From Botryllus schlosseri (taxonomy: Eukaryota), in assembly GCA_051294905.1 (NCBI GenBank), contig CM119384.1, positions 15,190,001 to 15,254,000 on the forward strand: 64,000 bases of DNA. The letters run 5' to 3'. The notes under the pieces are model-generated. The model worked only from the letters and a program-made list of their open reading frames with translations. It did not search any database and was not told the DNA's origin. The translations under genes were made by a program, and so were the position numbers. Positions within the stretch are counted from its first letter, which is position 1. Every line of letters starts with the position of its first letter. Below are positions 1 to 64,000 of this stretch, piece after piece.

Positions 1-361
1 AATTCGATAACCATGATATCCTCTACCTACAGATACTAGTTATTTAGATGTCTAATAGACCAATGTAAACCTACATGCTTGCTTACAGCAACTACCTTAA
101 TACGGAGAATACTATCTGCATATCACGTTTGAACTGGAGCGAATGTAATTCAGTCAACACAGAAAATACAACAAAACAACACTTTTCTTGCGCAGCAACT
201 TCTACAAGACTTCTCGCCCCGCCATCCCACGCGCACCTGCCGCACCTCGCTGCCCTGTTAGCAACAACGACTAAATCACCGTCTGTACTACTAGATCCAT
301 ATCCGCCGAACGAGAATCAATCTCTGAACAACAGTTGCGCGCAAAATAGAGAGACGCTTAC

Positions 362-420
362 GAGAGTGACTGGCCGCGCGTTTCCACACAGCCCATCAAA
401 TTAACCGGCTGTCCGCTGTC
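362..420 (-). CDS. candidate small exon DSGQPVNLMGCVETRGQSLS
   Basis: Acceptor aatttctcag|, donor TC|GTAAGC; in frame with the 901 donor; internal ATG at 396 gives MGCV... Confidence 0.35.
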
Positions 421-509
421 CTGAGAAATTCATTTTTCGCTAACCGCCGTAATCCTCTGCGACGGCCGTATTAATCCGTCGCTGTACATTTGCGCATATC
501 AAAGTCGCC

Positions 510-554
510 ACGGGTCGCCTACACCAGTGAACGGGTCGCCTACACCAGTGAACG
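510..554 (+). repeat. 21-bp tandem duplication
   Basis: ACGGGTCGCCTACACCAGTGA x2. Confidence 0.95.
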
Positions 555-900
555 AAACACTAACATATTGAGCCGGGATTACTGCTATTAATCCGTTCCA
601 GGCGGACGCCGTTGAATTACGGACTCGGGAAACAACCACCTATCGCGTTGTTAACATCTGACTACTAACCAGTGGGCCTACTTACAATGACAACTCAGAA
701 AACTAACCGTGACTAGCACCTTCGAAAAAGGAAGTTCTCAAACAGCGCTTTCTCTCTAATTACATACGTAACGTTGCATACAATGTCATACTAATTGATT
801 TCGCGAACAATACATTGACTTGATAAGCACTGCATTTTCTGAGATCATCACACTGCCATCTGACTTGTCGAAGTTCTCTACGCGACACGCACAAACTTAC

Positions 901-1053
901 GGGAACTTTAAATCTCTCTGAATTCTGACTGCTCGCTCCAAAGTCAAAACAATGCCTCTCCAATTCCGCAACGCTCCAAACGCGCGGCGAACACTCAGCC
1001 TGACTGTACCTCTTCGGATTAATGATTGTCATCATCATCCAAACGAATGGCAT
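901..1053 (-). CDS. candidate alternative first exon downstream of the GoLoco exon (MPFVWMMM...SERFKVP), phase-0 donor
   Basis: 51 open codons from ATG to donor CCC|GTAAGT; TATA-like TATAAAAA on the minus strand at 1174-1167. Confidence 0.5.
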
Positions 1054-1166
1054 TAGAGAACGACACCCGCCTGTGACTTGCGCTAAACTAAAATCACGTT
1101 TTCCGGTATCAGCTCCGCGGGCTGACGTCGAGCGGCGTATAAGCGCCGCGCGCGCTGGCTACCAAG

Positions 1167-1174
1167 TTTTTATA
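1167..1174 (-). promoter_or_regulatory. possible TATA box for the 1053 exon
   Basis: TATAAAAA ~115 nt upstream of the ATG within a CpG-rich patch. Confidence 0.3.
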
Positions 1175-1654
1175 AGCAGGATATGACGATGCATCGCGAT
1201 GCGCTAGCAGGAATGCGCGACTGAGCCCGAGAGAGACAGCAGGGCTTGCGCGGTGTCAGAACATTTTCCGCCAGCACGCTGTAAGACCATTTCGAAGAAA
1301 CGCCCGTTTCCGGCGCGAGATGAGGCAGCGTCCGAATGACGGTATCGCGAATAAACGAAGACGTCGGGTGACTGTGCGGAAGGTTCACGGAACAAAGGCA
1401 AAAAAAGCGAGTACGGAGGAAAGTTACACGTCCGGCGGTAAATTATTTATTGATTGGGTGCATATGGCGCACGAGAGAGTTGAACTACATTCGGGGATAA
1501 CCGTCGGGCGAATCGATCCCACAGTTTTCGGCGGATACCTCGTATGGCACTGTCTCTGCGCGGAAAAAATACCCGCGTGTCGCAAGCGAGATAAAATGCA
1601 GACAGCGGCAAAAGATGCGATTCACAAAATATGAAAGGTAACATTTTATTTTAC

Positions 1655-1693
1655 CTGGGCTTTTTCCAGCATGGCAAATAGATCGTCGTGTCC
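1655..1693 (-). CDS. RAP1GAP: 39-bp exon encoding the first half of a GoLoco/GPR motif (GHDDLFAMLEKAQ)
   Basis: Strong acceptor tttgtgtcttcctatttcag|, donor CAG|GTAAAA, phase 0-0 matching the 2268 donor; D-L-F-x-M-L-E-K-x-Q pattern; internal GCCATG. Confidence 0.75.
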
Positions 1694-1879
1694 CTGAAAT
1701 AGGAAGACACAAATTAGTCAACGCATATGCAACGCGTGTTTGGTGGGTAAGTCGTTTCGACATATGCGGTCACCAATGCACGTTACAGCACAGTACAAGT
1801 GTAATTAGGCGTGCAGCGTTTTTTTACGCAACCAAACAATTCAATCAATGAAGAAGTGAAATTAGGGGACATAAATATT

Positions 1880-2045
1880 TATATTGAAATAAACCCGAAT
1901 ATTTTCGGCCGACAGGGGTAATCGGGTGCATTTCAATATGGGTTGATTAGGAATAGGAATAAGACGTTTTACATGATCGTATGTATACTGAAGTTCAATA
2001 CATCGAAGAGTATCTTCTAACATAATATCGTATATTTTCGTCATG
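1880..2045 (-). mobile_element. Penelope-like remnant with a core-deleted hammerhead (1893-1923)
   Basis: ACCC-CTG[7-nt deletion]TCGGCC-GAAA-ATAT-TC-GGGT; upstream sequence resembles 60712-60813; the tail is also present inverted at 1924-1940. Confidence 0.55.
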
Positions 2046-2267
2046 TTTACAGCACACACAAGACAAGAGCAAGATCAAGTTTTCTTATTTTCGTCGTGAT
2101 TTGCATGCGTGGGAATTAGTAGGGCATAAGAAACGTCGAAAACCTCAATTCTCAACCGGATAGTATCAGTGACGCCAAGCAATAAACAGCATTACAGCCG
2201 CGAAACGGTCAATCTATTATTCACAGATTCGCGATAAGAGAAACACACGCACTGCAGTTGAACCCAC

Positions 2268-2355
2268 CTGGAAGCTGTCGATGGACTGCATTTTTCCGGA
2301 CATACCGTCGGACTGCGTGCACGGCTCGCAACTCAAACCGCCCTCTGCGTCCCTC
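2268..2355 (-). CDS. common exon completing the LIM domain (RDAEGGLSCEPCTQSDGMSGKMQSIDSFQ)
   Basis: Acceptor ttccttaccgcag|, donor CAG|GTGGGT, phase 2 to 0; gives the terminal C-x2-C 18 residues after the previous Cys, as the LIM consensus requires. Confidence 0.88.
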
Positions 2356-3063
2356 CTGCGGTAAGGAATTCAACGTTCAGATACAACGATCATACGCCAG
2401 TCAGTCACGTGACTCATGACACCACCGAAATAAAGAAGGATCGAATTCAAGGCAGGCGCTACAGGCAAATCCGTGTCGACTTTCATATGTGCATTTCGAA
2501 GCGTAGCTATGAAACGCTGTGCGTTATGATTGCCGCTAGCGCGCACATAGCAATCTGTCTATGATATTTTCGAACGAATAGAATATTATGTCTTTAACTA
2601 ATTAGTAATCATAGCGTTTTGCCACTGCCGCAATCTGGAATCCCACTGTTCAGAGTTATTCCAGTTTTTGCACCCTTGGTGCAGTACCCGACTTCCGTGG
2701 CTCATGATATCAGAAACGGCGCATGTTCACCTAGCGTGAACTGGCGTAAGTGCGTTCGACTATAGATAACTAGTTATAAATAGTTATCTATAGTTCGACA
2801 TATGACCTCACACAATAACAATCACAGTATCAGCGACGTGAAAATTCGACGTTATTAAGATCGAGCCCTGTCACGTCAGACTGGGGTGGATGAGACGTGA
2901 AGAGACCCGGTTCGAGTACTTAGTCGTATGGCATTTCGACGTCTTCCAATCTGTTCATTACACCGCATTGTGTGTACCATCATCTAACGCATATAATAGA
3001 ATCGCTGATTATTAGTATTATTTTTATTTGCATTTGCTGATAACGACTGATAGCGCCCGTTGC

Positions 3064-3124
3064 GACATCCTCCTTATCTGTTCATTACATCGCATTGTGT
3101 CTGCGTATGGAACTGTACATTGTG
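3064..3124. repeat. short dispersed repeat (also 2949-2973; inverted at 51404-51464)
   Basis: Shared ATCTGTTCATTACAYCGCATTGTGT core. Confidence 0.7.
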
Positions 3125-3335
3125 TTTTCAGCGGATAAATAATAGAACCCGCTGATGATGATTATCGGTATTCGTTGATAACGGCATTTGCAGATATTCC
3201 GCACACAGCTTAATAGATAACCGTTAACATAATTCCACAATGACACCGATAACGACCAGTGATAATACGCATAATTCATAACCACCACCACCAAAAAATC
3301 TCTCTATACTCCAGCCGCGCGCAGCAATCCGTTAC

Positions 3336-3779
3336 CTCCCATTCTGCGCCGCAAGCGCGGACGCGAAAGCCGCAGCGGCCGCGGCTTTTTCCGCCTTCCC
3401 CTTCGGTACCGAGTGCTTCTGCAGAGACCCGATAAAACGGGTTGATATCTTGATCGACCGCTTCACCGGCATGTCGCCTTCTTCGCTGACCAAGTCCTCC
3501 GCGCTGTCCTGTTGTTTCAAAAGCTCCGGAGACGACTCGCTGGCCGACACCGCGCACCTGCGCCTGCCCAGTCGCGCGGCAGGCGGCGGGTTCGAGTCTG
3601 TGCCTATGAAACTTTTCACGCGCCGCGCCGCCGATGTGCTGGCCACACGTTTCAGCACTTGGGGCGGTTTTGAGTCCTCGTGACTGGAATGGCTCCGCTG
3701 CAAAATCTGCCGGTATCGGGCATACTTCTCCAGGGACGGGTACCAGATGATCCTACTACTTCTCGTGTCCTCGCTGACA
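3336..3779 (-). CDS. 444-bp phase 2-2 cassette exon (VSEDTRSSRIIWYPSLEKY...AAAAAFASALAAQNGR)
   Basis: Acceptor gctacag| after a pyrimidine run, donor AG|GTAACG; frame open throughout (extends track ORF 3332..3703); 5' boundary less certain. Confidence 0.65.
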
Positions 3780-6700
3780 CTGTAGCGTAGTACGGTAATG
3801 CGCAGGGTTCCAAAGTAGCAAAATAAAGAGACACCGCGTTAGCGGGAGAAGATCCAAAAACGGCGACTCCCAACAACAACGCTAGCGACCTTAAAGCTCG
3901 TGAAAACGGCGCAGCGAATATACTCAATTAGTTTTTGCCGTTTCCGAACGAAAAACTAGCTCACATCACAAATACGCGTCTTTTGTGACGAACAAAAACC
4001 AGTCCCGACTGTACCGTCGCACACGCAAAACTATATTTGCGGACAGTAATCTTGCCGCGAGAACTCTTTTTATTCGATACGATTCATCGTTTACTGCCCG
4101 TCACGAATTCGTTAGGTTACAGAACGCGACCACCTGCTATGCCATGTCGTTTATAGGGGCGTGCACAATGATTCGGGTACTCTAATACGAATCAAGTATG
4201 CATTGTCATGATTCGAGTCGCGTAGTGGGAGTCTGTTTTCGAGTACTGACATTGTATGCCCCTTTCCACGAATAATTATATTCTTATTGTCGATGAGACT
4301 TATAGTCTTAATGCTTTTTTCCACCGTGGAATTCTTGAAACCTCGATTGGTCGCATCACAACATTAAAAATACCTAAACCTGGTGACTAGATTGTGATAT
4401 CAGTCCCGGTAATAAGATCGCTCTCTCTTCGATCACAGCTTTTCAAAAAGCCGATTCAGCACGCAGCATTCGTCAGATCAGCGATAAGATAACCGCAGGA
4501 CGCAAACTCCGTCGACTAATCGCTGCTACTAATTTGGCATTATCAATTATCTCGATTAAGCGTGACAGAGCAGGATACAAAAGTCAGCGTTTGCTATTAA
4601 CGCTTCTCAGAACACGACGTCGAGTATGCAAATTAGCTAGCAACCGACAGCAAATTAGCAGCTGCAACGGGGTCACCTCCTACCAAAACAGCCACAAACG
4701 AAATTTAACCAAAAGTAAGTCTCCAACATCTAGCTACACCATCGGATACCCGCAAATGAATGCAGAACAAAAAGTTAATGATTTCCGATCCGCGAAGTTA
4801 ATCCAAAACGCCATGCAATCATTATGCTCCATACGATAAGCGCATCAAACGTGTTATCACAAAATCGATCACCAACGATTCATATCGCCTTAAAACCGTG
4901 GTAATGCAATTGCAGGCAATAAATGACTGCAAATCTCGCATACTCAACATGGAATAATGGTCCATCTCCTCACAGCACCAACCAAATTATCAAAACGACT
5001 CCGCACCTTAATAAAATCCGCGTTTATGCAAATTACAATATAATGTTCCGAACGATTACACACGACCTACTAAGTTCTCGCCCGAAATTATCGACCGCCG
5101 GTGAAAATAACTTCTGGTCCTACTGCTCGCGCGTGCTCGGGTCAAGGAAATCACGTTTCATTTCCTGGTTTCACGCCAAAATAGTTACAACGATCAGTTT
5201 TCGGGAAGTATGGGGGCAGTAATGCATCCTCACCTGCCGGGTGAAAATAACAACTATGCGCTGATATTATCGACAAATGAATTATTAAAGTCCCCAGCAG
5301 TAGTATAGATATTAATTTGGTAATGATCGAAGCGTTCGCGGGCCACATATCACCGTCAACGGGCCCCACAGCAATAACAACACTATCGATTCAATTTTGC
5401 GTCACTCCATGTATAACGACATAAGTTAATATAAGACTCCGGATGCATCATTATGACATACATCTCTCAGTAGGTTTCCACTACACGCACGACGCTTTTT
5501 GCGACATAGCCAGCGTATAAATTAGATTTTCGGGCGTGCGATGCCAAATAATTGATTAATTATTCATTTCCGCGAGCACGCCCGAGCAAAAAAGTGGTAT
5601 ATTCACGACAATATTATATCCTGGTTGAGTAATGTTTGCCGATTCGAGCGCATCGGTAATAATGACATATTATCCAGGGAGAGGTATAGGCGACATATTC
5701 AATTGGCATTAGCACGTTCTGTTAACGCGGTAAACATTGAGAGCAAAGACAACAAAGAACTTGTACCAACAAATGATATTAAGGCAAACACTACAATAAG
5801 AATAAGCATATTTCTGGTCCTTGTGTCGAGATAATGAAATATGACATGCCGACTACACCCAACGGTCCAACGAGATACTAGGTTCAAATCGTCAATTTTC
5901 CAACATTACAGTCCAAAATAAAATCACATTCAGAAGTTGGTCTGATATATTCATGACGCCATAACAGTCCCACAAAGAAGTCATCGTTAAAATCCCGCAT
6001 TATTCAAAAAGTCCGGATTTCATAATCATAAACAACGGCACTACTATCGCAGCACCAACCTATTATACAAGCAAATTGAACTGGAAATTTGGTGGTATAG
6101 ATAAAATATATTTTCCTGACTCTCGGGCCCTGTCAGATATGGATAGAATATCGACACAGCAGCGAATTTTTGTTAACTAGCTGGGTATAGCGTGTCACTA
6201 CAATTCCTACTTTGAATTCGGAGTATGGAGACCCCAGATATTTTTGCTGATACCATGAGAACTTGAAACACTCATCGTACATAATCTGATATCTGCCATT
6301 GACGAGCGAGGTACCTTGCACTTAGAGCTAAAATTATCCACTTATCCACTCCAGATCGACATAATGCCCGCGTAACGCTTCTACGCAAAACACAACAAGC
6401 CTAAATATTGTAAACTCCATATCAACAAAAATTCCAACACCGCTGCTCCTCCCTTACGATAGCTGACCCATGTATGTATGTAGGAGTAGGTACAATGTAT
6501 AGAACACAACCTCGCACCAACGCGCTCCTTGGGCGGTTGCTAACTCCAGGCAGCTGCGGTGCGACAGAGATCTCCCATGAGGCGTACGTAAACAACCTAG
6601 GCTCGACGCGTAAATTTAAGCTAACACGACCATCGCGCCAAGACGTGAGCGCTGTTATCAAGACAAAAAGTTAATAGTTAACAGCTCAGTGTCGAATATC

Positions 6701-9700
6701 GCAACTCCACAGCCATAATTTGGAACCGCTCAACTATCGCTTGGGTTCAAGCGGCGATAACCTATATTACGCATCCAAACGGGAATTCCAGCTCGCAATC
6801 GATAACCGCACGGCTGGAATGCCGGTAGCAAGCACTCCTAATGCGCCATATGGGATACTTTCCACGCTTTAGCTACGGCAAACCAACGCTAAATCCCCAA
6901 TTCCGCAAGAACAGCACGTCCGAAACACCCATCACATTCGTCAGGATTAGGTAGCGTTACCATAATACACACGAATAGGACAACAATGACTCAAGTGTTC
7001 TGACACAATGGCATTCAAATTTCAGAGCGGAGGTGCATTGCACACATTCATTACTAATTGTACTGGGGTTATAACGTGACTTGCCCCCTCCCCAACGTTG
7101 ATTCCAATCGAAATTGAGGTTCAGGTACGTGGCGCAGTGATCAATGTTTTTCACTAGCGTGTACAGCGTGAACACTGAACATACGAAAATGCAAAGAAGC
7201 ACCCCGGATTGAACCTAGTAGAGTCATGGCCTGACCGAAAGACACAGGGCAACAGTCAACACGGCCCATTCCACGAACGCATATTTCATAACCAGGTAAG
7301 TATGATGTTTGGTTCCTCAACGTCCACTTCTTTCAATATGGGTAGTGACAATCGTGATCTATGACTTGCAGTGTGTTTACGGATATTTTTATGATTAACG
7401 CTATACACTGCTCGAGTTATGTAACCTTCTCCCACACAACTACTCCAATGAAGATGTCGAGAAACGCAGGTAAATGCTCACAACACACCATATCGCGGGG
7501 GTTATTACAGCTAATTCGGCGTGTAACACCAAGATGTTATTCATAATTCATGACTGCTACTGTCTACTAGCAAGATAGCACACTGACATTAATCACCTAA
7601 TGAGTAATTTTAGCGTATGAGTTCATTAAAGGCGTCCCTTACATGGTTCGTCACTATAGTGATTAGCGCAGCACTTGAAGAAGACCAATTGAGAAAGTAA
7701 CTGTAGTTTGTTAAGATGACCCAATCGATCCTATCTATACAGACAGAGTGCGCGCGGCTCAGTGAAGCCAGGCCGTGTACTTCGCGTTTAATTGGGTACC
7801 CGCAAAGAGAACAGTAGGCCATTGTGAGCAATCCTATTTCAAAATCATGATACGCAAAAAAAGCTAATCAAACCCTACGGACAAACCACATCGCTGGCAG
7901 ATCATGTAATGTTCTGGTGCAGGTACCCGTTAGTAATGGGGGAATACTACATGACGAAGTTAACCATGATCAACCAAGCCAGAGGCTAGAGGCGAACAAT
8001 CGAGAACCATTTTATATTTCTGTGTTTAATGTTCTACCTCAGAAGACATTTCTCCATGATACAGCCATCTAGCTGTCACCTAGTTTAAGCGGTGGCGGTG
8101 AAAACTTTATTCAGGTCACGAGATGACGTCATGTTCTATTACAAAGCGCGAAAATCACTTTTACACCTCGTAATCCACCTCTGTTTTGTTATTAGTCAAT
8201 CGCAGCCGCGTAAAAATAGATGAGATTAGGATTGTTGACTAAATTTCACAGAAAGTACCTACAACATACAGGTGGCTCTTATGTATGACGCGGCGCATCT
8301 CAAGAATTTCCTTATAAGGAATCCGTAAATCTTGGTCGAGACAGGGTTACCAATACCATAATATCTATTATCTACGGTTTGGATTCGTAATTTCGAGATC
8401 CCTCGGCATAGTTAGCATTATTCAATTCTTGTGTCTTCATATGCATATTACGTAACATCCCTTCATCTTATTGTCCACTGCCGTGATTACACACTACAGT
8501 TTTTAATAATCGCACGGGATCGACACATCAAGAATATTGCGATCGTAATTCCCACATTATCCCGGCACGTCAGGAATTAGCTTCGCAGATGCAGGCGCAC
8601 AATACCGATAAGGATATGCGTCACTTGTTCTACGACTTTACAAAGGGGCAATTGCGGACAATAATTTTTATTTGACCCTAGAGAAACATAAGGTGTCGTA
8701 ATCACTGTCGATTCGTAGTGAAAGCTTATGAAACGAAACGTGCAAAATCCAAACGCGTTTCCGCATGACGTGAAAATTAATTTCGGTGAATAAATACGAG
8801 GCACCAACTCGCTAGGTGGCTAGCACGCGCGACTCCGAGATAAGCCAGCAGCTGGTAACTTACAATGTACTGTACAGTGCATAGGTCAGGCCAGATTTGT
8901 AGCAATGCCATTAGCGATTTTATACATATATTTATATTATGTTAAAATCCATTACGCATCGACCGTCCAAGGCATCAATGCCGGCAAATCGATAGTCTTT
9001 ATACAGATGTGAGAGCATAATTGAACCCAGCAAATATATTTTGTGCGCATTCAACCGAGTATAATTCGTAATTCGTCTAGGGATGATGGATAAAGAATAC
9101 CGCAGAGTCAAACGAAGCACAATATCTACGTATGTAAAACATAGCATTAGCCTCATTACAGATCGCGTCGCACAAGCGTATCAATTGGCCGGGCGCATAA
9201 GTACCATCAACATTTGCGGGCATCTAATCGGTATGTTTCAATGTTTTGCGAAAACAAAATTGGCAAATCGCGGTAAGTTTGTTTTTTGAAAATGCTGGAA
9301 ACCTACGACTCGGTTACAGAGCATTTACAAACATATCATGCCGAACGGCTGACGGCAGTAGACGCGCTGCTTTGCAACAATCATAATTTTGAACACATCA
9401 AATGATCTCCGCGCAAAAAATTGATGCTAACAGGTATTAATCACCGCTTCCGTATAATTAAACGCAGTGACTCAACGTAAGTTGCGGTACTTTAAACGTA
9501 AGCGTAGCTAGACTTTAATCGCACGTTACGCGCACAGTTCGCCTCAAAATCCGCCCAAAACGAAGCCAGTTCGCTAACTCATTCATTAGTTACATCAAAC
9601 CAGACAGGGCATCTGCCAGTTCGCAGCGAACAATTGACTGGTCGATATCAAAGCGTTACTGCGCGTGCAACTGTTATGCATACTATGACGTAAATAAACT

Positions 9701-10146
9701 AATTCCTGTATCACTCCACGCAAAGGGAAGTTGAGTAAAGTACACTGCAGAATAGCCTACAATCATCAATCGGTATTCCCCAACGAATTTGAGGCATTAA
9801 CTGTAAAATGTTAATACCATACGAAATACCGTATATTAAACATCTTGTGGCATACAGCGAGAGCATTCGGACAATGTCCTATCGATTCGATAGGACCTCG
9901 TGACAACAATATGTAAATGCCTGATGGGTACAAGCTCTCGTGTCATTGGCATAGCTCTTGTGACAAACTGGGTTCCGAAGAACTATTGAACCGCAACGTC
10001 AGTAGTAACGCATACTAATTCAACAGGTACGGTATGATAAGAACCATCGTCGCGTGTTATATAACAAGATGCCGAGTGCAGAATTACGGCAGTTAACGGA
10101 AGAATTCGAATCTAAAATTTGCGCGGTTTTCACGAGACGTTAAGGT

Positions 10147-10194
10147 CGAGTAGGATTGTTGTATGAGTTGCGAGTAGGATTGTTGTATGAGTTG
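10147..10194 (+). repeat. 24-bp-period tandem duplication
   Basis: CGAGTAGGATTGTTGTATGAGTTG x2. Confidence 0.9.
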
Positions 10195-11008
10195 GTCATC
10201 GCAATTCCATCTGTACCTCCTATTCGTTATCGCCGGCAAGTAAGTTACGTCATCCTCGTCGGTGAGTCCAGTTGCAGAGGCCGGGCGTCGTTCAATTTCA
10301 CAATCCTCCATCGCAAAGTTCGTTAGCTACCAGACTCAATACTACAGTAGAGCACCTTGCTGAATGTTCAGAACAGAATGGCCACAGTAATATGAAGTCC
10401 GTCGATAACCTGCACTGACTTGCGACAACGCTATTTTCAAAGGCCGAAAGAAGTTCTACGCAATCGGCTTTCAAGACACACCAGTTAGCCCCCCGCCAGC
10501 CTCAGTTACACGAATAATTGCCTCATGATCCCCCAGACAAGTCTAGCGGTCGCGTAGCGCTCTTTTTCTCCCTGCAATCCGCGCTAAGTATTCTCCCAAT
10601 CGATGCATGTCAAATAGCCTATCAAAAATCCTTCTCGACTAATGCACCTGGCGTGTAGAGCGGGCAAAGAGGCCGGCTGACAAATACTCATGCGTAGTGC
10701 GGCGCGTGCAATACGCTCCGTGTTAAAGCGTAGAGGAAGTGTTGTCAAAGATAAACAGTTCCGTTTCATCGCAGAGGTAGGCGGGACTGCCACAAGAGTC
10801 ACGCTTGAATAATGATCCAACTCTCAACAGTCGGCACTTATCATACAATTGGTCGCTGGGCCAATAATAATTATTGACTATTCGCGTCGATACAAAGACC
10901 CTAACCGCCGATACAATATCCATAAAGGTGCAGCCTAATTCAAACCCACGGCGCTGCCAACATGTCACACACTCACGACCACAGGGGTGCCTTTATTTTG
11001 TACATGCA

Positions 11009-11655
11009 AGCTAATGAAAAGCTAATGCAGCTAATGAAAAGCTAATGCAGCTAATTAAGCTAATGAAAAGCTAATTAAGCTAATGAAAAGCTAATGAAAA
11101 GCTAATTAAGCTAATGAAAAGCTAATTAAGCTAATGAAAAAGTAAGCTATTGAAAAGTAAGCTAATGAAAAGCTAACTAAGCTAATGAAAAGCTAATTCA
11201 GCTAATGAAAAGCTAATTCAGCTAATGAAAAGCTAATTAAGCTAATGAAAAGCTAATGAAAAGCTAATTAAGCTAATGAAAAGCTAATTAAGCTAATGAA
11301 AAGCTAATTAAGCTAATGAAAAAGTAAGCTATTGAAAAGTAAGCTAATGAAAAGCTAATTCAGCTAATGAAAAGCTAATTCGGCTAATGAAAAGCTAATT
11401 AAGCTAATGAAAAGCTAATTAAGATAATGAAAAGCTAATTAAGCTAATTAAAAGCTAATTAAGCTAATGAAAAGCTAATTAAGCTAATGAAAAGCTAATT
11501 AAGATAATGAAAAGCTAATTAGGCTAATTAAAAGCTAATTAAGCTAATGAAAAAGTAAGCTAATGAAAAGTAAGCTAATGAAAAGCTAATGAAGCTAATG
11601 GAAAGCTAATGAAAAGAACGCTAATGAAAAGCTAATGAAGCTAAAAGCTAATGAC
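11009..11655 (+). repeat. tandem array in the left arm (GCTAATGAAAA / GCTAATTAA units)
   Basis: Directly visible; variant CTATTG recurs at a 182-bp spacing. Confidence 0.97.
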
Positions 11656-12253
11656 TCTAATAACTATGCTGTAGCACGGGGTCCTTTCGACCCACCTGGC
11701 GGGAGCAGACCTTTTAACGTGGCCCATGCATTTCAAAGGGGAGTTTGGACTTTGAAAATTTTCGAGCTCGCCTATACTTTAACGTGGGCGACATAACTGC
11801 CGCAACTTTGCCGCGTGTCGCCTACCCCAAAACACGCGGCGCTATGGCAAACCGGCTATTCTTGCTCGGATCGGTCCCAGATTTCGTGTGAGCCTAGTCG
11901 TGGGGGGTGTTTGGCCGATAATTTTTTTTTTAAGTTTCCGAAAATTTTTTCGGACTTCAATTTTTTTTCAATTTCGTTGCCATGTTAATTGTTAAAGGAT
12001 AGGGAAGTTGGAGTTGGTCGTTTTTTCGATAAAAAAAAATTTTTAATTTTTTTCTCGATTCTCACTTTTCTGGTATCGTTCGACGCAGCGGACGCAGTAC
12101 AGTAATCTACCGCTTAAGTACGCACCCGTTTGAGTTCGCATCCCAGATAAGTACGCAAAAATTCTTCACAATTGCTGGGTTCAGCTATTTCAACAGCAAG
12201 CACCATAACTGAATGTCAGGAAAACACTGCTTGAACATATCGTGCAAAGTCAT

Positions 12254-12607
12254 TTAATGCATATTTTGCATTCTTTGTTGCTTGACTTCCAATGTCACCT
12301 GTCTCAGTTTTCGCTGAATGCAATTAAATGTGCTTTTGAGGTTGTCATAAGCACCTCCTGCTTGATCTTGTAAGGCAGAACACAACAACTGATCCTCAAC
12401 TTCAAACACTTTATTATGAAGTCGTGCAAAGCCATGAAAAACGATGCTGTTTTCGACAGGTGCAGAATCGTTGCTTACGCTAGCCTCGTCGTCGGTGTCA
12501 TCATTTTTAGTCTGCATCGGCCAAGAATTCTTTTTTAATTTTCCAAAACTTTCGGCTTCGTCTCGTTGCGGCGCTTCCAACGAGGGGTCGAGCTTGGGGC
12601 TGGGCAT
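12254..12607 (-). CDS. 117-aa ORF confined to the foldback loop; unknown function
   Basis: ATG 12607 to TAA 12254; acidic stretch followed by a helical-looking C-terminal half; no recognised family. Confidence 0.4.
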   Translation of the reverse strand: MPSPKLDPSLEAPQRDEAESFGKLKKNSWPMQTKNDDTDDEASVSNDSAPVENSIVFHGFARLHNKVFEVEDQLLCSALQDQAGGAYDNLKSTFNCIQRKLRQVTLEVKQQRMQNMH

Positions 12608-13212
12608 CACAGGAGCCGAGCTATAACACGAAACGTCGTATCTCGGCTCCTGTGCGTCGTAAAGCTAAGCGACTAGTCGATTTGAGCTCCTGATCACAGA
12701 ACGAGGATAAAAATCTGAAATATTTCTGCAACCTCCTAAAGCCACGCCGCGGGTACCGGCGTGTTCTACGTGTACTGCGTCCGCTGCGTCGAACGATACC
12801 AGAAAAGTGGGGATCGAGAAAAAAATTTAATTTTTTTTTATCGAAAAAACGACTAACTCCAACTTCCCTATCCTTTAACATGGCAACGAAATTGAAAAAA
12901 AATTGAAGTCCGAAAAAATTTTCAGAAAATTTTTTCAAAAATTTCTCGGCCAAACACCCCTCATGACTAGGCTCACACGAAATCTGGGACCGATCCGAGC
13001 AAGTATAGCCGGTTTACCATAGGGCCGCGTGTTTTAAGGTAGGCGACGCGCGGCAAAGTTGCGGCAGTTATATCGCCCACGTTAAAGTATAGGCGAGCTC
13101 GAAAATTTTCAAAGTCCAAACTCCCCTTTGAAATGCATGGGTCACGTTGAAAGGTCTGCTCCCGCCTGGCGGGTCGAAAGGTCCCCGTGCAACAGCATAG
13201 TTATTAGAGTCA

Positions 13213-13901
13213 CTAGCTTTTAGCTTCATTAGCTTTTCATTAGCGTACTTTTCATTAGCTTACTTTTTCATTAGCTTACTTTTCATTAGCTTACTTTTTC
13301 ATTAGCCTAATTAGCTTTTCATTAGCTTAATAGCTTTTCATTAGCTTTTCATTAGCTTAATTAGCTTTTCATTAGCTTAATTAGCTTTTCATTAGCTTAG
13401 TTAGCTTTTCATTAGCTTACTTTTCAATAGCTTACTTTTTCATTAGCTTAATTAGCTTTTCATTAGCTTAATTAGCTTTTCATTAGCTTAATTAGCTTTT
13501 CATTAGCTTTTCATTAGCTTAATTAGCTTTTCATTAGCTTAATTAGCTTTTCATTAGCTTAGTTAGCTTTTCATTAGCTTACTTTTCATTAGCTTACTTT
13601 TTCATTAGCCTAATTAGCTTTTCATTAGCTTAATAGCTTTTCATTAGCTTTTCATTAGCTTAATTAGCTTTTCATTAGCTTAATTAGCTTTTCATTAGCT
13701 TAGTTAGCTTTTCATTAGCTTACTTTTCAATAGCTTACTTTTTCATTAGCTTAATTAGCTTTTCATTAGCTTAATTAGCTTTTCATTAGCTTAATTAGCT
13801 TTTCATTAGCTTTTCATTAGCTTAATTAGCTTTTCATTAGCTTAATTAGCTTTTCATTAGCTTAATTAGCTTTTCATTAGCTGAATTAGCTGCATTAGCT
13901 T
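13213..13901 (-). repeat. tandem array in the right arm (reverse complement of the left array)
   Basis: Directly visible; variant markers CAATAG and CCTAA recur at a 303-bp spacing. Confidence 0.97.
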
Positions 13902-14850
13902 GCATGTACAAAATAAAGGCACCCCGACCACAGTCGGTCACGAACTAAGCAGGATTCGATTTATAGCAGGATCTACATCGCGCAATAGATTTAACGAACC
14001 TAATGGCATATGACGTCAGATCACGTTATATATACATTAAGCCATACTGTGTTGTTCCCCCGTTATGCCAATGCAGGTAGGTGGCAAATATTCAGCAAAC
14101 TACCACGCCCCGTAATCGACATCATCACAGCACGGGATATCCGTAAGATATAATCGATTCCAGCCTCTCCGACCAGGCGATGTAATCAATTTTAACCACA
14201 TTAACAGACTAAAAATAATTTACTGAGTCGTTAAAATCTCATGCAGTCGTTCCTGTACAGCTGGCAACGTTTCTCAAATCCATTTCATCAATTTTCATGA
14301 TCCCAACCGAGTAGCTAGGGTTACTATTTTCGCGCGCCGCAATGACACGCGCCACACAAACGAAAATTGTTGTTGGGATACTTTCCAGTCACTGAGGGAA
14401 CCTTGAAACCCAGACACGAGATAGTATTGCATTCAATACATGCAACAGATGGTTTCCCGCGCGCCCACGCTGAAATATTATAGTATCAAACGACCTGTAG
14501 CATAATCTCAAATCGAAACGACGTATTACTGTCAGCTAACCTGAGATAATTGATATAAATGAGTCATGTAACTGGCATTATTTACTTCACAGTAGCATAA
14601 TAAGTTATTGGACACTTTATCATGTTATTTATTACTTTATATGATTTATTACTTTATTATTTTTATTTGGACACTGCAAGTCCTTATTACTGTTATGACG
14701 TCATAATGAGTGCTAGTGCTACTACAATACTCGTCTAGGAATCGAATCGATTTTGCCCACTCCTAAACCAATTATATTCGCCAACTACAGAACGCACCGG
14801 GCGCAATGACACCATTACAGACAATCCCATCTTACGAATATAACACCAAC

Positions 14851-15152
14851 CTTGCAACGGACGACAATCTCTCTAAAATCACCCCCTCTTCGATAACAAC
14901 CGAGTTCGTTGCTTTCAAATTGGAACTATTCCTTTTTCCGGCCTTACGCCGACGCAGTGAAGGAGACAGGGCCGACCACCAGGGCGACCCCTTCAAATTC
15001 ACTTCAGAGTCCATCAGTTGAGGCATGCTCTTAGGCCGTTGCTTCTTGCTGCCTTTGCGAGTTCGTAACACATTCGGTTCTTCATATTTGACTCGCCTGA
15101 TCACTGCCGAATTCCCGTTTCTTCTCAGCCGTATTCCCACAACTGTATCCAT
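14851..15152 (-). CDS. alternative first exon (MDTVVGIRLRR...KQRPKSMPQL...LSSVAR)
   Basis: ATG 15152; two candidate phase-2 donors, AG|GTTGGT (exon end 14851) and TC|GTAAGA (exon end 14836). Confidence 0.8.
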
Positions 15153-16575
15153 CCGAGCTGTATGTATCGCTCTATCTCAAATTTACACAACTATACAAGC
15201 AATCCTAACCTTATCGCTAATAGCAATCCTACACACGCAAGAACAGTTCGTTAAATACCGCGTATCTGTCAGGTCGTGACCGAGTTCTCAACGATAGCTT
15301 TCTTTCGCCACCCTCATGACTTCGGTATGACTTCCCAATTCGACGCGAATCATATATTCAGTGCAAAAAAAACTACTAGTCATCACTTCGCGCTTGACGT
15401 GTGCAGTACGCAACATCGGTGTGACATTTCACAACTGTCCTTACAAGCCGAAGCCTGCGAATAGGCGACATTCGAAAATAGCACGCCACTGTCAAACATC
15501 TAGGTATTAAATCGATGTGTCAATTTGCCTTCACCGCCGGTATGAGCGCTTTACATAGACGTGCAGTTGTTTCACAACCAATTCCCCAGCCGTAACTGAA
15601 CTCGCACACCGAAGCGAGCCTTTCTTTGTTTGCTTTGAATGAAAACACATGTCCGACCTTAAACTGTTATTAGCGCCCGTCTAATTCCGCTGCAGGGCCG
15701 CTAGTCAATAAACTACAACTCTACAAGTGAACGCACGTAATTTCTCCCGACTCTGTAAGCTAAAATCGCGCGGTTTTTCGCTCTAAATACTTCGCATACG
15801 ATCATTTCGTATTAGATTAGATGGGCGTCGAATAATCGCCAAGCTAGGGTCAGACAGCGTTTCCGCGTATCAAACCGCGCTTCCTGGAATGCTGAAAACG
15901 TTGCGAAGATGCACAAGCGGTGTGTCGCATCGACACGGTTTTGCCTTTTTGCCTGATTTCAATGCGTTTACAAAAATTAATGTACAATTGTACATTATAC
16001 AATGTGCCGTGTCACGCTTACTATACAATAATACATATGCATAACTTGTTCTACCATTACGTACGCCAACGTAAGTTTACCTATTGAGCTACGGCGTTTT
16101 CTGATGATAACTGCCGAATTATAAAAGTGTGACGTAACAGGCAGTGTCCTGTAAGTTATCTTCTACCAGTCTGCCGCATCGTAGGCCTAACCAAGGAGCA
16201 AGATACCAACACCATCTTCTACTTTGATATCTTCTGGTGCATCGTACGAGTACCAAATGGGGCATTGTCTCATAATTACTCAAAACTACAATTATATTTG
16301 TCTCTCACCAACTAAATAACCTTAACGCGTCCAAAACAACAGAACACCTGAACATTGAACAACCACGGCCTAGGAAAATGGCATAACACCGTAATAGCCG
16401 CGCCGACACACCGAATAACACCGAATTCATCCTACAACGTTAAACTAATACAATTCATCCACAGTTTTCACACACGTAATTGTAAAACGATCATGGCCGC
16501 GCGCAGATAATAAGCGGCGATCGCGCGCAAATTATACACCTTTCTAAAAACCGAAGGCATTTAGGTTTCACTCAC

Positions 16576-16608
16576 CGACTTGTTTTCAGTGTCAGCGCCT
16601 GATCGCAC
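16576..16608 (-). CDS. 33-bp micro-exon of the LIM domain (CDQALTLKTS)
   Basis: Acceptor ttttcctcttattttcag|, donor CG|GTGAGT, phase 2-2; supplies the second Cys of C-K-K-C. Confidence 0.88.
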
Positions 16609-18754
16609 CTGAAAATAAGAGGAAAAATTGAATACTTCAAAAAAACGCCCCATTATACGAGCGGCATAATAATCGCGTCGTAATCGTCTCGGCGATAATT
16701 CGAAAACCGCAACCGCGAAACCGGCAATTTTACGTAATACGTTATACTTCTTACATTCCGAAACTCTTCATCGCAACGTATAACATCCAATGCCACGGTC
16801 AGAGACACTACGGAAATAATAAGCTGCTTAAACAGTAGCACATCATTAATGTTGTTTTGATGAATGGGGCGGTGCAACTTAACAACCGTCAGCACTGCAC
16901 GTTTTCATCATCACTAAACCGTATGACACCATCATGAAATCAGACTTCAACTCTTAAAGTAGATTGACGAAAATAGTCTTCAGAATAATGTATAATGGTC
17001 ATTCATGCATATACTGCGCGTGGATTGTAGTGCCATTTCCGCGGTACCGCGAAACTTTTGAACAAATTGGTCCAATGGTCTATGTCTGTACTGTACACGT
17101 CAGGATATCGGCGTCAATGCATTATACAATTTCACTGGGAGGGATTTAAACTTGATACGCCATGGCTAGTTCTGCGACCAAACAACGCCTGTATATATAC
17201 ATCGATTGGAACGTTTTAATCAGAGTCAATTCATCAACGAGAATTATAGTTTCGATACGATTTTCCACTGTGGAAGCCTTAAAACCTCGATTATATCGCA
17301 ACATACGAAACACCTACTACAAACCTACGCAATTTACCGGAAATTACATGTCCGTGGAAACGTAGCATTATCACAAAGTGCAATGAAATGGGTACGATCG
17401 AAAAAAATTATCAAATAATCCTTGATGTGATGTATAACCGACATTATATTCTTTGTGTTCGAGTAACAAGTACATATTTAAACTCCACATGTTCAATATT
17501 GGCTACTGTCGGGGCCTACGATATCGTTGGCCCCGCTACTGTTATAACGTAAATGTGTGATACTCAAACATTCGACTCGGGGCCTAGTATACGATATTGC
17601 CCACTGCCCTTCCAGTGCCCAGCCTGCTACTGAGGTCGCCAAAAGCGTATTCACTACCATCCCTGTATCCATTCCTGCATCCAACTTCCCAACTACGTCT
17701 CAAACAGCGTCTCGCCAAAAACTACAGGACTGCCTAATGGATATCGTCTACCCTGTCTCGAAACGAAAAAAAACTCCGAAATTCGATTGAAAGAATGACA
17801 TGAGCGCTATTGATTTAGCGGTTTCATTTCGAGAAATCGTGTCGTATTGGCCGCGCGAGTTCTAAATACAAGCCTGGCCCGTCATTAGAAATCTATCACC
17901 GACGCTTCCGAAAATATACAGGTATGACATTTTTCAGGGCGTTTAATTGCATGACATCGCTATTGTCGTAACAAGTTTGTAACACAGGTTAATCCCCATC
18001 CATTCGAACAATAACTTAACGTCGCTGATTTGAATTCGGTAAAATTTGAAATCGCTATTCAAGCTTGCCAGCATACAAATCCGCGCCAACACAATATCGG
18101 GCTGTGTGCAAAATCATCACTCATTTGATCGAAAGCTAAAACAAGCCGTTTCCACTTTCAATCGACATTTAAATTGACCGGCTCGCTTCTGTGAATTGCC
18201 TAGTTATTCCCGATTTTCGGGAACGCTTGACGCAGATATTGTAGGCTACCTATAAGGCAATGTCATATTCTCCAAATTCACAAGAGACGAGGCAACAATC
18301 TATTTTTGAGCAATGGATCACCAGAGCGATCACAAGTGACGATAGCTGGAATAAGCTAGATCCGAATGGAGATACAAATCCATACCATGCCAGAGTCCCA
18401 CAACCACCTATAATATACCTAGCCCATTTACCAGTAATTATCTGGTGTATCTTGACAAAGCGTGTACAAATCTAACTCGGTATACACATTACACACAAAA
18501 ATAAGTGTTCAAGAACACGGTATCGATGAGAAACACAACACAACAAAATGCATGGGCAAATCAGTGACGAACAACAAGTAGCAGAGAAAAGATTCAGTAT
18601 ATAACATAAGTATTACAGTAACAATAAAACTTCAAGCACGCAAATAAACACAGCACGCTGTGTCACTTGTACGCATCCGTGAACGATCCAACGAATCACC
18701 CTAACCCGAGCTCGTTGAGATAACAAGCACATCATAATCGTGTCGCTGGCTTAC

Positions 18755-18825
18755 CTTTCATGTCGCACCCGAAATTTCTTGTGTCGCGTAACGTACGGCG
18801 AGCGCAATTGCTCCAGCCATTTCAT
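18755..18825 (-). CDS. alternative first exon (MKWLEQLRSPYVTRHKKFRVRHER)
   Basis: ATG 18825, 23 codons + AG, donor AG|GTAAGC (phase 2). Confidence 0.7.
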
Positions 18826-21216
18826 TTCTGGCATAGCTCAGTATTTCAATAAATAACGGCAATAAATAATAGTACGGCCTCGATAAACAGCTATGGAGAA
18901 AACAAGTTTTGATTGAATACGTCTCGTTAAGTAATAATAATAACTGAACTGCCTATATACCGCTGCAGTGAACAGCAACACACGCTAGTTTTCATAAACG
19001 CCGCACAATAGGATTGCAGTGCAAGCCGGCTTCCGGAGCACGCCCAGACTGTTATTTCCTAAGCACTAACGCCTATCGACAAATATCAGGTGCCCAATGC
19101 AATGAAGTATCTACCATGTATTTGTTACGCATAACTCGGATCACTTATATTCAAAAGTCATACTACAGCACATCTTGATTTGGAGCTTATCCGCGAGGTG
19201 GCGCTTGATCGCGATTGTTGACATGGGATGCGTAATTGCGTAGTCAGGCACTACGTACATCACGGTCCTGTACGTTACAGGGGCGCGTCTTTCAAATATT
19301 TTCAACTGGCCAGTGAAATCAATTAACTAACATAGTAAAACACTGCCTTTCTTCAGCACAGGAATAGCTTCAGAAATCGTGCACTTTATCGTAAACCTCA
19401 CCAGCCCACAATGAATTTGAACGCTATTGTAATATGTATTGGTGCGTGTGGAAAACAAAACAAAAACTCTTTACATTGGCAACTTCCGTGGCTCGATGGC
19501 TAAATATGTAACAATGTCGACTCGAGTAACTGTAAATCAGTTCAGTTCAACGGGCATGAATAGGGGCATCAACAAGTTCTCAAAATACACTTCGTTAACT
19601 GTTAGCGCAACGCGAATATCAGTCCGCGAAAAGACATTTCTTTGGAGTAATGATCAAATAGCGGCGCTTTCACAGGGCGTTATGTCATATTTATGGTAGA
19701 CTCGTAAGAGATTATTTTCGATTACTTTTGACCGGCAATATTTTATTTGCGATCGGTATCAAAGTGTCTATTTCATCTGTTCAAATTTTTCCCCGTGGAT
19801 ATAACGTAATAATGAACGATACTTGAAACCTCGACTCAACCTTACTATATTCGAAATCGAATCAACCGGGACACTCGACTTTGTTCAGCATTATCTCCAG
19901 CAATTTTTAAAGCTATAATGGGAAAAATCTTAGCTGTGAATTACAAGTACACACTATACCTACAGCACTGAAATGCCTGACCTACACTCTATATACAGCT
20001 GACTATAACTTTAAAAGTTCGCCTTAGCTAGCATCTAAAAAAGCAACACTGCCTGCAACCCATTAAAAACATTGACTGGGATGTAACTTTCAGTAGCTTC
20101 GTGATACCTTACTAGTTGTACAACAAAGCCTCATCACGCGCTAGAACATATCTGGACAACGTCAGGAGGTCTGACGTAAACCATATTGCAACGATCGTAT
20201 GGCATTCCCGCACGTGAATTGATACCAGAGCAGGCGAATAGATCCATGCAAATTTGGCGACGACCCAAAAAAATCGAACGCCAACCAGCCTTTAAACCTG
20301 GCACTAGCGGCGTCATACGTACGGACTCCTCAATTATATCCATCCCCATTGTGCTTGCAACGTTTGACGTCTTTCCGCGTTAGCGCAGTAACGCAATTGA
20401 GCGGTGAGCGCGAGAAAACACTTTTGCGAGCGTATGATTGGGACTTAGTCACAGTTGTAGTGGCGACTCAAGAGGCCATACCTCCGTAACGACCCTCAGC
20501 TGTCAGCGATACGCTCTCTCGCGGTGATAATGGCCGCCGTATATTGAAATCCGGGCGCGGTTTGGTATAAATATTACATTTCAATGAGCGTATGTTCGCA
20601 CACAAACATGTTGTCGGAAATATATGTTGCTTTTGCGCTTGGCGTAGCGTGAATTTCAGACACACGAATATGATCCAGCGGATTTGATTGTGAATCCCGT
20701 AAAACCGGGGAGCTTTCAAAGCAAAGAGCCGGTATGGTTGAATCGTAGAACTGCAATTCGCTGTTCTCGAATGGCGCTGTTTCCTATTAAAGCAGCGCGC
20801 AATTTGACTTTCGCGAGGCTAAAACAGTAGATAATTCAAACGAGAGAACTCACTCATTCATACCACACGGAACAGATCACGGAATGCCACATTATGCAAA
20901 ACACAACAAGGATAAAACCGCAGTTTATGTAAACTTTATCTATCCAGAATTTAAATCGGCAATAATCCGAGCCTGCTCTAAATTCACAGCGCGATTTGAA
21001 ACGCGCAAGTGCAGAAAAACGGTGGCTGTTATTAACATATTTCCAGCCCTGGGTTTTGTACACTTGTTATAAGGTTCCATGAAAGGCCAATATTGAAACT
21101 ACAACTACAAAACCACAATAGTCCTTTATAACATATATCCTTATTTTGCCTCAGTTACAGCGATGGCTACAATCCCAGGTCGCAAGCGAAAGTGATGGCA
21201 ATTTTCTAATCATTAC

Positions 21217-21563
21217 TAGGGCAAGTTTTTGCAACTTTTGTAACTTTTTTTACAGCTTCCGGCAGCTTCCTAAATACTCGTAAGATATGTAGAATGCTGT
21301 TTTAAGCTGTTTGAAGGAATCTTATAGTGCAACTTTTTCGATTTTTCATGAAAGTAATTTCGGTTTTGGTTGAAATGCACGGCCAAATTCGACTGAAACA
21401 CCGTAAATCAGCACCGAAGTACGGGTATTTCGGGAGCTGAGCCGGTAAATTGACCTTTTTTTAGTCAACCGAGCAAAATGTGGTTTTTTAGTGCAACTTT
21501 TGTCAAAAATAAATAAATAAATGCGACTTTCCGCGGATTTAACTGCAACAAAAACTTGCCCTA
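21217..21563. mobile_element. hAT-type MITE (TAGGGCAAGTTTTT termini)
   Basis: TIR TAGGGCAAGTTTTTG / AAAAACTTGCCCTA; 8-bp TSD ATCATTAC. Confidence 0.9.
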
Positions 21564-24500
21564 ATCATTACGTACATTTTTAGGCAACAACCAAACGGCA
21601 TGGTTACTTAGGACTGAGCGGAAGTGAGGGCTTTTTCTTAGTCATTAGTTTCCCATATTTTGCGGTTAGGTGATCCAGGAAACCACCCAAGAAAATTTAG
21701 GGGCCCGCGCTAGAGAAACGGCGAAGAAAAACTATTTTAGCCTGATTGAAAGCCTGCTCAAAGTCGTTTCGACACCTTCCTATCTTTTCACAGAATCGCA
21801 ATATTGTGGTGCTTTGAATTGATGAAAGTACTAATAACACTGATACTGGCTAATATCTGAATCTGTCGCTTGACTAGCTGACTGAATACCGGTACCTTCT
21901 CTGTAGCATGCCTCGCCTGCAAAGACTATCTATCTCACTTTATTCGCACAGCACACAACTTGCCTCATTCCAAACGGCAATCGGGCGGCGCTGCATTCCA
22001 CCCGTCAATACGCACCTCCTTGCGAACACGCAAGGCAAACGAAATTAGTCTTTCCCGAGAACTAACCTCTGATCTAATAATATTGTGCCGCACGCAAAAG
22101 TCGCGAGACCCATTCTCCTTATCAGTAATTTGTCATAATCTACATTGCTCCCAGGGGGAGATAGCGCCGGATAAACAACAAAACGCCCAAAGTTATGCTT
22201 GTCCTCATTAACCCCACGTTTTCAATGTTAAAGCAGCGAGCTAAAAACTGCTTGTACGACTGCGCATGACAACTTATCGCTGGTAAAGCGTTTGTTGAAT
22301 ATAGAGGGTTCGAATCGTATGATTCAAGCCCACGAACACGCTATAATCGATCAGTTATACGAGTTACGGGTTTGCCGAAAACCTTCTGTCCGTAAAATAT
22401 CTCAGAGCCTCTCTTTGTCCCAACGGATTAAACAACCGACCGGCTATTCACGAAAATTATACTATTTTATATCCACCGCCTGGCGATATAAATGAACTCG
22501 GTTTACCTTATACACATAACGGGGTATCACCGTGCAGCGCACGCTTACGAAACCCGATACCTTGCCGGAGTCGCGTATCAAAAGATTAGGTTACAACTTA
22601 CAACTGGGCGCTACGATTCGAATGCTCCAATCCGAATTGAGTAATAATCAGAATGATTTGATCGGGGATAGACCATTTTTTCGAGAACTGAATTGTCTGA
22701 AATTATACGCGCTATCACACAATAATTATGTTATCAACAACAAATATAGATCGATATATGTGCTCGAAACCGTGTCCCAGCATCAGAAACACGTAGCGTA
22801 GCTCAAATCCACGCACTTAGTCGAAACGGCTGTCTCTAAGTACAATGAAATAGGATCACAAATTCTTTTTAATATAGCCTACACTTGGCATCATTTCTTT
22901 GCGGTCACAGAAAAGGTACATAACGGAACTAAGTCATCCATATTGTTATGACGTTACAATTAGCGGTAATCGAAGCCTAATAAGCGATTCCGAATATAAT
23001 CCCTCAGAAATCCGATTTTGCCAGCAGTGTAGCTACACTACATGAATCAGCGTGTTGAAGTGTTGGTATTCCGATTTTGCTACGGAGATGACCGCACGCT
23101 ATTTACAAAAAATGCTGCGAAACTATTTACTAGATTTTGTAATTTCAAAGTGCGCTGCGACTGACTAATAATCTATCACAAAGGTAGAATCGGTAACATA
23201 TGTTTCTGCATGTGATTTCCTAGGTACTTTGGGAGATCTAGTCAACCTTGCATGCTCTGATCGAGAATATAGCTCACCAACACTAGCTCAGCGGGGAATT
23301 TCAAAGATAGTACCGAGGTATTTTCACGTATCTAACCTGTCAGCTATACGCTAGGTTTTTCATCTCATCCCCACTCCCGACTCTGCTACTACCTATAAAA
23401 CTCGGTAGCGTCTGACGTTAACAGGACTAAAACCCAGATATGGCCTTGTCGCCTGGTTTCACACACCGATTCTCAGCGTCGCCGTAAGACTATACTGACT
23501 CACACGGACAAAAAGTAGGTTATGTCGAACGGTGTGACACAACGAAAAATGTTGTCAAAATCGTGACTATTCGTAAGTAAATACCGGGTGACATACACTA
23601 CGCGCACGCTTTCTCCTAATACAAAGTCGAAACAGGCGTAACAGGGGAAAGTTTAGTCACTCGACCCTTGTAGGCTAAATGAAGAAACCAGCGTCATCAA
23701 CGAGGTGATATACTCAGTACTCACACGTTACAAGTTATCGATGATTGTTACCATACAAACGGGTATGACGGAGTGGGTGTCTTGTGAAATGTGAAATTCA
23801 ACATATGCTTGGGCGAAGCCGGTTTATGTTACCGCCATAACGGAAGCAGGCGTCTTTGAACGGGACAATGTCGCATTTCAACCGAGCAACGGCGCGCCGA
23901 TTGTCAGCGGTCGACCAAAGTCAGATCTGATGATCAAAGGAATCGGGCCGACGTGTTTAGGGTGTGAAATTCAAAATATTGTCACTTCTGGTGGGTCGGA
24001 GTGGATTACGTCGGCAAACGCGCGTCAGATCGAAGGTGGACACATGAAATCAAACTTGGAAATAGTAAACCCACTGTCTCTCTACTATTATAAGCGCTAC
24101 AGCAGTACAAACGTTGGTGCTAGGCAGATATGATCGCTGGTCAGCAGAGAAGTAGTCAAGTAGGTTTATGGATTATGGTTATGCCTACCTTCATTATCTA
24201 CTCTCAAGTGGTTACGTCACTTTTACGTGAACAGTATTTTAGGCAAAACTGCATACATTTACACTTTGAATTTTTAAAAGTCCAAAATCGTTTTGGGATA
24301 AGTTTGCATCATTCTTGGGAGCGAAATCGGCGATCACAGTAGTTTGCACCTATTCGTAGCGTCATTATTCTCTTTGCGTTTCAATTTCGACAGCAAACCG
24401 ATTAACTGTCAGAAGTACGCCAGCAACAGAGTAAATCTACTTCTTAAAACTATACTTACTTCAGTACATTTCATGCCTTTTACTTCCTACGTCCACTCGA

Positions 24501-25300
24501 TGTAGTTTTGACAGGTCTCAGAAATCGCTACTTCTACTTGGTAACTGAGGAAATATTTATGTCGGTATGTCTGCCCAAGTAGCAACCCCGACTCCTTTGA
24601 CCAGCTCATGTACCAGGTAGGGGGTGGGCGATACGAAAACAGCTGATTCGAATAATTCGAGGCCGCGCGAGTTCGAATCAGGAATTTCATTTCGAGTCCG
24701 GTTTTCAAACATCGAACGAGCTGCTAAAATCTTATTGCGGGTACTTTTTCTTCCTTGCCACTTTATGTTCGTGACGGGAGGCAGTTAAAACAAATACACG
24801 AAACGACAACCATCATTCGCATTCCAACATAAGGATAGCTGACAACACAATATTAGGCAGTGCGGTGCAAGGCTGAGTGATAAGCTGTCGCAACATTTTC
24901 GAGTCATCAGTTGGTGGGGAACAAAAGGATTCGTTCCGTTGTTGAACAAAAGGATTCGTTACGTTGTCGTAACGTCATAAAGTCAAAACAAACGAAGGGA
25001 GGACGGGAAGTTCTTTTCCTAGATTATTCTTCGGGGGAGGAGGACCGTCTCCCAACCAGAGATGATAACAAACGAAGTACTTCTACTTCAACTAGGCCCA
25101 GAACACTAAAAACTTTTACTTATTTGAACAGGTACTTACTACCTCTACTTGTTCTAAGGTATCGAGGTTGCTTGAATTTCTACTTGAGAACCAACGATGA
25201 CTACTTCAACTACGCTCCCTACACAAATTATTCAAGTGTTCTCGTTAACCAAAGCGGAAGCAGCCCAAGCAATTCCGCCGTAAAATCGCACGCATCTTAC

Positions 25301-25431
25301 CGAGAAATAGCCTCGAAAATGCTATCCTTACGCAGCGCGTACCTGCGCGACTGGTCCGCCACAAGCCTGTCCTTTGTCACCGAAAATCTTCGATACAGAT
25401 CCGCGCTTTTCGTGGGAGTCGACTTCCTCAT
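25301..25431 (-). CDS. alternative first exon (MRKSTPTKSADLYRRFSVTKDRLVADQSRRYALRKDSIFEAISR)
   Basis: ATG 25431 after an in-frame TAG, 43 codons + CG, donor CG|GTAAGA (phase 2); absent from the ORF track. Confidence 0.75.
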
Positions 25432-27613
25432 ACTTCCTTCGAACTATTCCGCCTCGCTACAGCAAGCCAGCGACAAGCAGAATGACAATACCAACTCTAC
25501 CGCGGCTCGAGAACCATTTACTGCGCGGCGATGCTTAATCGCCTCATTAAAGTGTCGCGCGTCGCTTGCAAACGGATGAAACACGCATATTTGCCAGTGG
25601 ATTTCGAGGGATAATCCTGCCTGATTGATGATATTTAGAGAACGAAATGTCAGAGCAGCGCTGCCGCTAGGAGAAACGCGACGCTAAGCTTGGTTCCGGA
25701 GCGATATCAATAACACACAGACCGCGTAAGTGTTATAAAAGGAATTCGGAGCGGTCCGCAATAACCCGATAATGCTATACACCTGTTTCGACATCTTGCA
25801 ACAATATACTCAGATTACCAAATTTATTCCGCCTATTCTTGCAACAATACAACGCGATTTTAGCTATACAAACCTTTCTACTAAATAATCTGATATAATC
25901 TCGACCCTTTTAGCAACGGCACGGTGCACCACTCTGATTAAATCAGCGTCTTAACATGATTGCTTTAACAAGTGCGACCTACAAATGTCAAGTGGGCCAT
26001 GGTTACACTAATCACAATTATAGCGTAATGATTGTATTCAGCGCGAAATCACGGCTTCGGGTTTCAATGCAATGATTGACAGGTCGCGGTTTCGAATCCG
26101 TATGCTCGCGTCGAATGACGTCATCAAAGCTAGCGGTATATATAGCGTATGCACGAGAAACGTATCGGATTCAATGCGTATTGGCGTTTCGCGATTTTCG
26201 CAAATATCTCGCGTTTCTATGTATTTTCACAACATCGATACTAATTCTCCCCGCGTATGCGCGTTGCGGTTACTGTCCGCTTGTCGCGGTGGCCATTGGC
26301 CGTTAGTTCAAACTATTTGAGAGTACGGACTGCCAGGCGGTACCCGCAGTTTACCAGCTACTAGCTAGGAAGCCAATTCAAATTAGCGCGATGTCAGGAA
26401 GGCGGGCCATATTTGCAGGCTTGGCGTATAGTTTGGAATGCACAAATGTCAACGAGAGGAGTGCATCGCTGATACCGAGTGCTCGTGCGCTGCTCTGACA
26501 ATGTAAATTATCCCCTCGTTGCCGAAAATAATTGCCGAATAGTTGGACATGTGCTTGTTTACGAAGGCTACGCAGAGCGTCATTCATAATTTATTATATT
26601 AAATGCGCACCCGTTTTCATTATCAGAATATGAAATGCTCGGCTTGTTAGGAACGTAAATTCGTTTTTGAGGCAGGCGTGCGTTTTTGGTAACACAAAAT
26701 CCAGGCGGCTTGTCCAAAACATTCAGTAAAACCGGCAAGAAGTGTTTTTCGAGATGCGAAATAATCGGACACTCGGGACAGCTCTTACCCGCAGTTACAC
26801 AGTTGTATACCACAGACATTGCAAACAAATTTACGAAAATAGAACAATCAACAACGGCAGGATACAAGAGACTACGGACCGAGATGATTTCCTTGTACTG
26901 TTAACCGTAACTCCGTAATGTACCTCATTTTCCCACAGTCCATTTTACCTCTATTATGCAGTAATAAGTAACACCGGATTTCTCTACTTCATTTCAATTG
27001 ACGATGTTTTAACTTGCTGAGTAACAGACGGATGAAATAAACAGGGCTGTATCTGCTCAACTCTTCCCAGTACGGTATAGAAATTTTGGCCCTCTTCGTA
27101 TCAAGCGCAGCTTTTGTTTCAGCGCTCTTTAGGAAACTCCTAAAACCATAGACGTGATTGCTACACCAAATACGTCACACCAAGGTCATGAACTCCCCTT
27201 ACCCAATATCAAAACTGTGACGTAATATAAAAACAATTGCCTCGTGACGGTGAGCTAACCGCAAAACTGACACACACGAGATTCATTCATTAGCAGCTAC
27301 GGTTTTGTGACGTAAACTATTCGAAACCATACCATATTCAACAACGGCTGAAATTCTACGGCAATTAATGTCAGGAAGAAGCCGGCGTATTGTTACGCCT
27401 GGTCATCGGCCTATACAACGAAATCTACACAAGTTTCCCTTTTATACAGTACTCAAGTCAAACGTAAGATGGCACCTGACGAAATTAAAACCCCTTAAAA
27501 GCCCTACCGCACATGTCGACGGATACACTAATTCAGTCCAATCCCGCGATATCCAGTGACGCATAATCGCCTGGTACAGTTCCACCAGACAGAATGGTAT
27601 GACAAGCGCTTAC

Positions 27614-27652
27614 CGTCTCCTCAAATCAAATCTCTTGTACGACACGACCTCT
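27614..27652 (-). CDS. candidate 39-bp cassette exon (EVVSYKRFDLRR)
   Basis: Acceptor tattactgcag|, donor CG|GTAAGC, phase 2-2, open frame. Confidence 0.4.
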
Positions 27653-29639
27653 CTGCAGTAATACTAATCCTATAGTTTTCGAGCCGGCTTCCCACGACGC
27701 ACGAAAATAATCCGGCCGTCTATTTTTTTCTCATAAATCCACCCGGTAATCTATCGCGGTTTGCTTTGGCTTCGCCGGTGTGAGCGTATCGAGTTGCCAG
27801 ATATCGCTTATGATGGAACTCGCGGCGTGTCAGTTTGAATCTGGGTCGCGAAAAGTATTTTCATTCCGCTTCGCCATATTAGAACATGAAGTAATCGCGA
27901 CAGACCGGGCGGGACCGACTTCACGATATCCGGGTCCTTATTTCGAACTATCGCACTTCAGGAAAAAACAATCTCATCTCCAAAATAGCCGCACGCAAAA
28001 TACTACGTAGTAGGGAGTCGGTCCCTGTGACTGTGGAAATAGCTTCATTCCAGTCACGTATGAACAATTGAACATACGAGATTCTCGCGCCAATTCAGAT
28101 CTGCTTGCGCTCCTGCGATTTAACACAAACCTGCCGAACTAGGAATGCTGGTTTACGGATTCCTCTACATTGCATATTGATCTTATACTACTAAGAAACA
28201 CTTTCTTAACAAGTCTATCGTAACTGACCAATCACCGATTTCCAATAAACTATAACCTATAATACTACAATATAACAACAAATACAGCATCCCGCTACCC
28301 TTCACAATTTGTTGATAATCTCGCATAAATATTACCAGATACCTGAAATACAACCCTGTCAACTCATCTTAGTCAACTAACAATGCGGCTTCGCAGGAGC
28401 TGTTCTGGTAATTGATCAGTGCAAGGTGCTAGAAAACGAGGCGAGTGGAGAACCAAAGTAACAAACAGCTGAAGGCTTATCTCACCAGGCAGTCGCCAAG
28501 GAGATCTAGGCCAGATATATGGCATATTTCTCCGTGTCCGAAGGCTAGAACCCGATACGTGGCTGACCAAACCTGAAAACCTGGAGCACTTTTCCACTCT
28601 AAACATCTCAGCGCCGACCATAATATAAGCTGAGATTTGGGTGCCCGAAATATACAATGGATGAAAAAAAAGGGTGCGAATCATTCACTTAGCGTAGGCT
28701 TACCCGCAAATAGTATTCTGCCTGTAATCTCGGGTTTCTAATCATTTCCTTCCACGCTTCCCATATATAAATTGTGTACATCGCACATATTTGATATTCG
28801 AACACGAGTTCTATACTTAGACATGTTGCTCTATTCGTTAAATCGCATTATAGCAGCTAAACATGGGACTTGAAAAATGCCTGATATCATTGATAGGGGC
28901 CCGCAAAATAGAGATGACAGAGAGATTGATATTATTTTCGAAAAACTCGTGAATAAATCACCAGAAAAATCATCACTTCTACTTCTAGTCGAGTAGAAAT
29001 TTACGAGGTTACTTCTAAGAACCCAAGTCTACTCGAGTATCAACGACGAATACTTTGACCACATCTGCAAATCACGTACTTCCAGTCCAGAGCTCTCGCA
29101 CCCAAAATAAGGAACTCAGCTAAACTTTTTGAGATTATGACAACATCTGATACCTGCACCAAGATAACCGACTGCAATGTTACAAACCCCATATTGAGTG
29201 GAACAAAGTAATAACAGTCGACTGCAGCAAGGCGTCAGAAAAAACGATAGTTCATCTTTTCAAGATAGATTGAAAAATCGGAGGTAAGCATTCCGTGTTG
29301 CACCATCTGGGAAAAACGGTAATTATGGACGCGTTTGAGGCGGCGACCGCGCGAAACAAAGGCGAGTCAGTGGGAATGTGCGTGCGAACACGTAAATGCT
29401 GCCTCTCAATTTTGAGCTCGCAGGAAAACCGGCTACCTTACGTAATCCGTTCAGCTGCGAATCCCCGCGCGATTCGTGTCTGCGAGCTGTCAACGAGCTA
29501 CTAGATTGCCGCGAACGACACTGTCAACTCCACCGCGACAGCAATTCATTTCCTAGGGCCTAGGTAACTGATGCCGCCTTGACTTCGAGTCGTGAGATAG
29601 CATAAGGGTAATGGTCGCGGCGTTTTAACAGGTTTTGAA

Positions 29640-29790
29640 CAAGATAGCGCAATTGCGTGTGTCGGCTATTTGATCGGTAGGTCATGGGTTCAATCCCCAG
29701 CCGTGTCAGACCAAAGACCTGATTAGTAATACTGGTATCCATGACTTCCCATCTTGGCGCTCAGCATTACAGTTACCGGGATAGCATGGA
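29640..29790 (+). mobile_element. tRNA-derived SINE fragment
   Basis: A-box-like GATAGCGCAATTG, B box GGGTTCAATCCC, then CCAAAGAC...CTGGTATCC...CTTGGCGCTCAGCATTA body. Confidence 0.6.
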
Positions 29791-30822
29791 TGGGTGGATT
29801 GGGCGGTGCAAGACTTGAAAAACCTTACAAGAAAGGCTATATCTGCACCTGCCTTGTCCAGCGGCATATGCACATCATGCACTCAGGGTATGCATACGCA
29901 CAGATCGTGAGTATGTATATCATAAGTCGGTGTATATGCCGCAAAAACATCAAGGACAAAAATACATAACGTCCTTTCCTTTCCGTACAACGATACGGTT
30001 CAACAGCATGACTGTGACGCAACAGCGCGATGAGAAGACGTGTTGCGCCATCGCGTGATGGTCATTGTGAAAATTATTAACACCACCGGCGGCGTGTTAA
30101 GCTTCGTAATCTGGTGATCTCGATTTTACAAGTATAGTTTCATTCTCTACCAGGGATAAGCGAGATTGAATCACACCAGATTACAATCGCAAATCAATAT
30201 ATATGACCAATGGAACCGAATCACTAACATTCAATATCTCTTCAGTCTTCACTAAGTGAAGCAAAATAGCAACCCACTAGTATGCCTACTCCAAGAACAA
30301 GTTATCACTACATAAGTCGTATACGCGCGAGGAGAAACGGACAAAGTCTCGACAAGATTTTCCAACTTGAAACAACGGATTTCGGGACTTCCGCTTATTC
30401 GGAACGGATCCAACAATTTAAAGATATCTTCAGAGGGGTGATTACAGGCTACTTGGGTGGATCACAAAACCGCATGCTACACTTCCATATCACACCCCCA
30501 TATAGACTTTAATTAGGAACGAAATTATTAAATCAGGAACAAAATTAGGATCGCCCACCATAAAATCACTTCTTCCATATCAAATGCACAATATCGATAT
30601 CGATACGGTACAAAAATCGACAAGAGACTGTACGAAATTATCAAATTGACTGACTCTGCTAGAATACGTGCTAGAACAATTCAACCTAAGCATTTCCAGA
30701 ATGCTACTGCTTCAAGACATATCTGAGGGTTATAGTTGCAGATTGAAAATGATTCCAGTCAGTTGAATTGATTGAGTTCCACGTCGCTCAGGAAAGTTTA
30801 ATAACAGATCAACGATTGCATT

Positions 30823-30893
30823 AATACCGCTCTAGCGCAGAAACATGGGATCCAGATGCAATACCGCTCTAGCGCAGAAACATGGGATCCAGA
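30823..30893 (+). repeat. 37-bp-period tandem duplication
   Basis: AATACCGCTCTAGCGCAGAAACATGGGATCCAGA x2. Confidence 0.95.
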
Positions 30894-32226
30894 GAACAAT
30901 GTAGGCTACGTTTCGGCTATCGTTAAGCCAGTCATAAATACCAGCCAAGTACCATAATATATACTTTACCACTGCACTATATTTTCTGAGTGTGTTCTAT
31001 TTGCGTTTCGGAACACTATTCAAACAGACTCAACGTAATTTATCCAAGATATCATCAAATGAACGACTCAAGGATCTGGAATCACAGTTGTCGGAAGCGA
31101 TACAACGACATCGGGCGTTGCGATCAAACATTCCCGACGAGTTCGTTTGTGGCATAACAATTTAGCGAGAGCTGCATTCCCAAGGTGCCAAGAATATAAA
31201 AAATCCCTGAAGATTTAGCAGCGGTAACCAGTTCGACATTCCGAACATAAAAGGCGCTTTGTAGAATTGCACGATTCCCCTTGCGTGTAAGGCGTTGCGT
31301 GTTTGAAGATGACTTTACAAGAGTTATTTTATATGTCATTGCTCCATTCACGACGCATCTCCATATAGGCCTACTGTTTACGCTACTTCAAAACACCTGT
31401 TGACTATGGCCACGAAAAGCGGACTGCATTTAATTTCACACACCAGGAACGCTAAATTAGGCGCAGAGTGTTATACTATACTTTTTAAAGGCCAGGAAAG
31501 AGCATATGTCCAAACGCACTTCAAAATTACGAAGCCGGGGAAAATTTGGTCATTCTCAGTGCACAGCCTACGAAACTGAGCTTAATGCCAGAACAAACTT
31601 CGCTAAACGCTGAGTCGCGGACCTCGACTAATAAGAATAACGTCCTGCGAAGAACACTACGCACGATGCAGAGAAACTAATATTTGTGCTAGAAACAGCA
31701 AGTTTGCAGGCATACGGGTGTCAATTTCTCTTCCACCATTAAAACGGAATCACTTTCAACCAGGAGGTAGCGTGCAGTGAGGGGGTACTTTCTGTAGACT
31801 CAAAGTACTGTACAAGCTACAGTAATCAGAATCCGCTACAGCCCTAGGACACATCTCCACAACTATGGTCAATGGTCATATCTGACTCGATTTTACCTGT
31901 CGAAATGGGTATAAAAGCATACTAGGTACTAGAAAGTTCCGATGACCTGATTTGCACCCGATGGTCGAAATCCCCAAATACACCTATTTGGCACCCAGCG
32001 TTATGGTGAGAATCTCGGAAATACACCCACGTTGCGCCCTACAGTAGGATGGAAATCCGACAAACCAATTACTCATCAGTGACCCAGTATGATCTCAAAT
32101 CGCGTTTCAAATACGCCAATTCACGATACAGCGCAGCTCACTGCCAGATTCAACAGATCGCGTTCACAAATCCCACTCTATATACGCCGGATCACACAAC
32201 TCCTAACGGACCAAACAAAAACTCAC

Positions 32227-32990
32227 CGCGCGTTTAAATCCCCGCCTTTCGAACCGCTCTTCCTACTCCATGGAAACAACGGCAGCGTCCAAGACGACGC
32301 GGACCTTTTCTTCGTGGACCCGCGCTTTTTGGGCCTTCCTTCCTCCGCCCGCTGTTCCTCCACCAGATCCGGAGTCGATCTCTTAAACAGGCTCAGGGAC
32401 GACGACGCGTCACGCTTGATCGAGAACACCGCGGGCATAGAACGCCGCCTGCCGGAAGGTCTCTCCACAGACAGCCTACCGGGCTCAATCCCGTCGTCCC
32501 GGCTTCGGCTTAAAGCAGCCCCGTCCACGTCCTCGATTACAAACTGCAGACAGCGTTGTTTGTCCATTTTTAGCGGCTTAGGCTTCGTGTCGTTAAGGGG
32601 CACGCGCGTAGGCTTGCTACGACGGCCCGAGTCTTCGTCAGGCACGTAAAACGTCACGTCTGTGGAAGACCCCGATTGTCTCTTGCTTCTGCTTTTGTTG
32701 CGTATGCGCAACGCTTTCGGTAGATTTTCAGACGACTTCGGACGCGGCCTGTCCGATCTAATTGCGGGCGGAGAAGGCAATCGGCCGCGCTGGTCTTTTA
32801 CGGCAGCGCAAATATTGACGTTAAGCGCCGAGACGCACCGTCTCTCTTCGTTGAGAGCTTCGCAACAGCTGTCTTCGTCCGACACCCGAGAACTGATGGA
32901 ATTCGCCCGCTTGCGTCGGTTCCCCACAAACTTTTGGTAGCATCCCACGTCCGGAGAGCTCGGGACTCTTTCGCCTACGCGGCCAGCCAT
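32227..32990 (-). CDS. large alternative first exon (254 aa, basic/Ser-rich, probably disordered)
   Basis: ORF from ATG 32990 ends at donor CG|GTGAGT (phase 2); GC-rich coding-like patch. Confidence 0.85.
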
Positions 32991-35370
32991 TGGGATTACG
33001 AATCGCCAGTCTGACTAACTAACTAACGTACCGTGTAACTACGCCAGACACCTGTCGATTTGCCACACAAATGTACGTTGATGTAATCCCGCGGGATGGT
33101 TTGTTATACAGGATGATTTTGCGTTTTGAAACGCAAGATTTATATTCGTAATTAATCAATCAACGCGCGTAAGTCAAGACCCCGCGAGTATTTATGACAA
33201 TATGAGTAATAAGATCAATCGTGGTAAGGTCGTCGTGTAACAAGCAACGACACGTCGTGTCGACCATAAAATCCGAAGTGTCAGACGCTATATATTTCGG
33301 TCTACTACGCTTCTGCGGATAATCTTTCGCGTAACCGGTCTTTAATATTCGCCAAATCGCGCTGGACACGGTAAAACTGACACCAGACAAGTAAAACTTC
33401 TTCCGACACTGTACGCTTACTGTTTCGATAATAATTCAAACCCGGTATAAGGTCAGGATCTGCGGATGATATTTTGTCCACAGTGAATTATACACATTTT
33501 CCGTGGTGCGATACAAATACCTTTAATGTGGAGTTTTTTACGGACTGTGTTGGCACAACGCACGCGCAGCAAGTAATATCCGTTTCAAAAACTAATGATC
33601 CTGATATAACGAAACGATCCACTCGCAGGGTTCATCAAACATGTATGAATCAGAAGGTCGTTCGTATCGCTATCGATTTTAAACAAACATGACGGCTATA
33701 AACTCCGGTAACGGTCGTTGACAGCGTAAGATCATCTCGGATACGATAATCCACAACATATAACGATCAACAGCGTAACAACAAACGGCGCAGGGTAACA
33801 GTGCCGACGCGGGGACTTCAGTTCGTTCGCGGTCACTCCGAGCCATACCGCAATTTGTGGTACAACAAACGCCAGAAAGCGAGCCGCGAATACCAGTTGT
33901 TATCATGCGTCATACTTCGAGAATTAATGCCACCAGAATATTCTGAGCTTATTACCAAACACCAAGGGAGTGTTATTACCATAACTACCGGCACTACCGC
34001 TCGTCATCCACCACCGCCGTTCTAATATCAGATTAATCATCGCACCAGCAGACGGCCACATTTGGTTCACAGTGTGTCCGCACCTGCCATGAACGATGAA
34101 TTTCTGTTGCTGGAGTCCTCAAAACGGCCTATGATTACTATTTCGTGACTTATCAACCAACTCATGCATAATCATAATCATACGGATCTATTATTTTCAT
34201 CCGGTCAAGACACATAATGTACAATACGGTACTTCGAATGTGACTTGCGTGCGTATACGCCAGAACACTGGCAATATTTAGCCTTCCGTTTCGTTTTCAA
34301 GCAGATATATTTGCTTTAACGATGCTAATCTAGTCCCCGTATACTCCCATCACTTATCGGGTAAACTATACAACGTAACACTCCCGTCAACACATAGTAA
34401 CAGCAAACCGCGTATCTATACGCAGCGCCACCCGCAAAGCATAACCGCCGCGAGACCTATCTGCAATGAAGGGAATTATCAACTCGCCCAACGCTATCAA
34501 TCAAAGACAAGCAGAAAGATCATTGCCGCAAGTAACCTTTCTCGTCTACCACCGATCAACGTCTCGTGGGAACGCACCGGGGATAACCTTACTCCAATAA
34601 TGCCCGTCGTATATAAATGCTCGGGATGTAACGTATATCCGTGCTACCGCAGCGTTCGCTATATCGCACCTATACGAAATTAGTGGTTGGCACGATGCGT
34701 CACAAATTGTACTTGCAGTGTACTGTGCCCTGTACAGTGTACAATGGTTCTTACAATTAGACAGGACATGCATTTTACTATGGCGTATGATATTATCCCA
34801 AATAATTCCACGGGTCACTGCGTTAATACGCCTAAAAAGTTTGTGGCACGCAATTCTCCCTTAATTATGCACGCAAGAAAGGCTCACGGAGCGGCGTAAA
34901 ATCGATGTCGTCTCGGCAACGAGGGTGTTGTTTCGTCACAGAGTTACCCGCGCTCGCGACTAGATGCGTTTTAATATATTAGCGAGGGGATAATAATACT
35001 CGTATGCTGGACGCATGAAATAGATCTGTCATCGTGAATCGATACGCTGCGAATTATAGATATGGAGCTAGCTTGTAGCTTCATATCATAGCGGACAATC
35101 GGAATGGACAGTTGGACACTACAACATTACAATTGTTAAGCTTCCCCTAAAGGCAGATTTAGACAGGATTTATTGATGTTTACAATGGTCAAGGATAGTT
35201 ATATCGGTGTAAAATGCTACCGACATTGATTTACCGCGTATTTACCGAACCAATATCAATGTAACACTCTGACCCACCATAGACGTAGGACATGCTGCAC
35301 GATCAGAAACAAAGCGATAAAACCAACGCCTCAACTTTGTGACTGGCTCAACACGGAATTGACACTAATA

Positions 35371-35685
35371 CAATGGTTCTCAACCCGGGGGCGCGCCCCC
35401 CTTGGGGGGGCGTGAAACATTTGAAGGGGGCGCAAAGAAGCAGTCACCTGAAAAAAATTTTCGCGCTCTGCGCGATTTATCTCCAATGCACGCGTGTTTC
35501 TCTCTATATGGACCCAATTTCATATATTTTTATTCTCTCATCAATATTCATAACCGTCCATACCACCAAACAATCTGTTGGGGTTGCTAGCATCCCGGTT
35601 GGCTTTTGTGATATGACGATAAGGGGGCGCGAAATTTTCACTATCAAAAAGGGGGGCGTGTCTAAAAAAAGGTTGAGAACCACTG
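35371..35685. mobile_element. hAT (Charlie-like) MITE
   Basis: CAATGGTTCTCAACC...GGTTGAGAACCACTG termini; 8-bp TSD CACTAATA. Confidence 0.9.
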
Positions 35686-38600
35686 CACTAATAGATGCGA
35701 CAAAGGATATTGACGCCACGTCATAACAAAGTCATTTTCCGATCCAAAATGTCAAGAGTTGCTGTATCTCAAAGGGCTGGTTTTTGCGATCAATAAAACA
35801 ACGCCAGAAGATCGTTGCGAGAGAGATATGATGTCGCAAAATCGTGGCGCGTTTAGAATTGGGGGAGTAAGCGACATTGACCCCGTGTGAAGTTACAATT
35901 TCCAGTGGATTGTGGACCTGAATGTCGAGGAAAGTACTCGGCGAATTGTTGTCAGACCTTGGAATTCAATCATATGGAGCGCGGTATAACTCGATTGTTC
36001 GCAATTCTACGACGTTTTTCGCATCACGCGTGACTCAAGTTCATAGCGGGTTGAAAACTGAAAGTGGATCAAACTATTCCGATTGAATAAATTATACAAA
36101 CATGTTAGTAAAGTGATCTGAATCTACCACCAAATTCGGTTGAGACACATCACGAATTTGCGCTACTATACTCATCCAATACGGTATACAGTAAGGGCAA
36201 ATATCAAGTTATTTGCAGTTAATAAAGTGACAAGTAGTCGCGAAACGGATAAAACACACGCTATTGCCCGACAACCAACGTGTACGATTTGCAAAACGCC
36301 AGGCGCTAATTGACAAGGCCGCGAATGCTCAGTATCAGTGAGTCACACGGAACGCAGAGATTCAGCAAATTTTTGCGTGACGCTTGGATCGAGTCCAGAA
36401 AAATATTTATGAATTATCATCACCGCCTGCTACATGTAACGAAGAGCTTACAAAGTTGAACTGATGAAATAGTTGACGAACGGCTGGGACACAGAGATAT
36501 ATATCGGACACGGATGCGTCATCCATCTCGACAGATCATTTCTACCATATCAGCGCGGTCTGTCAAAAAAATTAAGATCAGCCACGACGGGATACGCGCG
36601 ATAATCGGTCGAAATCAAAATTCGCGGTCGCAAACAGACGAAAATATCCATCCGAACGGGCGATGGAGAATTGCGCGTGGATTATTACGAGAAATAACAA
36701 CCCGTCGCCGTAAACAAAGTTGCTAGATCAGAGCGGCTGTTGGAAAATCCGACGCTACATCTCGCTTAGCGAGAGAACTGCTGAAAGTGGGCGGTACTAC
36801 AAGGGGTCAGCTCAGGAACCAGCCAAGGAATATCAGCCTGGTGTGAATGAACATAGCAGTCGAAACTCCACGAATATGTTATAACAGCAACCAAACCAAG
36901 TCCCGCGATCCGCTTTGTGTTGAAGCGATCAATTGTATGGTTCTCTACTCACTAGCGAACGGACATTGCTCAATTTCGTCACGTTTCGTAGATATGTGCG
37001 AATCGCACCATACGCGCTGAAGTAATCTAAAGAGCTGTATTAACATGGCACGCAAATCCAAATACCACCCGTGGACATATTGGCATGCGACCTTAATAGC
37101 ACACGACATTGGAGCGTTTGGTGAAATTTAGGGAAAGGGTTTTGGGTAAGAGTTAATTTCGGGATTAGGGTAAGTTGTAACGGTGTAAAGTCGCCCGCTC
37201 AACTGTCGTTCTTCATTGTGCCGCATGCTCTAACGTCGGACAGCCCCACATATGTTGGTTGCTATTGTTAGGAGTTAAAGATGGCATGAGAGAAACTGCC
37301 GATAAGACAAATTCCTCGTGGGAACAACCTATACAGAGTCAAATATGCTTTCGAACTGCCCTATTTAACAATAAAATTTATTTTAAACTACGCATTTTTC
37401 CATTTTTAACGGCACCTGCACATACAACTCAATCTGTCCCGAACCGAAATATATCTTACATCCCACGCAAATAGCCGATACCGATATTCCTCAAATCCAC
37501 GACATCTGTGCCGATATATCATATGTCCTCACCCATTTTCCTCGCGTATACCTTATCGATGTACTATCACTGATCTCATCGACGCTAGCAAATAAAACGC
37601 TCCCTGAAAATACCTCTCCACTTCTAAACGAGACGGTCAACGCCAAGTCTTAATTGCTGTCGGCATACAGCATTGCGCCAGAATAACCCAACGATTATAA
37701 TGAGTTCTTCAACGACACTGCCTTCGACAAAGAACAGACGTTTCGCAGCTACTACCTGACGGCCGCATTAGCACTTCGTCAGGAGCGATAATTTCACAAT
37801 GACATACTTCGGGAAATAAACAAATTGATCGAAATTCGAAACGACCCGAGCAATAACAGCGGCAGACAATTACGCGTCCGGGAAGTTGAAAAACGTTGTG
37901 TAGCGATTTCGCGAAGACTAACCGTAACGCATCCAATAATAGAGATTGAATCATGCATAGGATGCAGAAACCAGACTTCGCCAACTATAGATAATTCTAT
38001 TTGTCTAATTTCGCTAGTTGGAGCAAAACGCCGGTAAAATATTTCTAATTCTAATCGAACTTCTTGTTCTCTTTAAAATGCTACAGGAGCACTCAGGGAT
38101 ATCTATAACTCCTTCTAGATATCCATTCCCTGCATAGTGTGAAACGAGCCAAGCTTGTTGAACAGACATTTTCCATTCTCTGCTTATGTGAGAGAGAGAG
38201 AATGTGAATGGACCCTGATTCGATACGAACTGAATTATTGAGTTTCCAAGTTTTCACGAATTCAGTAATTGCAATTCCAATCTAATTTGAAAATAATGTG
38301 TTAATCCAATTCTATTTCAAAATAATTTGAAAAGCTGAAAATTTTTCAATTGTCCAACTCTCGAATTTCACCGACATGGAAACGAGCCAAACCGGGGGAT
38401 GAGGCTTTTTCACTCGAAATTTTGGATTCTATACTCCGCAGCGTAACAGTGGCCCGATATCGTCTACTCATTATTTCAAAATTTTGGTATTTCACATGTC
38501 TTTATTTATTGGCATACGGCGAACCGACATATAGATTCCCGAAGCATTGGCATTGCGAGTTGGAACTAACAGCCATCCGTGCGCCGCATACTTGCATTAG

Positions 38601-39865
38601 CACAGATGTGCGTAATTGCAGCTTGGAGGACGCCGTGACACCACGGTGTTCACGGAGCCCGCCGCTTACGATTCGGGAAATATATTTCAAAATCGCCGAC
38701 GCTTGGATCGACAACACAACCTTCGAGACGACTCTTGAATCATCGATCATAAGCGCTAACCGAATTTGAAATGATTCACGGCGGCCACAGATCGGATTTG
38801 TAATCGAGCTAGGTTCTTAATGAAACCAAGTGACAAGAATACGCGCGTACATCACAGGCTAAACCTCGCCATGACTAAGACAAGCCACAAACCCGCGTCC
38901 CACCATGAATCCAACGAAAACAGCCGTTACGGCCTTGGCGCAGTTAAAATTAGACAGAAAATCGCATTACGACAAACTATACAAGTGCAACACCAGGATT
39001 ACACGAGTACAATCCCCATAGACTGGCAGATAGAGAAATTTAACAAGTTTTTTTATGCTTTTCTAGTATTTGCGATGTTTCGACTACATTCTCCATTTTA
39101 CACAAGGCCGGTACTCGTTACTATAATTTATTCAACACAATGCAATTTCACACGAGCAAAATTTCCAATTCCAATCGTAACGGGACACCCATCGCCCCCG
39201 ATTGCACCGCGCGCCATTGAGGAAAACGCAAAAGACGGTCCCAGGTGTCCTATTTCCACAGGGGCTTGTTCGCACGCACGGGTGGATTAGCTTTTCAGAC
39301 GCATGTCGAAATCGAAAGTTTAGGATTTCGGGAATGATAGCCGGGAGATACGTAAAATAAATTGAGCTACTGTACCAACGAGATCAGACGGATTACAAGC
39401 GCCAGTCTATGTAGTGTGAGAATGTATTCTGTGCTGGCACCCGACAAATGGATATCCTAATAACCAGCAGGCATACATACAAACTAGCACGGAAGGCTAA
39501 TTTAATACCCCCTAAACAAACACAGTGGGACTGGAACAAAGTACTCCTACCTTTACGACCCGAATAGGTTTTGCTTTCACATACACGCACTTGGTTATGT
39601 TTATAGACTTACGTCCACTTTTACAGTTTTTGACGCTTTCTAAACTTTGGATTTTGTAAAGCAAAAAATAGTTTTGATATATTTTGTAAATCGCTACTTA
39701 TACTGGTAATTTAGAGGACAATTACGGCGTTACTTCCACACAGTGATGAATATTTCAAACTACAATATCACGACAAACTTCATTTAATGTTGTAACGAGT
39801 CATCGACGACACAGGACAATTGATAATTATATTATATTATATCAAGTCGATTTTTTCGGATCCAC

Positions 39866-40286
39866 GGGTTGCATTTAAAAATACTAATTTAAAACAAACA
39901 TGTTAAAACAAGGCCCATCTTTTTATTGTTGTTGTTTTTTAAGCCATGACGTCACGAATATTCAGTTGTGAATGTGACTTCATAGTGGAGTGGCATTGGC
40001 AATTTAAAATACAGGGTAAATATAGCTCCCTTGGCGAAATATCTATACGTACTGTAGCTGTTGAACGGACTATTTGGAGGGCTCCAACCATCCCATTCAT
40101 CGTATGCGTCTGCTCTAGCGGGTGATAATCGTCAGTCGGCTCATACAAGATGTTTTTTGGAAAGCATTTACACAATCATGGCATAATTTCACAACTTGGA
40201 AAAAACACAATTTTTTTTAAAGGCCCTTGTTTAAAACATGTTTTAAACAAAGTGTTTTAGGATACCGTTTGTTTTAAATGCAACCC
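39866..40286. mobile_element. second copy of the 44339 MITE family, same orientation
   Basis: GGGTTGCATTTAAAA...TTTTAAATGCAACCC and a homologous interior; TSD not recognisable. Confidence 0.85.
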
Positions 40287-43200
40287 ACGTACACGTACAT
40301 CCTTATTTCGGAGCTACATAATATATCTGAGATTGGCATAGTAAGGTCTGATTAAAACGAGCTGCCAACAAAGGAATCAAAATTCCATAGTTGGAGACAA
40401 CGGAACTGTCCGGGTTAGACAAATCAAAATCACAAAACACGCGTTCTTATTTCGTACAAGTAGGTCATCGGATTATCGCATATTGTCTCGAGCCCGGTAA
40501 ATAAGGTAAGCTCTAACCTTCCGACAGCGGCAATCTTGTACGTAAACAAACGAGACTAAACAAAGAATTAGCGCAGCAGGTAATAGAACAACATCTCGGT
40601 CATTTGACAGGCAAATGACCAATACTTTAATCGCTGAGATCGTGAATACAAGACCTTATTGCAGCGGTGTTTGATGGGAAATCATGCGGCAGTTTCATTA
40701 CCGCCGGACACCTTCGATGTCAATGACGGAATGAAATTCGTGCCCTATTACGATGATTGTCACCTTCCTGTAAATTAATTAGGTGCAGGCGTGATACGAA
40801 ATTCATAATGAATGCAATTTGTTTTCACCGCCAACGAATAAAACGGGATATCAGGCTGGCTAGTCTAGTTTCGAGAAGTCCCCGTTTACAGGCTTTCATC
40901 CTCCGACATACTTCTCAATTTTATCAACAATGCGTGAGTGAGAACAGTCGGGGAAGACGTTCGGTAATTTAAAGTGGTGACATCCCAATAAGTTCATTTC
41001 AGTTATTGTGATCTAAAATACAGTGTTGTTTGTTTATGACGCAAACAAACGAATTACCACAATCGGCTTCGAACGCGAAGCTTCATTTTTACACATACAC
41101 CAACGCAGTGGCGTAACTTATATCTGCCGCATAATGATCAAAGTTATTTGGAAAATGCACGAAAGCCGTAAACCTAGCTTATGAGGATGGAAGCTGATAA
41201 AAATCTCAGTAGGCAAGATGCGACCGTGCCATTTCAAGCTATGCAATATGGAGCAGGTCTCAAATTGGAAACATACTAATTATGACTACGTGACCCCGTC
41301 GTGGTATTGATGTGTGATGACATCACTATAGAACATCATTTAATAACCAATCGGTTACGTATGCACTAACACTAGTAATATACTATCGTATGGAATACGT
41401 TTGCAGATCACTTCTTTCCAAAGTCGAGATGACCATTACCTCACACGAATTACATTACGTCAGGTACAAATTCCAGGCACCCAATCCCAAACAAACCGCT
41501 TTCTCAAAGTCGGCGTTTCGACGTTTATAAACAATTCACAGCGTGCGATGTCAATTCGAGGTCGCCGAGGCAGCACCTTGAAATGTGGATCAAATATTTT
41601 CAACCCGCCCTATTTTTGAACAGAAGTTCAAAGTCGCAGCAGATATAATTCCACCGATTTCAAAGATGAAACATCGTCGAAACTAGCAATTTCTTTTTTA
41701 CTGACTCACAATACTGCAGTTTCATTGACAAAATCAAATTCAAACAATGAGATTACTCTCAAATTTAAACGATCCCCTTCGGTACTATCTAATACTATGG
41801 AATTTTAGGTCGTTGGCGATATTACTGGGGTTCTAGGAGGATTTCTAACCGTCACTTTGCATCGCCAATAAAACTGGATTTCTTTGCCAGATACATGATA
41901 AGTCCGTACGAATATAGTTTCGTTTGTAAAATTACATAAAAGAGGATAGAACTACCGATACAGTACCGGTATACCATTTTCAAATTCACGTGGCGACCTA
42001 ACTTCGACTTGACGCGTCGCCAATTGGCAAGGTATTACCCACTTGGCGTATCGGTATGAAACGGCGCATGGGACAAAATTTAACGTCAAAATAGGGAATA
42101 TCACATGCGCAAAAGCGGCATCGTATACCGGCGTCGAGGAGTGTGCAAACCAAATTTTTCTCCGCCGAAAGATCAAATATTGAATATGCATCGCATCACG
42201 CATGCGGACAGAGTGGTGCCACATGCCACCTATTTACATTACGAATGCCGCTCTAGGTTGAGCCGAGACAAAGGTATGACAAGACGAGGGCGGCTTACAT
42301 GAAACTATATTTGCTCGGGTGAAATAATAATAATGGATTTCAGAGACGGCGTAAACATAAACGAGATGGCGTATGCAAAACGCTCGTATCAGACAGATGT
42401 ATAGTGTATACCGCGGCGTTTTCAGACGAGACGATGTTTAGAGACCAATCGGATAACGACTTGTATCGAAACTACGATAAACCCTATATCCTCGTACTAC
42501 ATCATCATACCGTAGCTCGTAAAGTGCTCGTAATATGAAGGACGACTCGCATCTTAGGGTTTCCATATATTGGCCACCGACTGTATGGCCACGTGTACTG
42601 CACAGGTATATCAGCAGACAGCAGCGGTTTCCTTCCCTATCCTGATTCCTGGTATACTTAACACTGCTCGAAAACCGTACTAGGTGCTAGCAGTCCTCCT
42701 ATATTCGAGGTTGTCATCGACATGGATCAAAACTTAACTCATTTTAAGCATAACTACTGATACCTTTGATGAGCACTAAAATATGACATACTAATGGCAC
42801 GAGTCAGAAGTAAGGACCAATCTTGTAAACTATGACAATGTACTTCGCCCTTTAAAATTAGGACAAATCTTAAAATTAATGACCCTGTATATAGTAGTGG
42901 TGCTATCATGTATTCACCATGACAACCATTGGACAGTACAGGTTCAAGCTGGTAATAATGATGGGCGCGGTATTTATCGCCTTCCTAGATAGATCCCAAT
43001 TCTGTTATTACACGCTACCACTCAGCTACAAAACAGTATTGCATTTTCCAAGGTTAGAGTCAGTAACTCTATCCTATGTTAACAACTCCGCATGTTCGGC
43101 ACTGCTCCGTTCAAATTGGTCAACTATGTTGACATCTCGTCTTTATCTCATTAGCAGCAACCCAAATAATTTACGCAAACGCATTACGTTATCTAAACAG

Positions 43201-44338
43201 CAGCGCTAATGCGACCGAGCGAACTAAAAACGCGGGCCTCTCGCGATGGGATGATAGATAACAGCCTTGCTAGAGTATTACAAAGTTGCTCAATAATAGC
43301 AATAATCTCTTCGGTAGCCAACTCAGCGAAACAAGACCTCCGTGGTTGACACGGAGTCGTAAAACCACGAATTTCAACAAAATTCGAGTCGCCGCCGCAA
43401 AATCTCCATTTATGCCTTCAGACATGTACTTTGCCCAATCGAGATTACCTCTAAAAGCAATTGAAAGCGAACCATAACAACAGGTATGGTATGTAACGAC
43501 CATTGCCAAACAGCGCGCTTAATCGTACTCCAGAAGTTAGCGCGCTATTTCCTAGACCGCAGTACGCGATTGCTCCAGTCCATTTTCAACTTGTCAATTG
43601 TATCTGACGTAGTCCTGCTTCCTCGTCAAACAATGTCAGCGCCTCGCGAAAGTGACAAGTTACGACAAGTTACGATCGCCCCGGAGTGATCAGTGCCAAG
43701 AAAACGTAGCGGTCGAAATCCGCGAACTACCGCGATGCTATCTTATCAATTTGATCGGTATTGTTGCCATATTGCGTCGAATGACGCCGTATACACAAAT
43801 GCGTTCTAATCCGATAATTACGTAGCGCGAATAGAGACACTAAGTCTACATTAATTAAGGAGTCGTGGTAGATGTTTGATCAACTCCACGGATTTGATTT
43901 TAAAATTGACCTGCTTATATTCAGCGACGCAACACAATCCTCAAAATTGACAAGCATTCTACGCCATTACCGCGATTTTGAAATTTCAGAAATCCCTGTT
44001 AAGCCAGTAAAGAGATACAACCAAAGACGACACCCAACATCTAAACGCAGTGGGAAATGCACGGAACAGATAGCGGGTTTTCTCGGGAATTGAACGCTTG
44101 GGTGCGATTCGGGTAGAAATTGATACCGACCTATTCAATTCATCCGGCGCGTTACACAGAAAGAAGTAAGAGTCGCGTCTAATGTGATTTTTCCTTGTTC
44201 CTATCACGTTTCGCACCGAACAGAATGCAATAGTATTTACATCAAACAAACAATCTGTCTTCGAGATTTGAGAACGCTCACTAGCGACCACGTCCGGTTG
44301 GAATGTCTAAGTTGGTGTGCGCAATACAGTACTACCAG

Positions 44339-44780
44339 CAGGGTTGCATTTAAAAAAAAAAATCAATTTAAAACAAACATGTTTAAAACAAGGCCTTTGT
44401 TTAAAACATGATTTTAATTTTTTTTAAGGCATGACGTCACGAATATTCAAGTGTGTCGTCAGAGTGGATTGACATTGACACTTGGAAATGTAGGGTAAAT
44501 AGTATACAGCTCTCTCCTTTGACGAAATATCTACGTACTATAGCTGTCGAACCGACTATTTTGAGGGCTCCAACCATCCCGTGTCGACTACGTCGGCTAT
44601 ATCGAGTGGTATTGTCCGTACGCTCATATATGTTTTTTGGAAAGTATTGACACAATTATGGCATAATTACACAACTTGAAAAATACATAATTTTTGTTAA
44701 AAGGCCCTTGTTTAAAACACTGTTTAAAACATATTTAAACAAAGTGTTTTAAACAACCATTTGTTTTAAATGTAACCCTA
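44339..44780. mobile_element. hAT-type MITE
   Basis: CAGGGTTGCATTTAAAA...TTTTAAATGTAACCCTA termini; 8-bp TSD ACTACCAG. Confidence 0.88.
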
Positions 44781-45327
44781 ACTACCAGACTTGGACAACC
44801 AGAAAATTTTCGTTTCTACAAATTAGATTAGAATTGGAATTATAGCTACTCAATTTTCTCTAAATTAGATTGGAATTACAGTCGCAAAATGTTGGAAATT
44901 GTGTTAATTCCGAATGAGAAAAAAACAAGTTCAGTTCATGTCATGTTAAATCAGAGGTTATTCTCGTAAACAAGAGAAAGTAAATGTCTGTACAGTACAC
45001 CAAGCTTGGCGCGTATCGCATTATATATTTCCCCTGCAGTATTTTCGGGAAATCAGAAATTACATTACAATTAAAATTAGGCAGAAACATTTCCCAAATT
45101 AGATTACCAGCATTTTCGCCTAGAACCGTCTATTGTCCAAGTCCACTCCTGCGTGGCCTTCCTGTTGTTGATTAATACACTAACAGCCATTCAACTTCAC
45201 TACTACCGCGTTGCGATACGCCGACAGGTAAACATCCCTGCTATTCTTCCAAAATTCACACGTTGTCAAATTTAAATCGACCAGCGGCACCAAACCAGCA
45301 ATGCATTCAGGACAAGATCTCACTTAC

Positions 45328-45435
45328 TTTTTGCATTTGAAGCACTCCCTGTGGTAGTGGGATCCCTTGAAAGATACGTGTTCGCCTCCCATGTTAACGG
45401 GGAATCCACAGCCGTCGCAGTTTCTTCGTGAATCC
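45328..45435 (-). CDS. LIM domain exon 1 (finger 1 C-x2-C-x18-H-x2-C plus first Cys of finger 2)
   Basis: Acceptor ttctttgcgtttcag|, donor AA|GTAAGT, 108 bp, phase 2-2; encodes DSRRNCDGCGFPVNMGGEHVSFKGSHYHRECFKCK. Confidence 0.92.
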
Positions 45436-48400
45436 CTGAAACGCAAAGAACAACAGTCATCGTCCGGAATCGAAATTATTGCAAGACGTTCCGGACTTTG
45501 AAGACATAGGGCGATACCAGGGCAGCCGGCTGTTATCGCATTGTCAACCACTGGTTTGAGAAACGGATTTGGAAATTCAAACAAAATTTCGATATTGTGG
45601 CCGGATATGAATCGGGTTCGGATTTAAGAGTTTCCTCAAAACCGGATTTGAAGTTAAAATCCGAAAAATACGACTGGAAACGGCAGGTGGTACGATTATT
45701 CTGTCATCGTCATCATTAATCATCACGACGCAACAGCACTGGTCTGCCTGTTGACGAATACCTCATCAACGCTGTCCGGCTATTGACCGATATTTCCGGT
45801 ACGCAATAATGACCGCACAATCACGTTGAGTCACAATCACGTTGAGTCACGTCGTCAGCATGATAGGTCGTAGACTCGGTTCTACTTTTTCGGAGTGCTC
45901 GTGTGTTTATGATCTTCAGACTACTTCTACTTGACAGATATTCCAGCATTAATTCGCTCTAAGAATGGTGCATTGGGTTGTGTACTGCGTACGGGTATGT
46001 TCCTGCCCATTTACGAAAACTATAGGTTGTTAAAGGTTTGGTTTGCGACAAGATTAAGGTTAGATAGCGTATAATATTGTAGGTGATAACCCTAAAGCGG
46101 CATCATCAATGATCACTGATAGGAAACGAAATGACACATTACCCATTGACCACTTACAATTTACTAGAGTAGAGTTTGTAAAACGATATTTTCCGCGTCG
46201 GCCATGAAGGTCGTCTACTGCGCGGCAGTAAATCCGTTTCCGTGTTATTTCGTCGAAACTTCCTTTGCCCTAGCATGTTCGTACCGACAATCGCTTCACG
46301 CTATCTCTAGGTAAATATCTAGCTGTATATCAACAACATGCAGGTGAAAGGCCAAGATAGAGAGACAGCTACGTGGTCAAACTTTAGTAGAGCATCGGTG
46401 AAATTCAACTATACAAGTATATATCACTGTCCAACACTATGCTGCTATATACAAAACGCAAAAATGAGTCTAATCATGTCCAACGGACCCCGTACTTCCC
46501 TAAAACACTCAACGGACACTGAACAAAGTGCTACCATCCGCTCGCCCAGGACCATTGTGACACCATCAATGCCTGCATATTAGCAATACATGAGTAACGA
46601 GGCGGTAGAATTGATTCGCCATCTCATCAATTTGTACATAACTATAATTAGAACAGATCATTTTCGGAATAGCAATTGCAAATATGACTAACCCGGGAAG
46701 TGGGGAAAAAGCACTTCAACTCGCAAGGTATGCATATTGCATATATTACCTAGTACATGTTGAACTGTCTTGACAGTGTCTTCAGATACGCTGAGCATAC
46801 CAGTTTAAAGCCAGATATAGAGATAGTTTTATGACAGGCGAAATCCCTTGCGTGACCCAGGAAACTGGCAAGAAATGTCAATCGAAAGGCGTGCTACCGC
46901 TCCACGGCTATGGCATGACCCAAGGCATCGGTCAGCGATTACTAACTAACGGCATTCGGAACCAGCGTCGGCTCAGCGCATGTCTTCAATCTTCCTGTGT
47001 AGCCACCGTTTTGGCAACATTATTTAATCACACAAGTTTTGTCTTGTAACACACGCGATACTGTAATGAATTCGAAACTTGATTTTGTAAATGACCCGTA
47101 CGCTCGCAATCAACACGCAATCAATCAACTTTTACCGCGCCATCTTACTAAGTGACCAATAGCCAGCCTAATCGTGCTTGTCGAATGAAGACTAGCGCAA
47201 ATTGCAATTACAAGGTCATAATTATCAAACTCTGCCGGCTTAATATCCCCACACAGTGCACAGTACCACCCGCACTAGGCCACCCAACTTATAAAAGTAA
47301 CAACAGTTTCCCAAAGCTCCCACCCTAACCGCCAAGGCAGAACTCATTGAACAAGAAGCGCGTAAACTTTGTTTGGAAAATAACATACATTGGCAAAGGA
47401 AAACTGTCGCTCCTTCTGTGGCAAGCGTAGTCTGTGACGTCACAATGTCAAATTTTCGAACAATGGGTCGGTGCTTAACAGAAGTTGGACTTGTTAAGAC
47501 ATGCCGCAGTGGTGTTTCGTAAACAAGACACTGGGTATGTAAATGACACAACGCCTGATCGGACATAGGTATTTTACGGGCTGTACTGCACGGTTTGTCG
47601 AAATATGCATTTTCAAAGTATTATGGTATCGAATTACATATCCTCCACATCGATTACGCGATGACATATACATTACATAATAGTAATGCTATCGAATATC
47701 AAGCAGGGCGATACCACAATTCAGGCGGTCGGCCAAAATTAAGCGCGGTACGGTGTACTACTGTACAACATTACAGAAGCGCTCTTCCTTCATTATATAT
47801 ACTTCGACTGAGTGTATATTGCACATCTACGTACGTACAATATTATGCACTTGTGTTCCAAACACGTTCGAGTCGTTGAAAATGGTCACAGGCTTGTACT
47901 GCATGATTCGCGCTTCAGGGTTTTGACTATCAACATCAAAATCGCACTGTGCAAGTGTGCAAGTAGCTTTTTGTCCTAGTGCAAGTTATCAACGAATGGT
48001 GCGCCTTAAGAATCAAATCAAATCCATGTAATGGCAATTTCCAATACAATACAATCGATATGATGGCTTTGTGATTTCGTTATCAGGAAGGCATCAAGGC
48101 CTTGTGGGGCTAGATGAAACAATCGTTATGCGACTAAGCGTTTTCGCATAACATTGTAAAAACCGAGTGTAAGATATCATGCCACAAACATATATGTAAG
48201 TTGTGCAGAACGAAACATCTCGAAGTGCGTATATGTGGGCACTTATTAACCAATAACCAGCTACGTTGTTGTTGTTTGTGGTGTTTGTCGACCGCTGTGG
48301 TCATTGGTCATTTACACCAGGCCAATTTTCTTATTCATTCCGTAGCTGCCGACATGTAGCACGGCCCACTTCATAGGCTTTTACAGGACACCGCTTACAC

Positions 48401-51400
48401 GGATGAGATGGCGAGGTGGAGCATAGATAAACCTCCAACACTTAGGCACCGATTCTGAACAACCAACTATGCCATATTTATCACAGGCTAATATCAGACA
48501 GCAGCGGTTGTTTCAGCATTCGCGATGCTTGGCAATGGATCGCCCGGCTGTAAACCTATTCCGGGACGTTAGTATCTCAGCAACAACGTGTTGGATGAAA
48601 CGTACCCGGGAACCCCGACATTGTCGACATTCACATATATTTCCTTCCTATCTTCTTTAGAGACACGCTCGCATACCGACATCGACATTAGATAATGTTT
48701 GTAAGCCAACACGAAACATTCATCTGCCTAATCTTCTATATTTCATCTGTTCTTATAATTACGCTGGTAACGCTGTCCAAATCCTTTCCACATATCCCTG
48801 ATGAACATATTTGACCTTCTCATATCAGAATTCAGTATAAATGATGAATCCAACCGAGTCCACGTCGAACATTGAAATGCGTGGCCAGGACAGTGAGCTT
48901 AATTCCTGACGCAATCGCCACACTAATCAAGCGTGACACTGACAATGGGCCCTGGCCGCTGAACTTCAACATCGGCGGATCATAGAATGCCTTGTATTGT
49001 ATTGAACAGTCTTGCAGACTAATCAATGCCAATCAATCGATGATAATGACTGCATAGTAAATCAACAAAACCTGCTAGTGATGCCCAAATTTTCCGCACA
49101 ACGCCCCTGTCTGGGTAATGAGCCAGGTACCAGACGCCTCTGCCTCCGACAAGAGTCGTTTTGTTTTTTGTGCATATATACAACGTTGGCGATTATGGCC
49201 GCTTTAGGTTCATCCAATTCGAGCCCGGAAACGTCCTGTCAGTCACATGTCAGACAGACATAATCAAGGAATAAAATCATGTAAAAAGCAATTTCCCTAT
49301 CGAAGCAATCACACTTTTCGTTGTGGGGCATTAAGCGTTGAAAACTTAATCTCCGTTATACTGGAGTTCAGAAACTACATTCAAGGGAACTTGGTGGCTG
49401 ATAATTTTGATTGATTGGTTTGTTAGAATACGCATTGTTGAACAACAATTAACATCTTAGGAGGACGTTGGTAATGATTTCGGATTGAACGCGCCTTTTA
49501 CACCGCGAATAGCGTGACAGCGGATCATATATCTGTTCTTAGTCCACAAATACAGCATTCATATTCATTGACGGATTTTCCGAAGGTATTTCTATAGCGC
49601 ATAACACCCCCTTTTACTCTTCACGCACCCCGATCGCCCAGTTTGTAGCTGGAGTCCCGTTTGGCAACCACTGGATTACAATATTAATATCAGTTTGGCG
49701 ATACGTTGATAAACATATTTAACTATTACAGAGAATTAGCGTATTATACACACCATGTGCTGAATATGTATGTTTGCTGTTTCAGTAGCCTACCGATTTC
49801 ATCCATCTCACAATTTTACAAATGTGGGATGTAGATTTTATTGAGCCTCATTACCACTGTAAATCGTCAGGTAAAAGACGATTCTATGAACATAATATTC
49901 AAATTCAATATTATAGTCCAATAGTATATTGTTAGGAGAATATTAAGAACTGACGTGAAGTCGGAGTCGCTGGTAAAAATATGTCCCCCCAAAATGCCAG
50001 CAATCGAAATGCGGCGAACTTTTCAGTCCGATAGCCTCGATGGTAATACGAGTATGAGTAAAATTATTATCGTAATATTTATACTCAAGTACAAGAAGAG
50101 GCAGAGAAGTCAAACTATGTTTTCTAAACCTAGTTTTGATAACAAAACGAAAAGAAGAAGAGGGAGTAGTCTGAGAGTATGGCCACATTGGCCACTTGAG
50201 CAGGTAGTTCAAGTACTCAAAAAAGACTTGATCACTCTAAGAAGTACCGCGTTATTGACCAACCCAAGTAAAACATAATACTCAATCGACCAGGCTACTT
50301 AAAGAATACAACTAACCTGTGGAAACACGGGAATACTATGTATCTTCAAGAAAAGCAAATCGATAAATTCATCGATAGGGGTGATTTTTAAGGGCTACAT
50401 TGTTAGCGGTCTGATTACAACTTGACAAAAAAGATATTAGATGGCATATTGTATTTACGATCGAGTTTCGCAGATCGAAAAATCACTTGTCATCGGCACA
50501 CACACCGTTTCCGTATAACCCGATAATCGTAATTAATATATTTATAATCCTGATGGCTCGCTGGCACCACAAATCAAAAAATCAATCATGTTCGATCGCC
50601 ACAATTTAAACACGCCTCACCACACCGAGTCCGCCGCGCATACCTTGCAAATCGCTATGCTTTTCACCAATCTGCACAATATATCGGGTCGTCCGCTATT
50701 GAACCGCACCGCGAAACTAAAGTCTCCATGTGCACGACTAATGAAACAATCGCTAAACCCACTTTCCGTCCAAGTAGAATTAGCAGCGCGTGTTCAAAGC
50801 GGAAAGTGACAATCACAACATCCTATTCCTGTAGTGAAGGAGAACCCACACTTGGAATACCCGTTCAAAGGACGGATATTATTGCGGACCGCAACACCGC
50901 CAAAACAACATTTTGTGTCCGCTTACGACGCTTCACCACAGTACCTACAATAAGTCGCTCCATTAGGATTGATAAAATGCATATAAGTTGCGTTAGAATC
51001 CACAACTTTTCGAGTTACGTGTGCCGCGTATACCGGAACTACAACGAAAGTTCGCCGTGAAAGGCGCGCAGGAAATATGGCTATTTAAAGACATTCTACT
51101 ATGCAGGCAGTTCGAAACTTCATTCCGACGAACATGTGAATGGTGTTACTCTGTCAGACTATCGCGTATCATTATTGCAGAAAAATGCTACCAGTCGTAT
51201 GTAGACCTAAATTTCAGTCAATCAGTTGGGTTGCTGTCACAAGTTATATATTTGCAGATATTCCGTGTTTACATGTTCTCATCACGTATCTTCCGGAAAA
51301 CCGAAGTGGCTACGTCAGTGCGAATCAATTCATTGTGACATTGCGAATGGTACGGAAATGGGGGCAATAATCCTTGGGTTATATTTTTCATCTGAACAAG

Positions 51401-54400
51401 TCACACACAATATGTACAATGCGATAAGACACAATACGATGTGATGAACATATAGGAGGATATCGAACGACACGCAGTTGCGATAAGGGCAAGGAATTCG
51501 TTCTGAAATTAAACCATTAAAGAATCTGTTTTCGTATGCTGCACTAGTTGTATTCCCACGAGGGGGCTTGATTAAGATTGCTGAAATCAGCTGGGAAATA
51601 TCAAACATGTACTACGATATACAGTACACTGAATCAACTATGCCAGTCACAGAACGGCAAGCACAGTAAATCAGCCGACGGTTTTCAGAGGAGATATCGA
51701 GATATACCGGTTCTCTGCTACAATCCACACCATACGCATGGATTTACCTTTCTACTTGCCTGCTTGAGCTACCTGATTGCTGCGGGTACGATCAAATTCG
51801 AAAAACAACCCAATTCCATGGAACAGTAGCTAGCGAACTATACCGTACTGCGGCGGCTACTGCGAGACCGGATGATGATTTTAGGAAACATGCTGGTAGT
51901 AAGATATCCGGAGAAACCAAATCATACATCTTTTCATTAACGCATCAGTTGATCTGACCCTTCCATAAAGTCTCAAAACCCTTGCATTAAACGAAGACAA
52001 CAACGCGATGAGCTTCATACCACGGCGCTACGTGCCAAGCGAATGCACCGAACATCGGGCTAAGCAGGATGCAGGTGTCTGATAAACTACACCAACACAC
52101 CGCGTCCAGATTGTATAGTCCTATGAATATGAGGTTATGCGTTCTCATATTTGACTGTACAGCTGCACGGTGTAGAATGGCAGTCACGATTCGGTGCGTA
52201 ATCCTCGAAAATCTGACAACTAAAGTGGTAATAAATAACGGTCACCATGGAAACGTGTGAATGGTGAATTGCGTTACGGCGGCCCATCAATCAAATTTGG
52301 TATCTATATCACCAATACGGTAATAAAGGAAAACCATATTTTTCATATTCAATGCACAATTAATCTAATATCTATCTTCAGTTTTGTCAGTGAATATTAA
52401 CGTCGTGAATATATTTCCAATCACGTTTACAATTGATGCAAAGAATATACATTCCAGACACCAGTCCCCATGCTTTCAAGTCTCGACTTCCCTCATTTTA
52501 GAGCTCATCGTGATGAAACCTCAGGTAATGGATGTTAATTTCGACTAGCAACTACTTCACCCAGCGCTGTGTAACACCGAAAAAAGCCACCTGACAGCAT
52601 TTCATGAGAAGGTGTCACATAAACGAGATATGGGTCCATGTTTCGTTAGACAAACCATAATTTCTATACGTAATCCGCCAATTTTATGCCGTAAATTAAC
52701 ACTCCGCCGGTATATAATTTGCAACCAACTGACTTCAGATCCCTGATCGTAAGATGAGCAACTGAAAACTGAACAGTGAACACGAACAGGAACGTCTTGA
52801 CTAATGGAATACATTTTACAGCCGGCTGAACTAGCTTCCACGTCCGCCAGACCTGACCGCAATTACAAGCATCTCTACCCTCGACACCAGACCCGCGACA
52901 CATTTCTGCTGACTCGTTGCGATAACATACGATGACGTAATTCTAAAGACCAGAAAGAGCCAATAAACGAACGACTGGGTTCTCGGCAAAAAGACACTGC
53001 AGCTGCCAAAGGCCACATGCTGATTTCGCACGGATCTAACGAGCGAGTGGGGACACATGCCACGATAGCGAATGCATTCTGATGTCACATAGACTGTTTG
53101 GCGTCCCTGCCGATAAGGCGTATCGCAAACAGAAATCTATTCTACATTAAGAAACGGTAGCTTGATCTAAATTCGTTACTTTTGGCAGTTTAAGAGTACA
53201 GGCCCATAACCGGTGTTTCTTGTGATACCGCCGAGTCACACATTCATTTTCGCGCTACTAAATCTGCTTACACTAACTGCTGGCGTGATGACGTATTGTA
53301 GCATAATTTAGCATCATTAATACAACCCACCCTTAATAACAGTTTGGAATTATTAATTGAATAGCACATATACTTGATAACAATCGATAACAATCAGACT
53401 TGGTCAATGGTCAGTAACGTAGCACCTTTACTTTCTCGGAGCACTCAAGTAAGCTTGTCATTGTTGCACTAGGTACGAGAATGGTGATGTTTTGAGAGCT
53501 CATCTAGCTCTGCTTGAACATGATTTAACGCAAACAAGTAGTTTTATCTTTTTACACCTGGGAATTTTCAAAGTAAAAGTAGAAAGCAATTTTGTCACAA
53601 GTTTGCAGACTTTTACGAGTGAAATTATTGTCATGAAAACCGCGTGAAATAGCCCATGCATCACGTTCACGATAGCTGATACATCTACTTGAGCACTCTG
53701 ACCAAATCTGCTAACAATACATATATTCTCACATCTAAGCACTCCTCGTAGTAAAATTTTACCGCGGAGCCAAGCTAACTGTTGAACCTTACACGCGAAC
53801 GGCACCCGTTATTTTCTACCGGTAAAAGTAATAGTATTAGGTCTTGTGAGTTGACTCAATATTCCTCAGCATCATGAGGTGAAATCAACTTCGATGCAAA
53901 GCATTGCGACATGAGACACGTTGATGACAAAACGCCACTAACGAGGACCCGCTTGACATGGTACGCGACGCAAAATTACTACGGTTTATTGGCCTGCGAC
54001 TTGACGGTTTTTCTGTGTCATAGCATCGTTCGGAATTACGAGCATTTGACAGTGTCAATGATTTGACTTCAGCAGACCCCGTTCATTTGACTAGCTTGTG
54101 GTTTTTTTAACATTCATTGCGCAGTACACCCGATCGGTTAGCTGAAAATTATCATCCACCACAATTTAAAGTTTCTCCAAATCGGCAGACCCAAAGATCA
54201 TGCGACAATAGCTGTGTTGAAACATATATTTTGAACGCATTTGCTCTCAGATAGTCGACATGCAGTACTCACTTAGCGGTTGAATTACGGTACCATAACT
54301 TTCTCAAGCTTATTAAGTAACAAGACTACTGCTAATGCCGTTTTAGCAGCTTCTTACGTAACAGGACATTGTTATTGATACTGTGTTGCAGTATAATTCT

Positions 54401-55000
54401 GTTTAGGCGCTTGTAAAGTAGGAATAATGAATTACGATTTCTGACAATGACAATTTCTTTTCTAAGCTTGTTAAACCATTTGTACTGCAAAAGGCGTGTG
54501 ATTGTCTTGTTCCGGTGCTGGCATTTAAATTTTGAGTAACGAAGCACGATTGCTGGGAATGGCATCGTTGCGGCAGCTTGTTACATAACAGGGCATTATA
54601 ATTGTTGCAATATTCGCGGCATAGTCAAATTCCGGCTTTGGCATTGTGGTGCTTACGCCGGATTCCCTTTGCATCACGGTCGCGATACCGGGAAGTCGTT
54701 AGCCACCAGTCACCAATTATGCAAAGAGAATTAGCTTATGTCTGGCATCAGCTTTTAAAGAGAGTCAAGTGCAAACAATTGTCAATGTCGGATATTGTGA
54801 CCAGGTTTGCCTAATTGGCGAGGTTGATCTTGGACATCGGTTATCTGGTCAGGACGAAATGAAGGATATCAGTAACGAAGTGGAGTCATGGACACACTGC
54901 ATAACTAGTTCACTGCTATAACCGAGTCGCATTATAATACCTCGCAATTCCGAATTTGGGACACATGATGGTTGGGGCTACACAGTACACAGGTGATCAC

Positions 55001-55916
55001 TAGGGCAAGTTTTTGTTGCACTAAAATCGCGAGAAAGTTGCGCTTAATTTTAAAAAAAGTTGCAGTAATAACTTGCATTTATAATTTTTGTTGAATTATT
55101 AAGGTATGCGATACTCGAAAGATTAAGTTGTATAACCTAGTCCCTGCAAGGCTGTCAAATTTGTTACTTTGCCATTTCACGGACGGTCTGGAGAGACCGC
55201 CAAAAATTACATTTTTCTCGGTACACAGCAGGAAAATTACGCAATGGGGGAACAATTTTCCCCAAATAAGCCAAACAGCATAGCGATAAACCGTCCCCTA
55301 AAACAAATCCAATAACTCACCCCAAACCCCTAGGTATGCAAACTTGACCCAAGGAGTTGCAGAAAAACTCATTCTTGGCGACTTTTAACAAAATTAATGG
55401 CCTGAATAAGGTGACCCAGTGAAATTTAATTTTCGGCGGTCTCGCCTGGACGTTCGTGAAATGAGAAACCATCTCAAACTTAAACGACAGACGGGGCCTA
55501 CGACCCTCCCCCCCCCCCGGCGACAGAATTACTAAATCGATCTATTTACGTATTGTTCGGACACGGTCGTGCTTGGCAGGGGTAGTTGAACTCTTGCTGT
55601 CATTGTGTGACAGATAACACAGTGAGATACAGGATGCAGCTGACCTATCATATAGCTATTTGTTATGCAAATCAAGGAGAATAAAACCATACTAGAAATA
55701 GCCTAAAGCATGTCTTTCAATCACTCCTTTACATTTTGACGCAATATTTGATAAAAGTTGCAGTAAAATTGGTATATGAAAAAGTGAAAAGTTGCAAAAA
55801 GTTTCACTATATAATCCCTCCAAACAGCTTATCAAAACATAATTGTATTGTATATAGATTCTGAGTATCTTGGAAGCTGTCGGAAGCTGTAAAAAATGTT
55901 GCAAAAACTTGCCCTA
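55001..55916. mobile_element. longer member of the same hAT MITE family, opposite orientation
   Basis: Same TIR; palindromic 8-bp TSD GTGATCAC; both ends match the reverse complement of the 21217 copy. Confidence 0.9.
55138..55500. mobile_element. probable MITE nested inside the 55001 element
   Basis: Imperfect ~37-bp IR at 55173-55209 / 55428-55463; outer boundaries approximate. Confidence 0.5.
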
Positions 55917-57765
55917 GTGATCACCTATGAATTGTTTGTAAGCAATCCACTAGCGAAAACCCAAAATGTTGCTGCATAACAAGAGTAGCTGGATCTGAAA
56001 GCTAGTTTGAAAAGAACACTAGCCTGAATTCTGAGTTGATCAAAGACCAATCACAGGTCACACCGTATCGTACTATACGTGTATGTATAATCAATTAATC
56101 ATATTCATGATCAGCGTTTTTATTAATTTCATCCGCTCAAGACAGATATTGTCGGGAGCGAGTAGCGTAGCGGCAAGCTCCAGTGATGCAGTATCAATGG
56201 TTTGCAGATTCCAAAATTTAGCATGACTATAGATAACATACGGGCAGATAGGCCTACGCGTCTGACCGAGCTTCAAATCAAATATTTCCAGTCGGCTCTA
56301 TATCCGCTCGCGCCGTAAGTGGGCGCTCAAAGCCTGTGTCACGAAGTAAAGCGAGCCCAACATTTCGTACGAGTTAAATAAGGAGTGTGCTGTGCGAGAA
56401 TTTTATGGCATTTTCCAAAACTTTATTCGTTCGCTAACAATATTATTACCGGTTCGAGACACCGCAGGATTGCGATATAATGAAGGGAGAGAAAGGGGTC
56501 GATGGTTGAAGTCAAACACCCACTACGTAAGGAGTATAAAACTACTCCAACAAATGATGCCGTGACGAGCTGCACAGCACAGTGTACAGTACACGCAGTG
56601 TTGCTCCGAAAATAAGGCTCAAGTGTCATAATGTTCAGAGTCTTATTTTCGGATAAGCACGGCACATGCGTAGTTTAATTCAGCGAAGTCCTTTGTATAA
56701 AGGTTTTCTAGAGACGCGATTGTCACTATGTTTGAAATGGATTCACCCAATACTGTAAGACTGCACGCATCTTCCAATCTCTTCCCGCGGAAGAATACAG
56801 TTCGAAATCGTTCAAATGGACTAGTGTGTTTGTAAAACGAGACCAACGCCTGACGCATGATCGGAACTATATTTAGCCTCAAAATGGACACAAAATGAAA
56901 CAAATAACAAATTTAAATTCACTCGAAAAGGAGCAATATATTATGGTATACCACGGTTTGCAGATTGTGTGTCGCAAAACACACGTAATTGAGGGGACTC
57001 CAAAACTCTTAAAGTTTGGCGGTAACTATCTCATTGCATCCAACAGTGATGTTATTATGATCCTGTCCCAGAGTAATTGATAGTATGTCAAAGAGGAATA
57101 CAGTGCATGGATCAGGATCGCTCTAATCACCAAACACACGGGCCCCTCATATTGTACGAATGTACATCCGTGAGTATGTCATATGGCTTTGGACCAGTAT
57201 AGTCGAGATACCGCTGCTGTTTACACAAAAACTAAATGCACCTCAACTTGTGCGTGAAGTTCCGGAAAAGATGAATTACGTCAAAAGTGAAGTTATTGTT
57301 TCAAGTGTGATAAAGTGACTTGTAATAAAAGCGCAATTTTCCATTCGCGCGGCTATAATTGGCGTCAGTGTCTACTGTAGAACGTAGTGCGTAGTAATAA
57401 TAATACTCTCATACTAAATAACTACAGTAAATGCTTGCCTCGTCAATCTCATTCTACTTTACTAACGCTATAACGAAAATATCCAACGATTATATTTTAT
57501 AATATATCTTCCGACGTGTGATTGGAGTGACGAGCGTTGCCTACAATTACACAAAACCCGACACCATGCCCGGATTCTAAGTTCGAAGTTACAAAAGAGC
57601 AACGCAAGAATTTCTGGTAGCCAAAAATTGACTTGACTAGAAAACGACTGTCCGCATGAAATTACGACGTTTAGCACATAGGACATACACCATATCATTG
57701 AAATTCATTTTAGAGCGGCGATGCTCATTTACCATTCATTTACCAAATGGTAAATATGACCTCAC

Positions 57766-57891
57766 CTTTGCCACAAAGTTCCAGTGAGGCGAACTTCTTT
57801 TTACTCGATTGAGCCCGATCGTAAACTTCCTAATATAAGTTACGCCCCTTAAACAATCCACAAGGTCAAGTCTGTCAACGTCACGCAACAT
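57766..57891 (-). CDS. weak candidate first exon (MLRDVDRLDL...SPHWNFVAK), phase 0
   Basis: 42 open codons from ATG to donor AAG|GTGAGG; phase does not fit the 45435 acceptor, so it may be chance. Confidence 0.2.
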
Positions 57892-58082
57892 GTCGCGAAC
57901 AGAGTACAAGCGCGATTATTCAATCTCCACAATTCAAAGTTGTCGCGATTTTATATTTACCGCATGAAGAATGGAATGAATATTTATGATCGAGTGCACC
58001 ATCGGCGCGCTTGGACGATGGAGATGCGAAAGGAACACAAAATTATCGAGTAGACATCGCCGTTTTTTCAATATACGCGGGC

Positions 58083-58155
58083 GGATACCGGTTTCACAGG
58101 CAATTCTTTGGCCGGGGATCGAGCCCACAACCGACCGATCGAAACGCCGCGTGTC
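58083..58155 (-). mobile_element. second SINE fragment related to 29640
   Basis: Minus strand GATCGGTCGGTTGTGGGCTCGATCCCCGGCCAAAG...CCGGTATCC. Confidence 0.5.
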
Positions 58156-58571
58156 ATCACACGAAATCACACAGGGAAAGGCTAGGGTGCGACGCCGTTT
58201 TTAAAATGTCGATATTACTAAGATACCTACATTACCATGCACATCCCCCAAGAGACATTGCGAATTTGAGTTGTATGGAAAACATGCTGTTCTCGAACGC
58301 GTTTGAGAATTATCCTTTTATGATATAGTTTTTTCGATTAGTAATATTACTACAATTGTAAGGCAGTGAAAATAAGAATGGAGTCGAAGCGACTTGGTGA
58401 TGTCAATCAATAACACTCGCACCTTGACTAACAAATATAGTATTAAAATGAAAAAAAATGTGTCGAAATGAGCACACAGTTTCGCACACTCAATGAGAAA
58501 TTTGAAGAACTATTCGGATGTACAGACCTTCAATATACAATTGGATAGTGTATTCATATTCAAAGAAAGCG

Positions 58572-58640
58572 GAATATTTTCGGCTGACGAGTACTGTCGA
58601 TTAGCTCTGACGAGTGTCAGCCGGGTTTATTTCAATATGC
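58572..58640 (+). mobile_element. rearranged copy of the hammerhead repeat
   Basis: CTGACGAGTGTCAGCC-GGGTTTATTTCAATATG lacks GAAAATATTC, which appears inverted just upstream. Confidence 0.6.
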
Positions 58641-59216
58641 ATAGATATGATTCAATGAGATATAGCCTACATCACTATCAGAAACGGGCACGCAATGAAG
58701 AGACATGTTACAGCACTACTGGGTCCAGGCGAATTTGGTGTGGCGAATTAGGTCAATAATCTCATTACAAACGCTGGTATAGTCATCTGGTAGACACTCG
58801 GTATATTTATTTTAGACACACGCATCAAACATGCGCATAAAGACTACCCGTGTCACAGATGTAAAAGACTGGACCACAAATAAAAACCTTCACGTTATTT
58901 ATCAGGATAAGTTTACTAGACCACGACCTGACATAGCGATCTCGCCTTCCGACACATGCCACTTTTTTGTCACCTGTTCTTTTATATTATCTTCGTTTAC
59001 TTTTCATTGAGTGTGCATGTGCATTGTGCATATGCCTCCTTTTTTATATCGCCTAGGCCAGGTGGGCGTCTGATTTCGAAGACTACTCCAAGTCGTTTCG
59101 ACTCCTTCCTATCTTTCATTGTATCGCAGTCATGTGGTGTATTGAAATGATGAAATTTTAGCAATATATTGAATAAAATTTAATATGGCTTGCTCAATGT
59201 CCATTATCCTATGGCT

Positions 59217-59565
59217 CAGGTGTCACCAACCTTTTTGAAACCAAGAGCTACTTCTTGGGTACCCCTACCAAGAACAGAAAACTCTTATTCACCGGGTCTC
59301 ACACCAGCGTCTCCGGGCTCAGTTGCGTTGCCGCACTGCGCGCCGAAGCGTCAATCTTCGAGTCGAGACTCGGGAATGCTAACTAGATTCCCGTTAGGCC
59401 TCCGCGTGGGCGAAGACCAGCAACGCTCCGATCGACTGACCCATGCAAGAACAGTATGGTTCAACTGCTGCTAATACTAAATCCGCTTTGCTACTGCGAC
59501 CGCGGATACTCATTTGGTCCTCGCGCGTTACCAGTAGCCCGCAGGCACCGCGTTGGTGACCCCTG
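59217..59565. mobile_element. hAT MITE whose interior is a 28S rRNA fragment
   Basis: CAGGTGTCACCAAC...GTTGGTGACCCCTG termini; TSD CTATGGCT/CTATAGCT (7/8). Confidence 0.85.
59262..59495 (-). pseudogene. degraded 28S (LSU) rRNA fragment
   Basis: The plus strand matches remembered antisense 28S blocks: ACCAAGAAnAGAnAACTCTT, CGTCTCCGGGnTCnGTTGCGTTGCCGCACT, TCGGGAATGnTAACnnGATTCCC, GATCGACTGACCCATG, GTTCAACTGCTG, TTTGCTACT. Confidence 0.8.
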
Positions 59566-59883
59566 CTATAGCTCAAAAGTCCCCGCGATGGTTCATAAAA
59601 AATACACATTGACTCGGACAAGCTGTATGTTTACGTCATGGACTATAATACGCGGTGGTACCAGTGAACGAATAAGTGTACGAGGCAGAAGTGCATCGTT
59701 CATCCTCACGACACCCATTATCATCTATTCATGCTACCGCCTGCTAACTTTATACCGAAAACGATTGTCAATACAATATATCACCTCTCATTTCCTGTAA
59801 ACTACACATGAACTCCGATTTAACCCGGCATGGCAAAAACAGTCGGAGAAAATGACATCACGGAATACATAACATCCACTCAC

Positions 59884-60020
59884 CGGGCTATGCCGGAGCC
59901 GGACGCCGCGTTGTTCGGTTTGGAGTCCGTTATCTTGCCGAATTTCTTCCGGATGCTCGACCGCGCCGAAAACTTCTTCGGTGACGCAGCCGCTTTCTCT
60001 CTGTATACCGGCGAAGGCAT
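59884..60020 (-). CDS. first coding exon of the LIM-containing isoform (MPSPVYREKAAASPKKFSARSSIRKKFGKITDSKPNNAASGSGIAR)
   Basis: ATG at 60020, 45 open codons + CG, donor CG|GTGAGT (phase 2), matching the phase-2 acceptor at 45435. Confidence 0.8.
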
Positions 60021-60600
60021 AACTATGAGTAAACCGAGGCGATACCGACAATAGATTCTGATAGTACGAAAACAGGACCGTCAAACAGCCATTAGACCTG
60101 ACGGCGGAGAAAATATTCACTCCCGCGCAGTTATTATCTGGCCGTTGACAGATGGTAGATAAAATGAATTTTGGATTGCAAATTATCTGCGTGGCGTTAA
60201 AGTCTGCGCACTTCAGGCTAAAGATTCATTTTGTCTTCTGATATATACGCTTATTAATAAGCTGATCTGACAAGTAACATATCCGGTATGTATCAACGCG
60301 GTTTTATATTCCCAACACCGTTAACGCTCTCTACGATACGGGTGTGTGATGAAAGTATGAAGTCACTTGCTTTTGAGATGGCCAATTTCCGAGTGAATCA
60401 CGACCGGTTTAAGCGGCACGTATCGTATACGCGTAGTGCGTGCGAGTGGTCATATTGATTGGCCTAGATGAGATGTACGCGAATTCTTATGATAGGATGG
60501 TATGAACATGGGATGCTATATAGATGTCGCGGGAGCTAAGTATTGTTAACAAAGTCCATAAGTTCAAAGACGTATATACAATTGAATAATATACCGTATT

Positions 60601-60813
60601 CATATTGAAATAAACCCGAATATTTTCGGCTGACACTCAACAGGGGTAATCGTCGGCAACTAGCAGAGAATTGGAAAAAACATTGTATAATATATCGTAA
60701 TCGTATGACGATTATCCTAGGTCGTGTATGAATATATTATTCAATCGTATATTGAAGTTCCGTACCTCCTTGAGTCTCCTTAAATAACAGATTTCATCGT
60801 CCTCAATTATGCT
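60601..60813 (-). mobile_element. Penelope-like element 3' remnant (GIY-YIG-like C-terminus plus hammerhead)
   Basis: Frame 60813-60712 reads SIIEDDEICYLRRLKEVRNFNIRLNNIFIHDLG*, like the PLE endonuclease end (I-x-D-x-E...R-x2/3-KE...I...N-x-D-x-G); the hammerhead follows on the same strand. Confidence 0.5.
60614..60657 (-). ncRNA. type I minimal hammerhead ribozyme motif, A6U variant
   Basis: GCCGAC-GATT-ACCC-CTGTTGA-GTGTCAGCC-GAAA-ATAT-TC-GGGT. Confidence 0.75.
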
Positions 60814-63272
60814 TACTAATTCGACTACCGTGGTGGGAAGTAGGCGGGCAAAACGAATAACAGACTCCAATTCGATTCGGATAATGCGCTTCGAGAATCG
60901 AATCAGATGACTCGAAGCGAATCAACGGGAATTATGACACAGTTACGTGCCCAGAAAAACCATTTTCATAAATAGATGGCAATGTGTATACATTATAGAA
61001 CAAAGATGAAACAATGATGGTGCGCACCGCGCAAGACAACGGAATTTTGATGCGCATTGCTGGTACCTCATTTCGGTTATTAAAAGTAGTGAATCGATTC
61101 GATTTAGGCGTGATCTACGCCGGCCATGATTCGATTTTGCCAGTCACTAGTGATAAGCCTGTTCTTTGCTTTGCACGTGACACTTGTTACAAGCCAGAAC
61201 TCCTCTTATCTGGCATGTAATCAGGCGGGACCTACTTTCTCTCCTGTCTGTCCTTGTCTCTCTCGCATCGTGTTGATGAAATCTACGTTCACAACACGTT
61301 CATGAATTTTTCATACGAGCAATATAAATTAGATTATTTGAGATGTTTACGTGACTTATGTCTTTGTTTCGCAAAGTCAGCAATGCATGTAATAATCTAT
61401 ATATATCCAAGCATGGTTTTCGGTATGTTATGACTTACCCCTACGTGTCAATAAGCTTCGAGAATGTGGAGGATTGTTCAAAAATAATTTTTTTCCCGTA
61501 TTCCAGCCATTCACTGATTAAATTGTCAAGTTACCCTAACAAACCGCTACACACCCAATTTGGTTCAATTCTAACAATTATAGGACTCCGCAGATCCAAT
61601 TAAAAATTTTTATTTATTAGGGAAATATTTGAAAAAAATTCAAATTTTTCTGCCAACCCCATGAAATTGTTGAGCTGTCTTCAAAGACATTGGTTGCAAA
61701 ACAATTTTGAGTAAATTCCGACCAGTAGAAGCGGAGTTATGTGAGTTTTTCGATGATAATTCCCGGATTATCCACCGATCAAGGATAGCCGAGGAAAATT
61801 CTCATTATAAAAAGACTTGATTATCGACTCATAGTTAACGAACCGTATTTTGTCTAGACTCACTCTACAAGTCTACACGTCTGGTAGTACTTGCGCTCCG
61901 TGATAGCAAAATATACATAGCATCAAGCTATATGGCAGAGTGCACTGCCGGAAAGGCATGAATCATCAAATCTACATATTCACTGGAAGCCCATGATCGT
62001 CCGACTGTTTACTACTTCGCAAAAGGCATCGATGACGATAGCTGTCTTGTATGTGCGTAGGAATGCTCTTACTTTTTGCTGTCCATTTCGAAAAGGTCGG
62101 GTTTACTCATATCCACTGCGTTTCTTCTCCGATTCTTAGTAGGAGTCGTAATTCCCGAGTCTTTGCCGATGGACGTCCCGGAATTCTTCCTGAATCCGCT
62201 CTTGAACGGCGAATCGACTTGATCGCTGTTATTCGACGCTATGCTACCGGTACTGCCCGCTGTGAATGAGAAATGCCGAAGCCTCGCGTCAATTGTCTTA
62301 TCGCGTTACAGAGTGAGAGATATCTGACGGTGTGCGATATCATATTCGAGAAATGTAAGTCAATGTTGTAATTACATGTACGTGTACGTGGTACATATAG
62401 GGCGATCGCGATGACACTTATATCATATTCATTGTGGTTTTACCATCACAGTTTCCGGCTGTAGATAGGTATTGAAAGGTAATATACAGCTGTAGAAGCG
62501 TATATAGATGCGAGAGTGGTGAAAGTAGTTGGCGTGATTCTCAAGTAGAAGTAGAAATTATGTGAATTTCTACGATTTTCATGATACGAAACAACTACTT
62601 CAAGTATAGATGTAGATTGTAGATTGTAGACGAGAAGCGCGAAAGTAGTACCCTAGCGGGAGAGACATATGACGCTGACAATGCGTGGGTCGAAAATGTG
62701 ATATTACTATTGTGCAAAGCTCCATTATAGATCGTTTATATCCGCGACCCGATTTTATCTAATATGCCAGAGTAATGGTTTCCATTACCTTATTCGCCAA
62801 TCATGATCGAATTTATCACCTGGGTACATGTTAACTCGCGCTAATGCGAAACTTTTGACCCTGATATAACTATGAATAGCTGTTGAACAAAATTCTGGAG
62901 CAAACTTTACGATCGGGCATCATGATTCATAAAGTAATGCGGATGAGCCATACGTGTGAATTTTGAATTCCGTGCTTATTGAAAGGAAGACTGTGCTATG
63001 TCAGCGCAACAAAACGCGACACACTTATGAATGGAAACGGTTGCATTCCTGTACTGTTATTGATACAGATGCCTATTCGGCACGGGTTGCCGCAACGGAA
63101 AATAGGCTGACCACGCCGTATTATTTATCTAGGCGGCAGTGACCCGACCACGGGACCTTATAGAGTGCAAAAGGTCGTCCATCTCTAATGGGTATGTAGA
63201 AGCGAACGTGAGTCATGGAATTCTAAAAGATTCGTTGGTACACAATTGAATAGTATATTCATATTGAAATGA

Positions 63273-63316
63273 ACCCGAATATTTTTGGCTGACACTCGTC
63301 AGGGGTAATCGTCAGC
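63273..63316 (-). ncRNA. type I minimal hammerhead ribozyme motif (Penelope-type), G12A variant
   Basis: GCTGAC-GATT-ACCC-CTGACGA-G-TGTCAGC-C-AAAA-ATAT-TC-GGGT: stem I ACCC/GGGT, palindromic stem III, pseudoknot GCTGAC/GTCAGC. Confidence 0.75.
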
Positions 63317-63841
63317 AGCTTTGGATTAAGCAGAAACCTTGCTAGTTCAAAGGATGTAACGCAGCGTGAATAATATTGCGCGTGTGGCAAATGTATCTGG
63401 GGAAGTGTTACGAAGTGTAACAAAGACTATACTATACCACTGCCACAATTGCAATCGATTCATCATCCAAACTACTGTTTCATCATATCGGGAATATTGA
63501 CCCAAAATAGCCTTCTTTCCCTATCCTTGCGAGTACCTTAGAGTCCCATTTCTGATCTGCTAACACCACACCCATGTAGATTGGGCTATTTGAAATAAGC
63601 AGCCATACGTAATTCACCAAATCAGAAACATAATAACCGTAACCAACTACACCAACGGATAAAGCATTGATTTTAACCAAAGCCGCATTGCCACAAGCGC
63701 AGGGATGGTCAAAGTAGTCATTGTTGGTGACCAAGTAAAAGTAGAAGTAGAGACTTCCAAGTAAGTAAAAAGTGAATATTTTAGTGCCAGTTTTGCATAA
63801 ATACCTGTCAACCTAATATTACAAGTGGAAACAGTCTAAAC

Positions 63842-64000
63842 CAGTGGTTCCCAAACTTTTCAAGAAAATTTACGAAATGGTCCAACTAACAATTTTTAGA
63901 AATTACTTACGGTCTCTTACCAAATTAACATAAAACAACATGTTGGATTTTATGGTGTCAATGTGACGGGTGTAGCTGATTTTTTTGCGACCAGCTCGGC
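63842..64000. mobile_element. left end of a hAT (Charlie-like) MITE running off the window
   Basis: CAGTGGTTCCCAAACTTTT terminus preceded by GTCTAAAC, a hAT-like target site. Confidence 0.6.

What the first reader, a model, noticed from the sequence alone, without database searches (positions are those of the whole stretch)
1655..45435. LIM domain fused directly upstream of a Rap1GAP-type GoLoco motif
Seen: four small exons join in frame with canonical splice sites into a complete LIM (C-x2-C-x18-H-x2-C-x2-C-x2-C-x18-C-x2-C) followed by SIDSFQ|GHDDLFAMLEKAQ|. Known: vertebrate Rap1GAP has an N-terminal GoLoco (NTDLFEMIEKMQGSRMDEQR) and no LIM domain. Inference: this is a LIM-GoLoco-(RapGAP) architecture that could tie Rap1 inactivation and Galpha-i/o binding to actin or adhesion sites. 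I cannot tell whether it is already annotated in invertebrates.
Basis: partly seen in the sequence, partly recalled or inferred. Interest (0 to 1): 0.75.

Follow-up and report, generated by a model that had tools for sequence, protein, structure and literature searches.

The report
Rap1GAP gene with ancestral LIM domain
This is the sea-squirt version of the Rap1GAP gene, whose longest form carries a LIM zinc-finger domain just before its G-protein-binding GoLoco motif. The layout is real and old in animals, but it is already present in public gene annotations of sea squirts, molluscs and a worm, so it is an ordinary orthologue.

Summary
Four minus-strand exons (45435-45328, 16608-16576, 2355-2268, 1693-1655), all with AG/GT borders, join in frame into a complete eight-ligand LIM followed by the first half of a GoLoco. 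The next exon, 0.8 kb beyond the window start, is phase 0 and begins GTRLDEQRS. Rap_GAP exons follow 6-7.6 kb beyond the start. The gene is the ascidian Rap1GAP orthologue, about 96 kb long, and it maps collinearly on Styela clava LOC120327908 isoform X2.

The architecture is not new. Precomputed Pfam LIM+GoLoco+Rap_GAP is carried by public proteins of Styela, Ciona, Phallusia, four molluscs and the annelid Owenia. An intronless 3.2 kb JGI contig encodes all three domains in one frame. The LIM here is 41-52% identical to the mollusc and annelid LIMs, so it is probably ancestral to bilaterians. The vertebrate proteins I inspected lack it.

Conserved alternative exons at 32990-32227 and ending at 3336 enter at exons B and C and bypass the LIM. 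Exon D, 39 nt, carries the GoLoco first half and is skipped in some relatives' models. RNA reads of this species were too few to test the joints. No paper found describes the LIM. The actin or adhesion role is untested.

The parts
62073..62259 (-). Upstream coding exon of the long (LIM) isoform, in the disordered N-terminal region.
   Evidence: tblastn to Styela X2 residues 348-411. AG/GT borders and a continuous frame into the next exon.
59884..60000 (-). Coding exon directly before the LIM (...SPKKFSARSSIRKKF...). It ends with 2 bases that pair with the first base of exon A.
   Evidence: tblastn to Styela X2 residues 418-444. Borders and frame.
45328..45435 (-). Exon A: the first LIM zinc finger plus the first ligand of the second (ligands C1-C5).
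   Evidence: Pfam LIM 23.4 bits for this exon alone. 74% identity to the Styela LIM, E 1.3e-9.
32227..32990 (-). Alternative first coding exon (ATG, 254 codons + 2 bases, donor GTGAGT). It joins exon B in frame and bypasses exon A, so LIM finger 1 is absent.
   Evidence: ORF and donor. Homologous to the N-terminus of Styela isoform X7, E 8e-26. The in-frame join is shown.
16576..16608 (-). Exon B: a 33-nt microexon carrying LIM ligand C6 and CDQALTLKTSR.
   Evidence: 11 of 11 residues identical to Styela.
3336..3586 (-). Conserved alternative exon whose 5' border was not determined (the open frame reaches back to 3838). It ends with 2 bases plus donor GTAACG, in phase with exon C, and bypasses exons A and B.
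   Evidence: tblastn to the insert of Ciona isoforms X4/X2, E 8e-9. Frame and donor. The equivalent piece precedes exon C in the JGI transcript contig protein P0070.
2268..2355 (-). Exon C: the last two LIM ligands (C-E-P-C) and the linker up to ...SIDSFQ.
   Evidence: tblastn E 2e-6 to Styela.
1655..1693 (-). Exon D: a 39-nt phase 0-0 microexon carrying the first half of the GoLoco (GHDDLFAMLEKAQ).
   Evidence: With exon E (outside the window, C14:15189152-15189214) it gives Pfam GoLoco at 33.5 bits. The equivalent exon is skipped in Clavelina isoform X3.

Best explanation
The finding is the 5' part of the single ascidian Rap1GAP orthologue. The gene runs on the minus strand for about 96 kb, from a first coding exon about 19 kb beyond the window end to a stop about 12.5 kb before the window start.

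Its longest isoform encodes, in order:
- a long disordered N-terminus;
- one LIM domain, split over exons A, B and C;
- a 19-residue linker;
- a complete GoLoco motif, split over exons D and E;
- the Rap-GAP dimerisation and catalytic domains, with the catalytic Asn in HIGND;
- a coiled C-terminal tail.

Shown here: the exons, their phases, the domain memberships, collinearity with annotated orthologues, and conservation of the LIM between tunicates and lophotrochozoans.

Inferred: the catalytic domain switches Rap1 off. The GoLoco recruits or regulates the enzyme through G-alpha-i/o, as in mammalian Rap1GAP1. The LIM adds a second protein-binding input whose partner is unknown.

The N-terminus looks like a combinatorial module. 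An upstream promoter gives the full LIM. Conserved alternative exons that enter at exon B or exon C remove part or nearly all of it. Exon D, a 39-nt cassette, can remove the GoLoco first half. That recalls the mammalian 1a/1b difference, which switches G-alpha-o recognition between the GTP and GDP forms.
For: - Exons and frame.
- Downstream parts: GoLoco second half and Rap_GAP exons (67.3, 54.9 and 40.3 bits).
- Gene model: collinear tblastn of Styela X2 over the whole gene, from MNRD... at window coordinate 83142 to ...TTAEHLV at C14:15177524.
- Domain scores: Pfam LIM 23.4 bits for exon A and GoLoco 33.5 bits for D+E. Orthologues score LIM 27.7-29.7 bits, plus GoLoco, Rap-GAP_dimer and Rap_GAP.
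- One-protein architecture elsewhere: Styela, Ciona, Phallusia, Liolophura, Patella, Haliotis, Gigantopelta and Owenia. An intronless 3168-nt JGI contig has one 867-aa frame with all domains.
- Conservation: all eight zinc ligands are kept. The LIM here is 80% identical to Styela's and 41-52% to the mollusc and annelid LIMs, against about 30% to any solved LIM.
- Fold: in the AlphaFold model of the Styela segment, the LIM has pLDDT 76-86 and hits only LIM structures.
- Alternative exons.
- Mammalian GoLoco isoform switch: PMC12329598.
Against: There is no transcript evidence from this species. In four RNA-seq runs only a few reads touched exons D, E and F. None touched exon C, and no joint reached the reporting threshold.

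Some RefSeq isoforms of Ciona and Clavelina carry the LIM without a full GoLoco, so the two need not always coexist. Most orthologue proteins are computer gene models. The LIM's partner, zinc binding, G-alpha binding and GAP activity were not and could not be tested here.
Confidence: 0.87

Rival explanations
1. In this species the LIM and the complete GoLoco are mutually exclusive. On this reading, transcripts that start at the upstream promoter and include exon A skip exon D (or D+E), so no protein carries both.
For: Ciona isoforms X2/X6 and Clavelina X3 have LIM+Rap_GAP without a Pfam GoLoco. Exons D and E are phase 0-0 cassettes. No read joined C to D, although coverage was close to nil.
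Against: Styela X2, Ciona X3, Phallusia A0A6F9DR11, five lophotrochozoan proteins and the intronless JGI contig all have the LIM followed by a full GoLoco.
Confidence: 0.08
2. The LIM exons are a decaying remnant with no function of their own, on the way to the loss suggested by the vertebrate proteins inspected.
For: None of the vertebrate Rap1GAP proteins I inspected has a LIM, and none of the three amphioxus proteins in the hits has a Pfam LIM. Several conserved isoforms bypass the LIM.
Against: All eight zinc ligands and the spacing are intact in every tunicate and lophotrochozoan sequence. The LIM is far better conserved than its flanks: 80% identity to Styela and about 50% to molluscs. 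It also folds confidently in the model.
Confidence: 0.03
3. The match is a chance pattern or a gene-model artefact that joins a separate small LIM gene to Rap1GAP.
For: Introns of 29 kb and 14 kb separate the LIM exons. Most orthologue proteins are predictions.
Against: Exon A has no start codon and begins at an acceptor, in phase with conserved upstream exons. Exons B and C are present even in isoforms without exon A. One intronless contig carries LIM, GoLoco and Rap_GAP in a single frame.
Confidence: 0.02

Closest known systems
Styela clava LOC120327908 isoform X2 (P0052). Also Ciona intestinalis LOC100183188 isoform X3 and Phallusia mammillata 'Rap1 GTPase-activating protein 1' A0A6F9DR11.
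   Same: Orthologues with the same order of disordered N-terminus, LIM, GoLoco, Rap-GAP_dimer and Rap_GAP. They are collinear exon by exon, with 57-80% identity in the LIM and 79-95% in the GoLoco. They show the same alternative N-terminal exon types.
   Different: Only species-level sequence differences. The NCBI entries are named 'uncharacterized protein', and no functional study of them was found.
Lophotrochozoan 'rap1 GTPase-activating protein 1(-like) isoform X2/X3' (Haliotis rubra, Patella vulgata, Gigantopelta aegis, Liolophura sinensis) and an Owenia fusiformis protein.
   Same: A single LIM directly before the GoLoco and Rap_GAP. The LIM is 41-52% identical to the one here and shares the CNGCGF...VSVKG...CFKC..CD..LTLK signature.
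   Different: The eighth zinc ligand is His rather than Cys. The N-termini are shorter, and the linker lengths differ.
Vertebrate Rap1GAP1 (Rap1GAP1b / Rap1GAPII with the full GoLoco, Rap1GAP1a with the truncated one).
   Same: Orthologous GoLoco, dimerisation and catalytic domains, about 50% identical over the region searched. The GoLoco first half is isoform-dependent, and in mammals this switches G-alpha-o-GDP versus G-alpha-o-GTP recognition (PMC12329598).
   Different: No LIM in any vertebrate protein I inspected. The mammalian truncation removes 7 residues through a different start, whereas here a 39-nt cassette exon carries the whole first half.
CRP/CSRP, FHL, CRIP, LIMD2 and EPLIN LIM domains.
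   Same: Same fold and ligand pattern. These are the nearest solved LIMs by sequence (CRP1 LIM2, E 2.4e-6) and by structure (FHL2, FHL3, LIMD2, CRIP).
   Different: Only about 30% identity. Those proteins have no GoLoco or GAP domain. The LIM here forms its own orthologous group with the mollusc and annelid Rap1GAP LIMs.

Membership tests
LIM domain (PF00412) | Eight zinc ligands spaced C-x2-C-x16-23-H-x2-C-x2-C-x2-C-x16-21-C-x2-(C/H/D). | tested here: met
   C-x2-C-x18-H-x2-C-x2-C-x2-C-x18-C-x2-C in the spliced A+B+C product. All eight columns are conserved in 11 orthologues.
LIM domain (PF00412) | Profile score at or above Pfam's gathering cut-off. | tested here: met
   Exon A alone scores 23.4 bits against 22.9, over profile positions 1-29. 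Orthologues score 27.7-29.7 bits over positions 1-55. The full spliced LIM of this genome was not scanned because it has no reference.
LIM domain (PF00412) | Double zinc-finger fold. | tested here: met
   AlphaFold2 model of the Styela orthologous segment has pLDDT 76-86 over the LIM. The 50 listed Foldseek PDB hits are almost all LIM domains, led by FHL2 at E 8.8e-5. The test was run on the orthologue, which is 80% identical.
LIM domain (PF00412) | Binds two zinc ions. | not testable with these tools
   Needs metal analysis of expressed protein.
GoLoco / GPR motif (PF02188) | Profile score above the cut-off, including the acidic-Gln-Arg triad with the arginine finger. | tested here: met
   The spliced D+E peptide scores 33.5 bits against 25.1 and contains ...LDEQR. 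Exon E alone scores 20.3 bits in the genome scan.
GoLoco / GPR motif (PF02188) | Binds G-alpha-i/o and inhibits GDP release. | not testable with these tools
   No G-alpha sequence of this organism was available by reference for a complex prediction. It needs a binding or GDI assay.
Rap1GAP family (PF02145 Rap_GAP with PF21022 dimerisation domain) | Rap_GAP catalytic domain above the cut-off, on the same strand and downstream. | tested here: met
   Three exons at C14:15182358-15183845 score 67.3, 54.9 and 40.3 bits and cover profile positions 26-184. They are collinear with Styela residues 747-926.
Rap1GAP family (PF02145 Rap_GAP with PF21022 dimerisation domain) | Catalytic asparagine ('Asn thumb') in the R-K-R-H-I-G-N-D segment. 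| tested here: met
   LQRKRHIGNDIVAIVFQD is present in the exon at C14:15183052-15182882. The role of this Asn rests on established knowledge of Rap1GAP.
LIM-GoLoco-RapGAP isoform group (annotated invertebrate Rap1GAP isoforms) | One mRNA joins the LIM exons to the GoLoco and Rap_GAP exons. | tested here: inconclusive
   For this species, four RNA-seq runs gave too few reads and no joints. In relatives the feature is met by the intronless JGI contig L037, with an 867-aa frame, and by RefSeq and UniProt proteins.

The most novel reading that the evidence does not exclude
LIM-GoLoco-RapGAP is the ancestral bilaterian form of Rap1GAP. It is kept in tunicates, lophotrochozoans and probably amphioxus, where the models retain the exon B+C equivalents, and it was lost in vertebrates. 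Its N-terminus would then work as a two-switch module. Alternative promoters or exons include or remove the LIM, and a microexon completes or truncates the GoLoco. Together these set where the GAP is recruited and which nucleotide state of G-alpha-i/o recruits it. No paper found describes the LIM part.
Probability: 0.5. Interest if true: 0.4.

Novelty: new member of a known kind. Interest (0 to 1): 0.3.

Why it matters
For annotating this genome, the work fixes a 96-kb Rap1GAP gene model with microexons of 33 and 39 nt that automatic pipelines easily miss.

For biology, the point is modest. Rap1GAP, a well-studied G-alpha-i/o effector in mammals, seems to have had a LIM domain next to its GoLoco in the bilaterian ancestor, and the literature searched does not mention this. 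Ascidians such as Ciona are tractable embryos. There one could ask what the LIM recruits, and whether vertebrates replaced it with a partner acting in trans.

The architecture itself is already in public protein databases, so the finding is an ordinary orthologue and not a discovery.

Tried and rejected
- RNA reads. Most laid reads belonged to a short dispersed repeat at window positions about 1880-1915. It supports no verdict either way.
- Short transcript fragments. A protein search with a 190-aa LIM-to-exon-F piece of Styela found only one JGI fragment without a LIM.
- ESM Atlas. A search with the LIM-GoLoco piece gave no usable hit.
- Styela locus. The look-up of encoding contigs for Styela X2 found nothing on record, so exon borders could not be compared with the Styela genome.
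- Literature. No paper holds Rap1GAP + LIM domain + GoLoco. Papers with Rap1GAP + Ciona, or RapGAP + LIM domain + domain architecture, do not mention a LIM in Rap1GAP. The Prickle2-Rap1GAP2 co-immunoprecipitation paper (PMC11576107) was considered as a 'fusion reveals interaction' lead. I dropped it because nothing links that LIM protein to this LIM.
- Tunicate-specific fusion. This was my working idea. I rejected it after one search showed the same architecture in molluscs and an annelid.
- Ciona X3 N-terminus. A Pfam scan of it and of its match beyond the window end found no domain.
- Complex prediction with G-alpha. Not attempted, because no eligible G-alpha sequence was available.
Full report
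**1. The observation**

- A, 45435-45328
- B, 16608-16576
- C, 2355-2268
- D, 1693-1655

Each is preceded by AG and followed by GT. Exon A ends with two bases of a codon, and so does exon B. Exon C ends in phase 0, and D is a phase 0-0 exon of 39 nt.

The joined product reads ...NCDGCGF...HYHRECFKCKKCDQALTLKTSRRDAEGGLSCEPC, then 19 residues, then DDLFAMLEKAQ.

Exon A alone passes Pfam's LIM cut-off (23.4 against 22.9 bits).

**2. What lies beyond the window**

The window is G000:C14:15190001-15254000 of a 495-Mb genome. A six-frame scan of the genome with Pfam Rap_GAP found three exons on the same strand at C14:15182358-15183845, scoring 67.3, 54.9 and 40.3 bits.

A scan with the GoLoco profile found its second half at C14:15189185-15189220. 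Read directly, that exon is C14:15189152-15189214. It has AG/GT borders, is phase 0-0, and reads GTRLDEQRSPMPVVSLPADKP. The spliced D+E peptide scores 33.5 bits on Pfam GoLoco against a cut-off of 25.1.

The next exon (L031:8421-8642) encodes the Rap1GAP-typical YPSIQEVLRKGAPYPQVIPPPQGGYWAQG segment. The catalytic RKRHIGND segment is present.

**3. Identity of the gene**

The exon F peptide retrieved tunicate proteins. A word-indexed search named them: Styela clava LOC120327908, Ciona intestinalis LOC100183188, Phallusia mammillata 'Rap1 GTPase-activating protein 1' and Clavelina lepadiformis LOC143449350.

Styela isoform X2 (1236 aa) maps collinearly on this locus. It runs from a first coding exon MNRD...ELRIFWEEKSPGSAG at window coordinate 83142, beyond the window end, through exons at 62259-62073 and 60000-59884, then A, B, C, (D), E, F and about 14 further exons, to ...TTAEHLV at C14:15177524. 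The gene spans about 96 kb.

Pfam finds LIM (27.7-29.7 bits), GoLoco, Rap-GAP_dimer and Rap_GAP in the Styela, Ciona and Phallusia proteins.

**4. The architecture is not new and not tunicate-specific**

A search with Styela residues 448-960 listed proteins with precomputed LIM+GoLoco+Rap_GAP. Besides the tunicates, these were RefSeq 'rap1 GTPase-activating protein 1(-like)' isoforms of the molluscs Liolophura sinensis, Patella vulgata, Haliotis rubra and Gigantopelta aegis, a protein of the annelid Owenia fusiformis, and a JGI protein P0067.

P0067 is encoded by one uninterrupted 867-aa frame on a 3168-nt contig. In this genome the same coding stretch is cut by many introns over tens of kb. 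The contig is therefore most simply a transcript, and it shows LIM, GoLoco and Rap_GAP in one mRNA of a relative. It also carries the tunicate-type SDLF/LRRLSPDRRKSPK motif.

In an alignment, all eight zinc ligands are conserved in all 11 LIM-bearing sequences. The LIM here is 80% identical to Styela's, 56-57% to those of Ciona, Phallusia and Clavelina, and 41-52% to the mollusc and annelid LIMs. That is well above the roughly 30% to the nearest solved LIMs (CRP1, FHL, CRIP). The LIMs next to the GoLoco are thus orthologous across protostomes and chordates.

The Branchiostoma lanceolatum model begins M-CDAPLTLRTYRKRSMEDGLYCTDH, which is the equivalent of exons B and C. Amphioxus therefore keeps at least the second half. 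The teleost and gecko Rap1GAP1 proteins I inspected have GoLoco+Rap_GAP and no LIM, and no LIM appears in the vertebrate rows of the 120 listed. Loss in vertebrates is the likely history. It is not proven, because only 120 of 4308 hits were visible.

**5. Structure**

An AlphaFold2 model was built of the Styela LIM-GoLoco segment from a nine-sequence alignment. It gives a confident LIM (block pLDDT 76-86), a low-confidence linker, and a single helix for the GoLoco (pLDDT 42-59). Foldseek against the PDB returns almost only LIM domains, led by FHL2 at E 8.8e-5. Nothing suggests that the two elements pack on each other.

**6. Alternative entries that bypass the LIM**

I tested this and found three things.

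(a) An ATG exon at 32990-32227 has 254 codons plus two bases and donor GTGAGT. It is homologous to the N-terminus of Styela isoform X7 (E 8e-26) and joins exon B in frame. Its product has only ligands C6-C8.

(b) An exon ending at 3336 (two bases plus GTAACG) is homologous to the insert in Ciona isoforms X4/X2 (E 8e-9), and to the piece that precedes the exon-C equivalent in a second JGI contig protein, P0070. It is in phase with exon C.

(c) A further ATG ORF at 15152-14836 with a phase-2 donor has no homologue that I could find.

So only transcripts from the far upstream promoter encode an intact LIM.

**7. The GoLoco is also toggled**

Exons D and E are both phase 0-0. Clavelina isoform X3 lacks the exon-D equivalent only. 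Ciona isoforms X2, X5 and X6 lack D and E.

In mammals, Rap1GAP1b with the full GoLoco binds G-alpha-o-GDP. Rap1GAP1a lacks the first seven motif residues and binds G-alpha-o-GTP, which activates it at the plasma membrane (PMC12329598). By analogy, which is inference only, inclusion of the 39-nt exon D here may decide which nucleotide state of G-alpha-i/o recruits the enzyme.

**8. Mechanism**

Shown: the gene structure, the domains and their conservation.

From established knowledge: Rap_GAP with its catalytic Asn stimulates GTP hydrolysis on Rap1, and GoLoco motifs bind G-alpha-i/o.

Inferred: the single LIM is a protein-binding module that gives the long isoform an extra targeting or regulatory input. 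To my knowledge, which is not tested here, force-dependent actin binding by LIM proteins needs several tandem LIMs, and this protein has one.

**9. Transcript evidence in this species**

Runs of the same species label were found.
- traces on exon F (run X16) and on exons E and D (run X18);
- nothing on exon C;
- no joints.

Most laid reads fell on a dispersed repeat. This neither supports nor refutes the C-D joint.

**10. Literature and verdict**

No paper in the library combines Rap1GAP, LIM domain and GoLoco. Surveys of RapGAP and GoLoco architectures mention GoLoco-RapGAP but no LIM in their text.

But the gene is an ordinary orthologue of an architecture already stored, though unremarked, in public annotations of many invertebrates.

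Noticed in passing
window 32227-32990 (-): A large alternative first coding exon (MAGRVGERVPSSP..., 254 codons) is conserved with Styela isoform X7 and more weakly with Ciona and Clavelina isoforms. It joins exon B and leaves a LIM with only three of its eight ligands.
   Followed up: yes
window 3336-3838 (-), conserved part about 3395-3586: An alternative exon is conserved with the roughly 190-aa insert of Ciona isoforms X4/X2, and with the segment before the exon-C equivalent in JGI contig protein P0070. It is in phase with exon C. In Ciona it sits inside the LIM, between exons B and C.
   Followed up: partly
window 14836-15152 (-) and about 10225-10260 (-): An ATG ORF of 105 codons has a phase-2 donor (GTAAGA) and no homologue. 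Separately, a 12-residue match (DEDDVTYLPAIT) to the N-terminus of P0070 has E 0.07. Both are possible further alternative first exons, but the evidence is weak.
   Followed up: partly
L033:2084-2287 (-), which is window coordinate 66084-66287, beyond the window end: The N-terminal part of Ciona isoform X3 (residues 130-197) matches here at 28% identity, E 0.012. Pfam finds nothing significant in either sequence.
   Followed up: partly
window about 1871-1940, with 50 or more copies genome-wide: A short dispersed repeat in the C-D intron has about 50-70 nt units at 80-98% identity on many chromosomes. It attracted most of the RNA-seq reads laid on the stretch, with varied flanks.
   Followed up: no
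P0057 (Branchiostoma lanceolatum RAP1GAP): This gene model starts with M followed by the equivalents of exons B and C (CDAPLTLRTYRK...LYCTDH). Either the N-terminus is truncated or an amphioxus LIM exon is unannotated.
   Followed up: no
L001:4570-4602, which is window about 3070-3102: About 30 letters of partly laid RNA-seq reads appear in two runs (X16, X20), at a place with no recognised exon. This is unexplained.
   Followed up: no

What the first reader, a model, noticed from the sequence alone, without database searches (positions are those of the whole stretch)
3336..60020. Array of phase-matched alternative first exons that swap out the LIM domain
Seen: ATG-led exons at 60020, 32990, 25431, 18825 and 15152, plus cassette-like exons at 27652 and 3779, all end in phase-2 donors that split an Arg codon. 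All fit the phase-2 acceptors at 45435, 16608 or 2355. Only the most distal promoter can give an intact LIM; the others sit inside the LIM introns and replace finger 1 with unrelated basic N-termini of 24-254 aa. Inference: promoter choice acts as a switch of targeting modules on a common GoLoco/GAP core. Three of these first exons are too short for the ORF track.
Basis: partly seen in the sequence, partly recalled or inferred. Interest (0 to 1): 0.7.

Follow-up and report, generated by a model that had tools for sequence, protein, structure and literature searches.

The report
Alternative start exons of Rap1GAP gene
This sea-squirt Rap1GAP gene carries several conserved alternative start exons inside and just ahead of its LIM-domain exons, so the same Rap-inactivating enzyme can be made with or without a working LIM domain; the main LIM-less form is already annotated in related species.

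Summary
The window holds the 5' half of a minus-strand ascidian Rap1GAP gene (LIM + GoLoco + RapGAP; closest annotated relative Styela clava LOC120327908). The LIM domain is split into three exons (45435-45328, 16608-16576, 2355-2268), and all junctions are in phase 2.

- **32990-32227:** a conserved first exon. It is spliced to LIM exon 2 in annotated LIM-less isoforms of Styela, Clavelina and Ciona.
- **3779-3336:** a conserved cassette, annotated in Ciona between LIM exons 2 and 3.
- **18834/18825-18755 and 15152-14851:** ATG-led coding exons. They are conserved in the same order, with phase-2 donors, in a distant relative's contig. For 15152, 7 of 8 population differences are synonymous.

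The exon at 60020 is real but internal. Homologous coding exons lie upstream, out to about 83 kb in window numbering. Exons 27652 and 25431 have no support.

So the most distal promoter is not the only one that can yield a LIM.

RNA reads were too sparse to show junctions. The idea is right in outline and wrong in several details. It is a new member of a known kind. The scan noted a similar hidden start exon in another gene of this genome (s1-262591).

The parts
62073..62259 (-). Upstream internal coding exon of the long LIM-bearing isoform (phase-1 acceptor, phase-2 donor AA|GTAAGA)
   Evidence: tblastn to Styela clava isoform X1 residues 353-416. Boundaries read.
59884..60057 (-). Most likely an internal exon with a phase-2 acceptor (tatcag|A) at 60057 and donor CG|GTGAGT.
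   Evidence: SPKKFSARSSIRKKFGK matches S. clava X1 residues 423-449 (blastp 1e-8) and Ciona. The frame is open upstream of the ATG, and the acceptor phase fits the donor at 62073.
46158..46276 (-). It joins LIM exon 1 to give a short basic head plus an intact LIM.
   Evidence: Homologue about 1.1 kb upstream of LIM exon 1 in relative contig L015 (tblastn 2e-8). ATG, in-frame upstream stop and phase-2 donor (AC|GTGAGT) are all conserved. 12 synonymous-only codons.
45328..45435 (-). LIM exon 1 (zinc finger 1 plus the first Cys of finger 2); phase 2 at both ends
   Evidence: Pfam LIM 23.4 bits. 71% identical to L015 2454-2546 and 74% to S. clava.
32227..32990 (-). Alternative first coding exon (254 codons + 2 nt, donor CG|GTGAGT). 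It joins LIM exon 2 to give the LIM-less isoform.
   Evidence: Homologues in four other species, all ending at a phase-2 consensus donor. Joined to CDQALTLKTSR in S. clava X7-X9, Clavelina X5/X6 and Ciona X4/X5. Single copy in the genome.
27614..27652 (-). Claimed 39-nt cassette. Unverified, probably a chance match.
   Evidence: Phase-2 acceptor and donor are present. No homologue in L015 or in annotated isoforms. Similarity to the 18834 exon gives p about 0.04 after matching for basic content.
25301..25431 (-). Claimed ATG-led exon (donor at 25343 or 25301). Unverified, probably a chance match.
   Evidence: Phase-2 donors are present. No homologue found. No exact ORF on record. Unique DNA. 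Motif similarity is not significant.
18755..18834 (-). Conserved ATG-led exon (MPEMKWLEQLRSPYVTRHKKFRVRHE + AG|GTAAGC). It joins LIM exon 2.
   Evidence: L015 16338-16414: MPEIKWLETLRSPHVGRHKKFKLQE + AG|GTGAGG, about 0.9 kb upstream of its LIM exon 2 (tblastn 1.9e-10). An in-frame 3-nt length difference and 7 synonymous-only codons. No RNA coverage in the four runs laid.
16576..16608 (-). LIM exon 2 (33 nt, CDQALTLKTSR), the common phase-2 acceptor for upstream 5' exons
   Evidence: Conserved in L015 17290-17322 and in all orthologous isoforms. In transcript contig L018 it follows yet another 5' exon.
14851..15152 (-). Conserved ATG-led coding exon (100 codons + 2 nt, donor AG|GTTGGT). It joins the 3779 cassette or LIM exon 3.
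   Evidence: Homologue in L015 at 18734-19084, downstream of its LIM exon 2 (4e-8). P0152 is 95% identical and diverges right after the donor. All 8 differences in X1 contig 3 lie in the ORF and 7 are synonymous third-position changes. Two X23 RNA reads lie on the expected strand. Single copy.
3336..3779 (-). Cassette exon (444 nt, phase 2 at both ends) inserted between LIM exons 2 and 3
   Evidence: blastp 1e-18 to the insert in Ciona XP_026689749/52/56/59, which lies exactly between ...LTLKTAR and KESDGG.... Also matches P0024, a transcript-derived protein, z = 7.8.
2268..2355 (-). LIM exon 3 (last CxxC of finger 2); phase-2 acceptor, phase-0 donor
1655..1693 (-). First half of the GoLoco motif (GHDDLFAMLEKAQ), a 39-nt phase-0 exon. 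The second half (GTRLDEQR) lies just below the window.
   Evidence: The orthologous exon is skipped in S. clava X3/X8 and Clavelina X3/X6.

Best explanation
The window carries the 5' half of a single-copy ascidian Rap1GAP orthologue. Its protein is a long disordered N-terminus, one LIM domain, a GoLoco motif, the Rap-GAP dimerisation and catalytic domains, and a C-terminal tail.

**Layout.** The LIM domain is cut by two very long phase-2 introns of 28.7 kb and 14.2 kb. Just ahead of LIM exon 1 and inside these introns sit conserved ATG-led exons that also end in phase 2:

- 46276-46158, ahead of LIM exon 1.
- 32990-32227 and 18834-18755, in LIM intron 1.
- 15152-14851, in LIM intron 2.
- A phase-2/phase-2 cassette at 3779-3336.

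**Mechanism.** A transcript that begins at one of these exons splices in frame to the next downstream acceptor (LIM exon 1, LIM exon 2, the cassette or LIM exon 3).

**Products.**

- Starts upstream of LIM exon 1 keep all eight zinc ligands. These are the long form from about 83 kb, a form from about 66.6 kb, and the short form from 46276.
- Starts at 32990 or 18834 lose finger 1 and one ligand of finger 2.
- A start at 15152 keeps only the last CxxC.
- The cassette pulls finger 2 apart.
- All forms keep the RapGAP engine.

**Shown.** The exon anatomy, their conservation and coding-type evolution, and, in three other ascidians, the 32990-type to LIM-exon-2 join and the cassette.

**Inferred.**

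- The 46276, 18834 and 15152 exons are spliced as drawn in this species.
- Separate promoters drive them.
- The basic, Ser-rich heads (RRRSMP, RRFS-like sites) change localisation or kinase/14-3-3 control of Rap1 inactivation, as N-terminal variants do in vertebrate Rap1GAP and Rap1GAP2. This last point rests on my own knowledge.

The exon at 60020 is an internal exon of the long form. Exons 27652 and 25431 are probably chance matches.
For: **Gene identity.**

- Rap_GAP Pfam hits on downstream exons: 57.5 and 69.7 bits.
- GoLoco sequence read.
- tblastn of the S. clava isoforms lays 20 collinear exons from +83142 to -12476 in window numbering.

**32990 exon.**

- The profile search finds S. 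clava XP_039250211 (1045 aa) with the exon at residues 2-284, followed by CDQALTLKTSRRDTEGG.
- The same architecture is seen in Clavelina X5/X6 and Ciona X4/X5.
- Pfam finds a LIM in S. clava X1 and none in X7.
- The ORF ends at a phase-2 GT[AG]AGT in four species.

**Collinear conservation in the 20-kb relative contig L015.**

| Element | E-value |
|---|---|
| 46276 homologue | 2e-8 |
| LIM exon 1 | 1e-13 |
| 32990 homologue | 1.5e-24 |
| 18834 homologue | 4e-8 |
| LIM exon 2 | 3e-4 |
| 15152 homologue | 2e-6 |

- No other place matched below 1e-3 among 542 translated pieces.
- ATG, upstream in-frame stops and phase-2 donors are conserved.

**Coding-type change.**

- Synonymous-only codons number 7 and 12 in the two short exons, against 9 in LIM exon 1.
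- 7 of 8 population differences in the 15152 ORF are synonymous third-position changes, binomial p about 0.003.

**Cassette.** Ciona isoforms carry the homologous insert between LIM exons 2 and 3.

**Open frames and LIM pattern.** All proposed joins are open. The LIM zinc pattern is present only when the three LIM exons are contiguous.

**LIM exon 2 as a shared acceptor.** Transcript contig L018, from a Styela-like species, shows a further short 5' exon spliced to LIM exon 2.
Against: - No junction read or transcription start was seen in this species. On 14050-19950 the bulk RNA run gave only about two reads on the 15152 exon and none on 18834. The contig runs look like unspliced pre-mRNA or DNA.
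- The 46276, 18834 and 15152 heads are absent from the nine S. clava, seven Clavelina and five Ciona isoforms that I could fetch.
- The 15152 donor is weak (GTTGGT), and its counterpart in L015 would be a GC donor.
- P0152 (95% identical) and P0001 (62% identical to the 32990 exon) come from the same run. That run may be a mixture, so P0152 may be only a population variant.
- Function of the heads is pure inference. Pfam finds nothing in them.
Confidence: 0.8

Rival explanations
1. The conserved ATG-led exons are real 5' ends, but they are made by spliced-leader trans-splicing or alternative acceptor use on one long primary transcript. Ascidians trans-splice many mRNAs (my own knowledge). On this reading there is no promoter in front of each exon, and the switch is a splicing choice rather than a promoter choice.
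For: - An acceptor-like block (GACAG|GTG), about 60 nt upstream of the 32990 ATG, is conserved between the window and L006.
- The contig runs show unspliced coverage across the introns, so long primary transcripts may exist.
- L018 begins with GAATAA, which resembles the end of the Ciona leader as I recall it. This is weak.
Against:
- No leader-bearing read was seen.
- Annotated orthologous isoforms are compatible with either mechanism.
Confidence: 0.25
2. Only the annotated forms are real: the long LIM form, the 32990-type LIM-less form and the cassette. The short intronic ORFs (46276, 18834, 15152, 25431, 27652) are then chance ORFs or conserved non-coding elements that happen to be open.
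For: - The ATG + phase-2 donor criterion is only mildly enriched, with 16 against 10 donors.
- No RNA support in this species.
- The short heads are absent from annotated isoforms of three ascidians.
- 25431 and 27652 have no homologue, and their shared motif is not significant.
Against: For 46276, 18834 and 15152:

- Protein-level conservation at 32-71% identity, where the flanking intron is unalignable.
- Conserved ATG, conserved donor phase and an in-frame length change.
- An excess of synonymous change.

Non-coding elements would not show these features.
Confidence: 0.1
3. The intronic ORFs encode separate small proteins from nested genes on the same strand and are not spliced into Rap1GAP.
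For: Each starts with an ATG after an in-frame stop, and each ORF stops within a few codons of the proposed donor.
Against: - For the 32990 type, annotated mRNAs in three species continue into LIM exon 2.
- In every species the ORF end coincides with a consensus donor in phase 2, and the 'stop' lies inside or just after GT[AG]AGT.
- Nested genes would not need a conserved phase.
Confidence: 0.04

Closest known systems
NCBI-annotated isoforms of the orthologous genes: Styela clava LOC120327908 (X1-X9), Ciona intestinalis LOC100183188, Clavelina lepadiformis LOC143449350
   Same: - Same gene and same LIM + GoLoco + Rap-GAP_dimer + Rap_GAP architecture.
- A 32990-type first exon is joined to LIM exon 2 to give LIM-less proteins.
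- Ciona carries the 3779-type cassette between LIM exons 2 and 3.
- There is an alternative first exon of the 66.6-kb type.
   Different: - None of the fetched isoforms starts with a 46276-, 18834- or 15152-type head.
- These are automatic predictions. I found no paper that describes them: no paper in the library holds Rap1GAP, LIM domain and GoLoco together.
Vertebrate RAP1GAP / Rap1GAPII and RAP1GAP2 a/b/c N-terminal variants (own knowledge)
   Same: - Same protein family, about 50% identical in the core.
- Alternative 5' exons give different N-termini on one catalytic core.
- The GoLoco region is present in only some forms.
- The N-terminal heads carry kinase and 14-3-3 sites.
   Different: - Vertebrate proteins listed have no LIM domain (Pfam column).
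- Here the alternative starts sit inside a folded domain and abolish it.
LIM + GoLoco + RapGAP proteins of other invertebrates (chiton Liolophura sinensis isoform X3, annelid Owenia fusiformis)
   Same: Same four-domain architecture by precomputed Pfam, so the LIM fusion predates the tunicates.
   Different: Their exon structure and isoform sets were not examined. The alternative heads show no detectable similarity to them.
LIMK2a / LIMK2b / testis LIMK2 (own knowledge)
   Same: Alternative first exons that truncate or remove LIM domains while keeping the catalytic part.
   Different: An unrelated enzyme (a kinase) with two LIM domains. It is an analogy of design only.

Membership tests
Rap1GAP family (Rap-specific GTPase-activating proteins) | Rap_GAP catalytic domain (PF02145) | tested here: met
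   Two downstream exons of this genome score 57.5 and 69.7 bits against a cut-off of 27. They are 66-92% identical to S. clava exons.
Rap1GAP family (Rap-specific GTPase-activating proteins) | Rap-GAP dimerisation domain (PF21022) N-terminal to the catalytic domain | tested here: inconclusive
   A single exon piece scores 17.5 bits, below the cut-off of 27. The full orthologue scores 98.8 bits. Homologous exons are present.
Rap1GAP family (Rap-specific GTPase-activating proteins) | GoLoco motif upstream of the GAP domain | tested here: met
   DDLFAMLEKAQ | GTRLDEQR, read across two exons. Pfam GoLoco scores 32.3 bits in the S. clava orthologue with near-identical sequence. It was not scored on the spliced product of this genome.
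Rap1GAP family (Rap-specific GTPase-activating proteins) | GAP activity on Rap1 (catalytic Asn 'thumb') | not tested
   No residue-level or biochemical check was made.
LIM domain (PF00412) | Eight zinc ligands spaced CX2CX16-23HX2CX2CX2CX16-21CX2(C/H/D) | tested here: met
   The pattern is found only when exons 45435, 16608 and 2355 are joined. Exon 1 alone passes Pfam at 23.4 against 22.9 bits.
LIM domain (PF00412) | LIM retained in products of the intronic start exons | tested here: not met
   Joined products of 32990, 18834 and 15152, and those with the 3779 cassette, lack the pattern. S. clava X7 has no Pfam LIM. This is the point of the finding.
Alternative first coding exons | ATG-led ORF after an in-frame stop, conserved between species as coding sequence | tested here: met
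   Met for 46276, 32990, 18834 and 15152. Not met for 25431 and 27652. 60020 fails because homologous coding exons lie upstream.
Alternative first coding exons | Transcripts that join the exon to the shared downstream exons | tested here: inconclusive
   Met in orthologues for the 32990 type and the cassette.
Alternative first coding exons | Own transcription start (promoter) at each exon | not testable with these tools
   No CAGE or 5'-end data. The read tool found no places where molecules begin (table 6).

The most novel reading that the evidence does not exclude
The two giant phase-2 introns of the LIM domain form an old docking platform, shared at least among stolidobranch ascidians and for the 32990 type across tunicates. 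At least four conserved start modules and one cassette decide whether Rap1GAP has a whole, half or broken LIM domain. Three of these modules (46276, 18834, 15152) are unannotated anywhere. This lineage may have added two more (25431, 27652). Each head would then direct Rap1 shut-off to a different place or kinase input.
Probability: 0.3. Interest if true: 0.5.

Novelty: new member of a known kind. Interest (0 to 1): 0.35.

Why it matters
Rap1GAP controls Rap1, a switch for cell adhesion and polarity. Ascidians and some lophotrochozoans keep a LIM-bearing form that vertebrates lack.

The work shows that the LIM domain is optional by design. It also maps three conserved, unannotated start exons. 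That gives annotators concrete exons to add, and it gives experimenters defined isoforms to tag or knock out. They can then ask what the LIM domain does for a RapGAP.

It is a clear example, but not a new principle. Alternative first exons are common, and the main LIM-less form is already in public annotation.

Tried and rejected
1. **RNA evidence.**
   - The look-up of sequencing runs gave 14 probable RNA contig runs and 4 raw-read RNA runs.
   - The single read-laying run, on 14050-19950, showed almost nothing apart from an expressed repeat at 17.2-17.6 kb.
   - The 33-nt LIM exon 2 is too short for reads to be placed, so no junctions were seen.
   - I chose that stretch because it held two claimed start exons and the shared acceptor. 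With hindsight, 1-6000 or 44.9-46.4 kb might have told more.

2. **Shared motif.** [YHFW][KR][KR]F.[VLI] occurs only in exons 27652, 25431 and 18825 across all six frames, and it looked like proof of common descent.
   - There is no DNA similarity between them.
   - Against composition-matched background, the similarity to the verified 18834 exon gives p = 0.35 and 0.04.
   - I dropped it as evidence.

3. **P0024 head.** My impression that the N-terminus of P0024 resembles the 15152 exon failed an alignment test, z = -0.8.

4. **Exact look-ups.** The 32990 and 25431 ORFs are not on record.

5. **L018 5' exon.** It has no homologue in the window.

6. **Domain searches on the heads.**
   - Pfam finds nothing in any of the alternative heads.
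   - A PDB sequence search finds nothing for the 66.6-kb start exon.

8. **Repeats.** The 25431 and 27652 regions are unique DNA, not repeats.

9. **Literature.** No paper links Rap1GAP with a LIM domain.
Full report
**What the locus is.**

- The window is G000:C14:15190001-15254000, from a 495-Mb assembly.
Joined, these spell a complete LIM domain, and every junction is in phase 2.
- LIM exon 1 alone passes Pfam's LIM threshold.
- Downstream I found the GoLoco motif split over two exons (DDLFAMLEKAQ | GTRLDEQR). Further down are RapGAP exons that score 57.5 and 69.7 bits on Pfam Rap_GAP.
- The gene is therefore a Rap1GAP with an N-terminal LIM domain.

**Which organism and which relatives.**

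- A profile of the long intronic ORF found Styela clava XP_039250211, so the organism is an ascidian.
- A search with the S. clava core listed LIM + GoLoco + RapGAP proteins in several groups:
  - the ascidians Styela, Ciona, Phallusia and Clavelina;
  - a chiton and an annelid.
- The vertebrate proteins in that list have no LIM.
- Cluster look-ups gave nine S. clava, seven Clavelina and several Ciona isoforms.
- tblastn of these on 164 kb around the window lays out the gene from +83142 to -12476 in window numbering.

**The 32990 exon.**

- The 255-codon ORF is far longer than chance allows in this window.
- It has homologues of 56-63% identity in two Logan contigs and more distant ones in two others.
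- In all four species for which I could read DNA, the ORF stops inside a consensus donor in phase 2:
  - window CG|GTGAGT
  - L006 CA|GTGAGT
  - L015 GA|GTAAGT
  - L017 AC|GTGAGT
- The split codon is not always Arg, so the phase is what is kept.
- In S. clava X7-X9, Clavelina X5/X6 and Ciona X4/X5 this head is followed directly by the LIM exon 2 peptide (C-D-x-x-L-x-L-K-T-x-R) and then LIM exon 3.
- Pfam finds no LIM in S. clava X7 but does in X1.

**The 3779 cassette.**

- Its C-terminal half matches a 159-residue insert in four Ciona proteins (DMPVKRSIKISTRFIGSLQKHS...AEKAAAAAA; blastp 1e-18).
- The insert lies exactly between LIM exons 2 and 3, in both LIM-bearing and LIM-less forms.
- A transcript-derived protein from a more distant tunicate-like organism (P0024) has the same cassette directly before LIM exon 3, with no LIM exons 1 or 2.
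- The cassette separates the two halves of zinc finger 2.

**The 60020 exon.**

- Its core, SPKKFSARSSIRKKFGK, matches residues 423-449 of S. clava X1 and the same internal place in Ciona.
- Homologous coding exons lie upstream at these places:
  - 62259-62073, inside the window
  - 65.7 kb
  - 69.9 kb
  - 72.6 kb
  - 83.1 kb
- The frame stays open upstream of the ATG.
- A good acceptor at 60057 (tatcag|A) is in the phase needed by the donor at 62073.
- It is an internal exon, not the distal promoter's first exon.

**The relative's contig.**

- One distant homologue of the 32990 exon sits on a 20-kb Logan contig, L015.
- I translated its plus strand into 542 pieces and compared them with the window. 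Only six places matched below 1e-3. All were on the minus strand and in the same order:
  1. a new ATG-led exon (window 46276)
  2. LIM exon 1
  3. the 32990 exon
  4. the 18834 exon
  5. LIM exon 2
  6. the 15152 exon
- For 18834, the two species read MPEMKWLEQLRSPYVTRHKKFRVRHE and MPEIKWLETLRSPHVGRHKKFKLQE. Both are followed by AG|GT. They differ by an in-frame one-codon length change and have seven synonymous-only codons.
- For 46276, both species have an ATG shortly after an in-frame stop, the block RRPSWP.RKIS and a phase-2 donor. Twelve codons are synonymous-only, a pattern like that of LIM exon 1 itself.
- It would give a 39-residue head on an intact LIM.

**The 15152 exon.**

- It has the L015 homologue and a 95% identical ORF, P0152. 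P0152 is identical over 70 residues and diverges two codons past the AG|GTTGGT site at 14851.
- In the read-laying output, contig 3 of run X1 (14856-15213) differs from the window at eight places. All eight lie in the ORF, and seven are third-position synonymous changes. The neighbouring intron contigs carry similar numbers of changes plus indels.
- Two synonymous changes lie beyond the GTAAGG at 14947. The exon therefore runs on to 14851, which is also the phase-2 site.
- Two reads of the bulk RNA run lie on this exon on the strand expected for a minus-strand RNA. That is weak support.

**The two unsupported exons.**

- 27652 and 25431 have proper splice signals and open joins.
- They have no homologue in L015 or in any fetched isoform and no record in the protein collection.
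- They lie in unique DNA.
- A motif that they share with 18834 looked striking but is not significant against composition-matched background.
- I put each at about 0.2 of being real.

**Limits.**

- The only read-laying run gave no junctions. Splicing of 46276, 18834 and 15152 in this species is therefore inferred from conserved phase and position.
- Whether the 5' ends come from separate promoters or from trans-splicing is open.
- P0152 and the 62% identical P0001 come from one run, which I cannot explain other than by a mixed sample.
- The function of the heads is inference.

**Verdict.**

- The interpretation, alternative phase-matched 5' exons that remove the LIM domain, is right for the gene.
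- It is wrong about the distal start, about exclusivity of the LIM-bearing promoter, and probably about two exons.
- The principle is ordinary, and the main isoform is already annotated in relatives.
- The three conserved short start exons appear to be new annotations.

Noticed in passing
L007:2000-2653 (window numbering 66000-66653, about 2 kb beyond the window's end), minus strand: A 218-codon ATG-led exon ends GG|GTAAAT in phase 2 and joins the SDLLRRLSPDRRRS exon. It is homologous to the N-termini of S. clava X6, Clavelina X4 and Ciona X3. Pfam and PDB sequence searches give no ORF1p match.
   Followed up: partly
window 1655-1693 (-) and orthologues: The first half of the GoLoco motif is a separate 39-nt phase-0 exon. 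It is skipped in S. clava X3/X8 and Clavelina X3/X6. S. clava X9 and the Ciona forms without a Pfam GoLoco (X2, X5) lack both halves. The GoLoco motif is therefore itself optional.
   Followed up: partly
window 17202-17595: A short stretch in LIM intron 1 has very high depth in all four runs, up to about 1000 in X1. Reads fit only in part, and there are many internal joints. It is a member of a high-copy, expressed repeat family.
   Followed up: no
window 11008-11654 and 13220-13891: Two tandem arrays of a roughly 20-nt unit (AAGCTAATGAAAAGCTAATT) lie in inverted orientation. They flank a 1.6-kb core with minus-strand ORFs of 118 and 110 aa. This is possibly a mobile element with repetitive inverted ends.
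   Followed up: no
window 24911-25579 (+): A 222-codon TTG-led ORF lies on the plus strand, antisense to the claimed 25431 exon. It is low-complexity in appearance and lies in unique DNA.
   Followed up: no
Logan run SRR25569784 (P0001, P0152): The same run yields a 62% identical homologue of the 32990 exon and a 95% identical homologue of the 15152 exon. Both have a single place in this genome. The run may hold two ascidian species.
   Followed up: partly
L018:1-120: A transcript contig of a Styela-like species carries a further short 5' exon (MPQPTVIDDK-M) spliced to LIM exon 2. It has no detectable counterpart in the window.
   Followed up: partly
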